Sequence record: MK327941.1
Length of the DNA: 64,000 nucleotides
Reading direction: 5' to 3' (one strand)
Source: Escherichia phage vB_EcoM_G37-3
Shown: positions 1 to 64,000 of the stretch, piece by piece
Layout of the letters: each line of letters opens with the position of its first letter
Position numbering within the stretch: position 1 is the first letter of the stretch
Program-made: the position numbers and the translations under genes
Notes under the pieces: generated by a model
Databases searched by the model: none
What the model saw: the letters and a program-made list of their open reading frames with translations, nothing else
Told to the model about the DNA's origin: nothing

Positions 1-2109
1 TTAAAATTTAACATTCTTAACCAGTTTCATAAAGTCTTGTGCGCGTTTGTCATTATGCAGAATACGATACCAGTTATCGACAATATCATACAGTAACGGG
101 CTATTCTCTTTAAACTTCGCACAAACTGCTTTAATTCGTTCGTTTGCTACCGTGAATTTTTCATCACAAATCTTTTTAGTTTCTTCGTCCATAATACAAC
201 GAGTACGAAGGAGTAACTTGGAAACCTCTTTATTATAATGACGACCGTACAGTCTGTCAATAAATTCTGGAACACAGCGTTCTAGTTCATCGTCATGAAA
301 CAACATAGTGATCACACCCAGATATTCGCCATACCCCAGATGATTGGTCTTAACCTTCTTAGCCAGACCAGCCAGCTTACCGCGAACAAATTCTAGCGCA
401 CATTCCAATTGTTCGTCAACGAGATATTTTTGTGTCTCGTTACGGGTAATAATATACTTTGTTACCCCGAAGTAGTCAAGCGCCGTGTGTAATGTATTTT
501 CATTATAGATCGATTGACGGCTACGGCTTTCGAATGCATCACCCACGCGGAACATGTGCAAGCCTGATAACTCGCGAATCTCTGCCGCTTTCATGTGATG
601 GCTGGTTTTATGCCAACTGTCACCAATCTTTTCCATAATATACACGTTAGGCAGCTTAGGAGTAGCTTCACGTTGTGTACGCTCGGTCTTCTCCGGTTTA
701 ACTGCTTTAGCACGCAGATCATCGGCCTCAGACACTTTAATCACGGTCATTTCAGAATCATCATAATACTGTTTGATGTACTCGAAAGTCTCCATATGTT
801 TTTCGTTGCGCTGACGGAACACCAGTACCTTTTTATTGATTCCGTATTCCTGGACCATGCCGTTAAGAGTCAGTGCACGCAGTTTCGGTTTATCGGTATC
901 ATCAATAAGACACGTAATATCTTCTTTATGCATCCATACAAAATGCGTAATGTTGTATTGACTGCTAACGAAAGCAGGGCGCAATTTACTGATTGTGTGA
1001 CGAGTACGATACAGAGTATACACCTGACCTTCTACGTCATTAGGCGAATCTTTACCCGCATTCACAAACTTATTATAGATTGCTACCGGATCGTCCCATT
1101 GTCCGATCTTACCCATCTTGCTAATAATATTGCGTTGCGTCGATGAATACCCGCTCATAAATTGAGCAAGTTTACGCTCTGTTTTAATGTTGGCGATCTT
1201 TTCTTTAACCTTTTCCAACATCATTTCATTGATTTCTGCAATGCGTTTTTCGATGTTCGCTTTAGTCTCAATTGACAAGTGAACTTCTTCACGCGATGGC
1301 ATAAGGTCCAGATCACCCAACTCAAAATTAATGTAAATGGTCTGGTGCTGGCGGTTTACAGCTTCTAACCATGTTCCGCGAACATATTCATACGGGATCG
1401 GATACTGGATCTTACCCATGATTGCATATACTACATAGGAATCGTTATCACGCCCATTACAAACATAATAATTATCAAAGCTAGGGAAATAATTAATTTC
1501 GATTGCATTGATATTAGGTTTGTGTTCCCCAAAATGACGCAGTACAAATTGCGCTTCTCGATGCCATGTCTGAATATCTTTTTCTTTCACCGGAATAGTG
1601 ATTTTCAGACCATTGTCTTCATAGGTCGGTTCGTCGAAAATCTGCACCATTTTCGGCATAGAGTTTTGCACAAATGCCGTAAAGCCATAAGCGCGACCAT
1701 TGTAATAGTTTACGATTGTAAAGGTGTCAGTGTAGCTATAAGCAGATTTCGCACCTAAACCAAAAGATCCGATATAATCATTAGTCTGGTCTTTTGTTGA
1801 TTCAAAGTAAACCGTAAACAGTTGTTCTAATTCTTTCTTAGACGGAATACCAGTACCATAATCGCGCACAGAAAAATACGGTTCGATTGCAGTCGGTAAA
1901 TGAATGTCAAACGGACGATCTAAGGTTCCGGCTTCTTTGTGAGTGTCGGTAGCATTGCACGAATACTCACGGACGCAAGCACGCTCACAATATTGATAAG
2001 TGTTCTTAGAAAGCACCATAAAAGCCTTGCTACTTGCTTTCAGTGAAAAATCAACCGCACCGCTCAAGTCACTGCCAAATACTTCTTCATTATCAATATG
2101 CATTTTCAT
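1..2109 (-). CDS. rIIA: rIIA protein (ATPase-like N-terminal region)
   Basis: 702-aa ORF with DYGTGIP and GSFGLGAKSAYSY motifs; ATG at 2109 behind GTGAGGA RBS; sits next to gp39 as in T4. Confidence 0.85.
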   Translation of the reverse strand: MKMHIDNEEVFGSDLSGAVDFSLKASSKAFMVLSKNTYQYCERACVREYSCNATDTHKEAGTLDRPFDIHLPTAIEPYFSVRDYGTGIPSKKELEQLFTVYFESTKDQTNDYIGSFGLGAKSAYSYTDTFTIVNYYNGRAYGFTAFVQNSMPKMVQIFDEPTYEDNGLKITIPVKEKDIQTWHREAQFVLRHFGEHKPNINAIEINYFPSFDNYYVCNGRDNDSYVVYAIMGKIQYPIPYEYVRGTWLEAVNRQHQTIYINFELGDLDLMPSREEVHLSIETKANIEKRIAEINEMMLEKVKEKIANIKTERKLAQFMSGYSSTQRNIISKMGKIGQWDDPVAIYNKFVNAGKDSPNDVEGQVYTLYRTRHTISKLRPAFVSSQYNITHFVWMHKEDITCLIDDTDKPKLRALTLNGMVQEYGINKKVLVFRQRNEKHMETFEYIKQYYDDSEMTVIKVSEADDLRAKAVKPEKTERTQREATPKLPNVYIMEKIGDSWHKTSHHMKAAEIRELSGLHMFRVGDAFESRSRQSIYNENTLHTALDYFGVTKYIITRNETQKYLVDEQLECALEFVRGKLAGLAKKVKTNHLGYGEYLGVITMLFHDDELERCVPEFIDRLYGRHYNKEVSKLLLRTRCIMDEETKKICDEKFTVANERIKAVCAKFKENSPLLYDIVDNWYRILHNDKRAQDFMKLVKNVKF

Positions 2110-2123
2110 AATATAATCCTCAC

Positions 2124-2381
2124 TTAATTAAAATCTTCTTTGTCCATCTCTGCGTAGATTACATCCCACGCCCATAAATCAATAAACGCATTATATGTCA
2201 CGGTGCAATCGTTATCAATCACTTCTTTCGCATATTTCTTGATGTTTTCGTAGGAAACTTGCGGATTAATTTTGTGTTTACGAAGATGCGCATATTCATA
2301 CCTCAAACACTCCATAAACAGGTCCATCGATTTCTTTTCTCGATGACACTTGGCGATCATAAAATCAAAACTTCGACTCAT
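2124..2381 (-). CDS. hypothetical protein (85 aa)
   Basis: ORF with AGGAG RBS 6 nt upstream of ATG at 2381. Confidence 0.5.
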   Translation of the reverse strand: MSRSFDFMIAKCHREKKSMDLFMECLRYEYAHLRKHKINPQVSYENIKKYAKEVIDNDCTVTYNAFIDLWAWDVIYAEMDKEDFN

Positions 2382-2391
2382 TTTCTACTCC

Positions 2392-2586
2392 TTATACATT
2401 TTCAATCACCCATTGCAGATGGGCTTCTGCGTCAACCAGTTCAGCGCGGCTTTTCTCTAAGCACTTGCTGTATTCTTTACGTTCCCAATCAGCTATTTCG
2501 TTTTTCAAGACTTCTTCATAGTAAGCAATTACGCCTTTCAGATCGGAAACTTTACGGCTTGCCAGTTCGATGTAATGGTTACGCAT
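2392..2586 (-). CDS. hypothetical protein (64 aa)
   Basis: ORF tightly packed between neighbours on the same strand. Confidence 0.4.
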   Translation of the reverse strand: MRNHYIELASRKVSDLKGVIAYYEEVLKNEIADWERKEYSKCLEKSRAELVDAEAHLQWVIENV

Positions 2587-2782
2587 TTTGATTCTCCTTT
2601 GTTACTAGATAACGAATTTGGTCTTGCATTGCGATCAGTTCCCAGCGTGCTACTTTCATCATGGAAACCGACTCTTTGAACATAATATTAGCTTTTTCCT
2701 TATTCCCTGTCAAGTAGATTTCTGCAATTTTTTCACAAAATTTTTGAGTTTCTTCATTCTTAAACGGTTTCATATAAGTCAA
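2579..2782 (-). CDS. hypothetical protein (67 aa)
   Basis: ATG at 2782 behind AAAGGTTGA RBS and its own early promoter. Confidence 0.5.
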   Translation of the reverse strand: MTYMKPFKNEETQKFCEKIAEIYLTGNKEKANIMFKESVSMMKVARWELIAMQDQIRYLVTKENQNA

Positions 2783-2802
2783 CCTTTTGTTTTCGATGGG
2801 GA

Positions 2803-2832
2803 CATTATGATATATCCCCGATCCAGTGTCAA
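2803..2832 (-). promoter_or_regulatory. sigma70-like early promoter (PeSL-type), TTGACA-N17-CATAAT
   Basis: -35 TTGACA and -10 CATAAT on minus strand; -10 flanked by inverted repeat GGGGA/TCCCC; coordinates approximate. Confidence 0.55.
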
Positions 2833-2839
2833 CAGATTT

Positions 2840-3139
2840 TTAATCTTTTTTCAATGCATCCATTACTCGCTCTGCGATCAGTTCTCGTAAGCACTGATAA
2901 CCATGATATTTGATGGCAATGTCACGCAGATCATTAACCAGTTCCCGTACTTCATGGTCTTTCAGATCGTCTCTGTATTTCGATTTAACCGTGTCTTTAG
3001 GTGGATTGTGGATAACCTGAAAACCTTGTTCTGCAATCAATGCGGCTTCGCGCTGGCGTTCATGCTGTACTGTATTTTTGATCAGGTCTGCTTCCATGAA
3101 CTTTGCCATACTCATCATCATGTTATTCTTTTTGCTCAT
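2840..3139 (-). CDS. hypothetical protein (99 aa)
   Basis: Internal ATG at 3139 behind GAGGA RBS; track start lacks an RBS. Confidence 0.5.
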   Translation of the reverse strand: MSKKNNMMMSMAKFMEADLIKNTVQHERQREAALIAEQGFQVIHNPPKDTVKSKYRDDLKDHEVRELVNDLRDIAIKYHGYQCLRELIAERVMDALKKD

Positions 3140-3173
3140 CGTTAAATCCTCATAAAAGAAAAGGGAGACTCCC

Positions 3174-3201
3174 ATTATAGAGAATCTCCCTTGTATGTCA
3201 A
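3174..3201 (-). promoter_or_regulatory. sigma70-like early promoter (PeSL-type), TTGACA-N16-TATAAT
   Basis: -35/-10 on minus strand with GGGAGA/TCTCCC inverted repeat around -10; approximate. Confidence 0.55.
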
Positions 3202-3761
3202 CTAAAATTTAAAGATGCAAACTCCCCGTGATGAATTTTTGCATATTCATCATATGCTCTAGCGGCTTCCTCCTGAGTAGCAAACGATCCTATGTATTTT
3301 CTGTATCCGTTTATCCTTATTTGTGCTTGCCACGGTCTTTTGCTAGATCCTTTGCGATGAGTAACACCATTATATATGCTCGTGCACCCGTCCATTTTCT
3401 TTTTATTGTACATGTTTTGTTGTTGTGTTGCCTCCCGTAAATTTGGTGGATTGTTGTTTTCTGGATTCCCGTCTATGTGGTCTATTACCTTAACCTGTGT
3501 TCCATATTCAAGAAACCAGACAATTCTATGTACAAGATATGTAGATGTTCTCTTTTTAACCTTATTGTAAACATCTATTGCCAAATGACCGTAATTTAAC
3601 TTTTTTGTTTTTACTTTATCACCGACTTGGTAGAAATATCCCTCTGGTAGACCATTAAAAGACGGACTATTTGTTTTGTGATATAGAACACCTTCCGTGT
3701 GTTCAAATCTGCGTTTTAATTCCTCTTGAATTTCAGTATTCCAAAATTTCGCACTTTTCAT
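3198..3761 (-). CDS. HNH homing endonuclease with C-terminal AP2 DNA-binding domain
   Basis: HNH motif HIDGNPENNNPPNL; AP2-like YNGVTHRKGSSKRPWQAQIRINGYRKYIGSFATQEEAARAYDEYA; directly downstream of gp39. Confidence 0.8.
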   Translation of the reverse strand: MKSAKFWNTEIQEELKRRFEHTEGVLYHKTNSPSFNGLPEGYFYQVGDKVKTKKLNYGHLAIDVYNKVKKRTSTYLVHRIVWFLEYGTQVKVIDHIDGNPENNNPPNLREATQQQNMYNKKKMDGCTSIYNGVTHRKGSSKRPWQAQIRINGYRKYIGSFATQEEAARAYDEYAKIHHGEFASLNFS

Positions 3762-3762
3762 A

Positions 3763-5586
3763 TTATGACGCCATCCATGCCTTCCTCATGTCTGAATCTT
3801 CGCTATAGAGCAAATCGAATAGCTCTTTATAGTTTTCCGGTAACGTGATGATCTCCATGACAGGATCGTTGATCACGCGATGATAATCTGATTCTGTGAG
3901 CGATGCTAAACCTTTGATATATCGAATGTTGTAACCTTTGATATTATCTCGGTCGTTCTCGAAATCTTCTAGGTCATAATACCATCGAACATCATCACCT
4001 TTCTTTGGTTCCGCAATGATAATAGGTGTTTTGATAAACCGGATTCGTCCATCTTCGAACAATTCAGGCCAACGTGCAAAGAAAGAGATCAGACTAGGTT
4101 TAATAGACCCGATCCCGTCAGTATCAGCGTCGGTCATAATCGCAATATTTTTGTATTGCATAACTTCCAATGCATCAACACCAAATTGCAAGCCAGTGAT
4201 CGCCATGATGTTAAAAATTTCGGCGTTCTTAACGATCTTTGCCTCCGGTTGTTCCCACGTTGTAAGAGTTTTGCCTCGCAACGGGAAACCTCCATGTAAA
4301 TCTTGATCACGTACAGAGATCAGATAGTTGATCGCGGAATCACCTTCCGTCAAAAACAGGGTAGTTTCTGCGTCAGTTCCAATAAGGTTAGCTTTAACGT
4401 GTTTTGCCACCTTAGCCCGTTTCGCTGCCTTTGCTGCCTTAGTCGCTGCCGCTTTATCTGCTGCCTCTTTGCGTGCCAGGACTACAGCAATAATAGGCAT
4501 GATAATGTTTTCTTTCTTAGCAATGACTTTAGCCAGCTTTTTAAAATCAAGATCAATATGACGCTTGATATCACCAGTCGGGTTAGTCAAGCGTTCTTTT
4601 GTCTGTGAATCAAAACGAAGGTTAGGCAATTCACGAACAATAAGAATACAGGTCAATCCAGACTTAACCGCAGCTTTAGTAACATCAACCTTATATTCTT
4701 TCTTGATTCGTTTTACAATCTCTTCACAAAGATCATCTGTCACATAATCAACGTGTGTTCCCCCGTTTTTGGTAAACAGACCGTTAGCAAAGGATACTGA
4801 TTTAAAACCTTCTCCCTCGACCGCAGGAACTAGGGCAAGTGAAAAGTTTTTATCTTCAATGACAAACGGATCATCATTGTATAGTTTAGCATAATCCTTG
4901 AACTTGCTGGTTATCTTTTTGCCATTAAACTTAAACGTGATCTTAGGAAAGATTACACTCAATGAATACATTCGATCGCAAATCACATCTGAAATTTCTT
5001 GTGACATGATCATACCTTCAAAATGATCGAAATCGGGGCAGAACGTAACCTTAGTTCCTTTCAGTTTTGACGGCTTAGATGACCAGCTAATATTTTCTGC
5101 ACCATTGGTACATTGAACGGTCAGTTCATTCTCTCCGTCACACGTCACACCAGTAAACCAGGACGAGAAAAATGATGTGAGCGCGCTTCCGATCCCATTC
5201 ATACCCATAGTAACACGATTTGTATCATCAAAGTTAGACCCTGCTTTAGCTCGTGTCCATGCAGCAACTGGTTGTGGAATCTGTTTCCCTTCTGGCGTCG
5301 TAACAATATGTTGCGGAATACCGCGACCATTATCTGTTACTGACACAATGTTATCTTTTATATCCACACTAATAACATTAGCGTACTCAAAATTCGTGCG
5401 GATCGCCTCGTCTACAGAGTTGTCGATAATTTCATCAATAATTTTAACTAGACCAGGAACATATGACACTTTGGTCCATTTTCCAAATAGGAAACGATTA
5501 TGTGATTCATAAGTCGTTGACCCGATGTACATTGAAGGTCTCTTAAGACAGTGAGCGCGATCATCTAACAGTAAAAATTCACTCAT
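3763..5586 (-). CDS. 39: DNA topoisomerase II large subunit gp39, unsplit (covers T4 gp39 plus gp60)
   Basis: 607-aa ORF; GHKL ATPase motifs IIDNSVDE, DNGRGIP, GGTHVDY, TOPRIM-like LFLTEGDSA; T4 has this split into genes 39 and 60. Confidence 0.9.
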   Translation of the reverse strand: MSEFLLLDDRAHCLKRPSMYIGSTTYESHNRFLFGKWTKVSYVPGLVKIIDEIIDNSVDEAIRTNFEYANVISVDIKDNIVSVTDNGRGIPQHIVTTPEGKQIPQPVAAWTRAKAGSNFDDTNRVTMGMNGIGSALTSFFSSWFTGVTCDGENELTVQCTNGAENISWSSKPSKLKGTKVTFCPDFDHFEGMIMSQEISDVICDRMYSLSVIFPKITFKFNGKKITSKFKDYAKLYNDDPFVIEDKNFSLALVPAVEGEGFKSVSFANGLFTKNGGTHVDYVTDDLCEEIVKRIKKEYKVDVTKAAVKSGLTCILIVRELPNLRFDSQTKERLTNPTGDIKRHIDLDFKKLAKVIAKKENIIMPIIAVVLARKEAADKAAATKAAKAAKRAKVAKHVKANLIGTDAETTLFLTEGDSAINYLISVRDQDLHGGFPLRGKTLTTWEQPEAKIVKNAEIFNIMAITGLQFGVDALEVMQYKNIAIMTDADTDGIGSIKPSLISFFARWPELFEDGRIRFIKTPIIIAEPKKGDDVRWYYDLEDFENDRDNIKGYNIRYIKGLASLTESDYHRVINDPVMEIITLPENYKELFDLLYSEDSDMRKAWMAS

Positions 5587-5685
5587 TATTAAACCTCTTC
5601 ATAACATAACCATAACTTACTGCAACCGCCACAAAGACGGCTGCAACAATCATATTAAAAATTGAGTGATTGTCAAGTATATGAC

Positions 5686-5859
5686 TCATGACACGCGCAC
5701 ATTTTTATCATAGTACCCGCCATTAATCCCGCGCGGGGCAGTTAATCCCTGTTTGCATTCTTTACCACATTCAGGGCATTCTGCCTTTTCACGTTCGGAA
5801 ATTTTGCGGATTTTCTGAAATTGACCGTGTTCTTCACAAGAATAATCATATAATGGCAT
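5686..5859 (-). CDS. FmdB-family zinc-ribbon protein (57 aa)
   Basis: MPLYDYSCEEHGQF...CPECG pattern; ATG at 5859 behind AAAGGGGA RBS, just after dexA stop. Confidence 0.5.
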   Translation of the reverse strand: MPLYDYSCEEHGQFQKIRKISEREKAECPECGKECKQGLTAPRGINGGYYDKNVRVS

Positions 5860-5860
5860 A

Positions 5861-6529
5861 TTATCCCCTTTGTTTCTTAACTGAATTTGGATCTGGATTT
5901 TCTGGCAAGTCTTCCAGACCCATAGCATAACGTTGTGCATAGATTAGCATAAGAATATCGCGAGCGCAATCATGAATTGCATCATGTGCGATAAAACCAT
6001 CTAGCGTACCCATTGGTAACGGACACTCACACATCCCGCGATGCATCAATGTACGCTCAATGGCGGTGCGAACATCTCGGATATTCCAGAATCGCACAGG
6101 TTCAAGGCTGAACGTCTCTCGTGTATTGTGTGCACGGCGGATCATATCAACTAGTAACGGAATATCAAACGCATTACCGCGTGACCACAATACGGATTTA
6201 ACCGGATCTACTCCTACGGCTTCACAGAATGCGTTAAAACGCGCTAAACCTTCTTTAGTTGATACTTCCGTACCATTTGTGATTAATTGCTTTCTCATGC
6301 CTTCTGAGGCGGTATTCTTCCACCATTCAACCACACCATGATCAAACACCCTTACACCTTTCTGAGAAGGAATATCAAATTTTACCAGAAAGGAATTGTC
6401 AACCAGTTCTTTAAATGTAGGTGGATTGTGCGGATCTTCTTTAAATCCGATTGCCGCCATATTGATAACCGCCCCATCAGGCGGATAACCTAAACTTTCA
6501 AAGTCAATCATTAAATCCACTGGAAGCAT
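5861..6529 (-). CDS. dexA: exonuclease A DexA (DEDD 3'-5' exonuclease)
   Basis: N-terminus MLPVDLMIDFESLGY matches T4 DexA; ATG at 6529 behind GGAGGA RBS; the first 24 codons of the track ORF are rejected as extension. Confidence 0.85.
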   Translation of the reverse strand: MLPVDLMIDFESLGYPPDGAVINMAAIGFKEDPHNPPTFKELVDNSFLVKFDIPSQKGVRVFDHGVVEWWKNTASEGMRKQLITNGTEVSTKEGLARFNAFCEAVGVDPVKSVLWSRGNAFDIPLLVDMIRRAHNTRETFSLEPVRFWNIRDVRTAIERTLMHRGMCECPLPMGTLDGFIAHDAIHDCARDILMLIYAQRYAMGLEDLPENPDPNSVKKQRG

Positions 6530-6530
6530 T

Positions 6531-6773
6531 TTAAATATCCTCCGCGATATGCCGGAACAACTCCAGATCGTTTTTATCCAGAATGAAACCGCTACAATCA
6601 ATAATCCCGTTACCGTAATTATCGGTTAACAGTCGTTCCGTTGCCATGTATGCGCGTACTTTGTTGTTAAAATTCATTACATGTTGTGCATAGTCACAAT
6701 GAATCTTTTGACGGTTCCACGCGACAATTGATTGTAGATGTATTACATTAGCCACATTATTAATAACAACCAT
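6531..6773 (-). CDS. hypothetical protein (80 aa)
   Basis: ATG at 6773 behind GAGGG RBS; track start is GTG without RBS. Confidence 0.45.
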   Translation of the reverse strand: MVVINNVANVIHLQSIVAWNRQKIHCDYAQHVMNFNNKVRAYMATERLLTDNYGNGIIDCSGFILDKNDLELFRHIAEDI

Positions 6774-6774
6774 A

Positions 6775-6951
6775 TCAAAACCCTCGCTTAGTGGAATGTT
6801 CTGGCATTTTATTGATACATTCAGCTTGGTAGTCACGAGATTTTTTTGACGAATTAAGAGCTACAGCCAAAAAATCCTGTAACTGTTCGTTTGTCATTTT
6901 TGGCTTACACCGCGTATCTAAACCCTTCGTTCTTCTAGCTTCATTAGCCAT
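6775..6951 (-). CDS. small protein (58 aa), tandem paralog A
   Basis: Below ORF-track cutoff; C-terminus YQAECINKMPEHSTKRGF; TGATATG junction to next gene. Confidence 0.4.
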   Translation of the reverse strand: MANEARRTKGLDTRCKPKMTNEQLQDFLAVALNSSKKSRDYQAECINKMPEHSTKRGF

Positions 6952-6952
6952 A

Positions 6953-7120
6953 TCAAAAACCTCGCTTAGTGAAATGCTCGATCATTTTATTGATACATGC
7001 AGCTTCACTATCGCCGGACACGTTCCAGCCGTATAGACCCCATCTAAAGCACATGGTAACAGTTCCATTGTGACGGCTTACCGTCACATCATTAAATTCT
7101 GGGATACTTCGCATAATCAT
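6953..7120 (-). CDS. small protein (55 aa), tandem paralog B
   Basis: Below ORF-track cutoff; C-terminus AACINKMIEHFTKRGF shared with paralog A; GAGGA RBS overlaps dda stop. Confidence 0.4.
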   Translation of the reverse strand: MIMRSIPEFNDVTVSRHNGTVTMCFRWGLYGWNVSGDSEAACINKMIEHFTKRGF

Positions 7121-7130
7121 AATAATTTCC

Positions 7131-8522
7131 TCAAATATAGTCTACTCGATACCTCGCACGGGTAACACCCACATATAATAACTGCATTGCCAATTCAAAG
7201 TCAACATTGTCTGTACACATGCAAGGAGTATACAGGAACACGCGGTCTACGCTGATCCCTTGTGACTTATGAATGGTGCAAGCTGGTAATGCTTTTACAT
7301 TCAAGAACATACGCTTCATCGTCCAGAATGAATCCCAATCTGGTTTAAATTTTGGATTCTCTTTCTTCATTTCGCGATATTGTCCGGCGACCGTATTCAG
7401 ATAGATAGAGAAAATGTTCTTCTGACGTTGTTCTGTCAGAATGTTGATTTCTACCAAATCCGGTTTATCTGTAGTGATTCCGACTGCATCTAAACCGACT
7501 TTCTGATTTAGGATTTCTTTGTCTTCGTCATCATCGACGCTTTCCACTTTCAGAGTATAGCCTAAAACTGGTTGCGGATCTACCCCCGTGCAACGTAATG
7601 TAAATTCACGCGGGATGACCTCTTTAACTCGGATCATCTCACCATTGTTAAAAATAACATTGGGAATCTTCTTCCCGCGTTCATCTCGCAGATATTCGAT
7701 CAATGGTTCCTGAGTAACCAGAATTTCATCTACAATCACTGGTTCATCGGTGTTATAAACGCGCTTACGTACAATTTCATTGAGTTTTTCGACGCTCTTG
7801 TTAGTGTAGGCCAGAATACGGTTTTCTAGAAGGTCTTCCGGCGTTTTAACGGTTTCGAAATAATGCTTCATAAACTCCGGCAGAGTTGAGCTATGGAATA
7901 CACCCTCGTTACCGCACTGCTTTTCGAATACCCATTTACCATTACGGACAGCGGTCGCCACATCAATTATTGGCGCATTAGATCGTTTAATCTCTGTAAG
8001 TTCTACATTCTGAAACCTTTCATCGGTGAAGAAAGGAGAGATCGACGTTGCACCGCTCGGATCAACTGGTCGTAACTGGTACAGATCACCCACGGCAATA
8101 ATAACAATTCGACCGTTGATACTCTTCATGAGAATATCAAATAGTTTCTTATCGACCATACTCGCTTCATCAACAATGATGATCTGAACATCATCTAGCT
8201 TAGGAGTATCTTTTTGTTCAAATACTTGAGTATCTTCATAGTTGGTCGGGTTAAGACGCAATAAAGCATGTAAAGTAAATGCTTGACGACCTACCGCCTT
8301 ACTCAAAACTTTTTTAGCCTGGTGGGTAGGCGTTGCCAAAACCACACCAGTTACACCACGGCGGACCATTTCCTGAACAATGAATTTCATCATTGCGGTT
8401 TTACCAGTACCCGCCGCACCCCGGACAGTTGTATGCTTCTTTTGTTCAATGCGTTTCATTAGAACATCAAAAGCATGTTTTTGCCCGTCTGTTAACATAT
8501 CGAAAGTTAATACTCTGCTCAT
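7131..8522 (-). CDS. dda: Dda DNA helicase (SF1)
   Basis: 463-aa ORF; Walker A GAAGTGKT; N-terminus aligns with T4 Dda. Confidence 0.9.
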   Translation of the reverse strand: MSRVLTFDMLTDGQKHAFDVLMKRIEQKKHTTVRGAAGTGKTAMMKFIVQEMVRRGVTGVVLATPTHQAKKVLSKAVGRQAFTLHALLRLNPTNYEDTQVFEQKDTPKLDDVQIIIVDEASMVDKKLFDILMKSINGRIVIIAVGDLYQLRPVDPSGATSISPFFTDERFQNVELTEIKRSNAPIIDVATAVRNGKWVFEKQCGNEGVFHSSTLPEFMKHYFETVKTPEDLLENRILAYTNKSVEKLNEIVRKRVYNTDEPVIVDEILVTQEPLIEYLRDERGKKIPNVIFNNGEMIRVKEVIPREFTLRCTGVDPQPVLGYTLKVESVDDDEDKEILNQKVGLDAVGITTDKPDLVEINILTEQRQKNIFSIYLNTVAGQYREMKKENPKFKPDWDSFWTMKRMFLNVKALPACTIHKSQGISVDRVFLYTPCMCTDNVDFELAMQLLYVGVTRARYRVDYI

Positions 8523-8836
8523 TATCCTAAAATCCTCACCTTGCGAACACAGATAGTATTGAGTTCTCGCCGTACCCGTTCTTTTTCATATTCAGGAATT
8601 TTATATTCGATACCATCCCGAACAATTTCAGAAGACCGGATTATGCCAAATTTTCGTTTAGGTACAACCTTGTATTTCGGTTCACCCGCCAATAGACTCT
8701 CACAATAATCTATCTGATCACACATTGACGCTAACGCAGCATCATGTGTTTCGCAAGTTAGGACGCGACCCTTCGCGTCCACTGAGTATTGAAAGAATCC
8801 GTCTTTATCACGATAACATACAGCAAATACATGCAT
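8522..8836 (-). CDS. hypothetical protein (104 aa)
   Basis: ORF whose stop overlaps dda start. Confidence 0.5.
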   Translation of the reverse strand: MHVFAVCYRDKDGFFQYSVDAKGRVLTCETHDAALASMCDQIDYCESLLAGEPKYKVVPKRKFGIIRSSEIVRDGIEYKIPEYEKERVRRELNTICVRKVRILG

Positions 8837-9591
8837 TATAAACCTACCTTCGCTTTCATCAATTCAATCCACGACGCATCAATCGGAAGCCCGTATTTCA
8901 CGCGTTCTTTTTGTGCTGGCGTTAAGTTCTCATACTTAGAAAGAGATTCAATCAAAACGCTGGTATATTTTAGCACGATTTCGGTATTGTTTGCAATAGC
9001 CTTAAGTTTTTCTTCTTTCTTGTTGATTTCGCTAAGGGCTTGCTTGAGATCTGCAATTTTCTGATAACGTTCTTCCATACGGAAGAGAGTATTTTTAATC
9101 GCTCGCTCGGCTGCCTCTGCTTTCTCCGGTTCGTTGTGCTTTTTATGGCGCTCGATTGCTAATTTCTTTTCTTCGATTGCCATTTCCTGATTTTTGATGC
9201 GATTCTCGTTAAGTTCGATCCACTCGATGTACTTCGCACGTAGGGCAATTTCATCATCAGAAAGTTTACCGTTAGTTCCTAGTTCCTGGATCTCTTTAAG
9301 AGATTCGATAGTGTGATTGCCACGGAAAGAATTATATTTCAGTTTAACCGGAATTACATTGCCATCAACATATCCCAGATTGCAATCAATGCGCTCTAAG
9401 GAGAGTCCGTCATCACCTTCACCGAAAGCCTCACCGGAATAGACGCAATGAGTCTGTCGGTAAATGTTACGCACAGTGACTAAGCTCATAGAGAAGTCTT
9501 TGTTGCGACGTGAAGCACCAGCCATGATAGAGTTCAGACGGAAAACAACCAGAGCCAATTCTTCGTTAGATTTAAAAGCAAACAGTTTCAT
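8836..9591 (-). CDS. hypothetical coiled-coil protein (251 aa); at the T4 srd position
   Basis: ATG at 9591 behind AAGGAGAATCAATT leader; Srd assignment is positional only. Confidence 0.45.
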   Translation of the reverse strand: MKLFAFKSNEELALVVFRLNSIMAGASRRNKDFSMSLVTVRNIYRQTHCVYSGEAFGEGDDGLSLERIDCNLGYVDGNVIPVKLKYNSFRGNHTIESLKEIQELGTNGKLSDDEIALRAKYIEWIELNENRIKNQEMAIEEKKLAIERHKKHNEPEKAEAAERAIKNTLFRMEERYQKIADLKQALSEINKKEEKLKAIANNTEIVLKYTSVLIESLSKYENLTPAQKERVKYGLPIDASWIELMKAKVGL

Positions 9592-9616
9592 AATTGATTC
9601 TCCTTAGTTGGTATGT

Positions 9617-9648
9617 GTGTATTATTGTCTATCTGGTTTGTGCTGTCA
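9617..9648 (-). promoter_or_regulatory. sigma70-like early promoter (PeSL-like)
   Basis: TTGACA on minus strand followed by an A/T-rich -10 candidate; approximate. Confidence 0.4.
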
Positions 9649-9652
9649 ACAC

Positions 9653-10156
9653 TTAAATTAAAGAAAATTTGTAAATCTCTATCAGATCGCCGTTACACGC
9701 GTAAACTTCCTCGATCTCATCAAGGATCATGGTCGTCCCTGTCTTGTATATGCACTCTCGCTCATCTGCCAACATAGCATACAAAGACAGTCGAGTAGTC
9801 GGATTGTCATACTCTTTAGACACCACTCTGTCAATAGCATGTTCGTAATAATTCATGCAAGGCTTGGTAGGTTTTATTGCAATAATCTTTCCTGTTGCAT
9901 AAACATCGGTTGCAAAGTCCTCTGCGGTTGATTGCAGTGGCGTAAAGCTCATAGGACGCTCTACAACGAAAGAATCACCTACAATTAAGGTATCCAGCTT
10001 ACGGCCTTCTCTTTTGCTCACACCGCGATACAAGGCTTCGTGATGCACTAACCGTTCAGTCTTTTCAATCAATCCATTAAGGATCGACATATCGATATTT
10101 TCTTTAGAGTTCATCACTTCATCAATGATGTTAAGTTCTTCTGGTGTAAATTGCAT
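9653..10156 (-). CDS. putative ADP-ribosyltransferase (ModA/ModB-like)
   Basis: R (LYRG), S-x-T (MSFT) and E-x-E (ADEREC) in the order of the R-S-EXE signature; lies at the T4 modA/modB position. Confidence 0.45.
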   Translation of the reverse strand: MQFTPEELNIIDEVMNSKENIDMSILNGLIEKTERLVHHEALYRGVSKREGRKLDTLIVGDSFVVERPMSFTPLQSTAEDFATDVYATGKIIAIKPTKPCMNYYEHAIDRVVSKEYDNPTTRLSLYAMLADERECIYKTGTTMILDEIEEVYACNGDLIEIYKFSLI

Positions 10157-10157
10157 A

Positions 10158-10189
10158 ATAAAAAAGCCTCCAATCTTTCGACGGGAGGC
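10158..10189 (-). terminator. intrinsic terminator hairpin that also contains the downstream RBS
   Basis: Minus strand GCCTCCCGTCGAAAGATTGGAGGC then T6, immediately before ATG at 10156. Confidence 0.5.
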
Positions 10190-10237
10190 ATAATAAAACC
10201 ATTATAGAGTAGTGTCAATCACAAAGTGTATGTGATC

Positions 10238-10245
10238 TATAAATA
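10238..10245 (+). promoter_or_regulatory. T4-type late promoter TATAAATA
   Basis: Exact TATAAATA about 30 nt upstream of plus-strand HNH ATG at 10275. Confidence 0.6.
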
Positions 10246-10274
10246 AGTTTGTTAGACCTAAAGGAGACCACAAA

Positions 10275-11204
10275 ATGAACTATAAACGTATTTATGATAA
10301 CCTGATTGAACGTGCTAAGACTCGAACTATCGACGGATATACAGAAAAGCATCACATCATACCACGTTGTATGAATGGAAGCGATGATGATAGCAATCTA
10401 GTTAGACTCACCCCAGAGGAACATTACATTGCTCACCTTCTGTTAGTTAAGATTTATCCAGATAACAGTAAATTGGTTTATGCTGCAAATATGATGTGCG
10501 TTTCTTCTGATTCACATAATGGAGAAAGACAGTCAAATAAACGTCATGGTTGGTTGCGTAGAAAAATGGCAGAGGCACATAGTAAAAGAATCCGCGATAG
10601 AATGGAGAACGATCCTGAATATAGAGCTAAGGTTTCGGAATGGGCTAGAAAAATGGGTAAAGCTATGAAAGGAGTTAAACGAGGACCGGAATTTAGCAGA
10701 AAGTTGGCAGAAAGAAACAGAAATACCGTGATGAAAGAAGAAACTAAACGTAAAATCGGGGAAGCCAACAAAGGAAGGAAACGTACAGAAGAATATAAAA
10801 GAAAACATAGTGAGCGGTATAAGGGTGAAGGTAATCCGATGTATGGTAAACGAGGAAAGGACCATCCGGCATATGGTACTAAACCGTGGAACAACCAAAC
10901 ATCATTTGTTGAGCAGAAAGCATGGTGGCGTTTCGCTGGCATGTTCTATGACTGGTATCAGAGAGATATTGACCGTGGAACACATAAACGCCACGGCCAT
11001 AAGAGAATGTTAGACGAGTTAGGTTTTGTTGGTTGGCGAGAAAAAGAGCCAGCCGCAGCAAGACGGTCAATTGAGATGTTCGCTAAAGGCTGGAATCCTT
11101 ATGAAGACCAAGAATGGTTAGATTATGTTAATACCCGCTTTCCAAACGACGATAGTTTTCCGCGTTCTTCAACATATACAAGACAAACAGATCTTTCGCA
11201 GTAA
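10275..11204 (+). CDS. HNH homing endonuclease with NUMOD3-like repeats
   Basis: HNH motif EKHHIIPRCMNGSDDDSNLVRLTPEEHYIAH; repeats GNPMYGKRGKDHPAYG; GGAG RBS; only sizeable plus-strand gene in the region. Confidence 0.85.
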   Translation: MNYKRIYDNLIERAKTRTIDGYTEKHHIIPRCMNGSDDDSNLVRLTPEEHYIAHLLLVKIYPDNSKLVYAANMMCVSSDSHNGERQSNKRHGWLRRKMAEAHSKRIRDRMENDPEYRAKVSEWARKMGKAMKGVKRGPEFSRKLAERNRNTVMKEETKRKIGEANKGRKRTEEYKRKHSERYKGEGNPMYGKRGKDHPAYGTKPWNNQTSFVEQKAWWRFAGMFYDWYQRDIDRGTHKRHGHKRMLDELGFVGWREKEPAAARRSIEMFAKGWNPYEDQEWLDYVNTRFPNDDSFPRSSTYTRQTDLSQ

Positions 11205-11646
11205 GCCCCAACGCCAAGAATTTACACATAATGAAATGGAGTTGGTCGACGGCTTCTAGGTATGTTTCCAAACGATCCGCCTCTGATAAATCACTAAAGA
11301 GGCGGTTTCGTGCTTCCATATGATTGGCTTTCCAGTGTTTCCACACCGCGCTAGCGTCTTTCCCGTTAGACATACCACCCAACGCAGTATACAGTTCTCG
11401 TGTTTCATCGTCAAGCGCATTGTCATTAGCTCGAATAAAATCTAAAATCTCTCCACACGTTTTCAATTCGTCAATTTTTGCTACCCACGGACGGTCCTTA
11501 GACACCTGATCCTGCAACGCTTTTTGCATATTCATCATATGCTGGAACGGGTTATCGCCGTTGGCGATAATTTCTTTATATTTTTCTTCTGCAAAATTCA
11601 GAGTTTCCGCATTTACTAAGTGTGCACAAGAATTAAATTCTGACAT
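11128..11646 (-). CDS. 56: dCTP pyrophosphatase gp56 (MazG-like)
   Basis: 172 aa from ATG at 11646 (track start is GTG); size and N-terminus fit T4 gp56. Confidence 0.75.
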   Translation of the reverse strand: MSEFNSCAHLVNAETLNFAEEKYKEIIANGDNPFQHMMNMQKALQDQVSKDRPWVAKIDELKTCGEILDFIRANDNALDDETRELYTALGGMSNGKDASAVWKHWKANHMEARNRLFSDLSEADRLETYLEAVDQLHFIMCKFLALGLTAKDLFVLYMLKNAENYRRLESGY

Positions 11647-11660
11647 ATTCACCTCATTAA

Positions 11661-12689
11661 TTAAAATTTACAATATTTCATAAACCGCATTTTAGCCATC
11701 AGACCTTGTACGGTGTTCTCTTTGATATATTCCATGATCTGGTCGCGTGTAGCGCCCTCGTCCTGAATCATGGCGTTAACGTCTTTAGAATGCCACGGGC
11801 AACGGTCCCACAATACAATCTTTTCCCCTGCATTGATAAACTTTTCCAGTCGGTGCATTGTATCGGCAGACCGTGGTTCCGCATCAAGTACAAACACTCG
11901 CTGGTTTGGGAAAGGGATTTCATCTAATCCCAAAGTACCGCCAGTAATTGCACACCCGTTATCAATAAACAATGAATCGATCGGACCTTCTAAGAAATAC
12001 ACTGGCCTACTCGGATCGGCGCGTTCAAGACCATAGACCTTACTCGCTAACTCATGAGTTTTAATCGTCATATATTTGGTCTTTCCGTAATCCTTTCTCA
12101 ATGCTCGCCCCTGAATGGATTCTATCTTGTTCTCGCGGTTAAAGATAGGAATCACTAAACGCGGTTCAGGTTGTGGATTCTTGAAAGTATCAGCTTTAAT
12201 GTGATTTGCTACCTTTTGCCATTCTCTCGTGAAATACAGAAGATCCCATTTATCGTGGGGAATGCAACGATCACTGACATACTTTATTATAGGATGATTA
12301 GCCGGAAGAGTATCTAACCTCTCGCAGAAAGGCAATGTTTGCACTTTCTTAATCTCCGGCTTTTCTACCTTTTTCAGTGGCTTGAACGTGGTGTTCTTGT
12401 TGTCGCCTTGTTCCTTCCGTCGTTCCATAAGCCATTCCCTGAATAGGTCCGGCTTATATTGTTTAAGAAATTCACCTAACGGCTGATTGTAGTTACAGTT
12501 GAAGCAACCACAACGCAAACTATCCTTATAGGTATAGATACGGAATCGCGCTTGAGTATGATTTTTCTTTGAGTCACCGCAGATCGGACAACTACAGACC
12601 AGCGTAAATGAGCTAGTATGCAACCGTTTAAAATTTCGTTCGCCGTATATGGCTTTTTCCGCTATTTCATAATCTGCGTAGTAAATCAT
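11661..12689 (-). CDS. 61: DNA primase gp61
   Basis: 342 aa; zinc ribbon CPICGDSKKNH...CFNCNY; TOPRIM-like EGPIDSLF; C-terminus aligns with T4 gp61. Confidence 0.9.
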   Translation of the reverse strand: MIYYADYEIAEKAIYGERNFKRLHTSSFTLVCSCPICGDSKKNHTQARFRIYTYKDSLRCGCFNCNYNQPLGEFLKQYKPDLFREWLMERRKEQGDNKNTTFKPLKKVEKPEIKKVQTLPFCERLDTLPANHPIIKYVSDRCIPHDKWDLLYFTREWQKVANHIKADTFKNPQPEPRLVIPIFNRENKIESIQGRALRKDYGKTKYMTIKTHELASKVYGLERADPSRPVYFLEGPIDSLFIDNGCAITGGTLGLDEIPFPNQRVFVLDAEPRSADTMHRLEKFINAGEKIVLWDRCPWHSKDVNAMIQDEGATRDQIMEYIKENTVQGLMAKMRFMKYCKF

Positions 12690-12698
12690 AATAACCTC

Positions 12699-12902
12699 TT
12701 ATAGCTCAAATTTCATGAAAGTTCCTACACTTTCATTTTCATTCTCTCCGTTTTCATCTAAGCCAAATTTGTAGACACTACCATCTGGCGATGTGTAAGA
12801 GAATACACGAAAACGGCCTACCGAATCAAGTTCTGTAAATTCATATTCTTTTCCGGCTTCAAAAAGTGCATATGTGCTTTTAAGACATTTCATCGTAATC
12901 AT
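12699..12902 (-). CDS. hypothetical protein (67 aa)
   Basis: ORF with ATGA start/stop overlap to upstream mini-ORF. Confidence 0.45.
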   Translation of the reverse strand: MITMKCLKSTYALFEAGKEYEFTELDSVGRFRVFSYTSPDGSVYKFGLDENGENENESVGTFMKFEL

Positions 12903-13042
12903 TTAAGCGCCACCGACAACAGAATGAGAACTACACCAACATACATTGTGATCTCGGATAACTTTTCTGTTTTTGTTTTGTGTCCAGATAATCCGAAAAC
13001 AACAACACCGATAATAGCGGACAGCAAGCCAACGATAAACAT
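12899..13042 (-). CDS. small membrane protein (47 aa)
   Basis: Below track cutoff; two hydrophobic segments; ATGA overlap with next gene. Confidence 0.35.
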   Translation of the reverse strand: MFIVGLLSAIIGVVVFGLSGHKTKTEKLSEITMYVGVVLILLSVALK

Positions 13043-13049
13043 GATGATA

Positions 13050-13226
13050 CTAAGCACCGTCTTTCTCCTTTTTGCGTTTTTCTTTACCCGCTACACTAGG
13101 TCCACGATTGGTAATAGATCCGCTCGTTTCACCTGCTGCGATCTTCTCAGGATTGCCGCCAGCATCGCCAGCGGTCATATCTTCTTTGAGTTTATTTTCT
13201 TCAACAAACTGTTTAAATCCAATCAT
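13050..13226 (-). CDS. small protein (58 aa)
   Basis: Below track cutoff; ATGA overlap with stop of 13223..13600. Confidence 0.35.
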   Translation of the reverse strand: MIGFKQFVEENKLKEDMTAGDAGGNPEKIAAGETSGSITNRGPSVAGKEKRKKEKDGA

Positions 13227-13600
13227 AGAATAATCTCTTTCAGTAAGTCAACAATCTGGTCTTTCGTCAGTTTATCCTGATTCTCTACAATCTTGATAAC
13301 ACAAGCATTAACATCTTTTCGAGTCACGCGGGAGATCGTTTTAATACGATGAAACGGTTCGTAGAAATATACTGCTTCATTATAGAGCGCAGCAATTTTT
13401 CGACGCATTTGATCTTTATCTGACAAGAAAACAAGTGCTGTTTTATGACCTTCTACACCCGACACGTTATATAGTTCAGCAACACCCCAGCGACCTTCCG
13501 GTTCAATCATTCCGGCGTGTTTACCGTCGATAAAAATAAGAATATCTCCGTTGAATGCGGTTTTAAATGCTACATCTTCCGGCGTAATCATATTTTTCAT
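13223..13600 (-). CDS. hypothetical protein (125 aa)
   Basis: ATG at 13600 behind AAGGAG RBS. Confidence 0.5.
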   Translation of the reverse strand: MKNMITPEDVAFKTAFNGDILIFIDGKHAGMIEPEGRWGVAELYNVSGVEGHKTALVFLSDKDQMRRKIAALYNEAVYFYEPFHRIKTISRVTRKDVNACVIKIVENQDKLTKDQIVDLLKEIIL

Positions 13601-13630
13601 AATATAGTCTCCTTAGAGTTTCATTATAGA

Positions 13631-14266
13631 TCAAGCGAATGTAGAAAGCAAATGTTTTGTTTCTTTCAGTTGTCGTTCAAGATCTTTGCGTTTCTCTTTA
13701 AGTTGCATTTTAGCATTATTTCGCTGTTTTTCAACATCTTTATCAATACTCTTATTCCAGTTATCAATATCAGAATAAGTTGGCATACCCAATTCTAGAC
13801 CTAATGCGGTTGGATACAGGGTAACAGTCCATAAACCGCTAATCTTCTTAAATAGGTCGGGGTGTAGTGTACTATCTACATCTTCCGGTGTCAACTCTTT
13901 TTCTTCTTTCAGTGGTGGGATCTCGTCATATGGTTCCAGTGCATTTACTTTAATATCAGATACCTCATCAAAGAATCCGCGTACATCCGCAGGAAATACA
14001 CAAGCAATTTCCCAACCGTGATCACGCAGAGAAGTAATATTTTTCACTCCCCCGCCATGTGTGATGATTGATGTGACATTGCCATCAAGGTCCACCGAAT
14101 TTACGAGAAATGGCTTATCGTCTGTCAGATCATTATAAAACTGTGCTTCGGCTGTAGTCATCTCCAGAAACAGATCTCGGATCGGACGACCATCAGGTGC
14201 GTTACCTTCCTTGAGAGTATAAAAGCGACTTACGATCCATTTTGGCGGTAAAGCATTAGCGATCAT
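13631..14266 (-). CDS. hypothetical protein (211 aa)
   Basis: ATG at 14266 behind AGGAG RBS. Confidence 0.55.
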   Translation of the reverse strand: MIANALPPKWIVSRFYTLKEGNAPDGRPIRDLFLEMTTAEAQFYNDLTDDKPFLVNSVDLDGNVTSIITHGGGVKNITSLRDHGWEIACVFPADVRGFFDEVSDIKVNALEPYDEIPPLKEEKELTPEDVDSTLHPDLFKKISGLWTVTLYPTALGLELGMPTYSDIDNWNKSIDKDVEKQRNNAKMQLKEKRKDLERQLKETKHLLSTFA

Positions 14267-14316
14267 GTTATATCTCCTATCAAATCATTCACCAGCGCCC
14301 CGCAGGGCGCATTTTA

Positions 14317-15729
14317 TTAGAAAGTCATGTTATTTGCTAGCTCGTCGAGTTTTTCTCGTTTCTCGGCTTGCTGTGCGCTTTGTGGTTTAACTTGTGCATT
14401 CTCCTGATCTGCGATCTGGTTTGGAACTTCATACCAACGCTGATTTCCTTTTTTCACACCAACGTTAAACCGTGAATAGTAGTTCTTATCGCCGTAACGA
14501 GACTTGATCTGCTTCATGAGTTGGACGCCCATTTTAGCCAGGTCTTCGGTTTCGATAACACCCAACATAAAATCTGCTGTAGCCGGAAGACCTGCTGATT
14601 CAGCGGTATCACTCATGTTAAGGTCTGACGCATCCCAACCCGCGCGGGTAGTCTGTGCCGCAGTCCAACCAACAACATCCCACTTAACAAAAAATCCTCG
14701 CAGTTCTTCCGCAATCGCCTTAACTAGTGTGTAACTATTTTCAGAGTATACACGCAAGCGAGACGATGCGCAAATCCCCAGATAGTCAACAATCACAACA
14801 TCAGGTTTAAACTGTTTCTTGAGTCGCAATTCATTCATTAACGCCTCAAAGTGATTGGAGTTCGCGCCACCAGTCGGATACTGCTTGATCATCAATTTTC
14901 CAACCGGACGATCTCCGATCTTCTTATTCTTAACACGCTTCATACGTGCGGAATATTCCGCAAAAGAAACATTACCATTATCCAATTCATCTAATGTAAT
15001 GTCAAGCAAGTTTGCGTCAATACGTTTGGCTACGACATGCTCTGCCATCTCCATTGAGATATACAATACATCATAACCACATTCCATATAATCCGCAGCA
15101 AGAGAACACAATCCAAGCGATTTACCAACATTTACACCAGCAAGCAACACATTTAGCGTTTTTCTTTCCGCCCCTCCTTTCGTGATTTTATTCAACATCG
15201 GCAGCTTAAACGGGATCTTATTCGCCTTAGTCTGATATAGCAAGAATCGTTTTTCAAAGTCATTAAACCAGTCATGACCTACATCAGAATCAAACGTAAT
15301 TGATAGTGCTTCCTGCATAATCTCAGGAATAGCTCCCTCGCCAGGCAATTTCTTATTCTGTTTCTCTTTTGGTAGTTGTGCGTTCGCCTGAATCTCTAGC
15401 GCCCGTGACATTGCATTATACATGGCACGGTCACGAATAAATTTTTCGGTTTCCTTCATCAACCAATCAAGGTCTTCCGGTGTATTCTCAAGCGAATCAA
15501 GAAGAGTTTTAGCCCCTTCATATGTTGTCTGATTGCCTCTCTCCTTGTCTAAAGCAATCTGTAATGCAGTTGGCGTAGGAATATTGGAATATTCGTCTAC
15601 GTGCTTTTTAATCAGCTTATAAATCAGTTTTTCTTCGTCTTCGGTGAAGTAGTCCGCTTTAAGGTGAGGCCATACATTCGTAAAGAATGCGCCATTGTAA
15701 ATCAACTGTGAAAAGATAGTTTTAATCAT
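14317..15729 (-). CDS. 41: replicative DNA helicase gp41 (DnaB-like)
   Basis: 470 aa; Walker A GVNVGKS; DnaB-family C-terminal RecA fold; at the T4 gene 41 position. Confidence 0.92.
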   Translation of the reverse strand: MIKTIFSQLIYNGAFFTNVWPHLKADYFTEDEEKLIYKLIKKHVDEYSNIPTPTALQIALDKERGNQTTYEGAKTLLDSLENTPEDLDWLMKETEKFIRDRAMYNAMSRALEIQANAQLPKEKQNKKLPGEGAIPEIMQEALSITFDSDVGHDWFNDFEKRFLLYQTKANKIPFKLPMLNKITKGGAERKTLNVLLAGVNVGKSLGLCSLAADYMECGYDVLYISMEMAEHVVAKRIDANLLDITLDELDNGNVSFAEYSARMKRVKNKKIGDRPVGKLMIKQYPTGGANSNHFEALMNELRLKKQFKPDVVIVDYLGICASSRLRVYSENSYTLVKAIAEELRGFFVKWDVVGWTAAQTTRAGWDASDLNMSDTAESAGLPATADFMLGVIETEDLAKMGVQLMKQIKSRYGDKNYYSRFNVGVKKGNQRWYEVPNQIADQENAQVKPQSAQQAEKREKLDELANNMTF

Positions 15730-15731
15730 AC

Positions 15732-16043
15732 TTAGCCCCCAACTACACGCATAACAAAGGTCTTGAGTTTATACCAGAAAGTTTCTTTTTTCAACTTTTC
15801 TTCTGCTTCTTTGATTTGCGCGGTTAACGCCTTAATGACGTGTGGATATACCACATCACGATCTGACGGCGTGGAGTAGTCGACCACAATACCTTTAGTG
15901 TCTGGATCGTATTCAACATTATGAATATAGACAATATGATGCTCTCCCTCTTCATCAACAATTATCAATTCCTGAATAACTGTCTTCATTGCTTCTTGAA
16001 TCAAGCCGTGTGCTTCTTCTAAACTTGTTGGTTTCTTATCCAT
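15732..16043 (-). CDS. hypothetical protein (103 aa) at the T4 gene 40 position
   Basis: ATG at 16043 behind GAGAGGA RBS; assignment by position only. Confidence 0.45.
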   Translation of the reverse strand: MDKKPTSLEEAHGLIQEAMKTVIQELIIVDEEGEHHIVYIHNVEYDPDTKGIVVDYSTPSDRDVVYPHVIKALTAQIKEAEEKLKKETFWYKLKTFVMRVVGG

Positions 16044-16062
16044 AATATAATCCTCTCTAGAT

Positions 16063-16088
16063 ATGAAAAAGGGGCACGTAGCCCCTTT
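16063..16088 (-). terminator. intrinsic terminator after uvsX
   Basis: Minus strand GC hairpin (AAAGGGGC...GCCCCTTT) followed by T-run. Confidence 0.55.
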
Positions 16089-16098
16089 ACTACCATTG

Positions 16099-17169
16099 TT
16101 ATGCTAACATATCTTCGATTTCTTTGTCAACTGCTTCGTCGCTGATCACTTGCCCCAGCTTATAATGATCGTTGATTGCTTCGTTAAACTTATCGTTTGT
16201 CAGAAGTGGTTTCCAGAACTCAATGCTATTGGTTTCTTTAGCACGGAACTTGCGTTCTTCGGTTTCCATCTCTCCGGTCTCGGTATTCAGGATTGAACGA
16301 GAATACCAGCCGTTTGACGGTTTCACTACCCAGCCTAACTCTACAGCCAATTCCAGCAAGCCAGAATAAGGATCGATACCACCGCTAAATGTTACGCTAA
16401 TCGGGAACTTAGATTTTTCTTTAACGGTTCGTGATTTTTCCGCATTCAGGATAAAATCATAACCAGTAATTTCGGTTCCTTCTTTCTGCTGACGACGACC
16501 AATAATGAAAACTTCATTGGCTGAATACATCGCGCCCGTACCGCCGGACATAACGGTCTTACTAAACATTTCTTGCGTTTCGTAAGTGTGGTTAATAGCG
16601 ATGCACGGGATATCATTCATAGTCAGATACGGCGTCACCATACGGAACAAGCCTTTAAGTGCTTTAGCTCGCGTCATATCCTGTGCGGATTTCTCATTAA
16701 TCGCGTCTTCAACTTCTTTTTTACTTGCTAAGTTACCGATTGAGTCAATAAAGATGATCACTTTATCTTCACGGGTAATTTGCTCAAGCTGGTTCATGAT
16801 TTCAAATTTAAGTTCTTCGATGTTCTTGATTGGAACATGCACCACGCGATCAGGATCTACACCCATAGATTCAAGATAAGCGGATGTAATACCGAACTCA
16901 GAATCAAAGAACAAACACGCCGCATCAGGATTCTGTTTCATGTATGCACTAACACAAGTTAATCCCATGTTTGATTTAAAGTGCTTAGACGGACCAGCAA
17001 AGAAAATCAGACCAGATTGAAAGCCTTTTTTAACATCACCCGAAAACGCAATATTCAGCATCGGGATCTTAGTGCGAGTATTTGTTTTTTCGTTAAAGAA
17101 GCTGGATTTAGACAGTACCGCAGTAGTTTTCAGTGTAGAGTTCTTTTTCAGTTTTTCCAGTACAGACAT
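16099..17169 (-). CDS. uvsX: UvsX recombinase (RecA-like)
   Basis: 356 aa; RecA-fold motifs; strong similarity to T4 UvsX. Confidence 0.92.
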   Translation of the reverse strand: MSVLEKLKKNSTLKTTAVLSKSSFFNEKTNTRTKIPMLNIAFSGDVKKGFQSGLIFFAGPSKHFKSNMGLTCVSAYMKQNPDAACLFFDSEFGITSAYLESMGVDPDRVVHVPIKNIEELKFEIMNQLEQITREDKVIIFIDSIGNLASKKEVEDAINEKSAQDMTRAKALKGLFRMVTPYLTMNDIPCIAINHTYETQEMFSKTVMSGGTGAMYSANEVFIIGRRQQKEGTEITGYDFILNAEKSRTVKEKSKFPISVTFSGGIDPYSGLLELAVELGWVVKPSNGWYSRSILNTETGEMETEERKFRAKETNSIEFWKPLLTNDKFNEAINDHYKLGQVISDEAVDKEIEDMLA

Positions 17170-17180
17170 TATTAATACCT

Positions 17181-17369
17181 CTATTCAGTTAATCCGTAAT
17201 ACTTTAATTGCTTCATTGTTATTCGATCTTTGTAGTGCTCTTGAATTAACTTTTTCATCGCATCAACATCGATCGTCACAAATACTTCGTTGCTGTGATT
17301 TCCGTGAACTTTCTTGAAATGCTCTATGCCTTCCTCACGTTCACGTTTAATCTTTTCAATGTCTCTCAT
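17181..17369 (-). CDS. hypothetical protein (62 aa)
   Basis: Internal ATG at 17369 just downstream of an early promoter; track start is GTG. Confidence 0.4.
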   Translation of the reverse strand: MRDIEKIKREREEGIEHFKKVHGNHSNEVFVTIDVDAMKKLIQEHYKDRITMKQLKYYGLTE

Positions 17370-17413
17370 AGTATATTTCTCACGTTGGCGGGTATCGTCA
17401 CACAACACCCGCC

Positions 17414-17441
17414 ATTATACACACTTTATCTTAAATGTCAA
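17414..17441 (-). promoter_or_regulatory. sigma70-like early promoter TTGACA-N16-TATAAT
   Basis: Near-consensus -35 and -10 on minus strand in the gp43 to uvsX intergenic region; approximate. Confidence 0.6.
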
Positions 17442-20109
17442 ACAGGTCAGTAAGCGATGCAACTTTTTCGTATTGCAGCTTTGCAGCCGTGGTAATGTTC
17501 TCCAGCGGTTTGACGAAAGTCTTATTAAACAACAAAGGCCAGTCTAACCACTTCAACACTTCTGATTCAATTTCTGGCGGAATACGAGTACCAGACAACC
17601 AACCAAAACAGATTTCTCCAAACGGATTTCGATCTTTAAGCGGTACAATCATAACCTTCTCGCCTTCACGAATCGGATCTAGTCCGAATTTTCTGGCATT
17701 ACGATTATAACACAATACACTCTTAACCGCATACGGACAACCCTTAATCGGATACCCGTTTGAATCGCTGTATTTCTGTAGGTTGTTTGCCGATGATACC
17801 GCAGCAACCTCAAGATAGTCAAGTTTTCGAAACTCTTGCTCAAAAATACCGTAGTATTCCTGCAATGACTCTTCCCCTTCCTGCAACATACGGCGAATAC
17901 ATTCTTTCAGTGATTTCTGACATGCTTTAGGGGTGGAGCTACGTTGCGTTTCCAAGCCCATGATTTTTAGCTTAGGTTCAGCAAAGCGCGTTCCTTCCAT
18001 ATCCCAAACATTAAGAGCATAACGCTTTTTGCCAGTCCAGAATCCACCGATACCCGCAGATTTCAACGGAGGACCAGCAATTGCCTCGCGGTCCATAAAC
18101 ATCAAGTGCTCGTAGTTGTTCATGTACTCGCATAACTCGCGATATCCCTTGTCGATAATAGGTTCCATTCGATGTTTACCGAAATTATCAAGGAAGTCAA
18201 CAAGTTTTTCGGTATCGTCGAAACGGTCTTCCCCGCCAACCTTATCAATAACATTGTTAACCAGCACATAAACGGAGTCAGTATCACAATAACGAACATA
18301 TGCAAAATCGGTTGTTCCGCAAAGATCGTTTAAGTATTCGTTAATCTTACGCTCAATCCACTGAATTGCAAGCTGACCGAACAGTGTGATCGCACTAGCG
18401 TTACGGAGATCATAAAAACGGAATTTAGGATTCCCCAACGCACCATAAAGGGAGTTGATCAAAACTTTTCGAGAAAGCTGGTTTGTATTGCACAAGATCG
18501 ACTCGTCTTTACATTCTTCCAGCAATTTCTCTAAGGCATCTTTACTTAATTCAGAAAGCATCGATTTAAACGCTTCATCAAAGTCGTGACGCACTTCAAC
18601 GCTATAGCTAATGGTTCCCCCATAAACATGATTTTCATCGTGTAGAATCGCTTTACAGAGTTCAGCATTGCGATCACATGCCAACATCATGTTTTTGTAC
18701 TGCTTACGCTGATCGAATACCTTTTTAATCTCAATCGGTACGATACCGTGAATATCTTTTCTATACATCCATCCGTTAGGCGAGCAAGAATACTCATCAC
18801 TCGGACGTGGTGCAGTTTTATTGATATACTCGTGCATCGGTGCAGCATCAAAAGATCCAGCGATTGTTTCAGGCGAAATATTAACCTGTCGAATAATAGA
18901 TGGGTACAGACTTGTTAAGTCAAAGCTCATCATCCAACGGTAAGCATTCGGCACAGGTTCTTTTACGAATGCGCCTGGATACGTCTGCTTAGGCTGTATC
19001 TTATTTTCCGGTACTACTTTACCCTCAGCTTTCAGAGATCCGAAGATAATAGCATCCCATACTTTCATTGGGTTATAAACATGGTTAAATTTAATCTTTG
19101 CATAGAAACATAGGCTATACACCAGATCAATAAAACCACGCTTTTTATCAATCGCCAGCACACGGTCAACGTCGCCGATGTTATAATCTATGTAAAGTTG
19201 ATGGTTGTCATCACGCAATTTCTTTAACGGACCATCATAATCAACCTTACCGATTCCGGTCTCATATTCAGCAACATAATCTAACGCATATGTTGGTTGA
19301 GTCGTAAAGCTAAATTTCTTGTACAGGTCAATATAATCAAGGCTTTCGATCCCCATGATCGTAAATGCTTCACGCTCGTTGCCAAAATCATCCTGTGAGA
19401 TTCGGGATTTAATCTTACCGCACGGGCTTAGACGGTTAGCGGTTCTACTTCCGAACTTATTACTGATACGTTTAATGATATACGGTATATCGAATGTTTC
19501 TGTGTTCCAGCCAGTGAAACCAACGGGTCGGTTTTCCTCAAAGAATCGGATGTATTCTAACAGCAATTCATCTTCTGTGTCGTAGACGTTATAAACAACG
19601 CGCTCTACAATATCAGGTCGAAGAATAGACTTGCTAGATTCCCAGATTTCACCGTTTTTTCCTTTCAAATCAAATACAAAGAAACGATCATGTACGGAAT
19701 CATAATGCGTAATTGCATCGATAGGATATTTCGCTTCTTCTGGTTTAGGAAATTCTGGGGCAGTGACCTCGATATCAACCCATGCTACACGGATTTTATT
19801 TCGGTCATATCGAATCTCGCCTTTATACGTATCAGACAGATAGGAGATGATAAAATCATCCATCCCTAGCGCCTCTTGCCCCATTTCTCCCATCTTTTTA
19901 CGCCATTTGTTGGCCTCGTTCATAGATGGGAATTTTTTAGCAATGCAAGGCTTGCCATAGATATCTTTATAATTCGTAACCATACCAGGCGCGGCATGAT
20001 GAAATAATGTTGGCGTATATTCAACGTAACGCTCTTGTTCTTGTCCAGCATCATCAATATAACGCTCGTAGATCTTATCACCTACTCGCTCACATGACAG
20101 AAAATACAT
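17431..20109 (-). CDS. 43: DNA polymerase gp43 (family B)
   Basis: About 892 aa from ATG at 20109 behind GAAGGAG RBS (track start is GTG); exonuclease and polymerase motifs match T4 gp43 along the whole length. Confidence 0.95.
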   Translation of the reverse strand: MYFLSCERVGDKIYERYIDDAGQEQERYVEYTPTLFHHAAPGMVTNYKDIYGKPCIAKKFPSMNEANKWRKKMGEMGQEALGMDDFIISYLSDTYKGEIRYDRNKIRVAWVDIEVTAPEFPKPEEAKYPIDAITHYDSVHDRFFVFDLKGKNGEIWESSKSILRPDIVERVVYNVYDTEDELLLEYIRFFEENRPVGFTGWNTETFDIPYIIKRISNKFGSRTANRLSPCGKIKSRISQDDFGNEREAFTIMGIESLDYIDLYKKFSFTTQPTYALDYVAEYETGIGKVDYDGPLKKLRDDNHQLYIDYNIGDVDRVLAIDKKRGFIDLVYSLCFYAKIKFNHVYNPMKVWDAIIFGSLKAEGKVVPENKIQPKQTYPGAFVKEPVPNAYRWMMSFDLTSLYPSIIRQVNISPETIAGSFDAAPMHEYINKTAPRPSDEYSCSPNGWMYRKDIHGIVPIEIKKVFDQRKQYKNMMLACDRNAELCKAILHDENHVYGGTISYSVEVRHDFDEAFKSMLSELSKDALEKLLEECKDESILCNTNQLSRKVLINSLYGALGNPKFRFYDLRNASAITLFGQLAIQWIERKINEYLNDLCGTTDFAYVRYCDTDSVYVLVNNVIDKVGGEDRFDDTEKLVDFLDNFGKHRMEPIIDKGYRELCEYMNNYEHLMFMDREAIAGPPLKSAGIGGFWTGKKRYALNVWDMEGTRFAEPKLKIMGLETQRSSTPKACQKSLKECIRRMLQEGEESLQEYYGIFEQEFRKLDYLEVAAVSSANNLQKYSDSNGYPIKGCPYAVKSVLCYNRNARKFGLDPIREGEKVMIVPLKDRNPFGEICFGWLSGTRIPPEIESEVLKWLDWPLLFNKTFVKPLENITTAAKLQYEKVASLTDLFDI

Positions 20110-20141
20110 AATATAAACTCCTTCATTTACGAAAGACACTC

Positions 20142-20170
20142 ATTATAGGGGAATCGACCTAGTTTGTCAA
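20142..20170 (-). promoter_or_regulatory. sigma70-like early promoter TTGACA-N17-TATAAT upstream of gene 43
   Basis: Consensus hexamers flanked by AGGGG/CCCCT inverted repeat; approximate. Confidence 0.6.
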
Positions 20171-20191
20171 TACCCCTATCCCATCAGTATC

Positions 20192-20554
20192 TTAGCGTCC
20201 GATCTGATATTTCTCGATCAGCGTCCACTCTTCTTTCTGTTTGAAAGACAGTACACGGAAATTATTAACTTCGGTAGTTTCAAAATCACTATCAATCAGG
20301 GTACACAGATTCCACTGCGCAAGAAGTTTTGCAATGTTATTACGGCGTAATTCATCTTCCCACGTCATTTTAACACTACGACCATCTAATTTCAACAACT
20401 CCTTGAAATGAACGATGTAATAGCGCCCTTTCTTCTGGAGAATATGACAAGACTGATACAGTGTCTTGTCACGATTGTTGGCAATGCCGCAGCGGGTTAA
20501 AGTTTCCTTAATTTTAAGGAAGTTTTCAGGACTAATCAAATTAATTTCAATCAT
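20192..20554 (-). CDS. regA: translational repressor RegA
   Basis: 120 aa; near-colinear with T4 RegA (TLTRCGIANN, YQSCHILQKKG, NNFRVLSFKQK). Confidence 0.9.
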   Translation of the reverse strand: MIEINLISPENFLKIKETLTRCGIANNRDKTLYQSCHILQKKGRYYIVHFKELLKLDGRSVKMTWEDELRRNNIAKLLAQWNLCTLIDSDFETTEVNNFRVLSFKQKEEWTLIEKYQIGR

Positions 20555-20555
20555 T

Positions 20556-21134
20556 TTACCACCTTTCTATAATCTTTTTAAGTCGTTTCCTTTCTGTCTG
20601 ATTCTTAGTAACACCCGCCAAAAGTTCATCGGTCGCATACGGTTTAATGTGCTTCAATAACTTGTCCATATATCCCTTTTCATTAGCCAAATCGAGATAA
20701 AACCGGGCGTCATCCATATTTACACAATATGCTTTCGCCACTGCCATTAAAACCAATTTTTGGTCCAATTCTTCTGTTAGTTTAGCCCATTTACCGTATC
20801 GTTTCCCCTTAGAAATACTCTGTAAGAGATAATCAAAATGCATTTGATCTGGGAGGCCATGACCGATTAAATTCATCACATACGCGCTATATAGACAATC
20901 TGCGTGCTGGGAAAGAGCGGTGTTAATCCATCTCTGGTTATATGCAGAATTGTTTCCCACATTAACGCGCTGTTTATCTAAGGTGATATGATCCATCAGA
21001 GCAAATAATGCATTGTCGGTTTTCTCGGTGAATGTGTCCGCTAGTTCAGACACTTTTTCCCAATCACGAGAGCGCCATGCAATTTCATGCTCGTTTAATT
21101 GTGTATCATCTTCACCGAAAAATTGACCTAACAT
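20556..21134 (-). CDS. 62: clamp loader small subunit gp62
   Basis: 192 aa; TAATG overlap with gp44 stop; at the T4 gene 62 position. Confidence 0.8.
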   Translation of the reverse strand: MLGQFFGEDDTQLNEHEIAWRSRDWEKVSELADTFTEKTDNALFALMDHITLDKQRVNVGNNSAYNQRWINTALSQHADCLYSAYVMNLIGHGLPDQMHFDYLLQSISKGKRYGKWAKLTEELDQKLVLMAVAKAYCVNMDDARFYLDLANEKGYMDKLLKHIKPYATDELLAGVTKNQTERKRLKKIIERW

Positions 21135-22108
21135 TATACAAACTCCAATTCAACCATTAATTGCATTAACAAAAAGACAATGTGAATCTCTTTATCAGCC
21201 GCGTGCGCAAACATCTGATTATTTTCACCGATAATCTCGGTCAGACGGATAATCGACGCTGGCTTAACTTGAGTATACAACTCATTATAAAGTTTCTTGA
21301 CAAATTGAGCGTATGTATTGGTATATCGCGGTGCAAGTTTACGCACATTAGCAAACTGTTTAGTTTTCAGTGCTTCCACCACATCGGTTACTTCGGTATT
21401 GCTACTTTCGATAACCATACTCAATACGCCAGCATCAATTTTACCATGTTTAGCGTAGCGGTCCAAAAGTTTCATTACGCGCCGGAAGTCTGGGAAGTTC
21501 TGCTTAACCAGTTCCGCTAATACGCGCATTTCTTCGACTGGCACACCTTCTTTATCAAGAATTGCTTTACACCGGACGATCATTTCTTTCATCATGCGAA
21601 GCTGATCATCTTTAGTCGGAGATCCAAACGTGATGGGATCAAAACGAGAACGTAACGCTGGGATAATACCTTCTAGATCGTTTGCTGTGATAATGAATGT
21701 CACGTTGTTTGAGTATGCCTCAGAGAAACTACGCAAGTGTCTTTGAGCGTCAGCCAACCCAGCTCGGTCATACTCATCGATAATAACAACTTTGCCTTTT
21801 TCTCGTTTTTCTTCATCGAGTGATACACTCTGCGCAAAGCGTGTAATCTCATCGCGGATAAAATCAATCTTACAATCTGCGCCGTTAACAAACAGATAAT
21901 CAACACCCACATCTTCGCAAAGCGCCTTAGCAACGGTTGTTTTACCAGTACCCGGCGATGGGCTATGCAGGATCATAGAAGGGATTCGGCCTTGCTTAAC
22001 AATCTGCGCGAAGATCTTTTTATCTGCTTCCGGCAGAATACATTCAGAAATTGATTTCGGACGGTATTTCTGTTCCCACTGAAACTCATTTTCATTAACA
22101 CTCAGCAT
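21134..22108 (-). CDS. 44: clamp loader ATPase gp44 (AAA+)
   Basis: ATG at 22108 behind GAGAGGTG RBS; Walker A SPSPGTGKTT, DEYD box; aligns with T4 gp44. Confidence 0.9.
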   Translation of the reverse strand: MLSVNENEFQWEQKYRPKSISECILPEADKKIFAQIVKQGRIPSMILHSPSPGTGKTTVAKALCEDVGVDYLFVNGADCKIDFIRDEITRFAQSVSLDEEKREKGKVVIIDEYDRAGLADAQRHLRSFSEAYSNNVTFIITANDLEGIIPALRSRFDPITFGSPTKDDQLRMMKEMIVRCKAILDKEGVPVEEMRVLAELVKQNFPDFRRVMKLLDRYAKHGKIDAGVLSMVIESSNTEVTDVVEALKTKQFANVRKLAPRYTNTYAQFVKKLYNELYTQVKPASIIRLTEIIGENNQMFAHAADKEIHIVFLLMQLMVELEFV

Positions 22109-22138
22109 ATAATCACCTCTCACAAATTACATCATTAA

Positions 22139-22162
22139 AACGGGGAGTATTTACACTCCCCA
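22139..22162 (-). terminator. hairpin (attenuator or terminator) between genes 45 and 44
   Basis: Minus strand GGGGAGTGTAAATACTCCCC followed by GTTTTAA. Confidence 0.45.
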
Positions 22163-22173
22163 CAAACATTATA

Positions 22174-22860
22174 TTAGTCGGTGTAGCTGGAGTCAAGGTC
22201 ACACGCGATCATATAAGATACGGTTTCACTTGCCAGCCATACAGCCTTACGGCGAGTGAAGCTCAGTTTGTAATCGCCGAAGTCAGTAGCAACCAGTTTC
22301 ATGTTATCTTTACGAATAAAGAAATGGAAGTCTGCGATTCCGGTATATTCGCCCATATCAAGACAAAACATCTCATTAGGATTATTTTTGTCAATCTCTT
22401 CCCAACCTTTGATCATCAGACGACCATCAATCGGAAGAAATTCAAGGCGATCCACTTTAAGCTGATTGCTCATTTTCATAAGCTGTTTCAGATCGTCGTT
22501 GCTCAGTTCGTAATCTACATCGCTTGCGGGTGGAGTAACTCGGCCTTTCGGTGATACGATAGCAGCAGCACTAGCACCAGGGTAATTAATTTTCAGACGA
22601 TCATTAGACACACGAATGTTACCAGTGCGGTCATCAACCGTAATATCTGCTTCATCGCCTACCAGATTCAGAATACCCAGGAAAGAGTTAAGATCATAGA
22701 TCCCGATTTCGTGTTCCAGTTCTTGATTCAGAGTCGCTTCACCATATACAACGTTTGTCATGTTTTTGGTGATCAGGACGTTTCCTTTTTTCAGGATGAT
22801 ACCTGGGTTAATAGCGGAAAAGTTTTTCAGGGTAGCAATGGTTTCTTTAGTCAGTTTCAT
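22174..22860 (-). CDS. 45: sliding clamp gp45
   Basis: 228 aa from ATG at 22860 behind AAGGTG RBS; aligns with T4 gp45. Confidence 0.88.
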   Translation of the reverse strand: MKLTKETIATLKNFSAINPGIILKKGNVLITKNMTNVVYGEATLNQELEHEIGIYDLNSFLGILNLVGDEADITVDDRTGNIRVSNDRLKINYPGASAAAIVSPKGRVTPPASDVDYELSNDDLKQLMKMSNQLKVDRLEFLPIDGRLMIKGWEEIDKNNPNEMFCLDMGEYTGIADFHFFIRKDNMKLVATDFGDYKLSFTRRKAVWLASETVSYMIACDLDSSYTD

Positions 22861-22890
22861 CAAATCACCTTTATCATGTTAATCAATTAA

Positions 22891-23268
22891 TTATGGGTTT
22901 ACTGCGTGTTCGTTACGAATCTTGAGCATTTTGTTTTGGAAGTTTTCCGCAGCTTGCTCATCAATAGCATGAGTATACTTAAATCCAATGTATGCTGTCA
23001 AGTATTGTTGCAGAGCATAGACAGTAACAGGATTCTTTGCGGTCTTCTTGCCTTCGAGATATATCAGATCACCACGAACATCAAACGCAAGTTTACGACG
23101 AATCACATTATCAACAAACTCATCAACAACAAAATGCCAAATGTTGCTATCGGTTCCAATATCAAAATTAACCACACATCCTCGTTTGACATAATCAAAC
23201 GGTATCGGGAATAGTTTATAGTCAAGTTCGATAAACATTAATTGTTCTTTTAGGCTCATACGTTTCAT
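22891..23268 (-). CDS. hypothetical protein (125 aa) at the T4 rpbA position
   Basis: Internal ATG at 23268 five nt after upstream stop; product by position only. Confidence 0.4.
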   Translation of the reverse strand: MKRMSLKEQLMFIELDYKLFPIPFDYVKRGCVVNFDIGTDSNIWHFVVDEFVDNVIRRKLAFDVRGDLIYLEGKKTAKNPVTVYALQQYLTAYIGFKYTHAIDEQAAENFQNKMLKIRNEHAVNP

Positions 23269-23272
23269 TCTA

Positions 23273-23650
23273 TCACTTCCCATCAGCAATTGCGATCAGA
23301 CGAGTTACTACGACGCCAGCGGCTTCAATCAGCAGTTCATCAGTGTCAATCTGATAACCCTTTTCGAGAATATCTTTACCTCGAATAGTTTTAGCGCCTT
23401 TAGCAATTGAATCATCGTAATACTTGCGCATTGCAGCGATCCATTCTTTTTGCACCATATCATCAATATGCGCGTACAGTTCAAAGCGTGCTTGCTGCGG
23501 GATAACCTTCATTTTAGCTTTCTCGCTTTCTGGCATTTGTAGTACCCACGCTTTACGGATCTTGTTCATTGCTCGGTCAAATTCGAGACTGGTTTTCTTG
23601 TTCTGAATGTCTGCTACAGTAATTTTAGCCAGGTTTGCGGAAGTAGTCAT
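23273..23650 (-). CDS. hypothetical protein (125 aa)
   Basis: ATG at 23650 behind GGAGA RBS. Confidence 0.45.
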   Translation of the reverse strand: MTTSANLAKITVADIQNKKTSLEFDRAMNKIRKAWVLQMPESEKAKMKVIPQQARFELYAHIDDMVQKEWIAAMRKYYDDSIAKGAKTIRGKDILEKGYQIDTDELLIEAAGVVVTRLIAIADGK

Positions 23651-23680
23651 AATATTAATCTCCAAAATAAAATCAGTATA

Positions 23681-23911
23681 TCACGTTCTAAAGTTTGTTG
23701 CAACCCCAGCATCAGGGTAATCAAGTTTATCAAAGTTGGGGACCAGCATAAACTCATGATGACGACAAGACAACATTTTTGTTATGTCTGCATCGCTGTA
23801 TATGCTGTTTTTCATATCCCCCATACTAACTACATATTCTTCACCGGAATATAGATTGATTAAGGTATACAATTCTAACTCCGGCTGCGTTACTCTGTCA
23901 AATGTTAACAT
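23681..23911 (-). CDS. hypothetical protein (76 aa)
   Basis: ORF overlapping the 3' end of gp46 by 14 nt. Confidence 0.4.
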   Translation of the reverse strand: MLTFDRVTQPELELYTLINLYSGEEYVVSMGDMKNSIYSDADITKMLSCRHHEFMLVPNFDKLDYPDAGVATNFRT

Positions 23912-25580
23912 TCATTTCAGTGAATCGCCCACGTTTAACCATCTTGAGATGACGGCTAAAATCATCAGGGTTATGGTCACGATGGCTGATAATATACACG
24001 TTATCATCTAACTTGTCAATGATGGAATCAAGTGCTTTTACGCCCTGAACGTCCGTAGCCCCATCATAAATTTCGTCGAGTACCAACAAAGAAATATTAG
24101 TACCAGATACTTTACCAGCAACATCACGCCATGTAAAGAGCATCGCAAGGTCAATACGTGCCTTTTCGCCTTGACTGAACGATGTATACGAAAACGATTC
24201 ACGCCCCCGTGATTTGATTGTTTCGTTAAACTCTTCATCTAGCGTAAAGATATAATCCGCTTCCATGATATCAAGATAATACGCAATCCGATCATTGAAA
24301 TATGGAATATATTTCTTGACGATAGACGCCTTAACACCGGAATCCTTCAACATTTCTGTTACAAATCCACGGTGATATTTTTCAAGAACTAGCTTTGATT
24401 TTTCATTAGTAATCTCTACCAGTTCGTGTTCCAGTTTAGCAAGTTCTTCGGAATTGTCAACCCTTTCTTTTTGTAATTCCTGAATTGCTTTCTGGATCTG
24501 TTTAGCCCGACCGACAGATGCCGTTAAATTCGCTCTCTGTGACTCTATAGCGCGTTTAATTTCCAAGACCTTAGTTTGTGCTGTCTGGAAAGAATTTGCT
24601 TTCTCTGCGTATTCTACGCGTTTCTCGTCAATAAGAGACAGTTTATGTTCCGCTTGTGCTTTTTGTTCGCGTACAGCCTGATCATTACCCTGAATGATCG
24701 GTTGTGTGCACGTAGGACAGATCCCGCCTTTCTCGTGCATATGGATAACACGGTCAAAGTTCTGGATCTGCGCACCAATCTGTGCGATAGCAGTATTAAT
24801 TTTAGCCAATGCCGCGCTAGGATCTTCCGGCATAACAACAGCCAATAGCTCATCGGTCAAGCGCGTTTCTTCGGCTTTAAATGCTTTAGCCGATTCTACC
24901 TCTTTATCATACATATTCTGTAAACGCTGGATATTCTCGGCACTCGCCTTGCTAGCGTCTTCTATGTACTTTTTATGAGTGTTGATTTGTTGCTGAACGT
25001 GATTAGCTTTCATTTCCTGCATTTGGATATTCTGGGTAATCTCGCGCACATACGCTTTATTCAGTTTATCCATTTCGCCTAGCGTAGCAATATCAAGCAA
25101 ATCCTCGACCAGTTTACGGCGACCCGCTGCCGGAAGACTCATAAACGGAACATAACCAGCAGTGCCTAAAACAACGATCTGTTTAAAGCTGGCTAGGTTC
25201 ATGCCTATGATACCTTCAAAATATTCCTGAAAGTCTTTGGTGCTTGCGCTCTCGTCGATCTTTTGACCGTCGCGATGCACTTCGAATACTTCCGGCTTTT
25301 GACCACGTTTGATATAAAACTCTTTCCCGTCCAGTTCAAACCAGACTTCGACTAACAGTTTCTTTTTGTTGACGCTGTTAATCAATTGGCCTTTCTTGAT
25401 ACTACGAAACGGTTTACCGAACAACACAAAGCAAAGCGCCTCAATCATTGTTGATTTACCAGCACCGTTAACACCAGTGATTAGTGTCTTTTTGAATCCG
25501 TCTAGCTGAATCTCAACAGGTTCAGCACCCACGCTCATTATATTTTGATAGCGCAAGGTTTTAAAATTTAACTTTGCCAT
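23898..25580 (-). CDS. 46: recombination nuclease subunit gp46 (Rad50/SbcC-like ATPase)
   Basis: 560 aa from ATG at 25580 behind GGAGTG RBS; Walker A GVNGAGKST, long coiled coil, C-terminal LVLDE; matches T4 gp46. Confidence 0.9.
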   Translation of the reverse strand: MAKLNFKTLRYQNIMSVGAEPVEIQLDGFKKTLITGVNGAGKSTMIEALCFVLFGKPFRSIKKGQLINSVNKKKLLVEVWFELDGKEFYIKRGQKPEVFEVHRDGQKIDESASTKDFQEYFEGIIGMNLASFKQIVVLGTAGYVPFMSLPAAGRRKLVEDLLDIATLGEMDKLNKAYVREITQNIQMQEMKANHVQQQINTHKKYIEDASKASAENIQRLQNMYDKEVESAKAFKAEETRLTDELLAVVMPEDPSAALAKINTAIAQIGAQIQNFDRVIHMHEKGGICPTCTQPIIQGNDQAVREQKAQAEHKLSLIDEKRVEYAEKANSFQTAQTKVLEIKRAIESQRANLTASVGRAKQIQKAIQELQKERVDNSEELAKLEHELVEITNEKSKLVLEKYHRGFVTEMLKDSGVKASIVKKYIPYFNDRIAYYLDIMEADYIFTLDEEFNETIKSRGRESFSYTSFSQGEKARIDLAMLFTWRDVAGKVSGTNISLLVLDEIYDGATDVQGVKALDSIIDKLDDNVYIISHRDHNPDDFSRHLKMVKRGRFTEMNVNI

Positions 25581-25824
25581 TAATCCACTCCGCAATCACA
25601 CATTCCATAATATTAAATGCTAACACATCTTCATCAATGTTGTAAACACTTGCCGCCTTCACTTTAACTAATGTGTCTCTGCGATCTGGCAACATGATCA
25701 CATAATCCAGTGTCGCCGGATCATATGTCATAAAGGGATCAACATAAATCCCTTTATTCAATGCCAGATATTCGCGAAGACCTTCTATAACCCTGTGTCT
25801 AAGGTAGGTCATCGATAGAATCAT
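25561..25824 (-). CDS. hypothetical protein (87 aa)
   Basis: ATGA overlap with upstream gene. Confidence 0.4.
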   Translation of the reverse strand: MILSMTYLRHRVIEGLREYLALNKGIYVDPFMTYDPATLDYVIMLPDRRDTLVKVKAASVYNIDEDVLAFNIMECVIAEWINGKVKF

Positions 25825-26381
25825 TTTAGTTTATGTTCCTCTAAAAATTCTTCAATTTCACCTTGCAGGTCTTCCGCTTGCTGTTCCAGAATATCGCGAA
25901 ATTCACCTACAGTCAAGCGGTAATCACATTTCACCAGTCGATGCGGGAGAATATACCCTTTATACATTGTCTCTGACGCTTCCAGGAATACCCCACTATG
26001 CATGACAGAGATCCAACCTGTTAGCGTCAATGGAGTATTCGGAAAATAATACTTGCTGGATTGTTTCCACTGGACGAAAGCACCATATACAATCGGATTA
26101 TATTCACCAACCACAATCTTAATAATGGATTCTACTTTGTCTTTTACAAAGTCGCCAATGTCCATAGTTATCATCAACTCTTTTGGATTAATGATTTTAA
26201 GGTAACGACGGTAGCCGTCATCATACCACATCTTAACAACTGACCGATCAATATTCGCTTTCAGATAACCATAGATCGGATTCTTGTAATATGATTGTTT
26301 TAGTGTGTATGTGTGCACCAATTTAATAAAATGTTCCATTACCAGCAAATCAGAATCAGCCGCGACCATAGTCGTATTCAT
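25821..26381 (-). CDS. hypothetical protein (186 aa)
   Basis: Internal ATG at 26381 behind GAGGA RBS. Confidence 0.5.
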   Translation of the reverse strand: MNTTMVAADSDLLVMEHFIKLVHTYTLKQSYYKNPIYGYLKANIDRSVVKMWYDDGYRRYLKIINPKELMITMDIGDFVKDKVESIIKIVVGEYNPIVYGAFVQWKQSSKYYFPNTPLTLTGWISVMHSGVFLEASETMYKGYILPHRLVKCDYRLTVGEFRDILEQQAEDLQGEIEEFLEEHKLK

Positions 26382-26673
26382 AATATGTTCCTCGTTCAAT
26401 TTCATATTGTTTCAGGTCTTCTAAAAGTTCATCCACTGCTTGTTTCAGCACATGACGCAGCGTAAAGTAATAGCTTTCATCAAATTCTATTTCCGCGCGA
26501 GGAATAGAGCGAAACTTGCACTTAACGGTAGTATCAGTGAGTCGCTTTTCGACCATCATCCGAACTTCTTCATGCTCTTTGGAATACCATACATCAACGG
26601 AGATCCCCTTGCGTCGAGCAAACATAGGCAATGCCGCATTAAATTCCATTACCTTTTGTGCAAGTGTTTTCAT
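26356..26673 (-). CDS. hypothetical protein (105 aa)
   Basis: ORF on the common strand. Confidence 0.45.
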   Translation of the reverse strand: MKTLAQKVMEFNAALPMFARRKGISVDVWYSKEHEEVRMMVEKRLTDTTVKCKFRSIPRAEIEFDESYYFTLRHVLKQAVDELLEDLKQYEIERGTYYEYDYGRG

Positions 26674-26921
26674 CGTACAGACTCCATAGACCCACGAGCA
26701 ATAACATTCTGGGTAATATCAGCAACCTTACGGGATACGATGTTTGTTAGCCCCTCTTTGGTGATATTTTCACGATCAAATGGGATTTCGTCATGAGTCC
26801 ACAAACCATAGTTAGACCGAAATGATAGCATATACTGACCATCTCGCACAACCTCAAATACATGGATCTTAGTGAATTTCGATAAACCTTCGTTGATTTC
26901 TTTCAGTGCATTAGTAATCAT
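26670..26921 (-). CDS. hypothetical protein (83 aa)
   Basis: ATG at 26921 behind GGAGG RBS; downstream of an early promoter. Confidence 0.45.
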   Translation of the reverse strand: MITNALKEINEGLSKFTKIHVFEVVRDGQYMLSFRSNYGLWTHDEIPFDRENITKEGLTNIVSRKVADITQNVIARGSMESVR

Positions 26922-26946
26922 AACAACCTCCAATCAATTTTTAGAG

Positions 26947-26975
26947 AGTATAACGGGGATTTCTCCCCGCGTCAA
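26947..26975 (-). promoter_or_regulatory. early promoter (PeSL-type) TTGACG-N17-TATACT
   Basis: Spacer is the hairpin CGGGGAGAAATCCCCG; approximate. Confidence 0.5.
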
Positions 26976-28001
26976 CTAACTTTTTGCGTTATTTACTTCG
27001 GCTAAAAGTTCATCAGAAATACGCTTGACCGCCGCAAGTTCTTCCGGTTCTAGGTTTTGTTCTTCCAGATATTCATAGACCATCTGAATAGTGCTTTTAA
27101 CTTCAATAACACCCGTTTCCTGTGATGCGCTACTCTCCAGTTTATGGACCACTTTTAGCTTGTGTACAACGGCCTCTAACGCGCTTTCTAACTTACTTAA
27201 CCCATTATCAGCGACCGTTGCGATAAGACGCACACTAAGCCCTTTAAAGCGTTCTACATCGATTTTATCATCTGACGGGTAAGTGATACGCGCATGATAA
27301 GTTTTGTCATTCTGAATAAACTCTTTTTTGTGTGTATCGGTATCGAATACCCAAAAACCACGCGGATCGTTTTCGTCACCCGCCGTTAGTGTGTATGGTG
27401 TACCAATATACGTTACGTTACCGCCATCACTGATAGTATGAAAGTGACCCGAAAACACTTCACGGTATTTCTTGAGGAAGTCCGCGCTATAACCTTCGGA
27501 TTTTAGCCCTTTATAGAAATAGTAACCGGACAATTCCCAATGGCCTACACAATATTCACTGAATGAGTTTTGAATAAACTCTAAAATCTCTGATTTATTG
27601 TCATCACAAAACCACGGGAACAGGTCAAATGATACACCATCAAAGGTAACTGTTTCCGGTTTATCGATAACCTTAATGCAATCATACTGGCTTAACACTT
27701 CACGCGGTGCGTTAGGCTGGATCTTGTTTCGTTTAAACATATCATGATTCCCGACCGTGGTATAACAAGTAATATCAGCCTCTTCCAGTAGCGGTATGAC
27801 CTTAGTACGGTTAAATTTCATGGTTTCATGGGTAATTGCTTTTCGGCAATCAAACCAATCCCCTGTTTGAATCCATGTCTTAATATTATGCTCTTTGGAG
27901 TATTCAACCGCTTTCTTGATGGTATCAAGAATATACTCATGCACCCACGGATCATCGCCACCGATACCAGTATGCAGATCACCTAAAAGCAAAATTTTCA
28001 T
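26976..28001 (-). CDS. 47: recombination nuclease subunit gp47 (Mre11/SbcD-like)
   Basis: 341 aa; calcineurin-like motifs LLLGDLH, GDWFD, GNHD, GHFH. Confidence 0.9.
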   Translation of the reverse strand: MKILLLGDLHTGIGGDDPWVHEYILDTIKKAVEYSKEHNIKTWIQTGDWFDCRKAITHETMKFNRTKVIPLLEEADITCYTTVGNHDMFKRNKIQPNAPREVLSQYDCIKVIDKPETVTFDGVSFDLFPWFCDDNKSEILEFIQNSFSEYCVGHWELSGYYFYKGLKSEGYSADFLKKYREVFSGHFHTISDGGNVTYIGTPYTLTAGDENDPRGFWVFDTDTHKKEFIQNDKTYHARITYPSDDKIDVERFKGLSVRLIATVADNGLSKLESALEAVVHKLKVVHKLESSASQETGVIEVKSTIQMVYEYLEEQNLEPEELAAVKRISDELLAEVNNAKS

Positions 28002-28043
28002 AGTCTCTTCCTCTCTTCGTTTTCGATGCTCTCACTATATCAC

Positions 28044-28069
28044 AGAAAAATAAAAAGGGAAACCCCTTT
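28044..28069 (-). terminator. intrinsic terminator
   Basis: Minus strand AAAGGGGTTTCCCTTT hairpin followed by TTATTTTTC. Confidence 0.5.
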
Positions 28070-28092
28070 CAGAGTCTCCCTTATAAAAGCCA

Positions 28093-28380
28093 TTACAGCA
28101 TACTTAATACCGTTTGCCGTGTACTGACCCACATAGCAGAAAGCAGTTCTGGCGTGTGTGGCTGTTTGTAGATATCACGTAATTTTCCGATAGCGTAGAT
28201 ATACGCATCACGATTATCATCGATGATAGCTTGTTCAGCCCACCGCTTAAGGCGTGCAATCTCTCGCGAGTTCTTACGCAAGATCTTTTCCGCTTTCTTA
28301 GCGGCTTTAGCCTCTAGTTCTGCTTGTACTTTGTCTACTTCATTCACTGCAATCTTGTCATGCTGTTCATCATAAGTCAT
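28093..28380 (-). CDS. hypothetical protein (95 aa)
   Basis: ORF on the common strand. Confidence 0.45.
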   Translation of the reverse strand: MTYDEQHDKIAVNEVDKVQAELEAKAAKKAEKILRKNSREIARLKRWAEQAIIDDNRDAYIYAIGKLRDIYKQPHTPELLSAMWVSTRQTVLSML

Positions 28381-28381
28381 G

Positions 28382-28615
28382 TTATTTTACCTCTGGGATA
28401 TAATCAATTATTAAAGAAAATTCATCTTCTGATACATTATAGCTATGTGAGATTGTACCCGTCAAGACCTCAAGATCCGGTGATTTGATATTGCACGGAT
28501 CGATAATCACCGGAACGCCGCAATCTCTCAAAAATAATTTGGCGAAATACGGCACGAGGTCAGTTTCAAACTCTGCTTCTTCCAGCAAACGGGAAATGTT
28601 AATTTTCAATCTCAT
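28382..28615 (-). CDS. hypothetical protein (77 aa)
   Basis: ORF overlapping the 3' end of gp55. Confidence 0.4.
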
Positions 28616-29132
28616 AAAATTGGTCCAGGCTAGGCAATTCCTCAGTCAATACATCTTCAACCTTTGGCGCTTTCGGTTTATTGACCGATTCCTCGTAGTT
28701 GTTGATTTTATCGTAAATGTCCTGTATGAATGCCTCATCAGCAATCTGGCACATATCAGCGTCGCGTTCGTCATATACATGATGCACAAAATATTTGTAT
28801 TTTGCGGCTGTCGCTGTTCTCTCTTTTTTAATGCGCTGTACAAAAGCATTAAAGCACGCTTGCGTGATGTAAGCATGAGGATTTTTATACTTTGTCTCGT
28901 CAAAATTAATCAAACCCTTGACCGCCGCTTCGATTCCGTCGTCGATCATTTCTTCGCGCCATGTTTGACTATAACCAGAAAAGTTAAAACGACGTGATAG
29001 ATTTTTAGAGATTTGCATAATTGCTAGGCCGATTTGATCGCTCATTGGAACTTGCCGACCTTCTGCTGCAATTCGTTGTTTCCAACGGCAAATTTCTTCG
29101 TAAAGCTCTTTATTGTTTACATAATCAGACAC
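28599..29132 (-). CDS. 55: late-transcription sigma factor gp55 (GTG start)
   Basis: 177 aa; [44 protein letters not shown] match T4 gp55; first codon reads GTG behind GAGGGTG RBS. Confidence 0.85.
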
Positions 29133-29172
29133 TTCGCACCCTCGCTATTATTTAGGAAATAACCCTTTCGGG

Positions 29173-30642
29173 CTATTCCCCATTACCATTATACTTTCTT
29201 TGCTTAGTTATCCACACTCTAACCATCTCTACAGATTCGCCGTCAGACGGATCAAGAGTTTTTCCCTTTTTCTTCATGCGGTACTTAAATCCGTTAAATC
29301 TTGCATTCTCTTGCTCGTTAAAATCGAACATCTTTTTAAATGATTTTCGCCCTTTACGCTCACCACATTCTAGCGGAATCATTCGGTCTGTTATTACATT
29401 GGCATTAGGTAGAAACGTTTTTAGATAATCTACCAACGCCCAATCAGGAACATATAGATTAACATTCTCCTTGCTCTCGTTGTCTCTCAGGTTACAACGC
29501 AAACATAATTGAAATGCTGGTTCCAGATAATCAGACACATGACGCGCTTTCAAAAACTCATTTGTCGGGAGATCACAACTATTAGCAAGACCTTTTAAAA
29601 TATCAATCTCCCATCGTTGAGGGTTAAAGCTGAACATCACAGCAACATTTTTATGATGAATGTAAGAGTTAAGACCATAAGATCCGTAAGGTATCCGCTC
29701 ACCAATACCATTTGTACACGCTTCTCGGTCCCGATTCACGGTATAAATGAAGTCATCACCACATTCATTTTTAACCATATCAACAAGACGTTCAAAGGTA
29801 TTGTTTGTTTCTGACTGGTGACGCGACCAGCGTTCGGAGTCTGTCATAAGGATGATATTAACTCTATCTGTATTTTTATACTCTTTGAAATATAGTCTGG
29901 ATTCTAGCGCACTCGGAACAAAATCGCAATTTGCATAGTATCGTAGATACTTCCCACTATATGTATCAAAGAGATTTGCACATGCTATCGTAACCTTTTT
30001 AAAGTCTCCCCACGTACCGTGTTTGTTATCGTTCAAGAAAACAATTTTCGACCCATTCTTCCGGTGTCCTTCGTTATGTTTTACCATAACGTTGATTTTC
30101 TTCTCTAATAACGCCTCATAAAGCCCTCTAAGAGAAGAATCGATCATATCAGTACCATCCTTTGCACTTTCTATCTTTTCTTTGATAGCGGCCTTCTCAG
30201 AGTCTTTTAGAACTAAGTTCTGTAGGCATTCCGATTCGTCGGCGATTGGTTCGCAATGCTTCGTGATAAGTTCAAGATTAGACTTAAACGGATACTCATT
30301 AAATTCAACCAGTTGAGGAACTTCATCAATGTAAAGAGCATATTCACCAAACATTTTTGAACGTTCCATATTAGATAACGCTGTATGTGTAATGAATATC
30401 ACATCAGCACCGTCTTTAACTGATTGCATTATCGACGCTTGCACTGTCTTAAGGCTTCTTAGTCTTGTGCTATCAATCAAGACAGCACGACCGCCCATTC
30501 TTTTAAACTTATTGTAAGATTGTTCACTTAAAACACGAGATGGCGAAGCAATAACCGCTTTTTCTTTTGTCTCTAGGACGTGGGAAAGTATAGCATCAGT
30601 TTTCCCCGCCGCTGGCAATGCGATTAATGTTTCAATCTTCAT
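29173..30642 (-). CDS. P-loop NTPase with SF2-helicase-like N-terminal motifs, function unknown
   Basis: 489 aa; motif I LPAAGKT, Ia-like ASPSRVLSEQ, II-like YIDEVPQ; no clear motif VI; not at a T4 core position. Confidence 0.55.
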   Translation of the reverse strand: MKIETLIALPAAGKTDAILSHVLETKEKAVIASPSRVLSEQSYNKFKRMGGRAVLIDSTRLRSLKTVQASIMQSVKDGADVIFITHTALSNMERSKMFGEYALYIDEVPQLVEFNEYPFKSNLELITKHCEPIADESECLQNLVLKDSEKAAIKEKIESAKDGTDMIDSSLRGLYEALLEKKINVMVKHNEGHRKNGSKIVFLNDNKHGTWGDFKKVTIACANLFDTYSGKYLRYYANCDFVPSALESRLYFKEYKNTDRVNIILMTDSERWSRHQSETNNTFERLVDMVKNECGDDFIYTVNRDREACTNGIGERIPYGSYGLNSYIHHKNVAVMFSFNPQRWEIDILKGLANSCDLPTNEFLKARHVSDYLEPAFQLCLRCNLRDNESKENVNLYVPDWALVDYLKTFLPNANVITDRMIPLECGERKGRKSFKKMFDFNEQENARFNGFKYRMKKKGKTLDPSDGESVEMVRVWITKQRKYNGNGE

Positions 30643-30929
30643 TAGAAACCCTTACGTCGTGCTTTCTGGCATTTCTTGATCATTTTATCAGAAATTTCGC
30701 GCTTAGGTGCAATCTCTTTCACACCGAAAGCACTAATGCCAAATTCAGAGAGAATATATTCAACCAACAATTCACGCACACGCGCTTTACCGATATTCAC
30801 GCCGTTATTTTTCAGATATGTCTGGCCTTCGACTTGCATCAGATCTAAATCCGCGTCGGTAATATTGATTTCTTCCATGCGCCCAAATCGAGAGTAAACC
30901 ATGTGTGCGATTGCATTGTGTACTAACAT
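30642..30929 (-). CDS. hypothetical protein (95 aa)
   Basis: Internal ATG at 30929 behind GAGGA RBS; basic C-terminus. Confidence 0.45.
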   Translation of the reverse strand: MLVHNAIAHMVYSRFGRMEEINITDADLDLMQVEGQTYLKNNGVNIGKARVRELLVEYILSEFGISAFGVKEIAPKREISDKMIKKCQKARRKGF

Positions 30930-30950
30930 AATATATTCCTCACTCAAGAA

Positions 30951-31109
30951 TTACTTAATGATACTTACTTTACCAGATCCGTGACAATGAGCGCAACACC
31001 CATCACCACGCAATCCTGTTCCGTTACAATGTTTACACTTCTTCAACGGTAAAGCCATTATAGCAAATAAAGCAATAATGAATACCGAAACTAAATTCTC
31101 AATAATCAT
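30951..31109 (-). CDS. small membrane-anchored zinc-ribbon peptide (52 aa)
   Basis: Below track cutoff; N-terminal hydrophobic helix then CKHCNGTG...CCAHCHGSG; start overlaps 3' end of nrdH. Confidence 0.35.
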   Translation of the reverse strand: MIIENLVSVFIIALFAIMALPLKKCKHCNGTGLRGDGCCAHCHGSGKVSIIK

Positions 31110-31368
31110 AAATCGCCCTCAGTTCTTTATAGCCTCCAATGTGCTCGTTGTCAATGAATATCTGGGGGTATACAAACCGGAGGCTCTTTGAGTTCAGCCT
31201 CCCAGCCAGTTCTTCAATCATATCACGGTCGGGAATAATGTCAACCCCGACCTGCTTGAATACTGGTTTAAGTGTATACGGAATACCCAGGTCATCCAGT
31301 AGCTTCATTGCACTAATACAACCATAACAATGATAAGCCTCTTTCGGTATGCCGTATATCTCGATCAT
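31099..31368 (-). CDS. nrdH: glutaredoxin-like protein NrdH
   Basis: 89 aa; redox motif CYGC near N-terminus; next to nrdG/nrdD. Confidence 0.7.
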   Translation of the reverse strand: MIEIYGIPKEAYHCYGCISAMKLLDDLGIPYTLKPVFKQVGVDIIPDRDMIEELAGRLNSKSLRFVYPQIFIDNEHIGGYKELRAIYDY

Positions 31369-31841
31369 TTCTCAGCCTTTAATCTTTCTAGTTCTTCTTC
31401 CAGTTCCTTGATCCGTTGGTCACGTTCAAAGTCACGCTGTAGCTTAGTGGCAAATACTCGCTTAAACTGATTGTAATCATCGATTTTAAACACTTCTTCT
31501 TCGCCATAGCGACGCACAGAAACTTCGTAGTTATTGAAGAATTGTTGCATCATTGCTTCGGATGATAGTTCTGCTGATACTACTTTAAAATATTGATCTT
31601 CGGTAGGTGAAAACCAATTGCAAGCATAAAGATAAACCTTTTCATTGTCTGGACACTGGTAAGCCTTACCATCGATTTCAATCACAGAAACATATTCAGG
31701 TATACTAGATGAATCAATAGCTAAGACTTTAAACGCACGGTCCCCGATAAACTCGGAGATCACACGATTCGCATCACTGGTTGCAAATGCTTTACGCGCT
31801 TGTTCGTTTTTCCACTGATAGGTCATACCAACAACAAACAT
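31365..31841 (-). CDS. paralog-family protein P1 (one beta-domain plus C-terminal helix)
   Basis: GMTYQWKNEQARKAF...AFKVLAIDS...IEIDGKAY...QYFKVV; ATG at 31841 behind GAGGT RBS. Confidence 0.55.
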   Translation of the reverse strand: MFVVGMTYQWKNEQARKAFATSDANRVISEFIGDRAFKVLAIDSSSIPEYVSVIEIDGKAYQCPDNEKVYLYACNWFSPTEDQYFKVVSAELSSEAMMQQFFNNYEVSVRRYGEEEVFKIDDYNQFKRVFATKLQRDFERDQRIKELEEELERLKAEK

Positions 31842-31842
31842 A

Positions 31843-32667
31843 TTACCAACCTCGCTCTTTACCAATCAAAAATTCAACTTCACGACGTTTAATGTCTTCT
31901 TGAAGGTCTTTAATCTTCTGGCGATCTTGCATGATTTCATCCATCTTGTCAAGTGCCGCAATGAAATCATCGAAACGTTCAAAGGTTTTACCTTCATTTG
32001 CTTCGCCAAATTTAACCATTGTCAGGCCGTAACGACTACTAAACAGACGTTTCAACTGTCCAACGATTTTAGAATCAGTGGTTATAATTTCCAATTCTTC
32101 TACTTCACGAAAGAATTTTCTATCAGAATCAATAAACCAGCTAGTTCCTTTATGGTCTCTATCTTCGGTTGCGCTCATTAGAGTATGGTCTTTACCATCA
32201 ATTTCAATTACATCAATTTGCCCACATGGACTAACATTTTTAACAGTAAAAGGTCTATAATTTATTGCTCGTGCAATAACATAATTAAGGTTAGATACGT
32301 TTTCAGCATAATGGCAGAAGTCGGTCATAGCATTCGCATCTTTCCAAGTATAAGTTTTACCAACTTCCCATTTCTGGGGAACTTCTTCAACTTCACGAAA
32401 GAATTTTCTATCGAATGGACTAAAGAAATATGTTGCAGTCCAAATGTCTTTTCCTGTAGCAGTTTTCGCCGTATGATAAACACCGTCTAGCTCTATTGCA
32501 TTAATCCAACCGTTACCCTCGATCTCGATGATGGTAAATGGCTTGTCACCAATAGCTGCACTAATATCGCTGTTAAGTGGAGAAAGAACACCTTCTCCGT
32601 TAGTAATAAACTCAGTTTTAGCGTTTTCATCTTTCCAGGTGTAAGTTTTACCAATTTCCCATTTCAT
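31843..32667 (-). CDS. paralog-family protein P2 (two tandem domains)
   Basis: Two copies of W-E-[IV]-GKTYTWKD...PFT[IV]...IEIDGK...DRKFFREVEE. Confidence 0.6.
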   Translation of the reverse strand: MKWEIGKTYTWKDENAKTEFITNGEGVLSPLNSDISAAIGDKPFTIIEIEGNGWINAIELDGVYHTAKTATGKDIWTATYFFSPFDRKFFREVEEVPQKWEVGKTYTWKDANAMTDFCHYAENVSNLNYVIARAINYRPFTVKNVSPCGQIDVIEIDGKDHTLMSATEDRDHKGTSWFIDSDRKFFREVEELEIITTDSKIVGQLKRLFSSRYGLTMVKFGEANEGKTFERFDDFIAALDKMDEIMQDRQKIKDLQEDIKRREVEFLIGKERGW

Positions 32668-32679
32668 AATATATTCCCC

Positions 32680-33165
32680 TTAACCGATTTTATCAAGTTC
32701 GTTTAATGCTTTCTCTGCTTCCTGTATAGCTTGCACTCTTTCCGGCATTTTGTCAAGAAAATCTTTCAACTCTTCAAAACTGGAGATATGACGCAAGGCA
32801 TTAGCACCGATAGCCGCATGTGATTTGCATTCAAAGCGGATTTTATAATTATCCATAGCCAATTTGAGAAGGTCTATTAGATCATATTCATGACCAGGCA
32901 ATAAAACTTCTTTGAAGCACGCTCGGTCGCCATCGGAAAACCATATATTATCACCAACATCGATAGAACTAATATAATCCCCTTCGTGATTATAGATTGA
33001 ACGTACATTACCCCAACGGTCTACCGTAGCGACAGTAAATGGTTTATCTAGATATGTAAACACACCATCAATATTAGGTTTTTGTTCGTAACGCCAACAA
33101 TCACGCAAAATGCGCTTTTCGTCCTCACCAACCAACTTATATGTCTTCCCTTCTTCCCATTTCAT
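32680..33165 (-). CDS. paralog-family protein P3
   Basis: MKWEEGKTYK...PFTVATVD...; C-terminal LKDFLDKMPERV helix; ATG at 33165. Confidence 0.55.
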   Translation of the reverse strand: MKWEEGKTYKLVGEDEKRILRDCWRYEQKPNIDGVFTYLDKPFTVATVDRWGNVRSIYNHEGDYISSIDVGDNIWFSDGDRACFKEVLLPGHEYDLIDLLKLAMDNYKIRFECKSHAAIGANALRHISSFEELKDFLDKMPERVQAIQEAEKALNELDKIG

Positions 33166-33169
33166 AATA

Positions 33170-33695
33170 TCATCTCTCATTTTTGATACGTGATTCTAAT
33201 TGGATCATACGGTCGCGCGTTTGCTTGTATTCTCGAATAGCACCGATCCGGCTAGGCATACCATCAAGCACGCTCTTAATCCCTTCTATGGTAGTGATTT
33301 TAGCAATGCTATTATGTAACCCCATCTTATCGATCAACTGAATGTCGTAGGCTTCCATAAGCAGACCCAGACGTTCTAAAGTTAGGTCTTCTTTTTTCTT
33401 CCGATTCTGGAATCTTAGGTTCAATAGTAACTTCGGTAAAGAAACGGCGCTCACCTGACCAAAACCACACACCGGAACAACCAATAGGGGATTCTTTTAG
33501 CGTCATAGAGTCGTAACCACTGCCGATAATAGTAATTTCTCTAACATCACCATCATCGTCAATGTCTTCTACCATAAAAGGGCGACCAGCCAACAAGTCA
33601 ACAATACATCTGTTAATAGACGACGAAAATTTAGTCAGTTCGGCTTTCGACGCTTCGCATTCAATCTTGTAAGTTTTACCAACTTCCCATTCCAT
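33170..33695 (-). pseudogene. paralog-family member P4 interrupted by a frameshift
   Basis: N-terminal domain in frame of 33327..33704, C-terminal helix (GMPSRIGAI) in frame of 33170..33484; frames meet at an A6 run near 33392..33397. Confidence 0.45.
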
Positions 33696-33705
33696 AATAA
33701 TCACC

Positions 33706-34209
33706 TCAAATAATTTTCACTGGAATACTATTAACAATCTTGTATTGTACTTGATTGTCAGACCCCCGCCACGGCTTCTTCGTTGGCATATCTTTAATAT
33801 AACGACCATCGATGAACATGTCAACTGATTCTACAATTTTTCTTTGCTCATCATTCAATTGGTCAAGGGTATAACCGGACCATAGCCAAATATCTTTATT
33901 TGGCATCCATGATTTTACTTCATCGATGATCCGCTGTACACCCTTTAAATTGCGTTTATACAGTGGATCGCCACCTAAGAATGTTAGCCCCTGAATAAAA
34001 TCAGGTCTAAGCAGATCCAGAATCAATCCCATTGTATCATCGGTGAATGGTTCCCCGTTCTTAGGATTGAGTATGCTAGCATTAAAGCAACCATCACATG
34101 CGTGTGAACATCCGGTAACGTAAAGGGAGACTCTCACTCCCTCACCGTTAACCATATCACAATCTTTAATATCGGCATAGCGTAGTTTGCCGTATGTATC
34201 AGAACTCAT
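33706..34209 (-). CDS. nrdG: anaerobic ribonucleotide reductase activating protein NrdG (radical SAM)
   Basis: CSHACDGC cluster, GGDPL motif; aligns with T4 NrdG; ATG at 34209. Confidence 0.85.
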   Translation of the reverse strand: MSSDTYGKLRYADIKDCDMVNGEGVRVSLYVTGCSHACDGCFNASILNPKNGEPFTDDTMGLILDLLRPDFIQGLTFLGGDPLYKRNLKGVQRIIDEVKSWMPNKDIWLWSGYTLDQLNDEQRKIVESVDMFIDGRYIKDMPTKKPWRGSDNQVQYKIVNSIPVKII

Positions 34210-34351
34210 ATTCAATTACCCCGAACTCGTTTACAATCTGCGCTTTATAGTAACCACCGCGAGATGCCAATAGATAAGCTGGGCTTAGGTATTCGTATTC
34301 ACGGATTTCTACTTGTGCGTTTTCAGTTTCCCAAATCAGTAAAGTCCACAT
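34199..34351 (-). CDS. small protein (50 aa)
   Basis: Below track cutoff; AGGAGAATCAAAT leader after an early promoter; stop overlaps nrdG start. Confidence 0.35.
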   Translation of the reverse strand: MWTLLIWETENAQVEIREYEYLSPAYLLASRGGYYKAQIVNEFGVIEYEF

Positions 34352-34393
34352 ATTTGATTCTCCTGTAAAGTTGTATCTCGTCTTGATGAATAT

Positions 34394-34422
34394 AGTATAG
34401 GGGATCTCGCGATCCCCGTCAA
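34394..34422 (-). promoter_or_regulatory. early promoter (PeSL-type) TTGACG-N17-TATACT
   Basis: Spacer hairpin GGGGATCGCGAGATCCCC; approximate. Confidence 0.5.
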
Positions 34423-34431
34423 GCGTTTATT

Positions 34432-34953
34432 TTAATTTTTTCGAATGTATTCAGACCATTCCTTCCCTGTCAGTTCGGTCCCATTCTGGAAACTGAAATA
34501 TTCATACGGCATCGAGTCAAGATAAAACAGGATCATACATCGCGCCATATAATACCAATCACGATTAAAGTAAACTACGTTATCACCATTACCATCAGCA
34601 CCTTTATCATAACCATCGCGGGTACGGGCAACCCATTGAATAGTATCATTTTTCTCACGGATAATAACAGGTTCCCAATATCCAGCACATCCAGCATGAC
34701 CACACGAACAAGTAAGGAAATATTGACCTTTTGCTTTGTTGTCATCCCATTCACGATGGATTGGTTCGATCTCGTGAAACAATGCCAAGCAATCATGATT
34801 ATGCAACACTGGCTTACCATCAATCAATGCATGGAATGTATACAAACGACCAGTAGACAGATAGCTATCCTCACGCTCAACCAGTTCAATAGCAATCTTT
34901 TTAGCTCGTTCTTTGTGTCGTTGTGCTTTACGCTTACGGTTTAATGATTTCAT
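34432..34953 (-). CDS. hypothetical Cys-rich protein (173 aa)
   Basis: Cluster CSCGHAGCAGYW; ATG at 34953 behind GGGGTG. Confidence 0.5.
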   Translation of the reverse strand: MKSLNRKRKAQRHKERAKKIAIELVEREDSYLSTGRLYTFHALIDGKPVLHNHDCLALFHEIEPIHREWDDNKAKGQYFLTCSCGHAGCAGYWEPVIIREKNDTIQWVARTRDGYDKGADGNGDNVVYFNRDWYYMARCMILFYLDSMPYEYFSFQNGTELTGKEWSEYIRKN

Positions 34954-34970
34954 ATTCACCCCACACATTA

Positions 34971-35510
34971 TCAAAGGTCGCGATATAGTACATTATGAAA
35001 ATGAGAACTTGCATTACCAATATTGTAGATAATAAATTCTTCATCCGGCGCTTGCGCTACAAATTGAGTATGAGCAACCGCCACAACCTTAAAAATACGA
35101 TCCGTGATCTTGTGTTTAATTTCTGCCCCTACTTCCATAGGAACATATTCATTTGTTTCTGTTTCAGTCGCAAAACAGCCATCTTCTTCATAAGCACGAA
35201 TAAATCGGTCGCAATCAGTACGCTTAACAAATTCAAGAGTATATAATTCTCGTGAATTGTCGGTATAGACCAATACAGAATTATTATGATAGCGAATCAC
35301 ATACAGGTTATTATCATCGTCAATTACGCAAAAGCTACGGATTCCTTCGCCTTGACTCCAGCAGATATTAACCACCGTTCCTCTAATAAAAAAACTTTCC
35401 TTTAAATTAAAACTAGCCAATGTGCTAGCGTGCATTTTAACAACAACACCATCACCAATTTCCAGTTTACGAAGTTTAACTTCTTTGCTCAGTACACAAA
35501 ACATCATCAT
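34971..35510 (-). CDS. hypothetical protein (179 aa)
   Basis: ATG at 35510 behind GAGAGGA RBS and early promoter. Confidence 0.5.
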   Translation of the reverse strand: MMMFCVLSKEVKLRKLEIGDGVVVKMHASTLASFNLKESFFIRGTVVNICWSQGEGIRSFCVIDDDNNLYVIRYHNNSVLVYTDNSRELYTLEFVKRTDCDRFIRAYEEDGCFATETETNEYVPMEVGAEIKHKITDRIFKVVAVAHTQFVAQAPDEEFIIYNIGNASSHFHNVLYRDL

Positions 35511-35539
35511 GTTGTCCTCTCGTTGTTTTCGATGTGAGC

Positions 35540-35567
35540 ATTATACATTAGCTAATCATGTTGTCAA
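35540..35567 (-). promoter_or_regulatory. sigma70-like early promoter TTGACA-N16-TATAAT
   Basis: Consensus hexamers on minus strand; approximate. Confidence 0.55.
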
Positions 35568-35576
35568 CACCCCAAA

Positions 35577-35605
35577 ACGAAAAAGCCGACCCTTTCGGAT
35601 CGGCT
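35577..35605 (-). terminator. intrinsic terminator after nrdD
   Basis: Minus strand AGCCGATCCGAAAGGGTCGGCT followed by TTTTCGTTTT. Confidence 0.6.
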
Positions 35606-35610
35606 GAAAT

Positions 35611-37473
35611 TTACATGTGCTTAACGCGGTTTACCATCTCGGAGTGTTTCCCGTGGTTGAATGGACGCAGATCAACAGATCCAAGATATCCACTAACGCG
35701 ACGGATAACATTCATCTTTTCCAGATTGTCATTACCGCAATCAGGACAAACAAAACCAGACTCGGTCGCTCTCATTTCCTTAGTGGATCCGCATACATGA
35801 CATACATCAGAAGGAGTATTAACACCGAAGTAGTGCAATTTATCCATTGCATAGTCTACTACAGTTTCAAGACCTTTCAGGTTGTTTTTCATGTCTGGGA
35901 ACTCAACATAAGAGATCATGCCACCGGACGCCAGCCAGTGATAATCTTTCTCAAAGTCGATTTTCTCAAATGGAGTGACTTTCCGGTCTACGTCAAGATG
36001 GAATGAGTTGGTGTACCAGTCTTTATCGGTAGCACCCTTAACAATACCAAATTGCTCTCGGTCCAGTCGATTAAATCGATAGCAAAGGCTCTCGGCTGGC
36101 GTACCGTAAAGACTAAACCCAAGTCCGGTTTCATCCTTCCATTTTTCAGTATAATGACGCAAGATCTTAAGAATATGTTTACCGTATCGCTGCGCATCTT
36201 CCGAATCAAACGGATGAACATCAAACAGGACGCTCAATACCTCATGTAAACCAATATATCCAAGAGAGATACTAGCGCGACCATCTTTCAGAACTTCCAA
36301 AATTTCATCGTTTTGATGAATACGGAAAAATGCACCTTCTGTATACAGTACAGGAGCAACATTGGCTTTAGCCCCTTTTAAAGCGTCTACGCGACTCATG
36401 AGCGCATCAAAGCAAATAGGCATACGATTAGCTAGCTCTTGTTCGAATAGCTCAATTCTGCGCATTACAGACGCTTTACCAGCACGACGCGCGGCAATAA
36501 GGGCAATACGCGGAAGATTTAGAGTCACAACACCTAAGTTATTACGTCCGTCTAATACTTCTTCGCCTTTCTCATTATGCCACACACCCAGGAAGCTACG
36601 ACAACCCATCGGGCTAACCGGAACACTAGATCCGGTGATACTACGGTTATTCTTCGCAGAGATATAATCAGGGTAAAGACGCTTACTCGAACATTCCAAT
36701 GCAAGTTGCTTAATGTCGTAGTTCGGATCTTCCGGTTTAAGGTTTAATCCTTCTTCTAAGAACATCACCAGCTTAGGAAACACCGGAGTGATACCATCTT
36801 TACCTAAACCTTTAGTTCGAACGTTCAGGATCGCTTTCTGAATCAGTTTTTCTTCCCAGCTAGTACCCATACCAAAGGTTAAAGTCACAAAAGGCGTTTG
36901 ACCGTTGGTGGAGAACAAAGTGTTGATTTCATATTCCAACGCTTGATACCCGTCTAAAGTTTCTTTTTCTGTCTTCTCTTGTGCATAGAGAGTATCAGCT
37001 TTGATTCCGTAGGTTTCGGCATCAGCAAGGTGTTTATGATATGTTTTCTCAACATACGGTGCTAACACCTGATCGATGTTTGCGATTGTGGTCCCGCCAT
37101 ATTGATGACTTGCCACCTGTGCGATAATTTGAGCGGTTACAGCACAAGCAACGCCGATTGATTTCGGACTTTCGATTTGTGCGCTACCCAATTTAAAACC
37201 ATTCTCTAACATGTCTTTTAGATTAACAAGACAGCAGTTAGTAAACGGCATAGCGGGTGCATAATCCATATCATGATAATGAATATCACCGTCTACATGC
37301 GCTTTATAGATGTGCTCAGGTAACACGGTTTTAGCAATCTGTTTAGACACAGCACCAGCAATCAGATCTCGACGTGTCGGGAATGTTCGCGCGTCTTTGT
37401 TCGCGTTCTCTTTGCTTACTTCGTTTTCTTTACCCGTTGCGATCTCTGTAATGTCTTTGATTAGTTTTTCCAT
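35611..37473 (-). CDS. nrdD: anaerobic ribonucleoside-triphosphate reductase NrdD (class III)
   Basis: 620 aa; C-terminal zinc ribbon CHVCGS...CPDCG and glycyl radical motif RVSGYLG; continuous ORF, no intron. Confidence 0.92.
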   Translation of the reverse strand: MEKLIKDITEIATGKENEVSKENANKDARTFPTRRDLIAGAVSKQIAKTVLPEHIYKAHVDGDIHYHDMDYAPAMPFTNCCLVNLKDMLENGFKLGSAQIESPKSIGVACAVTAQIIAQVASHQYGGTTIANIDQVLAPYVEKTYHKHLADAETYGIKADTLYAQEKTEKETLDGYQALEYEINTLFSTNGQTPFVTLTFGMGTSWEEKLIQKAILNVRTKGLGKDGITPVFPKLVMFLEEGLNLKPEDPNYDIKQLALECSSKRLYPDYISAKNNRSITGSSVPVSPMGCRSFLGVWHNEKGEEVLDGRNNLGVVTLNLPRIALIAARRAGKASVMRRIELFEQELANRMPICFDALMSRVDALKGAKANVAPVLYTEGAFFRIHQNDEILEVLKDGRASISLGYIGLHEVLSVLFDVHPFDSEDAQRYGKHILKILRHYTEKWKDETGLGFSLYGTPAESLCYRFNRLDREQFGIVKGATDKDWYTNSFHLDVDRKVTPFEKIDFEKDYHWLASGGMISYVEFPDMKNNLKGLETVVDYAMDKLHYFGVNTPSDVCHVCGSTKEMRATESGFVCPDCGNDNLEKMNVIRRVSGYLGSVDLRPFNHGKHSEMVNRVKHM

Positions 37474-37484
37474 TGTATCACCTA

Positions 37485-37509
37485 TGAAAAAGCGGGATTT
37501 TCTCCCGCT
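37485..37509 (-). promoter_or_regulatory. GC hairpin plus T-run about 12 nt upstream of nrdD start (attenuator or operator candidate)
   Basis: Minus strand AGCGGGAGAAAATCCCGCT then TTTTTC, running into the nrdD RBS. Confidence 0.4.
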
Positions 37510-37518
37510 CGTTGATAG

Positions 37519-38013
37519 TTATTTTACCAGTTCTGCTAATTCTTTTTCCGCCGATTCCAGTTCAGCCTTAAGCTGTTTAATCTCTTGTCGCTTCTTATTA
37601 GCGGCTTCCTGCTTACTATTTCGGATAACCTGATCTAGATACAACTCCCAATCCTGAATATTTTTGATAATGTAACCGTCAACATTAATTGGTCGGAGAT
37701 TCAGTAAAGCTTCCAGTTTAGTCGCAAAAACTTTAATTGCTGGTGTGAAGTATTCATATTCGTTATCTTCAAACCAATAACCTAGACTTGCATTATCAAT
37801 ACGAAGACGAAGTTCAAGATCAAGGTCTTTATCTTCGGTGTAAAGATCTTTCACCTGACCCAGCGAACTAACAACAACTTTAAAACGAATTTTATCTACA
37901 CCACCAAACACATCAGTAAGTATACCAGCAATTGAGCTATTAGCGCAAGATTGGTCGCTGAATGCGTCAAGGTTTTCTTTAGTTACAGTATACCAAACAT
38001 CTTGTACCCACAT
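37519..38013 (-). CDS. paralog-family protein P0 (divergent)
   Basis: KIRFKVVVSS...GYWFEDNEYEYF and C-terminal coiled coil resemble the P1-P7 family. Confidence 0.45.
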   Translation of the reverse strand: MWVQDVWYTVTKENLDAFSDQSCANSSIAGILTDVFGGVDKIRFKVVVSSLGQVKDLYTEDKDLDLELRLRIDNASLGYWFEDNEYEYFTPAIKVFATKLEALLNLRPINVDGYIIKNIQDWELYLDQVIRNSKQEAANKKRQEIKQLKAELESAEKELAELVK

Positions 38014-38043
38014 AATATAATCCTCTCGTTGTTAAGTGGGAGT

Positions 38044-38071
38044 ATTATAGCATACTCCCTTCGCATGTCAA
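38044..38071 (-). promoter_or_regulatory. early promoter (PeSL-type) TTGACA-N17-TATAAT
   Basis: -10 inside inverted repeat GGGAGTA/TACTCCC; approximate. Confidence 0.55.
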
Positions 38072-39246
38072 GCACTAACTTTTTTCTTTACTGCTTTCAC
38101 CTTCTGGCGAATTGCTCGAATCTCTTCGATCTCTTTTTCAGTATCTTTAACAATTTCTTTGCGATTCTGAATATCTTTATCGAGATTATCATCAAGTTTA
38201 GGCAGCATGTCAATCAAGAACTTTTTAAAGTCTTTCAGGTTTCGGATAACAGCACCTTCACCCATTACCGCCACGCCTACACCATCCGGCAGGTCGCCAA
38301 ACAGTTTAACCAGTTCAGACAGATGATCATGATCTTCTAGTGCTTCTTCCGGTTCAGATGGCAGTTCCACAAAGTAATAACGTTCATCATTGCTGATCAG
38401 GTGATACCAGCAAAGCCCAAAAGATTTAGGAGTATATTCTACACCACCAACTTCAACTGCGTCAACACTTCCGAAAGAATCTACTTTAGTTACCTTAAAT
38501 CCATGTTCCAGCGTTTTAATAATTTCAATAACATGACTGGATACGGTTTCAGTATTAAACCAATGAGGCAAATTATGTGGATTTGGCTTGTATCGTTCGC
38601 CTACTTTAAATCTCTGACCACGCTCTTGCATACGGACATATTCAACTCGCGTGATTTCCGCGAAGTATTCAAATTCGCCACCGTCAAACACAGAAGCCCA
38701 TTGATCACAAAAACGATCTGCCTTAACAGTTTCACCTTTCGCGGTGATCATGGTAGCTGATCCGTGCAATTCTTCTTCAACTAAAAAGCCATATTCGACA
38801 AAATCAACAAGTTTCATAGCTTCTTTGTGATCTGGATCATGCTCTCCCCAGAATCGCTTAAATTCTTGCAAACCTTCTGGGGTAAACGAATAACATTTAC
38901 CTTTTTCAAAGTAAGTCGGCATTGCATCCTCTTTCTTGTTCATCGCTTCGTATGCCTCTTTTGAGATGCGTTTAAAGTATTTACGCTCATTGTGCATAAT
39001 CATAGTAGCCCAATAATCAACAATATCATTAGCGGAATAAACTACATCTCCAGCTTCAATAGTAATAACATGACCGTGGTCATCTTTTTCTAATACTTTA
39101 AAGCCCTTTTCTACGATTTCAGCAACACGAATATGACCACGGCGCGAAGCATCGGTCAGAATAATTGAATAGCGAGAAAAGTCTAGAAACTCATCTTTAC
39201 CGCCTTCACGGAATGCATAGTAATGACCTTCAAAGAATTTAGCCAT
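38068..39246 (-). CDS. paralog-family protein P5 (three tandem domains)
   Basis: Three G-F-[KL]-V...ERKYF-like repeats plus C-terminal coiled coil; GAGAGGATTATATT leader. Confidence 0.6.
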   Translation of the reverse strand: MAKFFEGHYYAFREGGKDEFLDFSRYSIILTDASRRGHIRVAEIVEKGFKVLEKDDHGHVITIEAGDVVYSANDIVDYWATMIMHNERKYFKRISKEAYEAMNKKEDAMPTYFEKGKCYSFTPEGLQEFKRFWGEHDPDHKEAMKLVDFVEYGFLVEEELHGSATMITAKGETVKADRFCDQWASVFDGGEFEYFAEITRVEYVRMQERGQRFKVGERYKPNPHNLPHWFNTETVSSHVIEIIKTLEHGFKVTKVDSFGSVDAVEVGGVEYTPKSFGLCWYHLISNDERYYFVELPSEPEEALEDHDHLSELVKLFGDLPDGVGVAVMGEGAVIRNLKDFKKFLIDMLPKLDDNLDKDIQNRKEIVKDTEKEIEEIRAIRQKVKAVKKKVSA

Positions 39247-39277
39247 AATATAATCCTCTCGTTGTTTAGATGGGAGT

Positions 39278-39306
39278 ATCTTACTACTCCCGTTTCATCA
39301 TGTCAA
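39278..39306 (-). promoter_or_regulatory. early promoter (PeSL-type) TTGACA-N17-TAAGAT
   Basis: -10 inside inverted repeat GGGAGTA/TACTCCC; approximate. Confidence 0.5.
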
Positions 39307-39869
39307 GCGTTAAATGACTTTTGGATCTCTTTCAGTTCAGCTACTTTATCGGCGCTATATTTTGCTTGATGTTCCATGCGCTTAAGCTCACCTTTGATAT
39401 AGGTTTCTAGCTTAGGTTTATTCTCAATCAGAAAATCTTTCAAGTCATCGGCATTTTTAAAGTATAGCTGATTATCAAAGCTAAAATCTTCCAGCGTCAA
39501 TGATACCAAAGAAGACTTCGCAAACAAGTTAATCAGATCTTCCAGAGATTCTTCTTTCTTAATTGGTTTCATTTCTTCAAACTGCTTTTTAGTGATGCGT
39601 TTAAAGTATTTTCGCTCGTTTGCAGCAATCAGAACAGATGCACCTTCATACTCATGAGTTTCTACCAGATACACACGCCCCATCGCATCAACAGTGAGAA
39701 CTTTAAAGCCGTTACAAAGCACGTCATACAAGAACTTATTATGTTGCGGACATCGTTTGATAAATTCTGCGACTGTTTCTGCACTACGGAAAGTATAGTA
39801 ACGACCTCGTTCAAAAACAGCGTCATTGGGTGACTTAACCGAATATACTTTGTATGTTTTCTGTACCAT
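39303..39869 (-). CDS. paralog-family protein P6
   Basis: GFKVLTVDAMGRVYLVE...ERKYFKRI; C-terminal LKDFLIENKPKL; ATG at 39869. Confidence 0.55.
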   Translation of the reverse strand: MVQKTYKVYSVKSPNDAVFERGRYYTFRSAETVAEFIKRCPQHNKFLYDVLCNGFKVLTVDAMGRVYLVETHEYEGASVLIAANERKYFKRITKKQFEEMKPIKKEESLEDLINLFAKSSLVSLTLEDFSFDNQLYFKNADDLKDFLIENKPKLETYIKGELKRMEHQAKYSADKVAELKEIQKSFNA

Positions 39870-39883
39870 AATATAATCCTCTA

Positions 39884-40156
39884 TCATTTCACTAATTGAA
39901 CAGCACGGAACAGAATGCGGTCACACGGAAGCAGCATAAATTCCCAACGCGGATCAAAGTCTTTAGCGGTATATGTTTTCCCATCAACCGAGATTTCACT
40001 TACATAACCAATAGGTGACACTTTAAGAACAGTAAATCCATTCTTGATGACTTCGTAGGTATCTTTCAATCCTTCGTAGTCATCCTCTAGGAAGTCTTTA
40101 CGTGCTTGCTCAGATTTAAAAACATAGGCCACACCGGATTTAAACATCTTACGCAT
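39884..40156 (-). CDS. paralog-family protein P7 (single domain, 90 aa)
   Basis: GFTVLKVSPIGYVSEISVDGKTY...RILFRAV; AAGGAGAATCAACA leader. Confidence 0.5.
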   Translation of the reverse strand: MRKMFKSGVAYVFKSEQARKDFLEDDYEGLKDTYEVIKNGFTVLKVSPIGYVSEISVDGKTYTAKDFDPRWEFMLLPCDRILFRAVQLVK

Positions 40157-40187
40157 TGTTGATTCTCCTTCTTGATTAGATGGGAGT

Positions 40188-40216
40188 ATTTTACTACTCC
40201 CATTTCATGTTGTCAA
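40188..40216 (-). promoter_or_regulatory. early promoter (PeSL-type) TTGACA-N17-TAAAAT
   Basis: -10 inside GGGAGTA/TACTCCC inverted repeat; approximate. Confidence 0.5.
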
Positions 40217-40219
40217 CCA

Positions 40220-40693
40220 CTATCTTAATCTTTGTATGAATTGTTTCTTATACTTCTTCGTGATCTCTTCTCTTGTATCCGCGTCACAGTAATCGAAACC
40301 TTCTGCGTCCATAATAGCAACCATCTCCGCTCGTGTCAAGCGTGAAAATCGTTTTACTTTATCAACAGCATATTGAGGATGTAAATGATTGTTGGTGTAG
40401 TCTCCTTTGATGTAATTAACATAGTTTGTAGCCCAAACAACGAAATCAGCACCTAAAGCACCAACACCAAACCGTTTAAAGTCTCCGGTCAACGATCCTT
40501 CTAGGCGGTTGCAACACGAATGAAGCAATCCCCTTACGCGGCCTTGCCCTTTCCCATCTAGATCGTGGTCGTGGTCAAGATGGTTTTTGCTCATATCCTC
40601 AAAAAGTGGCAATTGACAAAGGGGGCAAATGCCCCCCTGTTTTTCGAATAGTTCTTGTTTGTACTCTTTAGCACTCTTAGCAGTCAGTAACAT
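40220..40693 (-). CDS. 49: endonuclease VII gp49 (Holliday junction resolvase)
   Basis: 157 aa from ATG at 40693; zinc motif CPLCQ...HLDHDHDLDG...RGLL, aligns with T4 gp49. Confidence 0.88.
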   Translation of the reverse strand: MLLTAKSAKEYKQELFEKQGGICPLCQLPLFEDMSKNHLDHDHDLDGKGQGRVRGLLHSCCNRLEGSLTGDFKRFGVGALGADFVVWATNYVNYIKGDYTNNHLHPQYAVDKVKRFSRLTRAEMVAIMDAEGFDYCDADTREEITKKYKKQFIQRLR

Positions 40694-40717
40694 AAATTCA
40701 CCCTCCAAAGAAGGTAT

Positions 40718-40999
40718 TTAACCATTAATCTTGTTTTTGACTACAAAGGATCGGAACTCATCAAAACCACCGATATAATCACCATCATAGAAAATCTGCG
40801 GCATGGTGGCAATAACTTCTACCCCTGCGCGATCCTGAATATCGGCAATGATAGAATCAATCTTTACCGGACGACCGTTTTCGTCCACACCATCATTAAC
40901 CGGAATGTAGATGTAAGGGATCTTACGCGCTTCACAAAGGCGCTTTGCATTCTGGCAATACTTACAGTTGTAACCTTCAAAACCAAAAATTTCTACCAT
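40718..40999 (-). CDS. nrdC: thioredoxin/glutaredoxin NrdC
   Basis: 93 aa; active site CKYC; MPQIFYDGDYIGGFDEF matches T4 NrdC. Confidence 0.8.
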   Translation of the reverse strand: MVEIFGFEGYNCKYCQNAKRLCEARKIPYIYIPVNDGVDENGRPVKIDSIIADIQDRAGVEVIATMPQIFYDGDYIGGFDEFRSFVVKNKING

Positions 41000-41007
41000 G
41001 TTATACC

Positions 41008-41820
41008 TCAATCTACGTTAGTTACATAAACTTCTTGCGTATCAGAAGACTTACCACCTGAACGATCTAGGCAATAGGTCTTATTCAACAGGACGCAGTT
41101 TAAATCATTCCGCTTGATAAAGTCAAGGAGATGATCATTTACCTTTCCCTTATGATGCGTGACATTACTGATACCAAACTGAAAACCACGCGCCATAATC
41201 GATTCTACCCACTGATAGAATTTAATCTCTTCCTCGTCACTCCAGAACTTATTATATTCCGCAGAAGTGATAAGGTACGGCGGGTCCAAATAAACGAAAT
41301 CACCTGGCAAGATCTCGATCTCGTCATAGCGACCAGACGTAAAACTGATTCGACCGTCTTTGTTTTCTTCCTTAAAATTCAGGACACGCTCTACCGCGTT
41401 TTCGTTAAAAGTCCGGCGACCAAAATTAGCATTAAATTCTCCCTTCCTGTTATGGCGGTTAATGTTGCTAAAACTGTGCTGAATCAGAACAAACAGAGAT
41501 AGCGGATCTGGATTCTCATTATACTTCTTGCGGAATGCCATATAAGAATCTTTATCATCACGAGACAAACCATTCTCGGCAATAATCAGCTTGATCGTAG
41601 AAACCGGATCAGGACACTCGTCAATCGCTTTGTACGCGTCAATTAAGCGGTGATCATAGTCATTAGCCAGAACACCCCCTTCGACGTACAGAGACACGCT
41701 CAAGCCACCACAAAAGGCATCAACAAAGCGGTTATAGTGCTTAGGGAAATACTTACTAACACTTGGCAATAACTTTTCCTTATTGCCAGTATAGGGAATT
41801 AAACCTAATGCTTTCTTCAT
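41008..41820 (-). CDS. dam: DNA adenine methyltransferase Dam
   Basis: 270 aa; FCGG (motif I) and DPPY (motif IV); close match to T4 Dam. Confidence 0.9.
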   Translation of the reverse strand: MKKALGLIPYTGNKEKLLPSVSKYFPKHYNRFVDAFCGGLSVSLYVEGGVLANDYDHRLIDAYKAIDECPDPVSTIKLIIAENGLSRDDKDSYMAFRKKYNENPDPLSLFVLIQHSFSNINRHNRKGEFNANFGRRTFNENAVERVLNFKEENKDGRISFTSGRYDEIEILPGDFVYLDPPYLITSAEYNKFWSDEEEIKFYQWVESIMARGFQFGISNVTHHKGKVNDHLLDFIKRNDLNCVLLNKTYCLDRSGGKSSDTQEVYVTNVD

Positions 41821-42251
41821 TATCCCTTCCTCAAATAAGTTCGCTCAATCTCTACCAGTTCGAAAAATTCATCCCAATCACACGGAAAATTGCAGTTTCC
41901 AAAATGGTCTTCATTGTAAAGCTCTTTACCGGATGGCAACTTAATATCTGTTACAGTATACCAACCGCAACAATCACAATCACCCTCAACAACAGAAACT
42001 TTCGTCGGAATTTGCATCATTGCCAGATAGGTCGGCACGTCAGACTGTTCAAAGATCATGTAACCTTCATTGTCAAACGAAACAAAATTATCATCGCCCA
42101 AAAAAGGGATATAGTGGTCATAATCGGTTACAGGTTGACCGTGCAATTCCCATTCTACAATTTTAACATTACCACTAAACTTGATACCCATCATATCAAC
42201 CATAAAATGAGTATCGTCAATGTAAATCTTACTAGGAGTTGGATAAACCAT
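41820..42251 (-). CDS. hypothetical Cys-rich protein (143 aa)
   Basis: GDCDCCGW and CNFPCDW clusters; GAGGATTATATA leader. Confidence 0.5.
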   Translation of the reverse strand: MVYPTPSKIYIDDTHFMVDMMGIKFSGNVKIVEWELHGQPVTDYDHYIPFLGDDNFVSFDNEGYMIFEQSDVPTYLAMMQIPTKVSVVEGDCDCCGWYTVTDIKLPSGKELYNEDHFGNCNFPCDWDEFFELVEIERTYLRKG

Positions 42252-42261
42252 TATATAATCC

Positions 42262-42558
42262 TCATATCTCAGAGAATAGAATCTCTGTTAGCTTCACTGA
42301 CTGCTCTCTGAATGTTAGCGTATACTCGAAAGGAAAGTCAACACCTAATTTCAGAAGAGAATAGCCTACCGCCTCTTTATGCTTATCTGTTAGGGCAATC
42401 CTAACCAATTCCAGTTGAATCTCTTTAGGCGGTGAATGGATAGTAACACGGGTATCATGCAATGTCCAGTCACCATTACGAATCAAGATTAACGGTTTAT
42501 CGTCATTGAAGATCACCGACCCCTTTCCGGTCGGTGAGTGTTTTATACTAATCATCAA
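42262..42558 (-). CDS. hypothetical protein (98 aa)
   Basis: ORF on the common strand. Confidence 0.45.
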   Translation of the reverse strand: MMISIKHSPTGKGSVIFNDDKPLILIRNGDWTLHDTRVTIHSPPKEIQLELVRIALTDKHKEAVGYSLLKLGVDFPFEYTLTFREQSVKLTEILFSEI

Positions 42559-42769
42559 ATTCTAAGAAATATTCTGGAACGATATAACCGTTAAAGTCAT
42601 TGCACTTATAAAAATGTGGTGCATTTAATGCTGGATGAGCGTTTGTAAAGAGTTTACCCTCTAGAAACAGAATGTAATTAATAGGTCTAATACCTACAGA
42701 ATCAGGGTCTAAACCTTTTTCTTTCAGTTCAGCCAGCGTTAAAACTCGTCCAGATCGTAACTTAGCCAT
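42548..42769 (-). CDS. hypothetical protein (73 aa)
   Basis: ORF on the common strand. Confidence 0.4.
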   Translation of the reverse strand: MAKLRSGRVLTLAELKEKGLDPDSVGIRPINYILFLEGKLFTNAHPALNAPHFYKCNDFNGYIVPEYFLEFDD

Positions 42770-43055
42770 GATTTACCCCTAATTCATCAAGATTATGTCG
42801 CAGCATTTCAGAGTATTTTTCTACTTCCTTGATCTTAGTGTGGATCTCCACGATCTCATCTTCACTATCAGAAAGTTTAATAGCAATCGCGAGCGTGCTT
42901 TTACCAGCTTTCATAGTCTCTTTCCGTTCAACCAATAGATCCGCGTGTTTCAATAGCAATTCTTCACGTCGAACATAAGCGACGGTCAAAGCCTCATCAG
43001 CGATTTCTAAAGCATTTTCAGCGACACCAACAACCATTTTACGAGTAGACAGCAT
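42762..43055 (-). CDS. hypothetical protein (97 aa)
   Basis: ORF on the common strand. Confidence 0.45.
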   Translation of the reverse strand: MLSTRKMVVGVAENALEIADEALTVAYVRREELLLKHADLLVERKETMKAGKSTLAIAIKLSDSEDEIVEIHTKIKEVEKYSEMLRHNLDELGVNHG

Positions 43056-43069
43056 AAATTCACCTCACA

Positions 43070-43378
43070 TTATTTCACGTTAACGCCGTCATAAATCCAG
43101 CCGACGCTATTTGGTTTAACAGTTTTACCATAGGATGCATACTTAATCAAGCATGGGTTAACATCATTATCAAATCTTCCTAAACGTACTCCCAAATCAG
43201 GAATATCCATGTATGCGGCTTTATATCCCCATGTGCCATATTCAGAATCAATCTCAACCGGACGGCCTTTAAAAGCATACACTACACCGTGACGGTCAAC
43301 GATAACATAACAATAACCAGCCGGAAGATACACAGTTTCGCCGTAAACTTTAACTGGAGTAGCAGAAGAGATAAACAT
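43070..43378 (-). CDS. hypothetical protein (102 aa)
   Basis: Internal ATG at 43378 behind GTGAGGATTATATT leader and early promoter. Confidence 0.45.
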   Translation of the reverse strand: MFISSATPVKVYGETVYLPAGYCYVIVDRHGVVYAFKGRPVEIDSEYGTWGYKAAYMDIPDLGVRLGRFDNDVNPCLIKYASYGKTVKPNSVGWIYDGVNVK

Positions 43379-43402
43379 AATATAATCCTCACATCGTTCA
43401 TT

Positions 43403-43441
43403 TGATGCGGTCATTATATGATAACCGCATTTTCATGTCAA
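43403..43441 (-). promoter_or_regulatory. early promoter (PeSL-type) TTGACA-N17-TATAAT
   Basis: -10 inside GCGGT/ACCGC inverted repeat; approximate. Confidence 0.5.
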
Positions 43442-43447
43442 CAGTTT

Positions 43448-43756
43448 TTAAAAATCTTCTTCCGGTTTATATCGACCGTCATCAACTGGTTTTGGGCTGA
43501 ATCCGGTATGTTTGCGCGGCTTCGCTTCCGGTTTCCCCGCAATCATCAAACCAAAACATTTCAGCCCCTTATAACACATAACAATATCAACCACGGTCCA
43601 CGTTATAGGCCATACGATTGCAGCAATACAAAATGCTCCTGTATCGACCTCTTTGGTGTCCTTGTCGAATCTGGCGTACAAGCAGAATACTAGATACGAG
43701 ATCATTGCACCCGTAGTCCAGATATAAAGCACACTGACAATATCTTGTGTTGTCAC
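43448..43756 (-). CDS. membrane protein (about 102 aa, two TM segments; GTG start)
   Basis: AAGGAGGA RBS 5 nt before an in-frame GTG at 43756, directly after upstream stop. Confidence 0.45.
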   Translation of the reverse strand: MTTQDIVSVLYIWTTGAMISYLVFCLYARFDKDTKEVDTGAFCIAAIVWPITWTVVDIVMCYKGLKCFGLMIAGKPEAKPRKHTGFSPKPVDDGRYKPEEDF

Positions 43757-43766
43757 GTTATCCTCC

Positions 43767-44045
43767 TTACATGTCTTGCAGTGCATAAAAGCATTTTTCT
43801 TCATAGTCATAGAAAATGTCAAAGTATGCTTTTTCTACATACTCACCATTGATCCAAGCGGCAGTAACAATCAGAGTGGTCCAGTTCGATCCGCTCTCAA
43901 CGGTAAAGGTTTTAATACCCAGCTTCGCTGCCAAGTCGAACGCAAACCGGACGCAACCACGGCAGGAAGTGATATTTGAAGTTTTGATTTTAAAGCCACC
44001 GCGAGTTTTGGTAATTTCTACTTTAGCGAAAGACAGGTTGCTCAT
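43767..44045 (-). CDS. hypothetical protein (92 aa)
   Basis: AAGGAGAATCAAA leader after an early promoter. Confidence 0.5.
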   Translation of the reverse strand: MSNLSFAKVEITKTRGGFKIKTSNITSCRGCVRFAFDLAAKLGIKTFTVESGSNWTTLIVTAAWINGEYVEKAYFDIFYDYEEKCFYALQDM

Positions 44046-44087
44046 TTTGATTCTCCTTAAGAAAGTGTGTTTCGTTTTGATGTGTGT

Positions 44088-44116
44088 AGTATAGGGGATA
44101 TGTGATCCCCTGTCAA
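44088..44116 (-). promoter_or_regulatory. early promoter (PeSL-type) TTGACA-N17-TATACT
   Basis: Spacer hairpin GGGGATCACATATCCCC; approximate. Confidence 0.5.
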
Positions 44117-44123
44117 CAACTTT

Positions 44124-44333
44124 TTATGATTTTAGTGAATTAACCACTACATCAAAATGATGTACAGAGTACACCTTATTAAACACATATTCATCGTGTT
44201 TAGGAATAGCCCCTAATCGCTCTATTTCGCTCGCTGACACGATAAACCGTTTATCCGGTGCATTTACCTTATATGCTTCAACAACGCACGGAAAACGCGT
44301 TTTAGCGAGTTCGGGATAGTTTTCTGACTCCAT
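44124..44333 (-). CDS. hypothetical protein (start uncertain)
   Basis: Track ORF 44124..44453 overlaps the upstream ORF by 100 nt; internal Met at 44333 chosen, no RBS support. Confidence 0.3.
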   Translation of the reverse strand: MESENYPELAKTRFPCVVEAYKVNAPDKRFIVSASEIERLGAIPKHDEYVFNKVYSVHHFDVVVNSLKS

Positions 44334-44352
44334 CAGGACAATGAATACCCTG

Positions 44353-44694
44353 TTACATTGATTGTAGAATCCTGTTTTTGATTTCATCAAGTTTTCTTCT
44401 ATGTTCAAGTCGTGCAATCTTCTTTTCATGATTTCGTTGGTTCTTGTCTTCACAGTTTACCCACTCAACAAGATCTTTACCTAACTCGAAAGCCCATTCT
44501 CGGTCTTGCTTTACGTTTTGTAGGTATGGACTTTCTGACACTCTACGAAGTGATGTTGTCGTAACAAGAATGATCCCAGGAATGGTCGGATGTTCCTTTC
44601 CATATACAATCGGACGGGAATCACTTTCGACACCTTGTAAGAAGGTGTATCCTGAATCATTCAGCAACAAATACATTTTCGGTTCGTTCATCAC
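44353..44694 (-). CDS. hypothetical protein (113 aa)
   Basis: ORF on the common strand. Confidence 0.45.
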   Translation of the reverse strand: MMNEPKMYLLLNDSGYTFLQGVESDSRPIVYGKEHPTIPGIILVTTTSLRRVSESPYLQNVKQDREWAFELGKDLVEWVNCEDKNQRNHEKKIARLEHRRKLDEIKNRILQSM

Positions 44695-44948
44695 AGATTC
44701 CTCAACCAGTTATTAAAGCGAGCAAAGCATGATTCTTTTCGTGCTTTTTCTGCTTTACGGGCAAATCTATCCAAGAAACACCATTCATAATCATCATTGT
44801 AAATTCCCTCAAAGGAAGCTCCAGCTTTGCGTAATTCTTTGGTTGTTACCAAGAAACTATCATAGAAGGGAGTTCCTCTAACAATGATCGGAAGTTTAAC
44901 ACCTTTCAAGAAAGAATAATCGGCATCATTAATAATTTCAATTTTCAT
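44691..44948 (-). CDS. hypothetical protein (85 aa)
   Basis: ORF with stop/start overlap to neighbours. Confidence 0.45.
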   Translation of the reverse strand: MKIEIINDADYSFLKGVKLPIIVRGTPFYDSFLVTTKELRKAGASFEGIYNDDYEWCFLDRFARKAEKARKESCFARFNNWLRNL

Positions 44949-45193
44949 TTTACATTATCTCCATAGATCTTTCCAGCAATATCAATTTCACCAGCACGAA
45001 CATCTAGGATAAGATGCGGTAGGTGTATGCAGTTTTCCCACCCTACGCGCTTCATTTCTTCTACGGTAACGTAAGCCCACCCGTTAGCTGTAATAACGTC
45101 TACTTCAACCTTGAGAGGAAAGCAAGACTTTTCTATGTCTTCGAATCCGACAATATGTTTTGTTGTTGAATATGGAATATATCCTGTGATCAT
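44945..45193 (-). CDS. hypothetical protein (82 aa)
   Basis: ORF with stop/start overlap to neighbours. Confidence 0.45.
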   Translation of the reverse strand: MITGYIPYSTTKHIVGFEDIEKSCFPLKVEVDVITANGWAYVTVEEMKRVGWENCIHLPHLILDVRAGEIDIAGKIYGDNVK

Positions 45194-45435
45194 TTTGTGA
45201 TCTCCTTATACTCAACACACCATAAGCGGGTAGCCCATGATAAACGCTCATACCGCTGGCAGAAATCGGACCATAGATATTGTGTACCGTCTTGCATGGT
45301 TGAAATATGCGTTTTCTCACCTACTTTCACGAAAGAAGTATTCGATTTTGTGATCTCGACCGGAGTATATCCGAAAGCTGTCGGTATTACTGATTCGTTG
45401 GTCTTCATTCTATATTCCTCACTCTTCTGTTTCAT
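45190..45435 (-). CDS. hypothetical protein (81 aa; start uncertain)
   Basis: ORF with overlap to neighbours. Confidence 0.4.
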   Translation of the reverse strand: MKQKSEEYRMKTNESVIPTAFGYTPVEITKSNTSFVKVGEKTHISTMQDGTQYLWSDFCQRYERLSWATRLWCVEYKEITK

Positions 45436-45616
45436 TTCTTTTATATGGTACTATAACAGGATTAATACAGCAAGCACCAATTACGTTATGAGCACCACAA
45501 TTTAAGCATTTATAATCATGGAACTTATTAAGGAATCGCCCGAACTCATAACCGACTAACGCCGCGTGTACTTGAGTCTCGATCTCATCCATATCAGCCA
45601 ATGTTTTAACCTTCAT
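45419..45616 (-). CDS. small Cys-rich protein (65 aa)
   Basis: CLNCGAHNVIGACC cluster; GAGGATTATATT leader before ATG at 45616. Confidence 0.4.
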   Translation of the reverse strand: MKVKTLADMDEIETQVHAALVGYEFGRFLNKFHDYKCLNCGAHNVIGACCINPVIVPYKRNETEE

Positions 45617-45626
45617 AATATAATCC

Positions 45627-45917
45627 TCAAATACTGGTTTTGCGAAGATGGTCATTACATGCTTTTAATGCATCAGTCGAGGTGTCATAGCGAGTATTAT
45701 CATAGCACCAGTAACCATCTGTCAACTGATAAATTAATCCATCCTTTTTAGCGTCGATGAAAGACAATTCTTTGAAAGTTTCTACTTTCTTTGCTGATAC
45801 TCCACGGTCACGGCGTTTATAGAGTTTAGCTAAAACGCGTTCAGCTTGTTCCTCTTTATCGCCAGACAGATCCCAGATGACGTTTCTGATATGCTTGATT
45901 AATTGTTCAGTGGTCAT
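45627..45917 (-). CDS. hypothetical protein (96 aa)
   Basis: AAGGAGAATCAAAT leader after an early promoter. Confidence 0.5.
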   Translation of the reverse strand: MTTEQLIKHIRNVIWDLSGDKEEQAERVLAKLYKRRDRGVSAKKVETFKELSFIDAKKDGLIYQLTDGYWCYDNTRYDTSTDALKACNDHLRKTSI

Positions 45918-45947
45918 ATTTGATTCTCCTTAGTTGGTATGGTTATC

Positions 45948-45975
45948 ATTATACGGGGATTTCTCCCCGTGTCAA
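45948..45975 (-). promoter_or_regulatory. early promoter (PeSL-type) TTGACA-N16-TATAAT
   Basis: Spacer hairpin CGGGGAGAAATCCCCG, the same hairpin as at 26947..26975; approximate. Confidence 0.55.
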
Positions 45976-45978
45976 CAA

Positions 45979-46200
45979 TTAAATGATCTCTGCTTCACCG
46001 TTAAGGAAGAAAGACCATGTTTTGTTAGGATAACGAAGCGCCCATGATTCAGCAGTTTTAACACCAGCTTCGAACAATTGACGGCTGGTTACTTTAGCCA
46101 TACCATCTTCGATGGCAACGTTTTCAATAATCATCGGGTACTTAGCACCACGCATGAAACCGAAGCCAGCGGAAGATTTGATAATTTTAACAGTTGCCAT
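45979..46200 (-). CDS. hypothetical protein (73 aa)
   Basis: Internal ATG at 46200 behind AGGAGAATCAAAA leader. Confidence 0.45.
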   Translation of the reverse strand: MATVKIIKSSAGFGFMRGAKYPMIIENVAIEDGMAKVTSRQLFEAGVKTAESWALRYPNKTWSFFLNGEAEII

Positions 46201-46239
46201 TTTTGATTCTCCTAGAAAGTGTCGTGTTTCGATGGGTGT

Positions 46240-46268
46240 ATTATGCAATAACACCGGATCGCTGTCAA
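46240..46268 (-). promoter_or_regulatory. early promoter (PeSL-type) TTGACA-N17-CATAAT
   Basis: Hexamers on minus strand with conserved ACACCCATCGAAAC leader; approximate. Confidence 0.5.
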
Positions 46269-46286
46269 CACTTTCTAAGAAAAATT

Positions 46287-46571
46287 TTAAATTAATCGAA
46301 TATAACCAAGAATTTCAGCGCCTTTAGCCAGTCCTAAAACTTCCCATTCAAGGTCGCCGTAGTCATAATTTGCAACCATCAACTGACCATTTTTCATGCA
46401 GCAATCATGAGAGAAAATTTTCCCCGTATAAACTACGATAGTAATAAACTTTCCTGATTCTGGCGGTGTGGAAGACAAAGCGACCATATGACCATTCAGC
46501 TTAGTCACCAGTGATGGAACAATAAAATTCGGGCTTACCTGAATACCGTTAAATTCGTTTGTGTCTTTCAT
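46287..46571 (-). CDS. hypothetical protein (94 aa)
   Basis: ORF on the common strand. Confidence 0.45.
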   Translation of the reverse strand: MKDTNEFNGIQVSPNFIVPSLVTKLNGHMVALSSTPPESGKFITIVVYTGKIFSHDCCMKNGQLMVANYDYGDLEWEVLGLAKGAEILGYIRLI

Positions 46572-46918
46572 GCCAGACCTCGCAAAACACTAATAGCATA
46601 ATCATGCTGGTTATTCATAATATCAATTGCATTGTGATAACGAGCTAAACCATCAAGGATAAATTCTTGTTTATCCTGTTTCAGTTTTGTATCACGCGCA
46701 GCCATAAGAGCATCAAGAACAGGTCCAAAGTGATTATCTAATTCATCTTCGGTTGCAATGTTTCCTATTGCCTCGTCGATCCGTGATTCTAATGCTTGCT
46801 TTTCGTTGATCACTTGCTGGGTATATTCCAACACATCAAGAATATCGCGGGTAACGTCGCCATGATAAGGTATTCCCGCATGAAAATGATCAATTAATCG
46901 CTGAATATCAATGTTCAT
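46568..46918 (-). CDS. hypothetical protein (116 aa)
   Basis: ORF with ATGA-type overlap. Confidence 0.45.
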   Translation of the reverse strand: MNIDIQRLIDHFHAGIPYHGDVTRDILDVLEYTQQVINEKQALESRIDEAIGNIATEDELDNHFGPVLDALMAARDTKLKQDKQEFILDGLARYHNAIDIMNNQHDYAISVLRGLA

Positions 46919-47253
46919 TTGTAACCCTCCTCTGAAAGCACATCCCAGATCGTTGCGTCAAGATGCATTAAATTCCACATAATAGAGTCATAACTACCGA
47001 AGCCAGAAGTAAAAATTACATCACACTGGCGATATGTCTTATGAAAATCGGTGGCTGTCTCTGCATCAATCGGCATATCGTCACCGGAAAGCACCAGACA
47101 TTTAAGAATCATAACTCTGTTAGCCGTTGGCGCTTGCTTAGTCTTTTCAGCATATTTTTCGATGATCCGTTTTGCCTTTTCTTCTTTGATACGTCCAGAC
47201 CAAATCCGGTTTCGGTATTGATTCATAATAATTTCAATCACATCATTTTGCAT
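46915..47253 (-). CDS. hypothetical protein (112 aa)
   Basis: ORF with overlap to neighbours. Confidence 0.45.
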   Translation of the reverse strand: MQNDVIEIIMNQYRNRIWSGRIKEEKAKRIIEKYAEKTKQAPTANRVMILKCLVLSGDDMPIDAETATDFHKTYRQCDVIFTSGFGSYDSIMWNLMHLDATIWDVLSEEGYK

Positions 47254-47452
47254 TCTTCACGGTCTCCATAATTGTTTTGTAAGCCAGCTTAAGATGATCA
47301 CCGAAAAACTTTGCAGTGTTACCCTTCGGATCGCGGAGCATGGTTTCTACGATCTCATCGGCAGTAACAATTTCTCCTTTCTTTGCTGCATGTTCTACCA
47401 TATACTTCAAAGTTTCTTCGGAAGCAAGTGCTGCGGCTACTGGATTAATCAT
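47243..47452 (-). CDS. hypothetical protein (69 aa)
   Basis: AAAGGAGAACCAAA leader after an early promoter. Confidence 0.45.
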   Translation of the reverse strand: MINPVAAALASEETLKYMVEHAAKKGEIVTADEIVETMLRDPKGNTAKFFGDHLKLAYKTIMETVKNAK

Positions 47453-47481
47453 TTTGGTTCTCCTTTGTTGTCGATGTGTGC

Positions 47482-47510
47482 ATTATGCTATACCCTATTC
47501 CTGTTGTCAA
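47482..47510 (-). promoter_or_regulatory. early promoter (PeSL-type) TTGACA-N17-CATAAT
   Basis: Hexamers on minus strand; approximate. Confidence 0.5.
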
Positions 47511-47520
47511 CACCTAAAAA

Positions 47521-47551
47521 CGAAAAAGCCACCCTTTCGGATGGCTTTTTG
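47521..47551. terminator. bidirectional intrinsic terminator hairpin
   Basis: AAAAAGCCACCCTTTCGGATGGCTTTTT with A/T runs on both sides. Confidence 0.6.
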
Positions 47552-47780
47552 ATTATATTTTATTCACGTCCATTTGTATAGTAGTGTTTGAATCGACCTT
47601 TGCTAAACTAGTTAAACATAGTAACCAATTCACCATCCCTTTCCAATGATAACCCTTCCTCGTCTTAGACGGGTCTTCCGATTCGGCAGTAATTGAACAC
47701 GCGAAAGTATGAGGAAGCCAAATAGTTGTGTTAATGCTAGTATTCTTTTACTTCTGGTATGCATCCCACGGTGACTAACA

Positions 47781-48179
47781 TTAAGCCAGTTGAGTGAGTT
47801 TATAAATTGTTTTAAAGCATAGAGCTTTGATATCGTCTAAAACACTCTGTAACGAGCTATCAACATCATTATAAATCTCACTAGCCATTTGCGTTAACTC
47901 TTGCAAATAGGCAATTTCGCTAATCTCCTTGCGGACGACCAACTTTGGCTGATAACGACCAGTGATCCCAATATTGGTTTCAGTGAAATTATCAACCAAT
48001 TCTTGCATTTCAAGATAGAACTCTTCTAGAGCCTTATGTTTTGCATAAGATCCAGGACCAGTTACCCCAAAATGCGCAGAATGCATATAAGTAACACTCA
48101 TCAGACATTCACCGATAAAGCGGTCAACTTTATTAGCCTTTCCCTCTTCGGACGTCTTTAGAAAATCACTGAATTTCAT
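47781..48179 (-). CDS. Dps-like (ferritin superfamily) protein
   Basis: 132 aa from ATG at 48179 behind GGAGA RBS; ferroxidase-type spacing H-x12-H-x15-D-x3-E (SAHFGVTGPGSYAKHKALEEFYLEMQELVDNFTE). Confidence 0.55.
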   Translation of the reverse strand: MKFSDFLKTSEEGKANKVDRFIGECLMSVTYMHSAHFGVTGPGSYAKHKALEEFYLEMQELVDNFTETNIGITGRYQPKLVVRKEISEIAYLQELTQMASEIYNDVDSSLQSVLDDIKALCFKTIYKLTQLA

Positions 48180-48468
48180 GTTCTCGATTCTCCATATTAT
48201 GCAACAGAACAAATTGTTGTGCGGCATATCCCCCCATAATAAAACACTGCCTAGAATCCATACATTTACTACGAGCATACATCTTCATAATATGGGCATG
48301 AAATTTCTGGCTGGTTTCAATGGAAGGAGATATTTTGTTTACATATACTATCATTGCGCCGTCGAAATAATCAGTAAAGTCACCAGTTGGATCATATTGA
48401 TCAGCACTGACACTTCCGACCGCAGTCAAGCATATTGCCGCTGTTAGAGTTTTACGAATAAATGACAT
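48166..48468 (-). CDS. secreted/periplasmic protein (100 aa) with N-terminal signal peptide
   Basis: MSFIRKTLTAAICLTAVGSVSA signal-like N-terminus; GGGGGA RBS. Confidence 0.5.
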   Translation of the reverse strand: MSFIRKTLTAAICLTAVGSVSADQYDPTGDFTDYFDGAMIVYVNKISPSIETSQKFHAHIMKMYARSKCMDSRQCFIMGGYAAQQFVLLHNMENREHEIQ

Positions 48469-48502
48469 AAGTCATTCCCCCAGATTGAAAATATTCAGTT
48501 AT

Positions 48503-48510
48503 ATTTATAA
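48503..48510 (-). promoter_or_regulatory. T4-type late promoter TATAAATA
   Basis: Minus-strand TATAAATA in the loop of a 9-bp inverted repeat CCCCAGATT/AATCTGGGG, between tk and the secreted-protein gene. Confidence 0.45.
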
Positions 48511-48536
48511 TCTGGGGCTTTATTTATGATTAACTC

Positions 48537-49133
48537 TTATTTGGTAGTACCGTCAATAAAATGTTTACGGCACACAGAAACATATTTATCCTCTGCGCCG
48601 ACTTCTATTTGAGCACCATCGCGAATAACATTACCCTCTTTATCTACACGAAGGACCATTGTTGCTTTCTTGCCACAATGACAAATACCTTTCATTTCGA
48701 CCAGTTTATCAGCAAGTGCCATCAATGCCGCAGATCCTTCAAATAGATTGCCCTGAAAGTCAGTGCGAAGGCCATAGCACAGTACAGGGATATTTGCATC
48801 ATCGACAAGCGCACACAAGCCTAAAACATGCTCTTTAGTCATAAATTGGGCTTCGTCTACAAAAACTGCATCTGGACGCCATCGATCCGGTCTACGTTTA
48901 CCTAACGATTCACGATAAACCAAATCGAAAAGATCATCCGATTTAGTGAAGGTGATCGCTGGAGCACTTAGACCAATTCGGGAAACAACTTCACTTTCTG
49001 AATATCGATTATCAATCGCTGGCTTAAGAATTAATACTCGCATATCACGTTCGGTATAGTTATAAGCACTTTGTAACAGAGAAGTTGATTTGCCAGCGTT
49101 CATAGATGCATAGTAGAAATATAATTGCGCCAT
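48537..49133 (-). CDS. tk: thymidine kinase
   Basis: 198 aa; P-loop NAGKST, zinc ribbon CHCGKKA...VCRKH; colinear with T4 Tk. Confidence 0.92.
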   Translation of the reverse strand: MAQLYFYYASMNAGKSTSLLQSAYNYTERDMRVLILKPAIDNRYSESEVVSRIGLSAPAITFTKSDDLFDLVYRESLGKRRPDRWRPDAVFVDEAQFMTKEHVLGLCALVDDANIPVLCYGLRTDFQGNLFEGSAALMALADKLVEMKGICHCGKKATMVLRVDKEGNVIRDGAQIEVGAEDKYVSVCRKHFIDGTTK

Positions 49134-49426
49134 TAATTAATCTCCAAAAATCCAGCAAGACCTAAACCGATATAAGTCCAGATACCAATAAAAAAGATGT
49201 TAATGCTCATGACAAGGATAAACCCTTTTAGCGTTTTAGGATATCCGACCCAATATTCCCGACCATCTTCTAACCGGATCAACTTATTTCCTTGCGAGTC
49301 CATATCAACCACAACATGTTTATTTCGAGATTGCAATAGATATTGTTTTACAATCTCCACACCCGCCATAATAACAATAACGAAAATAAAAGTCCACACA
49401 ACAAGATTAATGATAGTCTCAAGCAT
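49133..49426 (-). CDS. membrane protein (97 aa, two TM segments)
   Basis: Hydrophobic N- and C-terminal segments; TAATG overlap with tk. Confidence 0.5.
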   Translation of the reverse strand: MLETIINLVVWTFIFVIVIMAGVEIVKQYLLQSRNKHVVVDMDSQGNKLIRLEDGREYWVGYPKTLKGFILVMSINIFFIGIWTYIGLGLAGFLEIN

Positions 49427-49661
49427 TTTCTATCACCTCCACCCAATCAGGTGTTTCCTGAAAGACTCCTTCACCTTCATGATGGTCGCAACCTTTATTG
49501 CTGCAATACATCCACCAATCCCACATTCCCCACGGTAAACGCTGCATATCGTCGTTACAGCAAGTGAATATAATAGGCCAACCACATCTAACACATCGGC
49601 AGTTTTCCTTCATGTGTGCGGTATTAGGCTTCTTCATAGATGACTCCAATATAATCGACAT
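49419..49661 (-). CDS. small Cys-rich protein (80 aa; start uncertain)
   Basis: CRCVRCG...CCNDD...CSNKGCDHHEGEG. Confidence 0.4.
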   Translation of the reverse strand: MSIILESSMKKPNTAHMKENCRCVRCGWPIIFTCCNDDMQRLPWGMWDWWMYCSNKGCDHHEGEGVFQETPDWVEVIENA

Positions 49662-49828
49662 TTACATTTAGGGCAATGCGGTTCTTTAATATAATACCCG
49701 TCTGTCTTTGGAACACTAACAGGAGCGGTTTTTATATTGTATTCAGTGAAACAACGAAAACAAGTTACGTTTTCTACAGACTGACGTTTCACCCAATCAC
49801 CGGAATATAGATCATTTTTATTTGTCAT
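49634..49828 (-). CDS. small zinc-ribbon-like protein (64 aa)
   Basis: CFRCF...CPKCKC; internal ATG at 49828. Confidence 0.4.
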   Translation of the reverse strand: MTNKNDLYSGDWVKRQSVENVTCFRCFTEYNIKTAPVSVPKTDGYYIKEPHCPKCKCRLYWSHL

Positions 49829-50273
49829 ATTCAACCACCACAATGTTAATGTCTGGAGTAGCAATATTAATGATCTCTTCTACACATTCCCACTCAAGGC
49901 CACCGATACCGCAACCGATTTTAGGAATATAGAAAGGCTGTATAGCACCTTCAAAAACATCATTGATAGTCTCAAATCCTTTCAGGATAGCACCATATTC
50001 AGCATTTGGACCCGGTCGGAATTGGGTATAGAGATTCACCCCGCACCAGTTATAACCATTAACTTGATGCGTCCAGACACTAAACCCACCCAGCTTTTCT
50101 ACCTTACCGCGAGAAGTTTGCTTGTCAATCTCTAACGCTTGCGGGAACTCTTTCGCGATCTTTGCAGCAATACCAGCGCCCATAGTATGAAAACAATTAC
50201 AACCATGAATTAAATGACCGTTTCCTTGTTTAAACAGGGCGATGAGATCGCCCTTTACAGTATCAATAATCAT
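49818..50273 (-). CDS. macrodomain protein, TARG1/OARD1-like (putative ADP-ribosyl hydrolase)
   Basis: VKGDLIALFKQGNGHLIHGCNCFHTMGAGIAAKIAKEF matches the OARD1/TARG1 GDLF...HC.S.D..MGAGIA signature; GAGAGGTTTATATT leader. Confidence 0.7.
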   Translation of the reverse strand: MIIDTVKGDLIALFKQGNGHLIHGCNCFHTMGAGIAAKIAKEFPQALEIDKQTSRGKVEKLGGFSVWTHQVNGYNWCGVNLYTQFRPGPNAEYGAILKGFETINDVFEGAIQPFYIPKIGCGIGGLEWECVEEIINIATPDINIVVVEYDK

Positions 50274-50288
50274 AATATAAACCTCTCA

Positions 50289-50648
50289 TTAGTCACGGGA
50301 AGACAACCCAGCCATAAAACGGCTTAACAGTGTGTCGCGATAAGCAAAGCATAATTGCTTATCAGGGGCAGTATCACAAAGGTTGCGTTTTGTTTTAGCA
50401 AAGCTGGCAATACTCAGATCCCACGCTCGATTTTTTCGTTTTTCGTCTCGACCTTGTTTGTATGCTTCATCAAGTTCGAGCGCGATAAAATCACTACACA
50501 TGTTATCATCATCACAGAAAGTTTTAATGATCTTTTTGTTGATCTCAAATCCTTTGTATTCGAACTTTGGATAAGGGCGCTCATTACTAGCAAGCGCACC
50601 AGCAGAGAACATCATAGCAATCATAGCAATTATTGTCAACTTTTTCAT
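50289..50648 (-). CDS. secreted/periplasmic protein (119 aa) with signal peptide and 4 Cys
   Basis: MKKLTIIAMIAMMFSAGALA signal-like N-terminus. Confidence 0.5.
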   Translation of the reverse strand: MKKLTIIAMIAMMFSAGALASNERPYPKFEYKGFEINKKIIKTFCDDDNMCSDFIALELDEAYKQGRDEKRKNRAWDLSIASFAKTKRNLCDTAPDKQLCFAYRDTLLSRFMAGLSSRD

Positions 50649-50655
50649 ATATTCC

Positions 50656-51246
50656 TCAATAGCGTTTAGTCTTAAGAATGCCTTTACTCTTTAGATGGTT
50701 AGCCTTTTTTAGTACGTCATCAGCATAACCTAATCCGGCTTTATAGTTCCATCCAGCATTGTAAGAAGCTAGCGCGAGTCGGATATTACCGTTTCGAACA
50801 TCCAGCCAGTATGCTAACTCATCCATCGCGTAGAATGCAGAAACCTCGCGATTCATGATAAAGTTGATAGTCTGGCGATCACTCATTTTAACACCGCGCT
50901 TTGCATTTTTCGCTTTCACCGTTTTAAGGTAATTTTGAAATAATCCATAAGCATGATGATTTTTCTTTGGTGCTAAGTTTGCACCCGCGCTTGATTCTTG
51001 CCATGCGATACCCGCCAGGATGTGACCTAAACCCTTTCCGTTATAGCGAATATTCGGATGGTACTTTTTCAACTTACCGCTTTTCTCAAATTGCTCGCCG
51101 TATTGATAGGCGAAATGTAAATTATCTAGTTGGTGTGGTGTAAAGTTGTCTATCGGCGCTTTTTTGATCGGTGCGCTAGTCGATGCGTGTGTAGCACCAA
51201 CGGCTAGTGACAGACTCAATACTATCGCTTTTAGAACTTTTAACAT
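50656..51246 (-). CDS. secreted lytic transglycosylase (SLT domain)
   Basis: Signal-like N-terminus MLKVLKAIVLSLSLAVGATHA; SLT motifs GIAWQESS and AYGLFQ. Confidence 0.65.
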   Translation of the reverse strand: MLKVLKAIVLSLSLAVGATHASTSAPIKKAPIDNFTPHQLDNLHFAYQYGEQFEKSGKLKKYHPNIRYNGKGLGHILAGIAWQESSAGANLAPKKNHHAYGLFQNYLKTVKAKNAKRGVKMSDRQTINFIMNREVSAFYAMDELAYWLDVRNGNIRLALASYNAGWNYKAGLGYADDVLKKANHLKSKGILKTKRY

Positions 51247-51332
51247 TAATTTCTCCTGTTTGGCTTAACTTTCTGATTCCATAATATAGCCCTATCACCA
51301 GAAAGTCAAGCATTATTTTTAACCAATTTCCA

Positions 51333-51755
51333 TTATTGGTCTACCTTCAAAACAACCGCCGACATTTTACCCGCCAGTCGTTTTGGATTCTCTATAATCA
51401 TTCGGCAGCATAGACCGTGATATGGCTTACCCTCTTCGATTAGATCTACTGTCATCCCGATCCACATGTTACCGTCAGTAATTTCTAATCGATTCGGTCG
51501 GTCTTCCATTTTCAGGAAGTCGAAGATCTCCGGCAAACGAGTTTCTATCTTATTGAATAGTTCCATTGTCTTATGTTCATCGATATGACGATCGGTTAGA
51601 CGGTCGATCATATGCGGACTAAAGCGAATGAAAATATACTCACCATAACCATCATTCAAGCACTTTTCTTTGATCTTCGCATTGGTTTTGCGCATTTCGG
51701 TTTCGAAGAATCTACGCAGCTTACTACGGCGAACATGTACGTTAATTGTTTCCAT
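51333..51755 (-). CDS. hypothetical protein (140 aa)
   Basis: Internal ATG at 51755 behind AAGGA RBS. Confidence 0.45.
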   Translation of the reverse strand: METINVHVRRSKLRRFFETEMRKTNAKIKEKCLNDGYGEYIFIRFSPHMIDRLTDRHIDEHKTMELFNKIETRLPEIFDFLKMEDRPNRLEITDGNMWIGMTVDLIEEGKPYHGLCCRMIIENPKRLAGKMSAVVLKVDQ

Positions 51756-51759
51756 TTTA

Positions 51760-52095
51760 TTATCCTTTCTTAAACAAATTGCGAATCCAGTATACAAACG
51801 GGATTTCTTTAAACTTGAACTTGTCAATAGTTAATTCTTTAGTAGCAAGATGAATACCATAAGCATCATGTGTCACGATATGCCATTTTCTATAGTCCAA
51901 ATGTGAACAACCGTCTGGATCTAGGTTAATAAGAGTTTCTCGCTCACTAGGATTATTTTTCCACAATTTTGTAATAGGATCGCACATAATTCGACCTAGC
52001 GTACCATGAATAATCTCACAACGGTAAAGTTTTCCAGCAGTGAGATAGGCGCACCCGTCATAGTCTGTATAAACAAACACTTCTTTAACACTCAT
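51760..52095 (-). CDS. small protein, GCSHL-motif tandem paralog A
   Basis: DPDGCSHLDYRKWHIV; AAGGAGTATTAAA leader after an early promoter. Confidence 0.45.
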   Translation of the reverse strand: MSVKEVFVYTDYDGCAYLTAGKLYRCEIIHGTLGRIMCDPITKLWKNNPSERETLINLDPDGCSHLDYRKWHIVTHDAYGIHLATKELTIDKFKFKEIPFVYWIRNLFKKG

Positions 52096-52123
52096 TTTAA
52101 TACTCCTTTGTTTCGATGGGGGT

Positions 52124-52152
52124 ATATTACTACCCCCGTTTTGTTGTGTCAA
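52124..52152 (-). promoter_or_regulatory. early promoter (PeSL-type) TTGACA-N17-TAATAT
   Basis: -10 inside GGGGGTA/TACCCCC inverted repeat; approximate. Confidence 0.5.
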
Positions 52153-52398
52153 CTACTTTTTCAAGATTTTTTTAATTGCGTTCCAAAGACCTTTATTCTC
52201 AGGTTGTTTTGGTTCTTCGATCAGTGTCCAGGTTCGACCGTCTAAGTGTGCACAATTTTTAAGACAAATAAAAATCTGGTGTCCTTTATCATCACGGATA
52301 TAACCACTATTCGCAAATCTTTCATGTGGTGTATATTCATACAGTGTATTTGGTGTAATATACTTGCGGTTACTATAAGGTGTCATCACATACATCAT
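52153..52398 (-). CDS. small protein, GCSHL-motif tandem paralog B
   Basis: ICLKNCAHLDGRTWTLI; ATGA overlap with paralog C. Confidence 0.45.
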   Translation of the reverse strand: MMYVMTPYSNRKYITPNTLYEYTPHERFANSGYIRDDKGHQIFICLKNCAHLDGRTWTLIEEPKQPENKGLWNAIKKILKK

Positions 52399-52589
52399 GG
52401 TACTAACTCCCATTTATCACCGCGAAGATGAGAACATCCACCATCAAGAAGGATCGTAATACGAAACCCCGCATCATCTTCAATATACCCGATAGTCGGT
52501 GGATTTTCGTCGTCTCGTGTCGGGGTAAAATCATACATCTTTCCGGGCGTAATATCTTGTCCTTTATTACTATTGGTATAAACTTGCAT
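52395..52589 (-). CDS. small protein, GCSHL-motif tandem paralog C
   Basis: LLDGGCSHLRGDKWELV; GGAGA RBS. Confidence 0.45.
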   Translation of the reverse strand: MQVYTNSNKGQDITPGKMYDFTPTRDDENPPTIGYIEDDAGFRITILLDGGCSHLRGDKWELVP

Positions 52590-52610
52590 TTTCTTAATCT
52601 CCTATATTAA

Positions 52611-53309
52611 CTAACCACGGGTATAGTGTTCCAGAACAACGGTCAGATGAATATATTCTAATAAATCCTTCCAAAAGTCAACATCTGGTTCTTCCGGCAT
52701 ACCGTTTTTCTTTGCCTCTTCACGCGCGAGTTTAACACGCTCGTAGAGATCTTTCAATTCTTCCCGCACATTATCAAAGGTTCTTTCTCCTAACTTACAC
52801 GCTAAAATAGAAGAACGTCGCGCGAGCGGGAATTGTAGATCACCAGTTTGATAGATTTCAAGTAGCTGATAACCAACACGCAGAGCATGAGAAAGATCTT
52901 TCCAGTTACTGAAATACTTTTCAGATTTTGCTACCTGCTTTTTGAGATAACCAGACAAACCCCACATCCCAACATGATAGAATTTATCGCGATGTGTTCT
53001 GATGTATTCCCATTCTCTGGAGGATTCAATCAACATGTTACTAGGCGCGTGCACCATGTCAATAGCGCCGATATCGCCTTTACATGCCAGATTGATAAAC
53101 CGTTTTAGACTGAACATATTAACGTCAATATCGTCTTTGGTGTTCTTGATACCTTGACCGCTAGTGCTTTGGTCATAGTGTTCTTTCATCGATCCTAAGA
53201 TAATTTCTTTCGCAGTCGGAACAAAGATACCACGATAATCTTTATCTGAATTTTCAGTATCAAGGCCGTATAAGTGAGATCCGAAGACCATTTTAACCAT
53301 AGTATGCAT
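52611..53309 (-). CDS. Pol-beta superfamily nucleotidyltransferase, function unknown
   Basis: 232 aa; NTase signature GS-x9-DxD (FGSHLYGLDTENSDKDY) and downstream DIDV; helical C-terminal half; GAGGG RBS. Confidence 0.6.
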   Translation of the reverse strand: MHTMVKMVFGSHLYGLDTENSDKDYRGIFVPTAKEIILGSMKEHYDQSTSGQGIKNTKDDIDVNMFSLKRFINLACKGDIGAIDMVHAPSNMLIESSREWEYIRTHRDKFYHVGMWGLSGYLKKQVAKSEKYFSNWKDLSHALRVGYQLLEIYQTGDLQFPLARRSSILACKLGERTFDNVREELKDLYERVKLAREEAKKNGMPEEPDVDFWKDLLEYIHLTVVLEHYTRG

Positions 53310-53327
53310 AATTAAACCCTCAGTTGA

Positions 53328-53921
53328 TTAAACGTATTCAGCGACAACATTGTGTTTAAAATTACCACTTCTTTTTGGATTTGGATTTTTCAATCGACTA
53401 TGTATTAAATTTTTGTTATATCCGGTTGCTTTAGACGCTTCTCCAATACTTTGATAAACAACACCATCAACACGAATCGGACGAGACTTATTAAACAGTT
53501 TATTCAATCCGGTATCATATGCATGGTTTTGGTTTTCTTGTCTTGTTGCGATCTCAAGATTCCAAACACAATTACAAGATTTTACCCCACTTTTATGATT
53601 AATTTCAAGCCCTTCACAATCACCTATAAAGTGTTCAGCGACTAGTCTATGAATATAGCGATATTTCTTAGTTTCCCCGTCATGCAAGCATACATTATAA
53701 TAACCATCACCAGCGCGTTTAGGTCGGAGTAGTTTACCTTTAACACGTTTTATAGTAGGGAACTCACCAAATTGATTTCGCTGGATAAAAGGAATCTCTC
53801 GGTCAAGTGAACGGATTCGACCATAGTTAGATACTTGATAAAACCCCCCATAGCCCTTAATCTGCTTCCATATCTCGGGGATTTCAACACCATCAATAAC
53901 AACAAGTTTAAGTTCTTCCAT
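53328..53921 (-). CDS. HNH homing endonuclease (NUMOD4-like plus HNH_3-type)
   Basis: YQVSNYGRIRS, HRLVAEHF...NHKSG...NLEIATRQENQNH; GAGGTG RBS. Confidence 0.85.
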   Translation of the reverse strand: MEELKLVVIDGVEIPEIWKQIKGYGGFYQVSNYGRIRSLDREIPFIQRNQFGEFPTIKRVKGKLLRPKRAGDGYYNVCLHDGETKKYRYIHRLVAEHFIGDCEGLEINHKSGVKSCNCVWNLEIATRQENQNHAYDTGLNKLFNKSRPIRVDGVVYQSIGEASKATGYNKNLIHSRLKNPNPKRSGNFKHNVVAEYV

Positions 53922-53933
53922 ATATCACCTCAT

Positions 53934-53964
53934 AAAAATAAAGCCAACCCTTTCGGATTGGCTT
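53934..53964 (-). terminator. intrinsic terminator
   Basis: Minus strand AAGCCAATCCGAAAGGGTTGGCTT followed by TATTTTTAT. Confidence 0.6.
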
Positions 53965-53969
53965 GTGTA

Positions 53970-54386
53970 TTACATAGATTCCGTAAAGGTACGGGTGATA
54001 ATATCAAGTTGCTGTTCGCGTGTCAAGGCATTGAAGCGGGTAGCATAACCACTGATTCGAATTGTAAGCTGCGGGTACTTTTCAGGATTTTCTAACGCAT
54101 CAAGAAGAGTCTCCCGACGCAGTACGTTCGCGTTTAGGTGCATTCCCCCTTCGATAATCGGTTTACCCGCATCGATTTCGCAAATTCGAAAATTGGTCTT
54201 ATGCAGCGCCAGCGAATCGACGTCTTCTGCGGTGATCACATGGTCTTCTGCGAAAGTTTTACTAACAATTACTTTAGCGCCGATCAGTGCTTTCGGTTCG
54301 GATACCAGAATCATAGGCGCGAAGTGTCCACCAATAATAGTACCTTTATGCTCACCTTTCATGATTTGAATTGCTTTAAATTCCAT
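53970..54386 (-). CDS. autonomous glycyl radical cofactor (GrcA/YfiD-like; T4 Y06I-type)
   Basis: C-terminal [15 protein letters not shown]...[37 protein letters not shown] is near-identical to the GrcA glycyl radical domain. Confidence 0.85.
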
Positions 54387-54396
54387 AATTCACCTC

Positions 54397-54522
54397 TTAT
54401 AGATCAGGACGTTCGTCATTAATTTTACCAACCAAAACACCATAGAGTTTATCAGGTTGGATTTTACGATTCTTTTTAATTGTAGCACGAAATCGACGAG
54501 CTACGCTATCTTTATTTTTCAT
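54397..54522 (-). CDS. small basic protein (41 aa)
   Basis: Below track cutoff; TAATG overlap with upstream stop; Lys/Arg-rich. Confidence 0.3.
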   Translation of the reverse strand: MKNKDSVARRFRATIKKNRKIQPDKLYGVLVGKINDERPDL

Positions 54523-55013
54523 TAGTTGATACCTAAGCCAATGAAAATAGGTTGGTCTTCTACACTACCCCTTCCAACACTAAATCGATTCAATTCTAAA
54601 AACTGCAATACGCTGTCAGTAAATCCGCGCATGGTAGTATCTAGGATAAAAATTGTTTTGTCAAGACTACGACCTCGCCATGTGATCGGATTCAGGAAAG
54701 TTCGGATCGACGTACAATCTACATTTGAAATATTTACATTTTCACCGCGACCGCGATCTCGGATCGTTTTGGCATGTTCCCGCGTCGTTGAAACGATAAA
54801 GACACTATAGCCTTTTCTCGTATAATGGTCATATAACTTGATTGTAGCGTCTGTATGCCCTGTCTGACGTCCTAAATTGATTGAGACAATGGAATCTAGG
54901 TCATCAGCAAAATTGCGTCGCTTACGACGTTCTATGATGCCATTTACGGCAGATACACACGCAGCATAAATCAAATCTTTACTTTCTAATTCTAAATCAA
55001 TGTCAATATTCAT
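54522..55013 (-). CDS. hypothetical protein (163 aa)
   Basis: ORF with GGAGA RBS downstream of a GC hairpin. Confidence 0.5.
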   Translation of the reverse strand: MNIDIDLELESKDLIYAACVSAVNGIIERRKRRNFADDLDSIVSINLGRQTGHTDATIKLYDHYTRKGYSVFIVSTTREHAKTIRDRGRGENVNISNVDCTSIRTFLNPITWRGRSLDKTIFILDTTMRGFTDSVLQFLELNRFSVGRGSVEDQPIFIGLGIN

Positions 55014-55075
55014 GGTAAAGTCTCCAGTGAACGGGGAGAGATCCTTAGATTGTCTCCCCGTTGATGGTTAATATT

Positions 55076-55465
55076 TTATTTTGGATCTGGGTATTTGCTG
55101 TGTGGTAGCTGAAAATGAACACCGTCTTTAAACGATACCCAATCCCCACCCCATTCAACAGGAACACCCAATTCTCGACCAGCTTGTTTAAATGCATCCG
55201 CGATCATGCGGTAGTATTTCATGTTCCATGTATCCTTATCTTTCGGATACGCTACAACATCAACCGCGAAACCGTGAAGATGACGAGATTTCATAGTCTT
55301 AGATTTACCTTCCGCAACATATTTCTTTTGCGTTTCTAGACTACGCACACCTTCCGTAATACCAAAATCGACCAGAGTCAGTTCTAACGCACGATGAACG
55401 ACTTTTACCAGATCAGGATGTACACCAACAAGCCGATCTTTGCTTCTTTGAGATAATTTAAACAT
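55076..55465 (-). CDS. endolysin, peptidase M15 family (L-alanyl-D-glutamate peptidase type)
   Basis: 129 aa; zinc-binding motifs SRHLHGFAVDV and DGVHFQL; AGGGGGTG RBS. Confidence 0.75.
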   Translation of the reverse strand: MFKLSQRSKDRLVGVHPDLVKVVHRALELTLVDFGITEGVRSLETQKKYVAEGKSKTMKSRHLHGFAVDVVAYPKDKDTWNMKYYRMIADAFKQAGRELGVPVEWGGDWVSFKDGVHFQLPHSKYPDPK

Positions 55466-55493
55466 TATTCACCCCCTTTGTGAGTGATAATAT

Positions 55494-55685
55494 TTAGATT
55501 CCGGCGATCCTGCATATAGTTCTTGTATTAGCACCAATCAGGATCGCATTAACGACAACCATTCCCCAATCAACCCACTGATTATTATAAATGCTAAACC
55601 CGTTTGCAAGACCAAATACAAGCATTCCGGTACACATACTCAGAGCAATAATCAACATCACGGTAAAACCAAATGCAAATCTCAT
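55494..55685 (-). CDS. small membrane protein (63 aa)
   Basis: Two hydrophobic segments; immediately upstream of endolysin. Confidence 0.45.
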   Translation of the reverse strand: MRFAFGFTVMLIIALSMCTGMLVFGLANGFSIYNNQWVDWGMVVVNAILIGANTRTICRIAGI

Positions 55686-55686
55686 A

Positions 55687-55902
55687 TTATTTTCCTTTTC
55701 TCTGTTTACGTTTATAAAAGTAATACATTACCTCATCGCGTCCGGTGATCCAACATGCTAGGGCGGTAAACAGGTTTACAATTCCCAACACACCTACTGA
55801 CGCGGCGCTGTCAACAGACATAGGAACAGTAAAGGCCATAGCTAACATAGCAACGCCACAAATGACATTAAGCACCATTATAATAAGACCGAAGAAAACC
55901 AT
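55687..55902 (-). CDS. small membrane protein (about 71 aa)
   Basis: Internal ATG at 55902 behind GGAGGA RBS; two to three hydrophobic segments, basic C-terminus. Confidence 0.45.
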   Translation of the reverse strand: MVFFGLIIMVLNVICGVAMLAMAFTVPMSVDSAASVGVLGIVNLFTALACWITGRDEVMYYFYKRKQRKGK

Positions 55903-55904
55903 TG

Positions 55905-56084
55905 TCAATCCTCCGACACAAGAAAACCAACAATCACGCCAGTGATAAGACATGATGCACCGCTAATCAGACAACCCGCGCCCATAGTTTCCCACCAGAT
56001 CAGAGAAGCGACAATAACACAGAATCCCCATACTACCGCAATCACAACATAGGCAAGGGTCGCCCAAAACATATATTTGTTCAT
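55905..56084 (-). CDS. small membrane protein (59 aa)
   Basis: ATGA overlap with upstream gene; two hydrophobic segments. Confidence 0.45.
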   Translation of the reverse strand: MNKYMFWATLAYVVIAVVWGFCVIVASLIWWETMGAGCLISGASCLITGVIVGFLVSED

Positions 56085-56269
56085 AATAAATCCCATTCAC
56101 CAAACAAATAAGAAAAAAGCCATATCAACAGAAACGAGGCAATTGATCCGGCAAGCAAAATGATATTAGAGAATCCGCCGTCTATCCAGGCGACAAAACA
56201 GAATACGCCAGTATAGAAGCATAAACCCATTACAAAGCATACTATAAGCAACCATAGACAAAACTCCAT
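56081..56269 (-). CDS. small membrane protein (62 aa)
   Basis: GGAGGG RBS; hydrophobic throughout. Confidence 0.45.
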   Translation of the reverse strand: MEFCLWLLIVCFVMGLCFYTGVFCFVAWIDGGFSNIILLAGSIASFLLIWLFSYLFGEWDLL

Positions 56270-56321
56270 AGAAAGCCCTCCAGCGAGATAAATTAGTGCG
56301 GGTAGTGGAATGTACTACCCG

Positions 56322-56489
56322 CTTTGTTAATCAACGCAGAGCTTCTTCTAGCGCGATCCCAAACCATCCACAAACAACGCCCATACAGACAGCTACAAGA
56401 AGATTCATTCTCTCTTTAGGGATCATTGCAATCATAACAACAACCATACAGAAAGCCATTACCATTGAAGTTAACATTTGTTCAACCAT
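56322..56489 (-). CDS. small membrane protein (55 aa)
   Basis: Below track cutoff; AAGGTG RBS; hydrophobic. Confidence 0.35.
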
Positions 56490-56491
56490 TA

Positions 56492-56830
56492 TCACACCTT
56501 TAAAGTCATAGACGCATAAACATTAATGCCAGGCCAGTTAGGATCGCAATTATACTCAACATCCCACAAATAAAGCGGTTTAGATGTATCAGCCAAGTTT
56601 TTAAAATCTTCTACCCACATTTCAAGGCTATATGATGGATAAACTAGGCTATCATATCCGCCGTAACGTTGGCCTACTGGTCGGTCAGTAAAAACTACCT
56701 CAAGATCCGGTAATTCTTTTTCAAGGATAACCGCCAGCGCATAAATCAGACGGTCTTCCTTGTTACGCTGCCGAAGGACCGTTGTCAATTGGTTTTTCTG
56801 GTTCACTAGCAAGCACCTACACATTTTCAC
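56492..56830 (-). CDS. hypothetical protein (112 aa)
   Basis: ORF on the common strand. Confidence 0.45.
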   Translation of the reverse strand: MKMCRCLLVNQKNQLTTVLRQRNKEDRLIYALAVILEKELPDLEVVFTDRPVGQRYGGYDSLVYPSYSLEMWVEDFKNLADTSKPLYLWDVEYNCDPNWPGINVYASMTLKV

Positions 56831-57083
56831 AGAATGAAATTTTCACAGACACAATTTTACCATAAGTGAAGAATGAATATACATTATCGAGATATTCAAC
56901 GTCACCTACAATCACATCAAACTGCGGATCAGCCACTGCCGCAACATATTCTACCAGTTCATCAAGAGAATGCAACTTAATTTCATCAATTCGGCTGTAT
57001 TTGGTTGCATCTTTGATTTTAAAACCACGTTCTTTCAGCTTATCAATCAGAATTTCACGCGGAGTTTCAAACAGTTTGCTCAT
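56817..57083 (-). CDS. hypothetical protein (88 aa)
   Basis: GAGGATTATATT leader. Confidence 0.45.
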   Translation of the reverse strand: MSKLFETPREILIDKLKERGFKIKDATKYSRIDEIKLHSLDELVEYVAAVADPQFDVIVGDVEYLDNVYSFFTYGKIVSVKISFCENV

Positions 57084-57104
57084 AATATAATCCTCACATT
57101 AAAT

Positions 57105-57302
57105 CTAAAATTTGTTAACGACGAATTGCATAATTAGACTAATCACAAACATTGCAAACCAAGTATAAATGCAACAGATAAAAGCTACATACAATTCAAT
57201 CTGGTCAGAGAATACACCGGGTAAAAGCATTAGCAAAATAACAACAGTAAAGACGCTAGCGATACCCGCAACAAAACCAATATCATTTTTACTAATCGTC
57301 AT
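57105..57302 (-). CDS. small membrane protein (65 aa)
   Basis: GGTGA RBS before ATG at 57302; two hydrophobic segments. Confidence 0.45.
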   Translation of the reverse strand: MTISKNDIGFVAGIASVFTVVILLMLLPGVFSDQIELYVAFICCIYTWFAMFVISLIMQFVVNKF

Positions 57303-57502
57303 CAAGTCACCGTTTTGTAAAGAAACACAATAAAATCCAAGACAAGAAAGACAGTGTAAATGATCATCGTCAAGACAGTAAACACTGTCAAATTTTCATC
57401 GTTAGTTAATTCATAGTCGCCCATCCATACAATCACAAGATATAGCATTGAAAGAATGGAAGCACCTACGAAGTTAAAAAAAACATATTCTTGAGCGTCA
57501 TA

Positions 57503-57685
57503 TTAACAACCATCGCGGCTTAAGTCAACAGCAATTGCATACAGCATAATGAATATGCTAGCAGATCCGAGAATCAATGCACCATCACATTTTGAAACTC
57601 GCTCATCAAAATGTAACATTATCCATCCGAGGATGTTAAAGGCGCAGACCGCGCCTATGTTCGCTAACCAATTAATCTTTTTCAT
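57503..57685 (-). CDS. small membrane protein (60 aa)
   Basis: AAGGT RBS; hydrophobic segments. Confidence 0.45.
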   Translation of the reverse strand: MKKINWLANIGAVCAFNILGWIMLHFDERVSKCDGALILGSASIFIMLYAIAVDLSRDGC

Positions 57686-57693
57686 AATATACC

Positions 57694-58020
57694 TTAGAAA
57701 GAAACAGTTTTCAAGAAATCCAGATTTTTAGTACCGAAAACAGAAAAGTAGTGTTTTCCTTTTTCGGTTTTAGAGAAAGCGATTGTCTTCTCTACATGGT
57801 GACGGAAGCCAGACAGACGATCACCCAGGTCAAGGCGGCAAGCGTAAGTAGTGCCGTTTTCGAAAGTAACCTCGATTTGAGTTTTGTCATATTCGCTTTC
57901 ATAGGCTTTTGCTGCCGCGTCCTGTGCTTTACGCTCGAAGTCTTCGAAGTGGAATACTTCGTTTGCGTTAGCGAATACAGAAGATTCAGAGAAGATAACT
58001 TTAACAGATACTGGTTTCAT
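57694..58020 (-). CDS. hypothetical protein (108 aa)
   Basis: AAGGAGTATCAAA leader after an early promoter. Confidence 0.5.
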   Translation of the reverse strand: MKPVSVKVIFSESSVFANANEVFHFEDFERKAQDAAAKAYESEYDKTQIEVTFENGTTYACRLDLGDRLSGFRHHVEKTIAFSKTEKGKHYFSVFGTKNLDFLKTVSF

Positions 58021-58043
58021 TTTGATACTCCTTAGTAGTTCGT

Positions 58044-58073
58044 GTTTCGTTTCGATGGGTGTATTATGCTATA
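58044..58073 (-). repeat. PeSL core repeat copy 1 (GTTTCGTTTCGATGGGTGTATTATGCTATA)
   Basis: Near-identical 30-mer recurs at about 59022 and 61012; approximate. Confidence 0.6.
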
Positions 58074-58091
58074 CACCCTCTCGCGTGTCAA
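58063..58091 (-). promoter_or_regulatory. early promoter (PeSL-type) TTGACA-N17-CATAAT
   Basis: -10 inside GGGTGTA/TACACCC inverted repeat; approximate. Confidence 0.55.
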
Positions 58092-58099
58092 CAACTTTT

Positions 58100-58288
58100 T
58101 TAGTCTTTTTTCATAATTTCTAGAGCAGTTTCTACAGCACCTTTCCAACCTTCCCACATAATGGACATAGTAAGGAAGTTAAAGCACCCGCAGGAATCAA
58201 CCTTTTTAGAGATAAACCATTCTACAAACGCTTCGCTCATACCATGCTCTTTAGCGGATTCGCGTAATTGTTCAATTTGGTCTTCCAT
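58100..58288 (-). CDS. hypothetical protein (62 aa)
   Basis: ORF on the common strand. Confidence 0.4.
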   Translation of the reverse strand: MEDQIEQLRESAKEHGMSEAFVEWFISKKVDSCGCFNFLTMSIMWEGWKGAVETALEIMKKD

Positions 58289-58310
58289 AGTATCACCTCA
58301 ACACTTAACG

Positions 58311-58505
58311 TTATTCAAACTCAAACGGTCTATTCAACCTATTGTAAAAGTACATATAACAAGCAAAATTATGCTTTGGCTGTACCGTATCAGATAGACA
58401 CGCTTTTACAGCCTCGCGGTCCGATGGGTCTACACCCTCAGCTTTAAGTAATGCTAAAATCTGGTTATAGCGTACTCTTAGTTGTACTAATGGTTTATCC
58501 CCCAT
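58311..58505 (-). CDS. hypothetical protein (64 aa)
   Basis: ORF on the common strand. Confidence 0.4.
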   Translation of the reverse strand: MGDKPLVQLRVRYNQILALLKAEGVDPSDREAVKACLSDTVQPKHNFACYMYFYNRLNRPFEFE

Positions 58506-58514
58506 ATTACCCCC

Positions 58515-58742
58515 TTATAGTTGATCAGCAATGTATGCGGTGCATTTGCGGAGTTTAGCCATAGCACCACCTTTCATGTCGCTTGCGCCTACAATGTTCA
58601 TGATCTCTAAGCGATCAGCCGGATTCAGTCTAGTAGCCAAGATCTGGTTAGCCAGTTCCATTTTACCCATCTGCGGTTCCATCTCAAACATTTCACGCTC
58701 AAAGTCGATAATTTCTTTTGCTGCGTCTTTAAAGTTAATCAT
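58515..58742 (-). CDS. hypothetical protein (75 aa)
   Basis: GGGAGGACCAAA leader after an early promoter. Confidence 0.45.
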   Translation of the reverse strand: MINFKDAAKEIIDFEREMFEMEPQMGKMELANQILATRLNPADRLEIMNIVGASDMKGGAMAKLRKCTAYIADQL

Positions 58743-58771
58743 TTTGGTCCTCCCGTTTCGTTGATGGTTGT

Positions 58772-58800
58772 ATTGTAGGGGAGTTATCCTCCCCTGTCAA
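58772..58800 (-). promoter_or_regulatory. early promoter (PeSL-type) TTGACA-N17-TACAAT
   Basis: Spacer hairpin GGGGAGGATAACTCCCC; approximate. Confidence 0.5.
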
Positions 58801-58808
58801 CACTTTTA

Positions 58809-58994
58809 TCAGAAATATGCAATATAGTTTGCCAGTCCTACAGAGTCATCATTCGGCATTGCTTTTACCGCCAGTTCAAACCCTGCTTCAACTTTCTGTT
58901 TAGCGGATTCTTCGTTATAACCCCAGATGACCAGAATAGCTACTACGTTTTCTTTGCTTACTGCTTTCAGTGCTTTAGTGATGCGACGTGCCAT
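58809..58994 (-). CDS. hypothetical protein (61 aa)
   Basis: ACGGAGAATCAAAT leader after an early promoter. Confidence 0.45.
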   Translation of the reverse strand: MARRITKALKAVSKENVVAILVIWGYNEESAKQKVEAGFELAVKAMPNDDSVGLANYIAYF

Positions 58995-59021
58995 AATTTG
59001 ATTCTCCGTTTAAGAAAGTGT

Positions 59022-59050
59022 GTTTCGTTTCGATGGGTGTATTATGCTAT
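59022..59050 (-). repeat. PeSL core repeat copy 2
   Basis: Same 30-mer as at 58044 and 61012; approximate. Confidence 0.6.
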
Positions 59051-59069
59051 AGGCGTGATCTGGTGTCAA
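59041..59069 (-). promoter_or_regulatory. early promoter (PeSL-type) TTGACA-N17-CATAAT
   Basis: Hexamers on minus strand; approximate. Confidence 0.55.
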
Positions 59070-59094
59070 CAACTTTTTTAAAAAATTTTAGGCA

Positions 59095-59266
59095 ATAAAA
59101 AAGCCACTCCGAAGAGTGGCTTATAGGGAAGGTAGCGAATCTTCCTTATCTCCAACCTGCTAGCGGCCTAGCAAGTGAATGCTTTAGCGTACCGGATCAC
59201 CCCCATACGCTGTAATAAATGCGGCTAGGTGACGTCCAAATCATTCTAACCGCGCTGTCTTTAGTT
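59095..59266 (-). ncRNA. candidate structured small RNA (about 170 nt) behind a late promoter
   Basis: No ORF longer than 14 codons; four predicted hairpins (GCGGTTAG/CTAGCCGC, AGCGTA/TACGCT, GCTAG/CTAGC, GGAAG/CTTCC); ends in terminator GCCACTCTTCGGAGTGGC plus T-run. Confidence 0.4.
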
Positions 59267-59271
59267 CACTA

Positions 59272-59490
59272 TTATTTATATCGCTTTCTCTCGCGACGTT
59301 TTTGATCTTCTTCCTTGATAGAGTTAAACGCATCAAAAAGACACATGACACTAATAATAAACATAACCGTATTTTCTACGATATCCCACGGCTTCGCATC
59401 GGTACAGATTCCCCAAACTGTAAGAAATGCAAATAGTGCAGAAGAGATCACAAGCATGATACTTGCTAAGATATAAAAAGTCATTTTCAT
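59272..59490 (-). CDS. small membrane protein (72 aa)
   Basis: Two hydrophobic segments, basic C-terminus; ATGA overlap with upstream gene. Confidence 0.45.
   Translation of the reverse strand: MKMTFYILASIMLVISSALFAFLTVWGICTDAKPWDIVENTVMFIISVMCLFDAFNSIKEEDQKRRERKRYK
59273..59280 (-). promoter_or_regulatory. T4-type late promoter TATAAATA
   Basis: Exact TATAAATA on minus strand overlapping the last codons (Y-K-stop) of the upstream gene. Confidence 0.5.
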
Positions 59491-59669
59491 GGTTTTACCT
59501 CAATTCTTCGATATTCATCACACATCCACGCAGTAAGCAAGAATCCCAACACATAAGCAACAAAATACGTTAATGCTTCTTCTGGTTTCGTGCTATGTAT
59601 CATCAGTAAACCAGCGAGAACGGTCTTAACAATTGCATTTAAAATAATTAACCACGCAAATAATTTCAT
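59487..59669 (-). CDS. small membrane protein (about 60 aa)
   Basis: Internal ATG at 59669 forms ATGA overlap with upstream stop. Confidence 0.45.
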   Translation of the reverse strand: MKLFAWLIILNAIVKTVLAGLLMIHSTKPEEALTYFVAYVLGFLLTAWMCDEYRRIEVKP

Positions 59670-59890
59670 CGTTTGCCCCATTTCGGTCGAGTCTTTTCAA
59701 ACTTATACATTCCGTAACAATCTCGAATCATCCACGTAACAAGAGCACCAGTCAACACAGACAATACACAGAAGAAGTAAAACGGTCCGGTTGCATTATC
59801 AACATGAGCAAGCCAGGTAAAGAAAACACATGCAAGGAATGTAAAGAACATCATAAAACACAAGAAAGCAAAATATTTTATGCTACTCAT
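59666..59890 (-). CDS. small membrane protein (about 74 aa)
   Basis: Track start reads TTG; internal ATG at 59890 preferred; two hydrophobic segments. Confidence 0.4.
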   Translation of the reverse strand: MSSIKYFAFLCFMMFFTFLACVFFTWLAHVDNATGPFYFFCVLSVLTGALVTWMIRDCYGMYKFEKTRPKWGKR

Positions 59891-59993
59891 AGCGCCACCA
59901 TACAACAGATCATAAGAAAACCCAACGCAATAAGAATTGCATCAAATTTAGTGAACTCAGATCCACCTATCAACATCATTCGTTCCTGTTCAT

Positions 59994-60236
59994 TCATAGA
60001 TCACAGAGCCATCTTAAAGCACCACATAAAGCGATCAAAAGACTAGGTATAAACGAGACTAAAACAAGACTACAAAAATCATCTAAGGTAACGCCGGAAT
60101 AGCTACCTACTGTAACAACACCGATCATCAGACACAGAAAGAAAACAAATGCAATCAGAAACAAAGTATTGCTAAACAGTTTAGTGATCATTAGACACCC
60201 CACGACGATCAATTTCAAAAACTTTTTTACCATCAA
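59994..60236 (-). CDS. small membrane protein (start uncertain)
   Basis: Hydrophobic ORF overlapping upstream ORF; track start reads TTG. Confidence 0.4.
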   Translation of the reverse strand: MMVKKFLKLIVVGCLMITKLFSNTLFLIAFVFFLCLMIGVVTVGSYSGVTLDDFCSLVLVSFIPSLLIALCGALRWLCDL

Positions 60237-60384
60237 CGAAGCATGTCACAACTGCCTCGTTGACTTCCGCAAATTGTTGTGTTACCCACTTAAGGTCAGA
60301 GCGAAACAATGTTCTATTAATAACAAATGTTTTACCTTTCTTATCCATACCCATAAATTTTGCTTTAACCATATCCAATTCCAT
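60181..60384 (-). CDS. hypothetical protein (67 aa)
   Basis: ORF on the common strand. Confidence 0.4.
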   Translation of the reverse strand: MELDMVKAKFMGMDKKGKTFVINRTLFRSDLKWVTQQFAEVNEAVVTCFVDGKKVFEIDRRGVSNDH

Positions 60385-60393
60385 ATTATCACC

Positions 60394-60552
60394 TTATTTG
60401 CTAATCGCTAAACCCAATCCGAAGAGAGCACCCGATGCTACAGTATACCCGAAAGTTTCAAAGGAAGTAAAGATATCTAAGCCGCCAGCTAACAGAGTTG
60501 CTGTAAACAGAGTACCAGCTACGAACATAAAAGTTTTACCGATAAATTTCAT
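60394..60552 (-). CDS. small membrane protein (52 aa)
   Basis: Below track cutoff; AAGGAGAATCAAA leader after an early promoter; Gly-rich hydrophobic. Confidence 0.35.
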   Translation of the reverse strand: MKFIGKTFMFVAGTLFTATLLAGGLDIFTSFETFGYTVASGALFGLGLAISK

Positions 60553-60583
60553 TTTGATTCTCCTTTCGTTTGTTTGTGGGGGT

Positions 60584-60612
60584 ATCTTACTACCCCCGTT
60601 TCATGTTGTCAA
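60584..60612 (-). promoter_or_regulatory. early promoter (PeSL-type) TTGACA-N17-TAAGAT
   Basis: -10 inside GGGGGTA/TACCCCC inverted repeat; approximate. Confidence 0.5.
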
Positions 60613-60618
60613 CTATTT

Positions 60619-60993
60619 TTAAGAATATTTTACTTCGTCTACAATATCTTTCATGACATTGATTTCCATTCCGGTCAGAACACGTTGGAACATGTGCTGC
60701 ACATACGCTTTCAGGTATTCATTTGATGGCTTGCTATCGAAAGTCTTTTTAGTGTAGTAGTCATCACCGAAAGCTACTGTAATTACATTTTCGTCGTCGT
60801 TCCAAGCGATATAAGCAAATTTGCCGTTATCCCAGAAGCGAGCACTAATTGCTACTTTTGTTGAATCGAATCCTACTTCGCTGTGAGATTCAAGAACTAC
60901 TTGCGTGCCAGTTTCTTTATGAATGTAGTAGCGGGATACTAAGTCAAAGTTACGGGTGTAGTGACATTCAAATTTATCTTTAAACATCATCAT
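60619..60993 (-). CDS. hypothetical protein (124 aa)
   Basis: ATG at 60993 behind TAGGAGAATCAAA leader; upstream part of track ORF overlaps the promoter. Confidence 0.5.
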   Translation of the reverse strand: MMMFKDKFECHYTRNFDLVSRYYIHKETGTQVVLESHSEVGFDSTKVAISARFWDNGKFAYIAWNDDENVITVAFGDDYYTKKTFDSKPSNEYLKAYVQHMFQRVLTGMEINVMKDIVDEVKYS

Positions 60994-61011
60994 TTTGATT
61001 CTCCTAAGTGT

Positions 61012-61041
61012 GTTTCGTTTCGATATGTGCATTATGCTATA
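61012..61041 (-). repeat. PeSL core repeat copy 3
   Basis: Same 30-mer as at 58044 and 59022 with two substitutions; approximate. Confidence 0.6.
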
Positions 61042-61059
61042 GTCGTTTATGGTTGTCAA
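61031..61059 (-). promoter_or_regulatory. early promoter (PeSL-type) TTGACA-N17-CATAAT
   Basis: Hexamers on minus strand; approximate. Confidence 0.55.
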
Positions 61060-61102
61060 CACCTAAAAACAAAAAACCCCGAAAATTTTTCGGGGTATAA
61101 AA

Positions 61103-61573
61103 TTACAGTTTGGTCGTCCACTCCAGGTCTAGATCTTCGACATACTCATGAGATCGGACAATCTCTAAATCGAACTCTAGGTCAGTGCCAAATTTACGCG
61201 CACCAACATCATAAGAAAGCGTGATATGCGGTACATATTCAGGATAATCCCACGTCGCACCTAAAGCAGTGCCGATATCGTGTCTGAATTGCATGTAGTC
61301 GCTTTCAAATGCCAACACAAGTGCATTAGTACCGGATTGAGTTTCAAACACTTTCAGATGACACAGAGAGCCTAAGAACTTCTCCCCTTCTTCTGGGATA
61401 AACGGAACATAGACACGAGAATATAAGATAGTGCTATGCAGTTTATCACGAGGAACGGCATTAGGCAGATCGTAGAACTCCTGCAATTTTTCAATGCGGT
61501 CTAGTGTATCCTCAGTGAATTTAACCGCCGCATATGTACCTTTAACGGATTCTCTAAACGGGGTCATAATCAA
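61103..61573 (-). CDS. 57B: 2H phosphoesterase, T4 gene 57B (Acb1) homolog
   Basis: 156 aa; two H-x-[TS]-x motifs (HSTIL, HITLS); sits downstream of 57A and gene 1 as in T4. Confidence 0.7.
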   Translation of the reverse strand: MIMTPFRESVKGTYAAVKFTEDTLDRIEKLQEFYDLPNAVPRDKLHSTILYSRVYVPFIPEEGEKFLGSLCHLKVFETQSGTNALVLAFESDYMQFRHDIGTALGATWDYPEYVPHITLSYDVGARKFGTDLEFDLEIVRSHEYVEDLDLEWTTKL

Positions 61574-61836
61574 GCCTCCGTGATCAGTTCTACTTCCTCT
61601 TCTGCGTCTTCCGCTGCTTCGTCTTTAGGGAGAAGTGCTTTCACTTCTTCGACAATAGCATCAAGGGAAACAGTCCCGTTTTCGTCTGGCTGAATACCCA
61701 GAATGCGTACCAGTTCCATCAATACACGCTCACGATCTTTCAGTTGGCCTTCTAAGAATGCGGCCTTTTCTTGAGTGTCAAACAGACGTACTTTCAGGAC
61801 ATTAATCATTTGTTCATGCTGATTGGACATATTCAC
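61570..61836 (-). CDS. 57A: tail fibre assembly chaperone gp57A-like coiled-coil protein
   Basis: 88 aa, heptad-rich acidic coiled coil; between gene 1 and 57B. Confidence 0.55.
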   Translation of the reverse strand: MNMSNQHEQMINVLKVRLFDTQEKAAFLEGQLKDRERVLMELVRILGIQPDENGTVSLDAIVEEVKALLPKDEAAEDAEEEVELITEA

Positions 61837-61862
61837 ATCTCCTACTTGTTGATAACTTTTTA

Positions 61863-62519
61863 TTAAATGTTCGCGAGAATCGCGCTTTCAAATTCTTCTA
61901 ATGTACCATTATTTATGATAATGGTTTCACCGTCAATAGGCAAAATTCCTTTTTCGGTGGAGTGAGTCGATACAATACCAGTATCACGATGAATATGCAA
62001 CACCTTAGCACCCATAGCACGCATGAGAGCAATTTCAATAGGCTGACGCACATCAACCACTACAAAATACCCTTCTTCATTTTTGCGCTTCATAAACTCA
62101 TTCACGAAGAGATTACACCAATAAAGCGGATTGATCAAGTTAACCATTATATCAGTACCGAGAGTGGTTAACATGAGACGAATAGACCAGACGTTATTAT
62201 GTTTTTCGCCGATCTCATTAACGACCTTGTAAATCTCAGCCAGACGATCACAAGTAAAGGAACTACCGCCATACTTCGAATCTAGCATAAGCAGACACTG
62301 AATAAACCACTTATGCGCGGTATAGGTATCAATACCTAGATCGGCTTCTCTGTCACGCCCCAACCCGTCAAAGTCAAGATAAGTCAGACCTAAGTCTGGT
62401 TGACATTCGCACAATATTTCTTTGATCGGTGCTGCCAGTTGATAACTATGTCCATCAATGATTAACGCGGCAGTGTCTTTTCCTACTCGCTTTTTACCAC
62501 AAAGTGCAATCAATTTCAT
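61863..62519 (-). CDS. 1: deoxynucleoside monophosphate kinase (gene 1)
   Basis: 218 aa; P-loop GKKRVGKDT; colinear with T4 gp1. Confidence 0.88.
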   Translation of the reverse strand: MKLIALCGKKRVGKDTAALIIDGHSYQLAAPIKEILCECQPDLGLTYLDFDGLGRDREADLGIDTYTAHKWFIQCLLMLDSKYGGSSFTCDRLAEIYKVVNEIGEKHNNVWSIRLMLTTLGTDIMVNLINPLYWCNLFVNEFMKRKNEEGYFVVVDVRQPIEIALMRAMGAKVLHIHRDTGIVSTHSTEKGILPIDGETIIINNGTLEEFESAILANI

Positions 62520-62534
62520 TATATAAGCCTCTTA

Positions 62535-63125
62535 TTACTTTCTAAAAGCAGGGTGCATAGCTTTAATACCTTCCACCCTCTGACGATCCGCCGCCTGAAT
62601 TGCTGGGCGAGGAACGATCAGTTGACCATCACGTTCAATGCTCATTGTTTTAAAGGGAAGAATTGCAGTACACACCAGAGATTCATGCATATCATCGGTG
62701 TATGTTAACTCAAGTTCCCCCAATTGTGAACACCAACAACCATAAAAGTTAAAAGTGCACACAATGTTACGTCGTTCGTTGTCCATCATGTGAACTTGAA
62801 CGGCTTCCGGCATTGAATCCTTCCACGCAGTGGAGTTACCGTTATTGTAGTCTACTATAGAAAGCATCCATGTGTAAAGGTTTAGATAGCTTTCCAAATG
62901 CTCATCGACAATAAACCGGACTACCAACGGGTCAAACTCCACATGACTAGACGGATAATCAGCGACCGCCAAACCATATTGTCCAGCAACTTGCTTAGTC
63001 GGTGGAATGGTTATAGCCGGAAGTGTAACACCTTGAGCATTTAAAGTAAAGCCTTTTGTTAGTTGTCCATCTGGAATATTGATCTGCCAGTTGCTGGGGT
63101 TAGCATAGTTAAAGAGATTAGACAT
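62535..63125 (-). CDS. hypothetical protein (196 aa), possibly gp3-like tail completion protein by position
   Basis: Lies where T4 has gene 3 next to gene 1; late-promoter-like TAATAAATA upstream; no motif recognised. Confidence 0.35.
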   Translation of the reverse strand: MSNLFNYANPSNWQINIPDGQLTKGFTLNAQGVTLPAITIPPTKQVAGQYGLAVADYPSSHVEFDPLVVRFIVDEHLESYLNLYTWMLSIVDYNNGNSTAWKDSMPEAVQVHMMDNERRNIVCTFNFYGCWCSQLGELELTYTDDMHESLVCTAILPFKTMSIERDGQLIVPRPAIQAADRQRVEGIKAMHPAFRK

Positions 63126-63315
63126 TACTGATTCCTCAAATGAAAATATTTATTAACAATTGTCGCTTTGCGACGTGCCGGAGGCATTGACTACTTTTTA
63201 ACCGAAACAAATTTTCTATTATTCTAAAGATCTTTCTTCGTTTTGGTTATGTTTTAACCAATAACTATATTTTTATACAGTAATAAATAAAACGGGTACT
63301 ATACGAGGACTTCTT

Positions 63316-63570
63316 ATGACAGAAGACATTTTGTTAAAACTCTATGATCGTCTGGATAACGAATTAGCAACATTGCGGGGTGAAGTTCTCTATTTGTCTA
63401 AATGCAATACAGATCTGCTTAAGCAGATTGCAGAAAGGGATGATCAAATAAAATCCCTTTCAGGTGCATTACGTGATCGCGACAAGGCATTAGAGATTTT
63501 ACAGCGTGTTACCAATAAGGAAGAATTAAAAGACTTCTTACATGGTTATGCTCATGCTATCGATCTATAA
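63316..63570 (+). CDS. hypothetical coiled-coil protein (84 aa), plus strand
   Basis: AGGA RBS; AT-rich upstream region; followed by a terminator hairpin. Confidence 0.55.
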   Translation: MTEDILLKLYDRLDNELATLRGEVLYLSKCNTDLLKQIAERDDQIKSLSGALRDRDKALEILQRVTNKEELKDFLHGYAHAIDL

Positions 63571-63571
63571 T

Positions 63572-63600
63572 AAAAAAGCCCGTCATTGACGGGCTTAATC
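63572..63600. terminator. bidirectional intrinsic terminator
   Basis: AAGCCCGTCATTGACGGGCTT hairpin with T/A runs on both strands, between convergent genes. Confidence 0.6.
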
Positions 63601-64000
63601 TTAACTATTGATCATATCAATGACGTTTTGTAGCTCTGATATGGATAGCGTTTCTGTATATCCATCGGGCATATCTTCTTTACTAACATAGAAACCTTTA
63701 TACTTTTTCTTTATTGCACATTCCATAGAAAGAGCATCATCACCGTTATCGTATTTTTTATAAAATGTCAACTCATGACGAAATATAGATTTTGAAGATT
63801 GGTTTTGTATTCTTTTTATTAATCTGTTGTTGGTTATACCAAATTTTATAGCAACCGCAACATCTTCTTTGTATAAAGTTTGTACATAAATGTATGCAGG
63901 TTTATTCCTCTTAAATCCATGATTGCTACACATAGGGCAACCGCTATTTTTTGATACGTAGTCTCCTAAGTTTGGCGTAAATTCATGTCCGCTACTACAA
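63601..64000 (-). CDS. GIY-YIG-like domain protein, 5'-partial (runs off window edge)
   Basis: AYIYVQT...KFGITNN resembles a GIY/YIG pair; reading frame stays open upstream of Met at 63933 to position 64000. Confidence 0.4.
   Translation of the reverse strand, partial: CSSGHEFTPNLGDYVSKNSGCPMCSNHGFKRNKPAYIYVQTLYKEDVAVAIKFGITNNRLIKRIQNQSSKSIFRHELTFYKKYDNGDDALSMECAIKKKYKGFYVSKEDMPDGYTETLSISELQNVIDMINS

Follow-up and report, generated by a model that had tools for sequence, protein, structure and literature searches.

Early promoter cassettes of a Krischvirus genome very probably belong to the PeSL elements of RB49/phi1-type phages

Promoter-early stem-loops (PeSLs) were defined in RB49 and phi1, two phages of the genus Krischvirus (Arbiol 2010, PMC2839356), which carry 51 and 52 copies, respectively (Arbiol 2010, PMC2839356; Comeau 2014, PMC4122927). 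The published element comprises TTGACA-N17-TATAAT with an AT-rich tract upstream and an SD and start codon at its 3' end, and its G(n)-loop-C(n) stems fall into five positions (subclasses), one of them 'overlapping the -10 box' (PMC2839356; PMC4122927). Promoter and terminator function have both been assayed with reporters (Arbiol 2010, PMC2839356), a single PeSL stem being used in the terminator test. Early promoters of RB49 have T or C at -12 and C at -3 to -1, in agreement with 5'-end mapping.

The window analysed here, a stretch of 64,000 nucleotides from Escherichia phage vB_EcoM_G37-3 (MK327941.1), derives from a Krischvirus, an RB49/phi1-like T4-type coliphage, and shares 99.8% identity with G5211 across the 8 kb that were compared (38000-46000). 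Its repeated motifs are very probably the PeSL cassettes of RB49/phi1-type T4-like phages, as the first-pass annotation had proposed. They match the published definition feature by feature, and the RB49 copies are orthologous, lying at the same positions with near-identical sequence. The copies with the -10 inside the stem (class A) occupy the same sites in RB49, GEC-3S, ECD7 and LF73P4, and the GEC-3S RefSeq record annotates these copies with promoter, -35 and -10 signals. The cassettes are thus genuine but ordinary, having been published in 2010 for the same T4-like coliphage group. The details new here are the covariation of the stem arms, the position of the hairpin end at the predicted +1, the distribution of the -10 hairpins complementary to that of T-run terminators, the match of GGAGAAUCAAA to the RegB/S1 consensus, and a local indel that breaks inside a cassette.

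A search for TTGACA-N15-18-TANNAT returned 25 matches, all on the minus strand, with 1.40 expected; none of 100 shuffles reached 25, so that the motif is enriched over shuffled sequence, the comparison proposed at first pass. Exact TTGACA with a -10 filter is found 43 times on the minus strand and once on the plus strand. We catalogued 26 promoter cassettes with an SD and ATG 25-90 nt downstream, in line with the more than 20 announced earlier. The earlier claim that the -10 of these promoters lies within an inverted repeat holds for 10 of the 26 and was overstated for the others. Four of these are decayed class-A copies; the rest have their stem within the spacer, past the -10 or ahead of the -35. 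The ORFan-rich stretch at 34-62 kb holds 17 of the 26 cassettes. Gene 43 has cassettes on both flanks, as reported for g43 (Arbiol 2010, PMC2839356).

Table 1. Location and main features of the cassettes and associated elements in the window.
Feature	Position	Strand	-35 at	ATG at	Details
PeSL class A	60550..60612	-	60612	60552	TTGACA-17-TAAGAT; stem GGGGGTA/TACCCCC around -10; leader; GGAGAATCAAA SD; hairpin -20..-1, -12.5 kcal/mol, without T-run
PeSL class A	58018..58091	-	58091	58020	TTGACA-17-CATAAT; stem GGGTGTAT/ATACACCC; leader CATCGAAACGAAACAC; family D1 reference copy
PeSL class A	52093..52152	-	52152	52095	TTGACA-17-TAATAT; stem GGGGGTA/TACCCCC
PeSL class A	46198..46268	-	46268	46200	TTGACA-17-CATAAT; stem GGTGT/ACACC; GGAGAATCAAA SD
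PeSL class A	43376..43441	-	43441	43378	TTGACA-17-TATAAT; stem ATGCGGTTAT/ATGACCGCAT, one sense-strand T.G; GAGGATTATATT start cassette
PeSL class A	40154..40216	-	40216	40156	TTGACA-17-TAAAAT; stem ATGGGAGTA/TACTCCCAT; ARNOLD terminator annotation in G5211 record
PeSL class A	39244..39306	-	39306	39246	TTGACA-17-TAAGAT; stem GGGAGTA/TACTCCC; GAGAGGATTATATT start cassette
PeSL class A	38011..38071	-	38071	38013	TTGACA-16-TATAAT; stem GGGAGTAT/ATACTCCC; GAGAGGATTATATT start cassette
PeSL class A with T-run	3137..3201	-	3201		13-bp stem AAGGGAGATTCTC/GGGAGTCTCCCTT around TATAAT, then TTCTTTT
PeSL class A	2771..2832	-	2832	2773	TTGACA-17-CATAAT; stem GGGGATAT/ATGTCCCC, one T.G; leader CATCGAAAAC
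Decayed class A	60991..61096	-	61059	60993	CATAAT, stemless; T-run terminator 61076-61096, 16 nt upstream of -35; GGAGAATCAAA SD
Decayed class A	58992..59122	-	59069	58994	T-run terminator 59101-59122; GGAGAATCAAA SD
Decayed class A	47450..47550	-	47510	47452	T-run terminator 47523-47550; GGAGAACCAAA SD
Decayed class A	35508..35605	-	35567	35510	T-run terminator 35584-35605, just downstream of nrdD
Listed part	58740..58800	-			
PeSL class B	45915..45975	-		45917	TTGACA-CGGGGAGAAATCCCCG-TATAAT
PeSL class B	44043..44116	-		44045	spacer stem GGGGAT..ATCCCC; -10 TATACT; leader CATCAAAACGAAACAC
PeSL class B	34349..34422	-		34351	-35 TTGACG; stem GGGGATC..GATCCCC; GGAGAATCAAA SD
PeSL class B	26919..26975	-		26921	-35 TTGACG; stem CGGGGAG..ATCCCCG
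PeSL upstream of gene 43 (DNA polymerase)	20107..20170	-		20109	stem GGGG..CCCC across -35 and spacer
PeSL downstream of gene 43	17367..17441	-			TTGACA-16-TATAAT, directly followed by 13-bp stem GGCGGGT..ACCCGCC (-7..+22)
Class C, upstream of gene 44	22106..22196	-			TTGACT-17-TATAAT; hairpin GGGGAGT..ACTCCCC and T-run (+1..+20)
Class C	10154..10218	-		10156	TTGACA-17-TATTAT; terminator GCCTCC..GGAGGC and TTTTTT (-6..+18)
Class C, upstream of 607-aa gene	5584..5676	-			TTGACA-16-TATGAT; 17-bp hairpin (-11..+31)
Cassette without convincing stem	9589..9649	-			AATAAT -10; leader ATACCAACTAAGGAGAATCAA common to the 45975 copy; family D10
Promoter upstream of vs.1	51244..51309	-			TTGACT-17-TATTAT; 16-bp imperfect stem, -34..+9; annotated promoter in GEC-3S record
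Start cassette 2 (GTGAGGATTATATTATG) at rIIA	2107..2123	-			no promoter cassette directly upstream; families D6, D16, D17
Start cassette 2, further internal copies	16041-16057, 30927-30943, 39867-39883, 42249-42265				
Start cassette 2, further internal copies	45614-45630, 50271-50287, 57081-57097				
regB gene (140 aa, Pfam REGB_T4) and leader GGATAATAAAATG	51333..51765	-			GGAU, then A-rich RegB/S1 consensus

A repeat search independently recovered the span 2783-61070 given at first pass, as a 61-nt family of 9 copies that extends from 2783-2843 to 61010-61070. The cassettes group into sequence families (D1-D5, D8-D10), some pairs being 87% identical over 61 nt, with an overall identity between copies of 60-70%. 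The near-identical 30-mer ascribed to three copies is an identical 32-mer at 58042 and 59020, while 61010 differs at 3 positions. With up to 3 mismatches allowed, AAGGAGAATCAAAATG has 12 matches (1.44 expected) and GAGAGGATTATATTATG has 14 (0.41 expected). The latter, described earlier as a second start cassette, was indeed found at rIIA (start 2109) and at 16043, 38013, 39246, 39869, 42251, 43378, 45616 and 57083. The conserved leader ACNCCCATCGAAAC is real in a subfamily but not general (9 genome-wide matches with 1 mismatch versus 4.3 expected). Exact CCATCGAAAC is present in 4 copies, and CATC near -1 to +3 in 60% or more of the 26 cassettes.

Of 44 TTGACA promoters, 9 have the -10 straddled by a perfect stem of 5 bp or more, against 2.9% for other -10-like hexamers, which is an 8.7-fold enrichment of such stems (Fisher P = 7e-6). 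Among 18 distinct copies, changes on both sides are observed at 9/9 stem pairs, the covariation score is 0.85 versus 0.20 in shuffles, and pairing reaches 100% over the inner 7 pairs, a percentage that follows from selection because the set was chosen for having stems. Mismatches within the GC core comprise 11 sense-strand G.T and 2 A.C, an asymmetry that appears only after this post hoc restriction (raw count 11 versus 14). The stem is under selection as structure. Could the repeats instead be the residue of cassette duplication, their stem and leader kept by recent common descent and functionless beyond the promoter hexamers? The sequence families and the closest pairs would fit this reading, whose probability is nevertheless next to negligible: inner stems stay paired through compensatory changes despite the low overall identity, pairing is kept in the relatives' orthologues via one-sided G.T changes, and stem loss coincides with terminator presence.

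The 3' end of the hairpin lies at -1 to +7 in all ten class-A copies, with +1 predicted as the 7th nt past the -10 hexamer. Since the 3' arm of the -10-straddling stem ends at the predicted +1, the promoter's own transcript would lack the hairpin. Alternatively, the 3' arm (ACNCCC just before +1) might act as a C-rich discriminator or initiation context tuning open-complex lifetime, its 5' complementarity being incidental or secondary. The C preference at -3 to -1 reported for RB49, RB69 and 44RR early promoters is in keeping with this, as are the CCC/CAT sequences retained by decayed copies without the 5' arm (ACACCC at 59069). As a full account it is unlikely, for it leaves the enrichment of complementary 5' arms, the compensatory changes and the spacer and downstream stems unexplained; it is, however, compatible with the PeSL explanation rather than exclusive of it.

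No T-run follows 9 of the 10 -10-straddling hairpins, which are therefore not canonical intrinsic terminators; the sole class-A copy resembling one is at 3137..3201 (-20.7 kcal/mol, T at 6 of the 8 nt past the stem). Of the intact copies, 0/10 have a T-run terminator in the 120 nt preceding the -35, compared with 4/4 of the decayed copies. Thus, -10 hairpins and T-run terminators are distributed complementarily. At the site orthologous to the 45975 copy, RB49 has a terminator and a stemless promoter, whereas in the window the promoter bears its stem in the spacer and a terminator is absent. This bears on the earlier suggestion of a protein-binding palindrome, in which a phage or host DNA-binding protein would read the inverted repeat GGGNGT...ACNCCC in the DNA duplex, either as a repressor ending early transcription or as a recombination helper. 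The G-rich and C-rich arms do share that recurring pattern, their location over the -10 would suit a repressor ideally, and a specific DNA-binding protein was speculated on by Arbiol et al. (PMC2839356). We consider such an operator extremely unlikely. Complementarity is kept while the arm sequence is not (up to 3-4 pair types per position), and this covariation argues against a sequence-specific operator; the placement of the stem with respect to the promoter varies among five positions, and decayed copies have an ordinary T-run terminator in place of the stem. The G.T mismatches tolerated in the GC core would also break the dyad symmetry of a duplex, and no candidate repressor was identified.

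Under the PeSL explanation, each cassette would read, 5' to 3' on the minus strand, as an A-rich UP-like tract, a near-consensus host sigma-70 promoter (TTGACA, 16-17 nt, then TATAAT, CATAAT or TAAGAT), a G(n)-loop-C(n) stem-loop at one of several positions, a short A/C-rich leader beginning near CATCGAAAC, and an SD with start codon. Host RNA polymerase would fire these promoters right after infection, as suggested by orthology with RB49/phi1, for which immediate firing is demonstrated in the literature. The stem-loop would most likely work in RNA that reads through from the preceding cassette, where it would serve as an attenuator or 3'-end element and insulate neighbouring cassettes. The 60-100 nt or so of shared sequence would also provide homology patches for phage recombination, with an occasional cassette swap such as that of the gp38 adhesin cassette.

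The mobility proposed at first pass gains weak support in the window: of about eight indels versus relatives in 34-64 kb, one has its breakpoint within a cassette. This gp38 swap breakpoint, seen against RB49, GEC-3S and ECD7, is the 45915..45975 cassette, and the break falls past the -10 but ahead of the leader, which is also where the published mini-circle crossover lies. Two of the other indels involve HNH homing endonuclease ORFs, as does a third by the GEC-3S annotation, and some of the remainder are intragenic. It is very unlikely that the stems are primarily DNA-level recombination sites, in cassettes mobile like integron attC, with phage recombination machinery (e.g. endonuclease VII, encoded at 40220-40693) cutting or binding cruciforms or folded single strands and any transcriptional effect secondary. 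Structure conserved without sequence is also a hallmark of attC sites, variable ORFans are bracketed by cassettes, the gp38 break is consistent with such a role, and experiments in RB49/phi1 detected mini-circles (PMC2839356). However, these genomes have no known integrase or dedicated recombinase (PMC2839356), the crossovers, whether published or observed here, map outside the stem, to the AT-rich tract or to the stretch from the -10 to the SD, and most local indels are not cassette-bounded. Replacement by T-run terminators fits an RNA element rather than a recombination site. Moreover, arms of just 7-9 bp are short for stable cruciform extrusion.

Finally, the GGAGAAUCAAA start context fits the RegB/S1 cleavage consensus, GGAGRAYARAA (PMC1702504), at 10 of 11 positions, the exception being a C at position 8, a site with a strong preference for A (PMC1702504). 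The relaxed pattern GGAGRAYNRAA has 10 matches (1.55 expected), every one at a minus-strand SD, and GGAG occurs in the SD of 18/25 promoter-proximal genes versus 25/93 others (P = 1e-4). GGAGAAUCAAA would thus most likely be an SD doubling as a putative RegB/S1 cleavage site, leading to rapid shut-off of promoter-proximal early genes, while the GAGGAUUAUAUU cassette, without GGAG, would escape RegB cleavage. The leader of the window's own regB gene resembles that reported for RB49 regB, with GGAU and an A-rich sequence (PMC3014915).

We searched the window for the promoter motif TTGACA-N15-18-TANNAT and found 25 matches where 1.40 are expected from shuffled sequence, an enrichment that bears out the promoters proposed in the first-pass annotation. 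All 25 lie on the minus strand. Exact TTGACA sites that pass the -10 filter number 43 on the minus strand versus one on the plus strand; the elements are thus strand-specific, and a function on the plus strand was rejected. With a Shine-Dalgarno (SD) sequence and a start codon required downstream of the promoter, 26 promoter cassettes were catalogued, each named here by its -35 coordinate. Seventeen of them are localized within 34-62 kb, amid small hypothetical genes, while cassettes 20170 and 17441 flank gene 43 and cassette 35567 follows nrdD. The upstream tract has the consensus ..AaaaAgttG-TTGACA, and the 25 nt 5' of the -35 box are 56-84% A+T in most copies. An unsupervised repeat search revealed a 61-nt family of nine copies. 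Its outermost members, 2783-2843 and 61010-61070, reproduce blind the outer limits, 2783 and 61070, that had been drawn around these promoters. The near-identical 30-mer described for three copies was also recovered: the copies at 58042 and 59020 are identical over a 32-mer, and that at 61010 differs at 3 positions.

All 58 matching GenBank phage records belong to Krischvirus, the RB49/phi1/JSE/GEC-3S group of T4-like coliphages, and an 8-kb segment of the window (38000-46000) shares 99.8% identity with Escherichia phage vB_EcoM_G5211. An endonuclease VII search of IMG/VR returned only two Krischvirus contigs; the relatives used for comparison were taken from GenBank. In an annotated relative, nearly all genes are on the minus strand and follow the T4-type early and replication order (43, regA, 62, 44, 45, 46, 47, 55, nrdG/nrdD, 49, dam, tk, vs, regB, dmd, 57A, 1, 3), with dozens of small hypothetical genes scattered between. 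The gp43 open reading frame (ORF) is unbroken in the window and gene 43 of G5211 is split by an intron-like ORF.

The cassettes are promoter-early stem-loop elements (PeSLs) of the RB49/phi1 type, a class previously described in this genus and in part characterised by experiment. PeSLs were defined in coliphages phi1 (52 copies) and RB49 (51 copies) as a sigma-70-consensus promoter with an AT-rich upstream tract, a polyG/polyC stem-loop in one of five positional subclasses, the whole ending 3' in an SD and a start codon (Arbiol et al. 2010, Genome Biol Evol 2:140, PMC2839356). They border g43 on both sides, occur at nrdD and favour hyperplastic, ORFan-rich regions, and PeSL mini-circles have been detected (PMC2839356). 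Promoter and terminator functions were tested with lacZ reporters, with in vivo promoter activity published for PeSL206/205 and terminator/attenuator activity for one stem, PeSL211/210 (PMC2839356). The RB49/phi1 formula has been restated as TTGACA-N17-TATAAT plus G(n)-loop-C(n) (Comeau et al. 2014, PMC4122927). For RB49 early transcripts, 5'-end mapping is cited.

This definition fits the window cassettes feature by feature, from genus, promoter spacing, AT-rich tract, stem positions and SD plus start codon to the liking for ORFan-rich regions and the flanks of g43 and nrdD, and we found no essential difference. Class-A copies, in which the stem straddles the -10, occupy the same sites with near-identical sequence in RB49, GEC-3S, ECD7 and LF73P4, and the GEC-3S RefSeq record labels them with promoter, -35 and -10 signals. 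The window represents another, G5211-like isolate, without the gp38 cassette at 45975 and with an extra HNH ORF. PeSLs of the T4/PST and KVP40/nt-1 pairs share the composite of promoter and stem-loop and the proposed role in modular shuffling, but their -35 boxes are TTTACW or TTGYVH and their stems AGNA-loop-TCNT or A3-4G3-loop-C3T3-4 (PMC4122927), whereas the window cassettes follow the sigma-70 consensus of RB49 and have G(n)/C(n) stems. The first-pass observation was thus largely right and its PeSL interpretation right. Its value as a discovery is small, since work published in 2010 on the same genus had described and named PeSLs and tested them in part, and public records annotate equivalent sites; a real, published regulatory architecture nonetheless proved recoverable from raw sequence.

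Positions of the cassette classes, by -35 coordinate, and of other features in the window and its relatives
Feature	Position	Remark
Class A, -10 in loop	60612, 58091, 52152, 46268, 43441, 40216, 39306, 38071, 3201, 2832	n = 10
Decayed class A	61059, 59069, 47510, 35567	n = 4
Stem between or over -35 and -10	58800, 45975, 44116, 34422, 26975, 20170	n = 6
Hairpin directly downstream of -10	22196, 17441, 10218, 5676	n = 4
Other cassettes	51309, 9649	n = 2
Antisense terminator-like hairpins	52115-52140 (+), 60576-60599 (+); also 40181-40224, 39271-39314	Simple scan
gp38 cassette site	Window 45941-45979; RB49 12158-13067; GEC-3S 13097-14009; ECD7 15158-17075
NUMOD4-HNH ORF	53331-53921 (-)	197 aa; Pfam NUMOD4 + HNH_3
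HNH-AP2 ORF	Window site 55091-55122; G5211 36486-37061; RB49 21602-22254	191 aa
regB	51333-51755	Pfam REGB_T4, E = 1e-48
regB leader	51755-51765 (-)	GGAUAAUAAAA
gp43 ORF	17431-20139
Dmd homologue	60194-60384 (-)	Pfam E = 7e-15
Repeat families D7 and D15	Genes 31.8-34.2 kb; repeats 32318-33699	Four neighbouring genes
Repeat family D14	Genes 6775-7120; repeat span 6770-7005	88% identical
Repeat family D19	Genes 38068-39246 and 39303-39887; repeat span 38939-39620	'goF-like' genes

Stem classes were assigned by folding each cassette, and for cassette 9649 folding gave no convincing stem. The first-pass annotation had placed the -10 inside an inverted repeat at more than 20 early promoters; the number of promoters stands, but a stem covers the -10 at only about ten. 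Perfect stems of 5 bp or more nevertheless cover the -10 at 9 of 44 TTGACA promoters; among other -10-like hexamers the share is 2.9% (8.7-fold enrichment, Fisher P = 7e-6). The conserved leader that had been reported, ACNCCCATCGAAAC, is real in one subfamily and not general across the cassettes. The leader motif CCATCGAAAC, with at most one mismatch, has 9 matches genome-wide versus 4.3 expected, barely over chance, which makes the leader a subfamily feature. CATC is found around +1 in at least 60% of the 26 cassettes. The Rfam 15 covariance models at gathering score gave no match over the whole window. An IMG/VR anchor scan with TTGACA-N28-29-ATCGAAAC, meant to gather copies with unconstrained arms, has only 14 fixed bases and was dropped; among the matches listed, most were chance ones in unrelated contigs.

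We aligned 18 distinct class-A stems from the window and its relatives, ungapped and anchored on the loop, with the constant flanks as register. A MAFFT alignment, which took its register from the -10 hexamer and misaligned the two stem geometries against each other, was discarded. Both-sided changes were observed at 9 of 9 pairs, with up to four pair types per position, and the covariation score is 0.85 versus 0.20 for shuffles and at most 0.26 for slid controls. The inner seven pairs are formed in 18 of 18 stems, a percentage that follows from choosing sequences for having a stem and is therefore not independent evidence. Independent support comes from the enrichment of stems at the -10 and from one-sided changes in orthologues, which retain pairing through T.G. 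The palindrome at the -10 had also been considered as a possible protein-binding site. Such an operator would be expected to keep its half-site sequence at a fixed position, but the arms covary and the position of the stem relative to the promoter shifts among copies. The covarying pattern argues for a base-paired structure over a sequence-specific operator. Within pairs enclosed by the GC core, G.T mismatches, which a sense RNA tolerates, outnumber A.C mismatches by 11 to 2; this restriction was chosen post hoc, and the asymmetry is only suggestive because the unrestricted count is 11 versus 14. The peripheral A.C cases were all rejected as spurious extensions, for instance pairs between the ACA in TTGACA and the TAT in the -10.

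The 3' arm of the class-A hairpin stops at -1 to +7 from the predicted start in 10 of 10 copies. The transcript of the promoter itself would thus lack the hairpin, which would be present solely in RNA reading through from upstream. Like Rho-independent terminators, the stems are GC-rich intergenic hairpins, and several of the -10 hairpins carry an ARNOLD terminator annotation in the G5211 record. They differ in that 9 of 10 copies have no T-run, with 0-2 T in the 8 nt past the stem, and hence are not canonical intrinsic terminators; a U-tract is found at 3201 and at the hairpins upstream of the four decayed copies, in which the class-A stem has degenerated. A canonical T-run terminator lies 12-31 nt 5' of the -35 box in 4 of 4 decayed and 0 of 10 intact copies (Fisher ~0.001, with the grouping made post hoc). 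In RB49 the orthologue of the 45975 site combines a terminator with a stemless promoter; the window copy has its stem in the spacer and lacks a terminator. From this complementarity and the 45975 contrast, stem and T-run terminator look interchangeable. This is indirect support for the published role as a terminator or attenuator of upstream transcription, and an action of that kind at the RNA level is the most likely function of the stem. In the antisense direction, on the plus strand, T-rich tails (GTTTCATGTTGT, TTTTGTTGTG) come after the -10 hairpins of the GGGNGTAG type, which a simple scan marks as terminator-like; these hairpins could be antisense or bidirectional terminators.

Two start cassettes recur at the genes of the window, the first, with GGAG in its SD context (GGAGAAUCAAA), 12 times versus 1.44 expected, and the second (GAGGAUUAUAUU) 14 times versus 0.41. 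Of 25 promoter-proximal genes, 18 have GGAG in their SD, versus 25 of 93 others (odds ratio 7, P = 1e-4). The target of RegB/S1 in T4 early mRNAs is an 11-nt single-stranded site, GGAGRAYARAA (GGAGAAUAAAA in T4), and cleavage within the SD inactivates these messages (Durand et al. 2006, PMC1702504). As in T4, the 11-nt site of the window starts at the GGAG in the SD of an early gene and continues as an A-rich tract, is found at promoter-proximal SDs and has regB encoded nearby. The window sites are predicted ones, and GGAGAAUCAAA fits the consensus in 10 of its 11 nucleotides; at position 8 it has C in place of the preferred A. The relaxed form GGAGRAYNRAA has 10 matches versus 1.55 expected, all 10 at minus-strand SDs and nine directly behind catalogued promoters. 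The second cassette is without GGAG and is found mostly at internal genes (rIIA, 16043, 39869, 42251, 45616, 57083), plus three promoter-proximal ones; every gene start listed for it in the first-pass annotation is correct. We infer that the SD in the first cassette would also serve as a RegB/S1 site and that the second cassette would be RegB-resistant. The leader of regB itself, GGATAATAAAATG, consists of GGAU and, behind it, a perfect A-rich RegB/S1 consensus. RB49 regB alone has a GGAU SD, and it is cleaved (review, PMC3014915); the window leader is consistent with this published autoregulatory cleavage. RegB is not mentioned in the PeSL paper (PMC2839356), and the link between RegB and PeSLs is our interpretation.

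Hairpin and GGAGAAUCAAA site may be coupled in RNA processing: cleavage by RegB at the SD would inactivate the message downstream, and the hairpin would protect the one upstream. The complementarity of stem and T-run, the end of the hairpin at the predicted +1 and the RegB/S1-like leader are modest refinements, possibly useful to workers on T4-like gene expression. Together they suggest that each cassette could hold, within about 90 nt, the signals to start transcription, to insulate it from read-through arriving from upstream and to inactivate the mRNA in a programmed way.

Indels were surveyed by aligning the 34-64 kb part of the window with six relatives. About eight events were found, of which one, at the gp38 site, breaks inside a cassette. 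There, RB49, GEC-3S and ECD7 carry a gene for a 258-aa gp38 adhesin between the terminator and promoter modules, in the early region. This long-tail-fibre adhesin determines the host range of RB49-like phages. The window, G5211 and LF73P4 have the 45975 cassette alone, with homology restarting between the -10 and the SD, and a gp38 homologue was sought across the 64-kb window and not found. The published mini-circle crossover falls in the same interval, from -10 to SD (PMC2839356). RB49-type gp38 has 75-91% amino-acid identity to gp38 of T-even-type phages of other genera, and this similarity suggests horizontal exchange.

The other indels examined lie outside cassettes; two are HNH ORFs confirmed by Pfam, one is an HNH ORF by annotation, and the rest of those examined lie within genes or operons. 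The window-specific NUMOD4-HNH homing endonuclease ORF, with a weak match to the I-TevI DNA-binding domain, is inserted between a terminator and nrdC.11 and is missing from the aligned G5211, RB49 and GEC-3S. An HNH-AP2 homing-endonuclease ORF is present in G5211 and RB49 and absent from the window and GEC-3S, and GEC-3S has an ORF annotated as an HNH homing endonuclease between nrdC and dam. The idea of a mobile cassette is illustrated but not statistically supported in this sample.

Integron gene cassettes (attC) and lambdoid 'morons', an analogy drawn by Arbiol et al. (PMC2839356), likewise consist of small accessory genes that carry their own expression signals and recombine at flanking repeats. 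In contrast to integrons, the PeSL system has no known integrase, its repeated element is the promoter itself, and exchange appears to be general homologous recombination over short patches. That the stems are strand-specific folded-DNA recombination sites like attC, read by a phage factor for structure and not sequence, strikes us as very improbable; the little weight we give it comes from the structure being kept while the sequence covaries, the strand-asymmetric mismatch tolerance and the break of the gp38 cassette inside the element. If so, the cassettes would be truly mobile and could carry host-range genes such as gp38 between T4-like genera.

A Dmd homologue is encoded inside the promoter-dense block; Dmd, the discriminator of mRNA degradation, is the antitoxin to host RnlA/LsoA. 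Four of the repeat families of the window (D7, D14, D15 and D19) are direct repeats within coding sequence. D7 and D15 form a conserved N-terminal coding segment common to four neighbouring genes, D14 corresponds to two adjacent small genes that are duplicates, and D19 is a segment common to two 'goF-like' genes.

Follow-up and report, generated by a model that had tools for sequence, protein, structure and literature searches.

Endonuclease genes of the HNH-AP2 class, which was defined by Magnani et al. in 2004 (as cited in PMC1524935 and PMC2993671), occur in T4-related phages as free-standing genes with a sporadic distribution. Examples are RB49ORF040c and several genes in RB16/RB43 and JSE, two having been counted in JSE (PMC2993671, Table 5), and in the literature that we searched there was no biochemically characterised HNH-AP2 protein from a T4-like phage. 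The gene considered here, which we call HEG-A, lies beside the topoisomerase gene 39 in the window, that is, in the 64-kb stretch of DNA that was analysed and that forms the left end of a Krischvirus (RB49-like) genome. HEG-A shares with the genes just mentioned an HNH_3 domain followed by a C-terminal AP2 domain, and it is free-standing in the same sense: it has an ORF to itself, not embedded in an intron or intein, it occupies a fixed site, and it is present in some relatives and absent from others. The class, the unsplit form of gene 39 and the HEG-A gene itself are already annotated or catalogued.

Like HEG-A, MobA of T4 is a free-standing HNH-type endonuclease that is tied to gene 39 and has no promoter of its own, and its "homR", a diverged homologous sequence that takes the place of a short part of the host gene (bioRxiv 10.1101/2022.08.31.505936), resembles the recoded gene 39 tail found next to HEG-A. 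However, MobA interrupts the Toprim domain (codons 466-473) and adds C- and N-terminal extensions together with a bypass, whereas HEG-A follows the stop codon of a gene 39 that remains whole, at a site without such additions. The proteins also differ in size, with 269-279 aa for MobA and 187 aa, AP2 domain included, for HEG-A. A tblastn comparison of HEG-A with positions 2400-3800 of T4 (the 60.1-mobA region) gave no match at E<=10, and homology to MobA was rejected.

Other described systems resemble parts of the locus. I-HmuI (1U3E) of Bacillus phage SPO1, a nicking HNH endonuclease encoded in an intron, shares with HEG-A the N-terminal sheet and the HNH core, with its catalytic D-H pair and Asn. 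Its C-terminal part is a helical and helix-turn-helix DNA-binding region, for which HEG-A has an AP2 domain instead, and it resides in a group I intron, whereas HEG-A is free-standing, has no Rfam intron and is only a putative nickase. T4 MobE and other promoter-less mob and seg cassettes lie between conserved genes on the message of the gene upstream, as HEG-A appears to do, and the endonuclease ORF borders on or contains the promoter of the gene downstream, a feature that HEG-A shares (PMC2790892, PMC2988022). "Intronless homing" with co-conversion of the flanks is thought to act in the spread of these cassettes (PMC2790892, PMC2988022). MobE differs in that it carries another DNA-binding domain and cuts far from its own insertion site. 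Finally, F-CphI and related endonucleases with the Endo VII motif (DHHRN; PMC6083498) resemble HEG-B, an Endonuclease_7-motif gene that occurs sporadically, again at a fixed site, in relatives of the window.

Gene 39 in one piece

The large subunit of the topoisomerase is encoded by a single ORF of 607 codons (positions 3763..5586, minus strand), as the earlier note had claimed, and T4 gp39 and gp60 align with it collinearly. By BLASTP, residues 2-474 correspond to gp39 4-475 (56% identity) and residues 476-607 to gp60 31-160 (53% identity), so that the two alignments abut at residues 474/476. The product has a GHKL ATPase, a GyrB transducer and a Toprim domain. Pfam recognises HATPase_c (4.3e-8, 34 bits against a cut-off of 26.4) and DNA_gyraseB (5.2e-17), with Toprim and TOPRIM_C at 22.2 and 27.9 bits, both slightly below their cut-offs; through the gp60 alignment, the Toprim domain with its DxD metal site can be followed without a break across the T4 split point. 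Judged by these matches, the product is predicted to be a T4-type topoisomerase II large subunit (gp39 plus gp60; GyrB-like).

An untranslated insert inside this ORF had been named as the observation that would speak against the claim, and none was found. The equivalent of the T4 39/60 split point and hop site (4111..4164, minus strand) is continuous coding sequence. The split point corresponds to codon 475 (nt 4162-4164) and the hop site of gene 60 falls between codons G491 and I492 (nt 4114/4113), where MTDADTDG|IGSI aligns with T4 MTDADHDG|LGSI free of gaps, including at the place of the 50-nt hop. Searches for Rfam introns, structured RNAs and tRNAs found none in the 64-kb window.

In the T4 record, mobA is located between genes 60 and 39, in the neighbourhood for which the earlier note had named a mobile endonuclease gene, and the 50-nt bypass lies within gene 60. 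The T4 split has been described as derived and as a product of the MobA element (bioRxiv 10.1101/2022.08.31.505936). Unsplit gene 39 is annotated in RB49 and Phi1 and was also seen in VR7, and the annotated Krischvirus genes are 95-99% identical to that of the window. The one-piece gene is the ordinary state and T4 the exception; confirming that the unsplit gene is the norm and the T4 39/60 arrangement an oddity matters little beyond bookkeeping.

An HNH-AP2 gene between gene 39 and an early promoter

HEG-A (3198..3761, minus strand) encodes 187 aa. It matches phrog_99, "HNH endonuclease", at 3.5e-49, and the annotations of G5211, W115 and FL15 list it as an HNH or homing endonuclease. Its catalytic core, HNH_3 (aa 75-118; 3408..3539, minus strand; Pfam 6.3e-14), contains D94-H95, N103, N107 and N116, with N119 one residue past the core. 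When aligned to I-HmuI, D94-H95 and N116 pair with D74-H75 and N96 of that enzyme, and in the family alignment D94, H95, N103, N107, R109 and N119 are invariant.

The C-terminal AP2 domain (aa 127-186; 3204..3383, minus strand) scores 1.5e-5 and 25.7 bits with the single sequence, under the Pfam cut-off of 33.3. The same region has sequence matches in the PDB to WRI1, ERF096 and AtERF1, and a family profile built from 19 homologues reaches 2.5e-23 against the AP2 factor WRI1 and 9.4e-17 against the HNH homing endonuclease I-HmuI. The AlphaFold model of the protein (pLDDT 92.8) forms in this region a three-stranded sheet (133-135, 144-150, 153-160) and one helix (163-181). Foldseek superposes the model on the AP2 domain of AtERF1 (1GCC) with 1.6 A over 61 columns and a target TM-score of 0.78, and on I-HmuI (1U3E) with an rmsd of 3.5 A over 103 columns; 7ET5 is also among its matches. 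Pfam, the family profile and the model agree with the earlier note, which had described the gene directly downstream of gene 39 as an HNH nuclease that ends in an AP2 domain, and by its domain architecture HEG-A is an I-HmuI-like HNH nuclease fused to AP2.

Homologues of HEG-A are found in 1192 phage records, and the paralogues nearest to it, at 46-49% identity, lie at other loci. Examples are a place beside the gene 46/47 homologues of Klebsiella phages and one at about 10 kb in G2494, and tblastn detected no paralogue within the 64-kb window. The G+C content of HEG-A (0.33-0.37) is lower than that of gene 39 (0.40-0.47), which argues for a foreign origin.

The edges of the insert are sharp: it begins after TCAGAC in the tail of gene 39 and ends at the promoter sequence TTGACA. 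Between the stop codon of gene 39 and the start codon of HEG-A there is a single base (TAA-T-ATG). What looks like the left end of the cassette is a recoded block of about 21 nt in the final codons of gene 39 (3769..3790, minus strand), which was recognised by its mismatches to the RB49 and ECD7 alleles and is present only in genomes that carry HEG-A. The RB49 allele differs at 14 positions between 3769 and 3802 and the ECD7 allele at 12 within 3769-3789, synonymous changes in codons for conserved D, R and K residues among them, and the adjoining 327 nt are 99.1-99.4% identical in the four carriers G5211, JSE, pEJ01 and LF73P4. In HEG-A carriers, as in the SSG23/Makalu type, the last 28 nt or so of gene 39 have diverged too far to be aligned with megablast, and identity over the adjoining 327 nt is 96.3-99.4%.

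At the right boundary, the TGA stop codon of HEG-A sits within the -35 box of an early sigma-70-type promoter (TTGACA-16-TATAAT, 12/12 matches to the consensus; 3174..3201, minus strand) that belongs to the homologue of RB49ORF005c. From TTGACA onward, the sequence is identical in genomes with and without HEG-A. This promoter is overlapped by a terminator-like hairpin with a T-run (3161..3192, minus strand), in which a stem of 13 pairs is followed by TTCTTTTATG. A terminator is annotated at this site in G5211, GEC-3S and Makalu_002, and the hairpin would be a candidate end for the transcript of gene 39 and HEG-A. The likely start of that transcript, as far as promoter motifs can tell, is a site upstream of gene 39 (5649..5676, minus strand) that reads TTGACA-16-TATGAT and matches the consensus at 11 of 12 positions.

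HEG-A has no promoter of its own. Between the 5649..5676 site and HEG-A there is no consensus-grade sigma-70 promoter, the best candidate matching 9/12, and the late promoter motif TATAAATA is absent from the gene 39/HEG-A locus; in the whole window it occurs three times, at 10238, 48502 and 59273. We therefore rejected a late or middle promoter belonging to HEG-A. Both promoter-less cassettes and HNH nickases are a documented pattern among the mob genes of T4 (PMC2988022). The Shine-Dalgarno context of HEG-A is weak (GGATGG, 9 nt upstream). An RNA hairpin masking the ribosome-binding site, as in T4 mobE and I-TevI, was considered and rejected, since the region 3735-3835 on the minus strand folds no better than shuffled sequence (z = 0.19).

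Distribution and proposed homing of HEG-A

Among 58 Krischvirus records, 8 carry HEG-A, always at the same site and with 99.3-100% identity (99.5% for the JSE copy), and in the other 50 the junction is uninterrupted. None of the eight copies has a frameshift or a premature stop codon, and all motif residues are intact. Nucleotide diversity is 0.0043 in HEG-A against 0.016-0.029 in its flanks, thus about 5 times lower, with 7 segregating sites in 564 nt compared with 26 in 564 and 34 in 421. For instance, the window and W115 differ at one position in HEG-A, whereas about 14 differences would be expected from the 88 found over 3482 positions of the backbone. Carriers are not grouped by their local backbone sequence: the nearest backbone to those of the window and LF73P4 is that of RB49, the nearest to that of kvi is MIZ6, and neither RB49 nor MIZ6 has HEG-A. 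The block common to all carriers is short (about 640 nt, 3158-3801), which suggests, from the alignments, that the target of the endonuclease is nearby. Low diversity relative to the flanks, combined with scattered carriers, fits a recent spread of HEG-A. Since T4-like phages recombine heavily, a recently acquired segment that was passed on by ordinary recombination could also show such a patchy distribution and low diversity.

We also considered a "hypervariable target site" at the gene 39 tail and discounted it. In seven HEG-A-free genomes, the final 42 nt of gene 39 have 18 variable positions, compared with 67/897 elsewhere, in a sample for which five loci had been picked for their low identity at this junction, and in a neighbouring stretch of 135 nt as many or more of the 58 records fall below 95% identity. 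What is left of the idea is the narrower finding, given above, on the last 28 nt or so.

We give a probability of about three in four to the interpretation that HEG-A is a promoter-less, free-standing HNH-AP2 homing endonuclease cassette inserted between the gene 39 stop codon and the next early promoter. The mobile unit would measure about 590 bp and comprise four parts: the 21-nt recoded block, which would replace the end of the gene 39 coding sequence, then the stop codon, a spacer of one base and the ORF of 564 nt. HEG-A would share the early transcript of gene 39, and its translation would probably occur at a low level by termination-reinitiation because of the TAA-T-ATG junction. During mixed infection, the AP2 domain and the I-HmuI-like N-terminal sheet would anchor the protein on the empty allele, within or close to the gene 39 end, and its HNH site would introduce a nick or a double-strand break. 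The lesion would be repaired from the carrier genome by T4-type recombination-dependent replication, which would copy in the HEG-A gene together with the recoded block. Once transferred, this block would protect carrier genomes from cutting, and it may also supply a weak ribosome-binding context. The cuts made by free-standing endonucleases of T4 often lie hundreds of bases away from the insertion site (PMC2988022), so the target of HEG-A need not be the recoded block itself.

It is improbable, in our estimation, that a gene of homing origin has been retained at this site because it now serves the phage. HEG-A might cut the genomes of co-infecting relatives, causing marker exclusion, or its AP2 domain might bind the adjacent early promoter, by analogy with the autorepression of I-TevI. 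The intact ORF, the conservation of catalytic and AP2 residues, the fact that four of the seven segregating sites are synonymous, and the overlap between the 3′ end of HEG-A and a perfect promoter are all in line with such a service, and dual roles have been documented for endonucleases in T4 (PMC2988022). Yet 50 of the 58 close relatives do without HEG-A while having the same promoter and neighbouring genes, and a benefit from exclusion would be compatible with homing and does not constitute a true alternative to it.

An even smaller chance is left for HEG-A being an inactive relic that has been scattered by homologous recombination and occasional deletion instead of homing. Such a relic could be expected to have weak translation signals and no promoter, as HEG-A does; pseudogenised or lost endonucleases are common, T4 mobA being one example (bioRxiv 10.1101/2022.08.31.505936), and the high recombination of T4-like phages agrees with local backbone distances that look mosaic. 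However, all eight copies have remained open and keep their motif residues, and the roughly fivefold deficit in diversity is what a recently spreading element would be expected to show. An ancestral HEG-A that was deleted in most lineages, which would make the RB49-type junction the derived one, is very unlikely: presence and absence alone do not give the direction of change and the 50 empty junctions resemble each other, but deletions in several species-level lineages (RB49, GEC-3S, ECD7) would each have had to restore the full gene 39 tail and stop exactly at the -35 box, G+C content and diversity are lower (the latter by far) than in the flanks, and other genera, such as that of VR7, have no gene at the site.

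The homing cassette that we favour would be one more well-delimited, promoter-less example in a T4-like phage. Its comparative value is modest and lies in the natural alleles with and without three endonuclease genes at two sites flanking one essential gene. As these phages infect laboratory E. coli, they would be convenient for studying homing, the length of co-conversion tracts and target immunity in the HNH-AP2 class.

A second site at the start of gene 39

At the start codon of gene 39, the window has an empty HEG-B site (5585..5600) of RB49-type sequence, as seen in an alignment of the window with RB49, MIZ6 and G5211; positions 5585, 5595 and 5597 agree with RB49 and not with MIZ6. Immediately inside the gene, the mismatch profile delimits a diverged 5′ tract (4906..5584, minus strand) of about 680 nt that differs by about 24% from the RB49/JSE allele, and its distal endpoint, 4906, is the same in the window, MIZ6 and G5211. 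The tract is found in 13 of the 58 Krischvirus records, all 13 of which also have the 739-bp HEG-B insert, whereas the window has the tract and no insert. Outside Krischvirus, the best identity to the tract among the matches listed is about 66%, and the lineage from which it came would thus not be in the phage collection.

It is possible, and we propose it tentatively as the less probable side of the question, that gene 39 is bracketed by two independent homing sites, each with a cassette that brings a replacement copy of the adjoining gene end. At the 3′ end, the recoded 21-nt tail would, by analogy with the homR/bypass segment of MobA, be a minimal immunity determinant. At the 5′ end, the window would represent a "post-loss" stage in which the co-converted tract, presumably resistant to cleavage, has been kept after the loss of the Endonuclease_7 gene with which it had arrived. 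If this were true, invasion, immunity and loss could all be seen within one genus at a single essential gene, and the several alternative gene 39 tails of endonuclease-free phages would be escape alleles.

The usefulness of the locus for following endonuclease traffic, which the earlier note had put forward, is borne out by at least three different endonuclease genes at the two sites flanking gene 39 in Krischvirus. No homology was found between HEG-A and the Endonuclease_7 gene. In G5211 and MIZ6, HEG-B is inserted at the gene 39 start and has the Endonuclease_7 motif (5.6e-16), and VR7 has a 40%-identical homologue of HEG-B at the same position.

The gene 39 locus and its unsplit topoisomerase

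Bases 2100-6700 of the window match 58 phage records at 90-99% identity, all of them Krischvirus (RB49-like T4-type coliphages), with vB_EcoM_G5211 the closest at 98.9%. The order of genes is rIIA, four small ORFs, an HNH ORF, gene 39, 39.2, dexA, two small ORFs and dda, as at the left end of RB49, JSE, W115 and G5211. On the minus strand, a 607-aa ORF (3763..5586) is followed by a 187-aa ORF (3198..3761), with a single base between the stop codon of gene 39 and the ATG of the downstream gene (TAA-T-ATG); ORF positions and Pfam domains agree with the coordinates and descriptions that the earlier note gave for both.

The 607-aa product contains HATPase_c, DNA_gyraseB, Toprim and TOPRIM_C domains (Pfam). 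For comparison, we used gp39 and gp60 as given in the T4 record, after excising the hop from gp60. Residues 2-474 align with T4 gp39 4-475 at 56% identity, and residues 476-607 with T4 gp60 31-160 at 53%, so that a single ORF is collinear with the two T4 proteins, as had been claimed. Nothing in the window protein corresponds to the C-terminal 41 residues of T4 gp39 or to the N-terminal 30 of gp60, segments that Manning and Atkins describe as extensions derived from the insert (bioRxiv 10.1101/2022.08.31.505936). In the T4 alignment, the 39/60 split corresponds to codon 475 (nt 4162-4164) and the 50-nt hop to the G491/I492 boundary (nt 4114/4113). Coding is continuous through both points (MTDADTDG-IGSI), and therefore gene 39 holds no untranslated insert, the one finding that the earlier note had named as telling against it. 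An unsplit gene is not unusual: in GenBank, the RB49 record equates gene 39 with T4 gp60 and gp39 and regards the T4 pair as insertion-disrupted, Phi1 annotates the gene as '60+39', and in VR7 (Tevenvirinae) it is likewise single.

The downstream HNH-AP2 gene

The product of the 187-aa ORF, here called HEG-A, had been described as an HNH nuclease with a C-terminal AP2 domain, and several lines of evidence bear this out. Pfam finds HNH_3 (6e-14) and AP2 (1.5e-5, under Pfam's cut-off). In a PDB sequence search, residues 46-122 match the HNH homing endonuclease I-HmuI (5e-5), and residues 127-186 match the plant AP2 domains of WRI1 (9e-6), ERF096 (3e-5) and AtERF1 (3e-4); with a profile of 19 homologues, these values become 2.5e-23 for WRI1 and 9.4e-17 for I-HmuI. 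D94-H95 and N116 align with D74-H75 and N96 of I-HmuI, and the family alignment shows no variation at D94, H95, N103, N107, R109 or N119. An AlphaFold model (pLDDT 92.8, pTM 0.82) finds its best PDB matches in AP2 domains, with 1GCC superposing at an rmsd of 1.6 A across 61 columns (41% identity), and in I-HmuI, across 103 columns. Taken together, the PDB matches, the profile and the model give an architecture of an I-HmuI-like N-terminal sheet and HNH core joined to an AP2 domain, which stands in place of the C-terminal DNA-binding region that I-HmuI has of its own.

The 564-nt gene is present in 8 of the 58 Krischvirus records (G5211, W115, pEJ01, FL15, kvi, LF73P4 and two records of JSE), in copies that are 99.3-100% identical and always lie between gene 39 and the RB49ORF005c homologue; the other 50 have this junction uninterrupted. 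Alignment of filled and empty states set the boundaries of the insert. On the right, the two agree from TTGACATACAAGGGAG on, and on the left, identity stops within the last codons of gene 39, which read GAC ATG AGG AAG GCA TGG ATG GCG TCA TAA in carriers and GAT CAG CGC AAA ATT TGG ATG CAA TCA TAA in RB49. This recoded tail differs from RB49 at 14 positions (3769 to 3802) and from the ECD7-type allele at 12 (within 3769-3789), and some of the changes, at codons for conserved D, R and K, are synonymous. Over the next 327 nt, G5211, JSE, pEJ01 and LF73P4 are 99.1-99.4% identical to RB49. The two boundaries thus delimit an inserted unit of ~590 bp that includes a replacement copy of the host-gene end, formally similar to the 'homR' segment of the MobA element (bioRxiv 10.1101/2022.08.31.505936).

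Among phages that lack HEG-A, gene 39 has at least four C-terminal versions (QRKIWMQS, RRKIWMQS, RRKAWMQS and RRKEWMCS). These alternative tails, comprising the last ~36 nt in a biased sample of SSG23, Makalu_002, JEP8, Whisky and ECD7, may record past invasions, may be escape alleles or may simply reflect weak constraint on the tail. We rejected hypervariability of the tail as a sign of target-site escape, as the loci behind it had been picked because identity at their junctions was low, and the adjacent 135 nt vary no less when all records are compared.

Several features are evidence of recent movement of HEG-A, as judged from sequence comparison. Among eight carriers (seven distinct database phages and the window), nucleotide diversity is 0.0043 in HEG-A versus 0.016-0.029 in the adjacent blocks, with 7 segregating sites in 564 nt versus 26 in 564 and 34 in 421; four of the seven are synonymous, and none falls at a motif residue. 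Over 3482 backbone positions, from which HEG-A, the gene 39 tail and the diverged 5' part of gene 39 were left out, the window and W115 differ at 88, which predicts ~14 differences in 564 nt, whereas HEG-A shows 1. Nor do carriers group by backbone, the window and LF73P4 being nearest RB49 and kvi nearest MIZ6; RB49 and MIZ6 both lack HEG-A. The gene is also lower in G+C than gene 39 (0.33-0.37 versus 0.40-0.47), and the block common to all carriers is only ~640 nt (3158-3801).

On the minus strand, consensus-grade promoter-like sites are confined to a position 5' of gene 39 (5676->5649, with 11/12 matches) and to the right boundary of the insert, at the 3' end of HEG-A. The TGA stop codon of HEG-A falls within the TTGACA there, the -35 box of a promoter with a full 12/12 match (TTGACA-16-TATAAT), and this promoter overlaps a terminator-like hairpin. 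The gene 39/HEG-A locus has no late promoter of the T4 type, and RNA folding around the HEG-A start codon is no better than for shuffled sequence. From the promoter pattern, HEG-A is a promoter-less cassette, which would be carried on the early transcript of gene 39, in a weak ribosome-binding context.

Architecture, intact active-site residues, exact boundaries, patchy distribution, low diversity and the lack of its own promoter are established here for HEG-A, and by analogy with phage HNH endonucleases and T4 recombination-dependent repair, a route of spread can be proposed. The protein would recognise the empty allele close to where gene 39 ends and nick or cut it (I-HmuI, MobA and MobE are nickases; PMC2988022), repair from a carrier genome would copy in HEG-A with the recoded tail, and this tail would shield carriers from cutting. 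HEG-A is not a MobA element: the two share no similarity, and MobA has a split host gene and bypass, whereas gene 39 is whole, without bypass, and HEG-A occupies a different position. According to PMC1524935 and PMC2993671, the HNH-AP2 class of phage endonucleases was described in 2004; such genes have been noted in RB49 and RB43 (PMC1524935), and JSE has two (PMC2993671, Table 5). Existing records already annotate HEG-A: it is a 'putative HNH endonuclease' in G5211, where the protein is identical, an 'HNH endonuclease' in W115 and a 'homing endonuclease' in FL15. The finding is thus real but ordinary, and what we add, namely where the insert ends on either side, the recoded gene 39 tail, the contrast in diversity and an orphan 5' tract of gene 39, is all of a known kind.

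The upstream site and the orphan 5' tract

In G5211 (L001 3994-4722), MIZ6 and eleven others, a 739-bp insert lies exactly between small ORF 006.1 and the start of gene 39. Its gene, HEG-B, encodes 242 aa with an Endonuclease_7 motif (5.6e-16), a motif used by the F-CphI homing endonuclease family (PMC6083498). VR7ORF006c of the Gaprivervirus VR7 (L016 4816-5511) is 40% identical and equivalent in position, and phiS (PP449093, L017 1315-1854) has a different HNH-AP2 gene at this site (179 aa; HNH_3 9e-13, AP2 1.5e-11), whose product is 47% identical to that of HEG-A over 96 residues. The window, in which this site falls at 5585-5600, has none of the three there.

From nt 4906 to its start codon (4906-5584, ~680 nt), gene 39 of the window differs by ~24% from the RB49/JSE allele; within the first 229 codons, 78 are changed synonymously and 42 non-synonymously. 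This stretch is 98.4-98.5% identical to the MIZ6/G5211 allele, with the same distal endpoint. All 13 database records with this 5' tract have the Endonuclease_7 gene, and all those without it lack the gene; none of the 58 records combines the tract with absence of the gene, as the window does. Because the tract starts at the insertion site and all phages share the same upstream DNA, the tract resembles the product of co-conversion from a diverged donor; no candidate donor appeared among the matches listed from the phage collection. Either the window lineage later lost the Endonuclease_7 gene, or the tract may be older than the gene; the junction, RB49-like through ATGAGT and MIZ6-like from GAA on, is compatible with either order of events.

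Records that carry the upstream endonuclease give gene 39 a start at M19, 18 codons too late (589 aa), for example at 2164-3933 in G5211 (L001) and 1607-3376 in MIZ6 (L003). This drops the conserved LLDDRAHCLKRPSMYIGS motif; the ATG of the full-length gene is there, along with a GGAG of its own, and the 589-aa version is therefore an annotation artefact. Overlapping the gene 39 start, 5579-5689 (-) encodes a hydrophobic 36-aa homologue of RB49p006.1 ending in ATGAGTGA, and within it lies the promoter-like site at 5649-5676 (-), the presumed driver of gene 39. Where the upstream endonuclease is present, this homologue has a rewritten C-terminus and a stop codon that overlaps the endonuclease's GTG start.

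Other possible mobile-element signatures in the window

A putative intron in gene 43 (DNA polymerase) has been reported for the close relative JSE (PMC2993671); in the window, gene 43 (17431-20139, -) appears as a single ORF of 902 aa, and an Rfam search of the whole stretch gave no group I intron. A 251-aa ORF at 8836-9591 (-) hits phrog_1400, the family of Srd anti-sigma factors, at 1e-72 and, more weakly, HNH-endonuclease phrogs (1e-11). The sole long plus-strand ORF amid the minus-strand early genes (10275-11204, 309 aa) matches the 'homing endonuclease' phrog_655 (1.4e-78), with a NUMOD3 motif and a weak HNH match, and a T4-type late promoter, TATAAATA, lies just 5' of it at 10238-10245 (+); this ORF probably represents a further mob-like, free-standing endonuclease gene.

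Follow-up and report, generated by a model that had tools for sequence, protein, structure and literature searches.

Most of the gain and loss of ORFans that distinguishes the phages RB49 and Phi1 has been ascribed to PeSL promoter–terminator cassettes (Arbiol et al., 2010, PMC2839356). As described in that paper and by Comeau et al. (2014, PMC4122927), such a cassette consists of a small ORFan bracketed by two copies of a conserved element of 50–100 nt, each of which closes with the SD and the initiation codon of the following gene. Near-identical phages differ in whether they carry the ORFan, and recombination between the flanking copies restores an empty site. All these traits recur at the locus reported here. 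By the count given in the account of Arbiol et al. (2010), 4 of the 14 differential ORFans are without an adjacent PeSL. Among the seven genes which this account gives as present in Phi1 and absent from RB49 is ORFan009.1, located outside the hyperplastic regions. The published description of this ORFan, in the sections of PMC2839356 that deal with it, makes no mention of a 58-nt repeat, a shared tail, a chimeric ancestry or an excision product. The Botstein/Campbell "linker" model, as summarised in the same paper, is a further relevant precedent, since in this model, as at the present locus, short boundary sequences direct homologous exchange into the correct regulatory context.

We analyzed a 64,000-nt stretch of DNA (hereafter, the window) from Escherichia phage vB_EcoM_G37-3 (MK327941.1). 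The region of interest is 92–99.9% identical to that of Krischvirus phages such as RB49, Phi1, JSE and GEC-3S, and on sequence grounds the source phage is assigned to Krischvirus as an RB49/Phi1-like coliphage. In the dda–dexA part of the window, all genes are carried by the minus strand. The upstream neighbor is the dda helicase gene (7131–8522), a 463-aa ORF annotated as Dda in RB49 and Phi1. It is followed by the orthologue of ORF010 (6953–7120, 55 aa, phrog_16162), which reads MIMRS...EAACINKMIEHFTKRGF up to its stop codon, and by the orthologue of ORF009.1 (6775–6951, 58 aa, phrog_37371), a chimeric ORF reading MANEA...AECINKMPEHSTKRGF, with QAECINKMPEHSTKRGF as its C-terminal end before the stop. 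The cluster of small ORFs continues with the orthologue of ORF009 (6531–6773, 80 aa, phrog_15021), whose start signals come from repeat copy A described below, and dexA, the exonuclease A gene (5861–6529), lies at its downstream end. The preliminary description had placed two adjacent ORFs of 55 and 58 aa between dda and dexA; both exist at 6953–7120 and 6775–6951, and the description is to be completed by the 80-aa gene, which adjoins them before dexA.

The three small ORFs correspond to ORF010 (phi1p010), ORF009.1 (ORFan009.1; phi1p009.1) and ORF009 of Phi1. For ORF010 and ORF009.1, amino acid identity to the direct orthologues phi1p010, phi1p009.1 and RB49 ORF010c is 91–100%, and these orthologues likewise lie between dda and ORF009/dexA. 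ORF010 and ORF009.1 are hence already annotated genes in Phi1; in RB49, ORF010c and ORF009c are present and ORF009.1 is absent. No credible Pfam domain was found in ORF010 or ORF009.1, PADLOC gave no match and the PDB sequence search returned nothing significant, while word-indexed protein searches with both window ORFs recovered Krischvirus proteins only.

The two ORFs are related through a direct repeat of 58 nt, whose copies at 6770–6827 (copy A) and 6948–7005 (copy B) are identical at 51 of 58 positions, with a start-to-start spacing of 178 nt. A repeat had been reported at this place with a length of about 70 nt, along with a C-terminal peptide and a TGATATG junction common to both ORFs; the peptide and the junction were confirmed, and the repeat is real but shorter. 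Copy B, read on the minus strand, covers codons 40–55 of ORF010, its TGA (6955–6953), a single T and the ATGG of ORF009.1, with the SD GAGG at 6963–6960. Similarly, copy A, also on the minus strand, covers codons 43–58 of ORF009.1, its TGA (6777–6775), one T and the ATGG of ORF009, with GAGG at 6785–6782. Both ORFs end in TGA-T-ATG, in which the ATG is the start of the next gene, and GAGG is located 8 nt 5' of each ATG (GAGG-N8-ATG), within Arg-Gly codons of the upstream ORF. The duplicated part comprises the last 16–17 codons, the SD and the ATG only. Upstream of AAGCTG, the similarity breaks off sharply, from 88% inside the repeat to the chance level just beyond. A 29-nt core of the repeat (at most 3 mismatches) occurs twice in the window versus 0 times in 100 dinucleotide-preserving shuffles, and the 58-nt repeat is the only one of its kind in the 64 kb.

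The 3' 23 nt of the repeat, ACTAAGCGAGGKTTTTGATATGG, which contain the SD, the spacer, the stop and the start, are near-invariant in both copies and in all genomes, even in alleles whose reading frame is broken. This conservation fits a role in starting translation of the gene that follows, and the most plausible reading of this 3' part is a translation-initiation region. The possibility raised in the preliminary description, that the repeat is regulatory rather than coding, holds for this 3' part, whereas the rest is coding: the repeat is both. From the SD spacing, both ORFs are predicted to be translated and may be coupled across TGAnATG. Such coupling would not be essential, because relatives in which ORF009.1 ends 14–87 nt early are viable phages. 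Within one genome, copies A and B share from 49/58 to 57/58 positions, most genomes falling between 49 and 54. Near-homogenised copies are found in Makalu (57/58) and in the VALL22 scaffold (56/58).

The origin of the shared tail was examined through the relatives of ORF010, which is found in about 60 Krischvirus records; the 55-aa ORF matches phrog_16162 over residues 1–55 (E 4.5e-44). The divergent Krischvirus lineage KFS-EC/AV108, with 69% amino acid identity, keeps the ending ...EADCINSMIDHFTKRGY, the stop and TGATATG, with several synonymous changes. Outside this genus, Kagunavirus siphophages possess unannotated 49-aa ORFs which align with ORF010 residues 8–53, including the terminal ...KADCINQLLQWATSRK before the stop. 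This relationship is supported by tblastn (E 1e-3 in a 2.3-Gb database), by pairwise comparison (E 6e-12) and by phrog_16162 (E 3e-8, positions 8–53). The label "NinH protein" attached to these Kagunavirus matches was rejected, as it belongs to the adjacent gene, the true match being the unannotated 49-aa ORF at the record end. The AF2 model of ORF010 (single sequence, pLDDT 71) predicts a beta-beta-beta-alpha arrangement whose helix, residues 39–53, coincides with the tail; a Foldseek search of BFVD with this model recovered only its own PHB13 orthologue. Among cassette-bearing genomes, pN/pS of ORF010 falls from 0.31 in the body to 0.11 in the tail. Since it is kept in both KFS-EC/AV108 and Kagunavirus and corresponds to the predicted C-terminal helix, the shared tail is native to ORF010.

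The ancestry of ORF009.1 is of another kind. The N-terminal 38–42 residues of the two ORFs are unrelated (p ~0.11 for DNA and ~0.2 for protein, with no better frame combination). Residues 6–37 of ORF009.1 match the profile of a gp6-like subgroup of Gamaleyavirus (hhalign 97.4%, E 1.1e-11). This result required the subgroup alignment; a first hhalign comparison against the whole gp6 family was uninformative, most of its members being without the module. CDS0085 of Gamaleyavirus nithesis, an N4-like phage of the Schitoviridae, has ...RRAKQGITTRLIPVMTNEQLQEFIDTGLKQSK..., which is similar to the window ORF in pairwise comparison (E 5e-10) and matches phrog_37371 (E 6.8e-6). When 1.8 billion representative proteins were searched with a profile, P0133 was also recovered (E 5e-6). 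It is a free-standing 49-aa ORF, MMNTAKRTKRLETRRKPKMTNEQLLAFLSAGVGLDSKVLYQLGDNTISK, encoded on a 75-kb N4-like contig beside genes with N4 gp1 and gp2 domains. P0133 matches phrog_37371 at E 7.8e-11, and the PHROG cross-matches are reciprocal. The homology between ORF009.1 and P0133 runs from the start codon to ...DYQ, residues 1–42, and is exactly the 120-nt cargo located between the repeats (6828–6947, minus strand, starting at base 2 of ORF009.1 codon 2 and ending at base 1 of codon 42). ORF009.1 is thus a chimera between an N4-like module (residues 1–42) and a copied ORF010 tail (residues 43–58). At the DNA level, blastn with the cargo found 17 Krischvirus records only and no donor outside Krischvirus. 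The AF2 model of ORF009.1 is of low confidence (pLDDT 61) and predicts two helices.

In the N4 gp6 family (phrog_7648), the segment that aligns with residues 6–37 of ORF009.1 (RRTK.LDTR.KPKMTNEQLQDF...SK) is the middle one, in the Gamaleyavirus subgroup. The module is there a variable middle insert restricted to this one subgroup. The conserved ends of gp6, MRKSLIMGTKEDV... and ...IVTFNHPCIK, are absent from ORF009.1, which gives no match to phrog_7648 and is not a member of the N4 gp6 family proper. A longer ungapped tblastn match had prompted the consideration of the Makalu frame, which results from a run of six A and ends in ...NLVTTKMHVSIK and a stop, as the ancestral one, homologous to the gp6 terminus ...RIVTFNHPCIK. 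This candidate was set aside: 1) the frame with seven A keeps AAAKCTCGT and TGTATCAA in frame with nithesis, 2) P0133 supports the native ...YQ... reading and 3) the frame with six A fits just 2 of 5 invariant family positions.

The presence of the cassette varies among relatives. The full 178-bp unit is present in 17 of the 58 matching Krischvirus records and absent from 41, loss being assignable for PHB13 while the other cassette-lacking phages either never had the unit or lost it. RB49, JSE and others are short by exactly 178 bp, one repeat period. When one repeat period is removed in silico from phage 011D4, the resulting 495 nt are identical to PHB13 at 494 positions. In addition, CCA and TCC, which mark copy A, persist in the single repeat of PHB13 together with an extra A that frameshifts the ORF010 tail of this phage. 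PHB13 therefore documents an excision that took place in nature, through recombination of one repeat copy with the other. Homology of about 50 bp has been reported to be enough for T4-type recombination (Singer et al., 1982, as cited in PMC2839356), so that 58 nt is sufficient.

Presence of the cassette is also uncoupled from its flanks. The window-type ORF010 haplotype occurs with the cassette in Phi1 and without it in JSE, and the RB49-type haplotype occurs with it in kvi and ECD7 and without it in RB49; this uncoupling fits ordinary recombination among co-infecting relatives. VALL22 carries a second cargo allele, which is 79% identical to that of the window, contains in-frame indels and belongs, like P0133, to the QLLAF type; the ORF010 body of VALL22 shows 98% identity to its window counterpart. 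When the junction was searched for by exact pattern in IMG/VR and in metagenome contigs, five loci were recovered, with no new cargo type in the slot.

The copied tail does not seem to be maintained as it is in ORF010. In ORF009.1, pN/pS reaches 0.87 for the copied tail and 0.57 for the cargo, in comparison with 0.31–0.33 for ORF010 and ORF009, all these values being descriptive sums over non-independent pairs of short sequences. The copied tail of ORF009.1 thus appears to be under relaxed constraint and almost neutral. Five independent homopolymer frameshift alleles alter ORF009.1, in three runs read on the coding strand (the minus strand). The A7 run (6841–6847) is 6, 7 or 8 nt long among relatives (P0005, P0006 and P0007), with A6 in Makalu and A8 in ECD7. 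The A4 run of repeat copy A (6807–6810) varies between 3, 4 and 5, with A5 in 011D4, PHB13 and SRR25667334, and A3 in VALL22, where it creates a TGA directly after CINK. The T6 run (6869–6874) is T5 in pEJ01 (P0008), and the module is truncated. Four of the five alleles spare the N4-like module, residues 1–36 being intact in all altered alleles except that of pEJ01. One double mutant (A6 and A5) regains the reading frame, and one contig has lost the ORF009.1 stop codon. Sequencing error may account for some of these frameshifts in homopolymers, but A6 and A5 were each seen again in isolates and assemblies obtained independently. If ORF009.1 has a functional part, this part is the N4-like module, and the tail is a passenger. 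The coding conservation that the preliminary description had sought in relatives is therefore found in part: ORF010 is conserved as a protein, whereas ORF009.1 is lacking in those same 41 records, frameshifted in several others and nearly neutral in its tail.

Collectively, these data make it probable that the locus is an optional 178-bp cassette between duplicated 58-nt junctions, carrying a chimeric ORF and subject to repeat-mediated excision, in which the shared peptide is an insertion scar. The cassette, made of 120 nt of foreign cargo and a second copy of the 58-nt junction, would have been inserted seamlessly into a minus-strand, presumably early, string of genes (dda, ORF010, ORF009, dexA). 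The junction itself comprises the last 16 codons of ORF010, the stop, the embedded SD (GAGG followed by 8 nt) and the start codon ATG of the gene that follows. As a consequence of its duplication, the cargo would take over the RBS and start codon which once served ORF009, ORF009 would retain an identical set of start signals through the second copy, and the reading frame of the cargo continues without a shift into a second copy of the C-terminal helix of ORF010. Once established, the 58-nt direct repeats would be substrates for homologous recombination, leading to precise deletion of the cassette, to occasional conversion (homogenisation) and to the flanking of alternative cargo alleles. The shared peptide would then be the scar of an insertion and no sign of gene duplication.

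Other explanations of the repeat have to be weighed against this cassette model. The two ORFs had been described as tandem duplicated mini-ORFs, and a true tandem duplication of ORF010, in which the 5' two-thirds of the downstream copy diverged past recognition while its 3' third stayed similar, could be invoked, given that the ORFs are adjacent, co-oriented and of similar size and that 16 of their last 21 residues and the junction are common to both. This view does not fit the abrupt edge of the similarity, which is limited to the final 21 residues, or 58 nt, the unequal unit lengths (169 versus 178 nt) or the fact that the first 42 residues of ORF009.1, from ATG to ...DYQ, have N4-like homologues of their own. 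The N-terminal parts of the two ORFs are at chance similarity and have separate relatives (Kagunavirus versus N4-like phages), so the description as duplicated ORFs was not upheld, and we regard such a duplication as most improbable. Even if the second junction copy had arisen by duplication followed by replacement, the present ORF is a chimera and no diverged paralogue. That the repeat is mainly regulatory, as a PeSL-like promoter/terminator, a translational operator or a structured RNA, with two functional copies and an incidental peptide, is very unlikely, although less so. PeSLs likewise end in an SD and start codon and flank differential ORFans of RB49/Phi1, and the constancy of ACTAAGCGAGGKTTTTGATATGG where the A-copy frame is broken agrees with this view. 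However, neither copy contains a sigma-70-like promoter on the minus strand or a terminator-like hairpin in our scan, RNA folding is no better than that of shuffles (z +0.48 and -1.49) with structures that differ between the copies, and Rfam gives no match even at permissive E-values. Moreover, the window holds two copies of this repeat versus at least 13 sites for genuine PeSL-like repeats, the synonymous changes in single-copy phages and in the KFS-EC lineage indicate protein-coding constraint, and a translation-initiation role is already part of the cassette model. Finally, short tandem-like repeats and homopolymer length differences are typical sites of error, which could suggest an assembly or sequencing artefact. 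The chance of this is negligible: the same architecture occurs in 17 independently sequenced genomes and several metagenome assemblies, from different countries and platforms, which refutes it.

A further alternative concerns the origin only. The first insertion may have come about when a small circle integrated, by a duplication with later replacement, or through microhomology. In the plasmid insertion/substitution system of T4, a single crossover between the phage genome and a circle that bears a short homology to it produces an insert flanked by direct repeats of this homology, which later segregates through exchange between them. The present case differs in that a 178-bp circle is very small and that deletion by annealing or slippage needs no circle. 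Instead of a circle integrating at a pre-existing junction, the right-hand joint might have been formed by microhomology-mediated illegitimate recombination with the 3' end of an N4-like mini-gene during co-infection of E. coli. This scenario is in our opinion doubtful, though it has a real chance of being correct. A 10-nt in-frame identity, CATGTATCAA, is shared by the 3' end of the nithesis gp6-like gene and the ORF010 tail: the N4-like CAT CCA TGT ATC AAA TAA (HPCIK and stop) resembles GCA TGT ATC AAT AAA ATG (ACINKM) of ORF010, members of the N4-like family terminate in ...CIK or ...ISK at the corresponding place, and the left joint consists of the ATG alone, with no extended homology. The VALL22 allele, which stops directly after CINK, also appears to favor it, but this stop is due to the slip from A4 to A3 and is not ancestral. 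Furthermore, the repeat reaches 6–7 nt (AAGCTG) further upstream, which a crossover in CATGTATCAA does not predict, and no donor with nucleotide-level similarity was found in databases. As regards the geometry of the junction, the AAGCTG located upstream of the 10-nt identity makes the exact right-hand joint ambiguous.

With respect to function, our best guess for the N4-like module, which is basic and helical, is an accessory factor that acts on the host and can be dispensed with; for ORF010, it is a conserved small protein of beta3-alpha type whose role is unrelated to this module. A bolder proposal, which we consider unlikely, is that the junction is a translation-level counterpart of the PeSL, that is, a linker which allows T4-type phages to capture foreign mini-gene modules, to express them in frame, and to swap and discard them within an operon, with no promoter having to be brought along. 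The ~30-residue KPxMTNEQLQxF(I/L)...SK module would then be a mobile host-factor-binding peptide, grafted, in coliphages unrelated to one another, onto no fewer than three scaffolds: N4-like gp6, in its middle part, free-standing ORFs of N4-like phages, and the tail of Krischvirus ORF010.

Several implications follow for genome analysis. A 58-nt duplicated coding/translation-initiation junction suffices for precise natural loss, as the comparison between 011D4 and PHB13 shows, and an in-frame insertion can yield a new chimeric micro-protein from T4-like and N4-like parts, of which the borrowed part then drifts. In annotation, a C-terminal peptide common to adjacent tiny ORFs may have been left behind as a scar of recombination and need not indicate paralogy, and frameshifted variants of an ORFan may retain a functional module. 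The impact of these observations is limited by the fact that both ORFs were already annotated and that linker-mediated modular exchange is already established.

The comparison with PeSL cassettes shows where this locus departs from the known systems. While PeSLs are intergenic promoter–terminator elements with a stable stem-loop, often of the form GGGG...CCCC, present in ~50 copies and concentrated in hyperplastic regions, according to the published accounts (PMC2839356; PMC4122927), the element described here occurs in two copies and consists of the coding 3' end of a gene and a translation-initiation region; a promoter, an AT-rich tract and a GC stem-loop are all absent from it. It is mostly coding and lies in a co-oriented gene string, outside the hyperplastic regions. 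Its cargo is fused in frame to a borrowed peptide, leaving a cassette without expression signals of its own, which relies on the transcription and translation signals at the site. PeSL-like repeats with TTGACA motifs do exist at a minimum of 13 other sites in the window, the nearest being ~4 and ~7 kb away; with no PeSL-like repeat within ~4 kb, the locus offers a concrete non-PeSL route for one ORFan. Compared with the Botstein/Campbell model, a single module of 40 codons is involved here, and part of the linker encodes protein. The locus is thus best regarded as a form of linker-mediated cassette shuffling that is independent of PeSLs and also gives rise to a cross-family chimeric micro-protein.

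The N-terminal module of ORF009.1, a 58-aa chimera (6775-6951, minus strand) joining an N4-like module to a copied ORF010 tail, has relatives in the gp6 family of N4-like phages. As shown by the alignment of this family (A3; the phage nithesis member is located at L003:1453-1632), its proteins are invariant at both ends (MRKSLIMGTKEDV... and ...IVTFNHPCIK) and hypervariable in between, where the MTNEQLQEF module is found in only one Gamaleyavirus subgroup. One member, P0040, contains a related segment that is shifted in position. Together, these features suggest that the module itself is mobile within small proteins.

The tail of ORF010 (...ACINK...), the 55-aa native owner of this C-terminal sequence (6953-7120, minus strand), shares a 10-nt in-frame identity, CATGTATCAA, with the N4-like gp6 gene at its 3' end (...HPCIK*; 6985-7001 on the minus strand of the window versus L003:1600-1625). 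This identity may have arisen by chance, or it may represent microhomology used in the original recombination. A homologue of ORF010 was found in Raoultella phage RP180 as an unannotated 49-aa ORF (L004:1497-1644, record positions about 44696-44843) lying at the very end of the record, and the same ORF is unannotated or labeled "hypothetical" in about 18 Kagunavirus-type records.

Variant alleles of ORF009.1 were identified in Logan contigs. One of them, present in two sequencing runs (SRR25667334, L030:725-901; SRR25667326, L031:1201-1377), carries two homopolymer frameshifts that compensate each other, A7 to A6 followed by A4 to A5; 12 internal residues are recoded, and the reading frame again ends at its original stop, in the TGATATG junction with the next gene, ORF009. 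Such an allele may point to selection for terminating at the junction; alternatively, two slip alleles may have recombined to give it. In ERR11570863 (L032:1201-1392), the stop codon is changed from TGA to TGT, leading to a 63-aa ORF which overlaps the ORF009 start.

In contrast to the ORF010/ORF009.1 pair, the gene cluster at 31843-33704 (minus strand) is a genuine tandem paralogue array. Its common repeated domain, starting with MKWE(I/V)GKTY.W, occurs twice in a 274-aa ORF and once in each of the adjoining 166- and 125-aa ORFs, with short DNA repeats of 78-97% identity spaced by 288-530 nt. A 53-nt direct repeat (38939-38991 versus 39568-39620; 77% identity, 629 nt apart) probably marks a paralogous gene pair. 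The mechanical ORF at 5686-5940 (minus strand) has 84 aa, compared with 57 aa for the annotated gp39.2 orthologue, a Zn-ribbon protein (PF09723) which starts at an internal ATG (5686-5859); the 84-aa form would overlap dexA.

The window also contains a family of promoter-early stem-loop (PeSL)-like repeats of 44-78 nt, none of which is located at the flanks of the ORF009.1 cassette. They lie at approximately 2783-2843, 13859-13902, 34383-34429, 39229-39314, 40139-40227, 44067-44127, 46219-46279, 47461-47537, 52075-52163, 58042-58102, 58761-58807, 59020-59089, 60577-60620 and 61010-61086, with their motifs on the minus strand in the order TTGACA, GC-rich inverted repeat, TATAAT-like element and SD. 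These 44-78 nt repeats agree with the published account of PeSL promoter/stem-loop cassettes.
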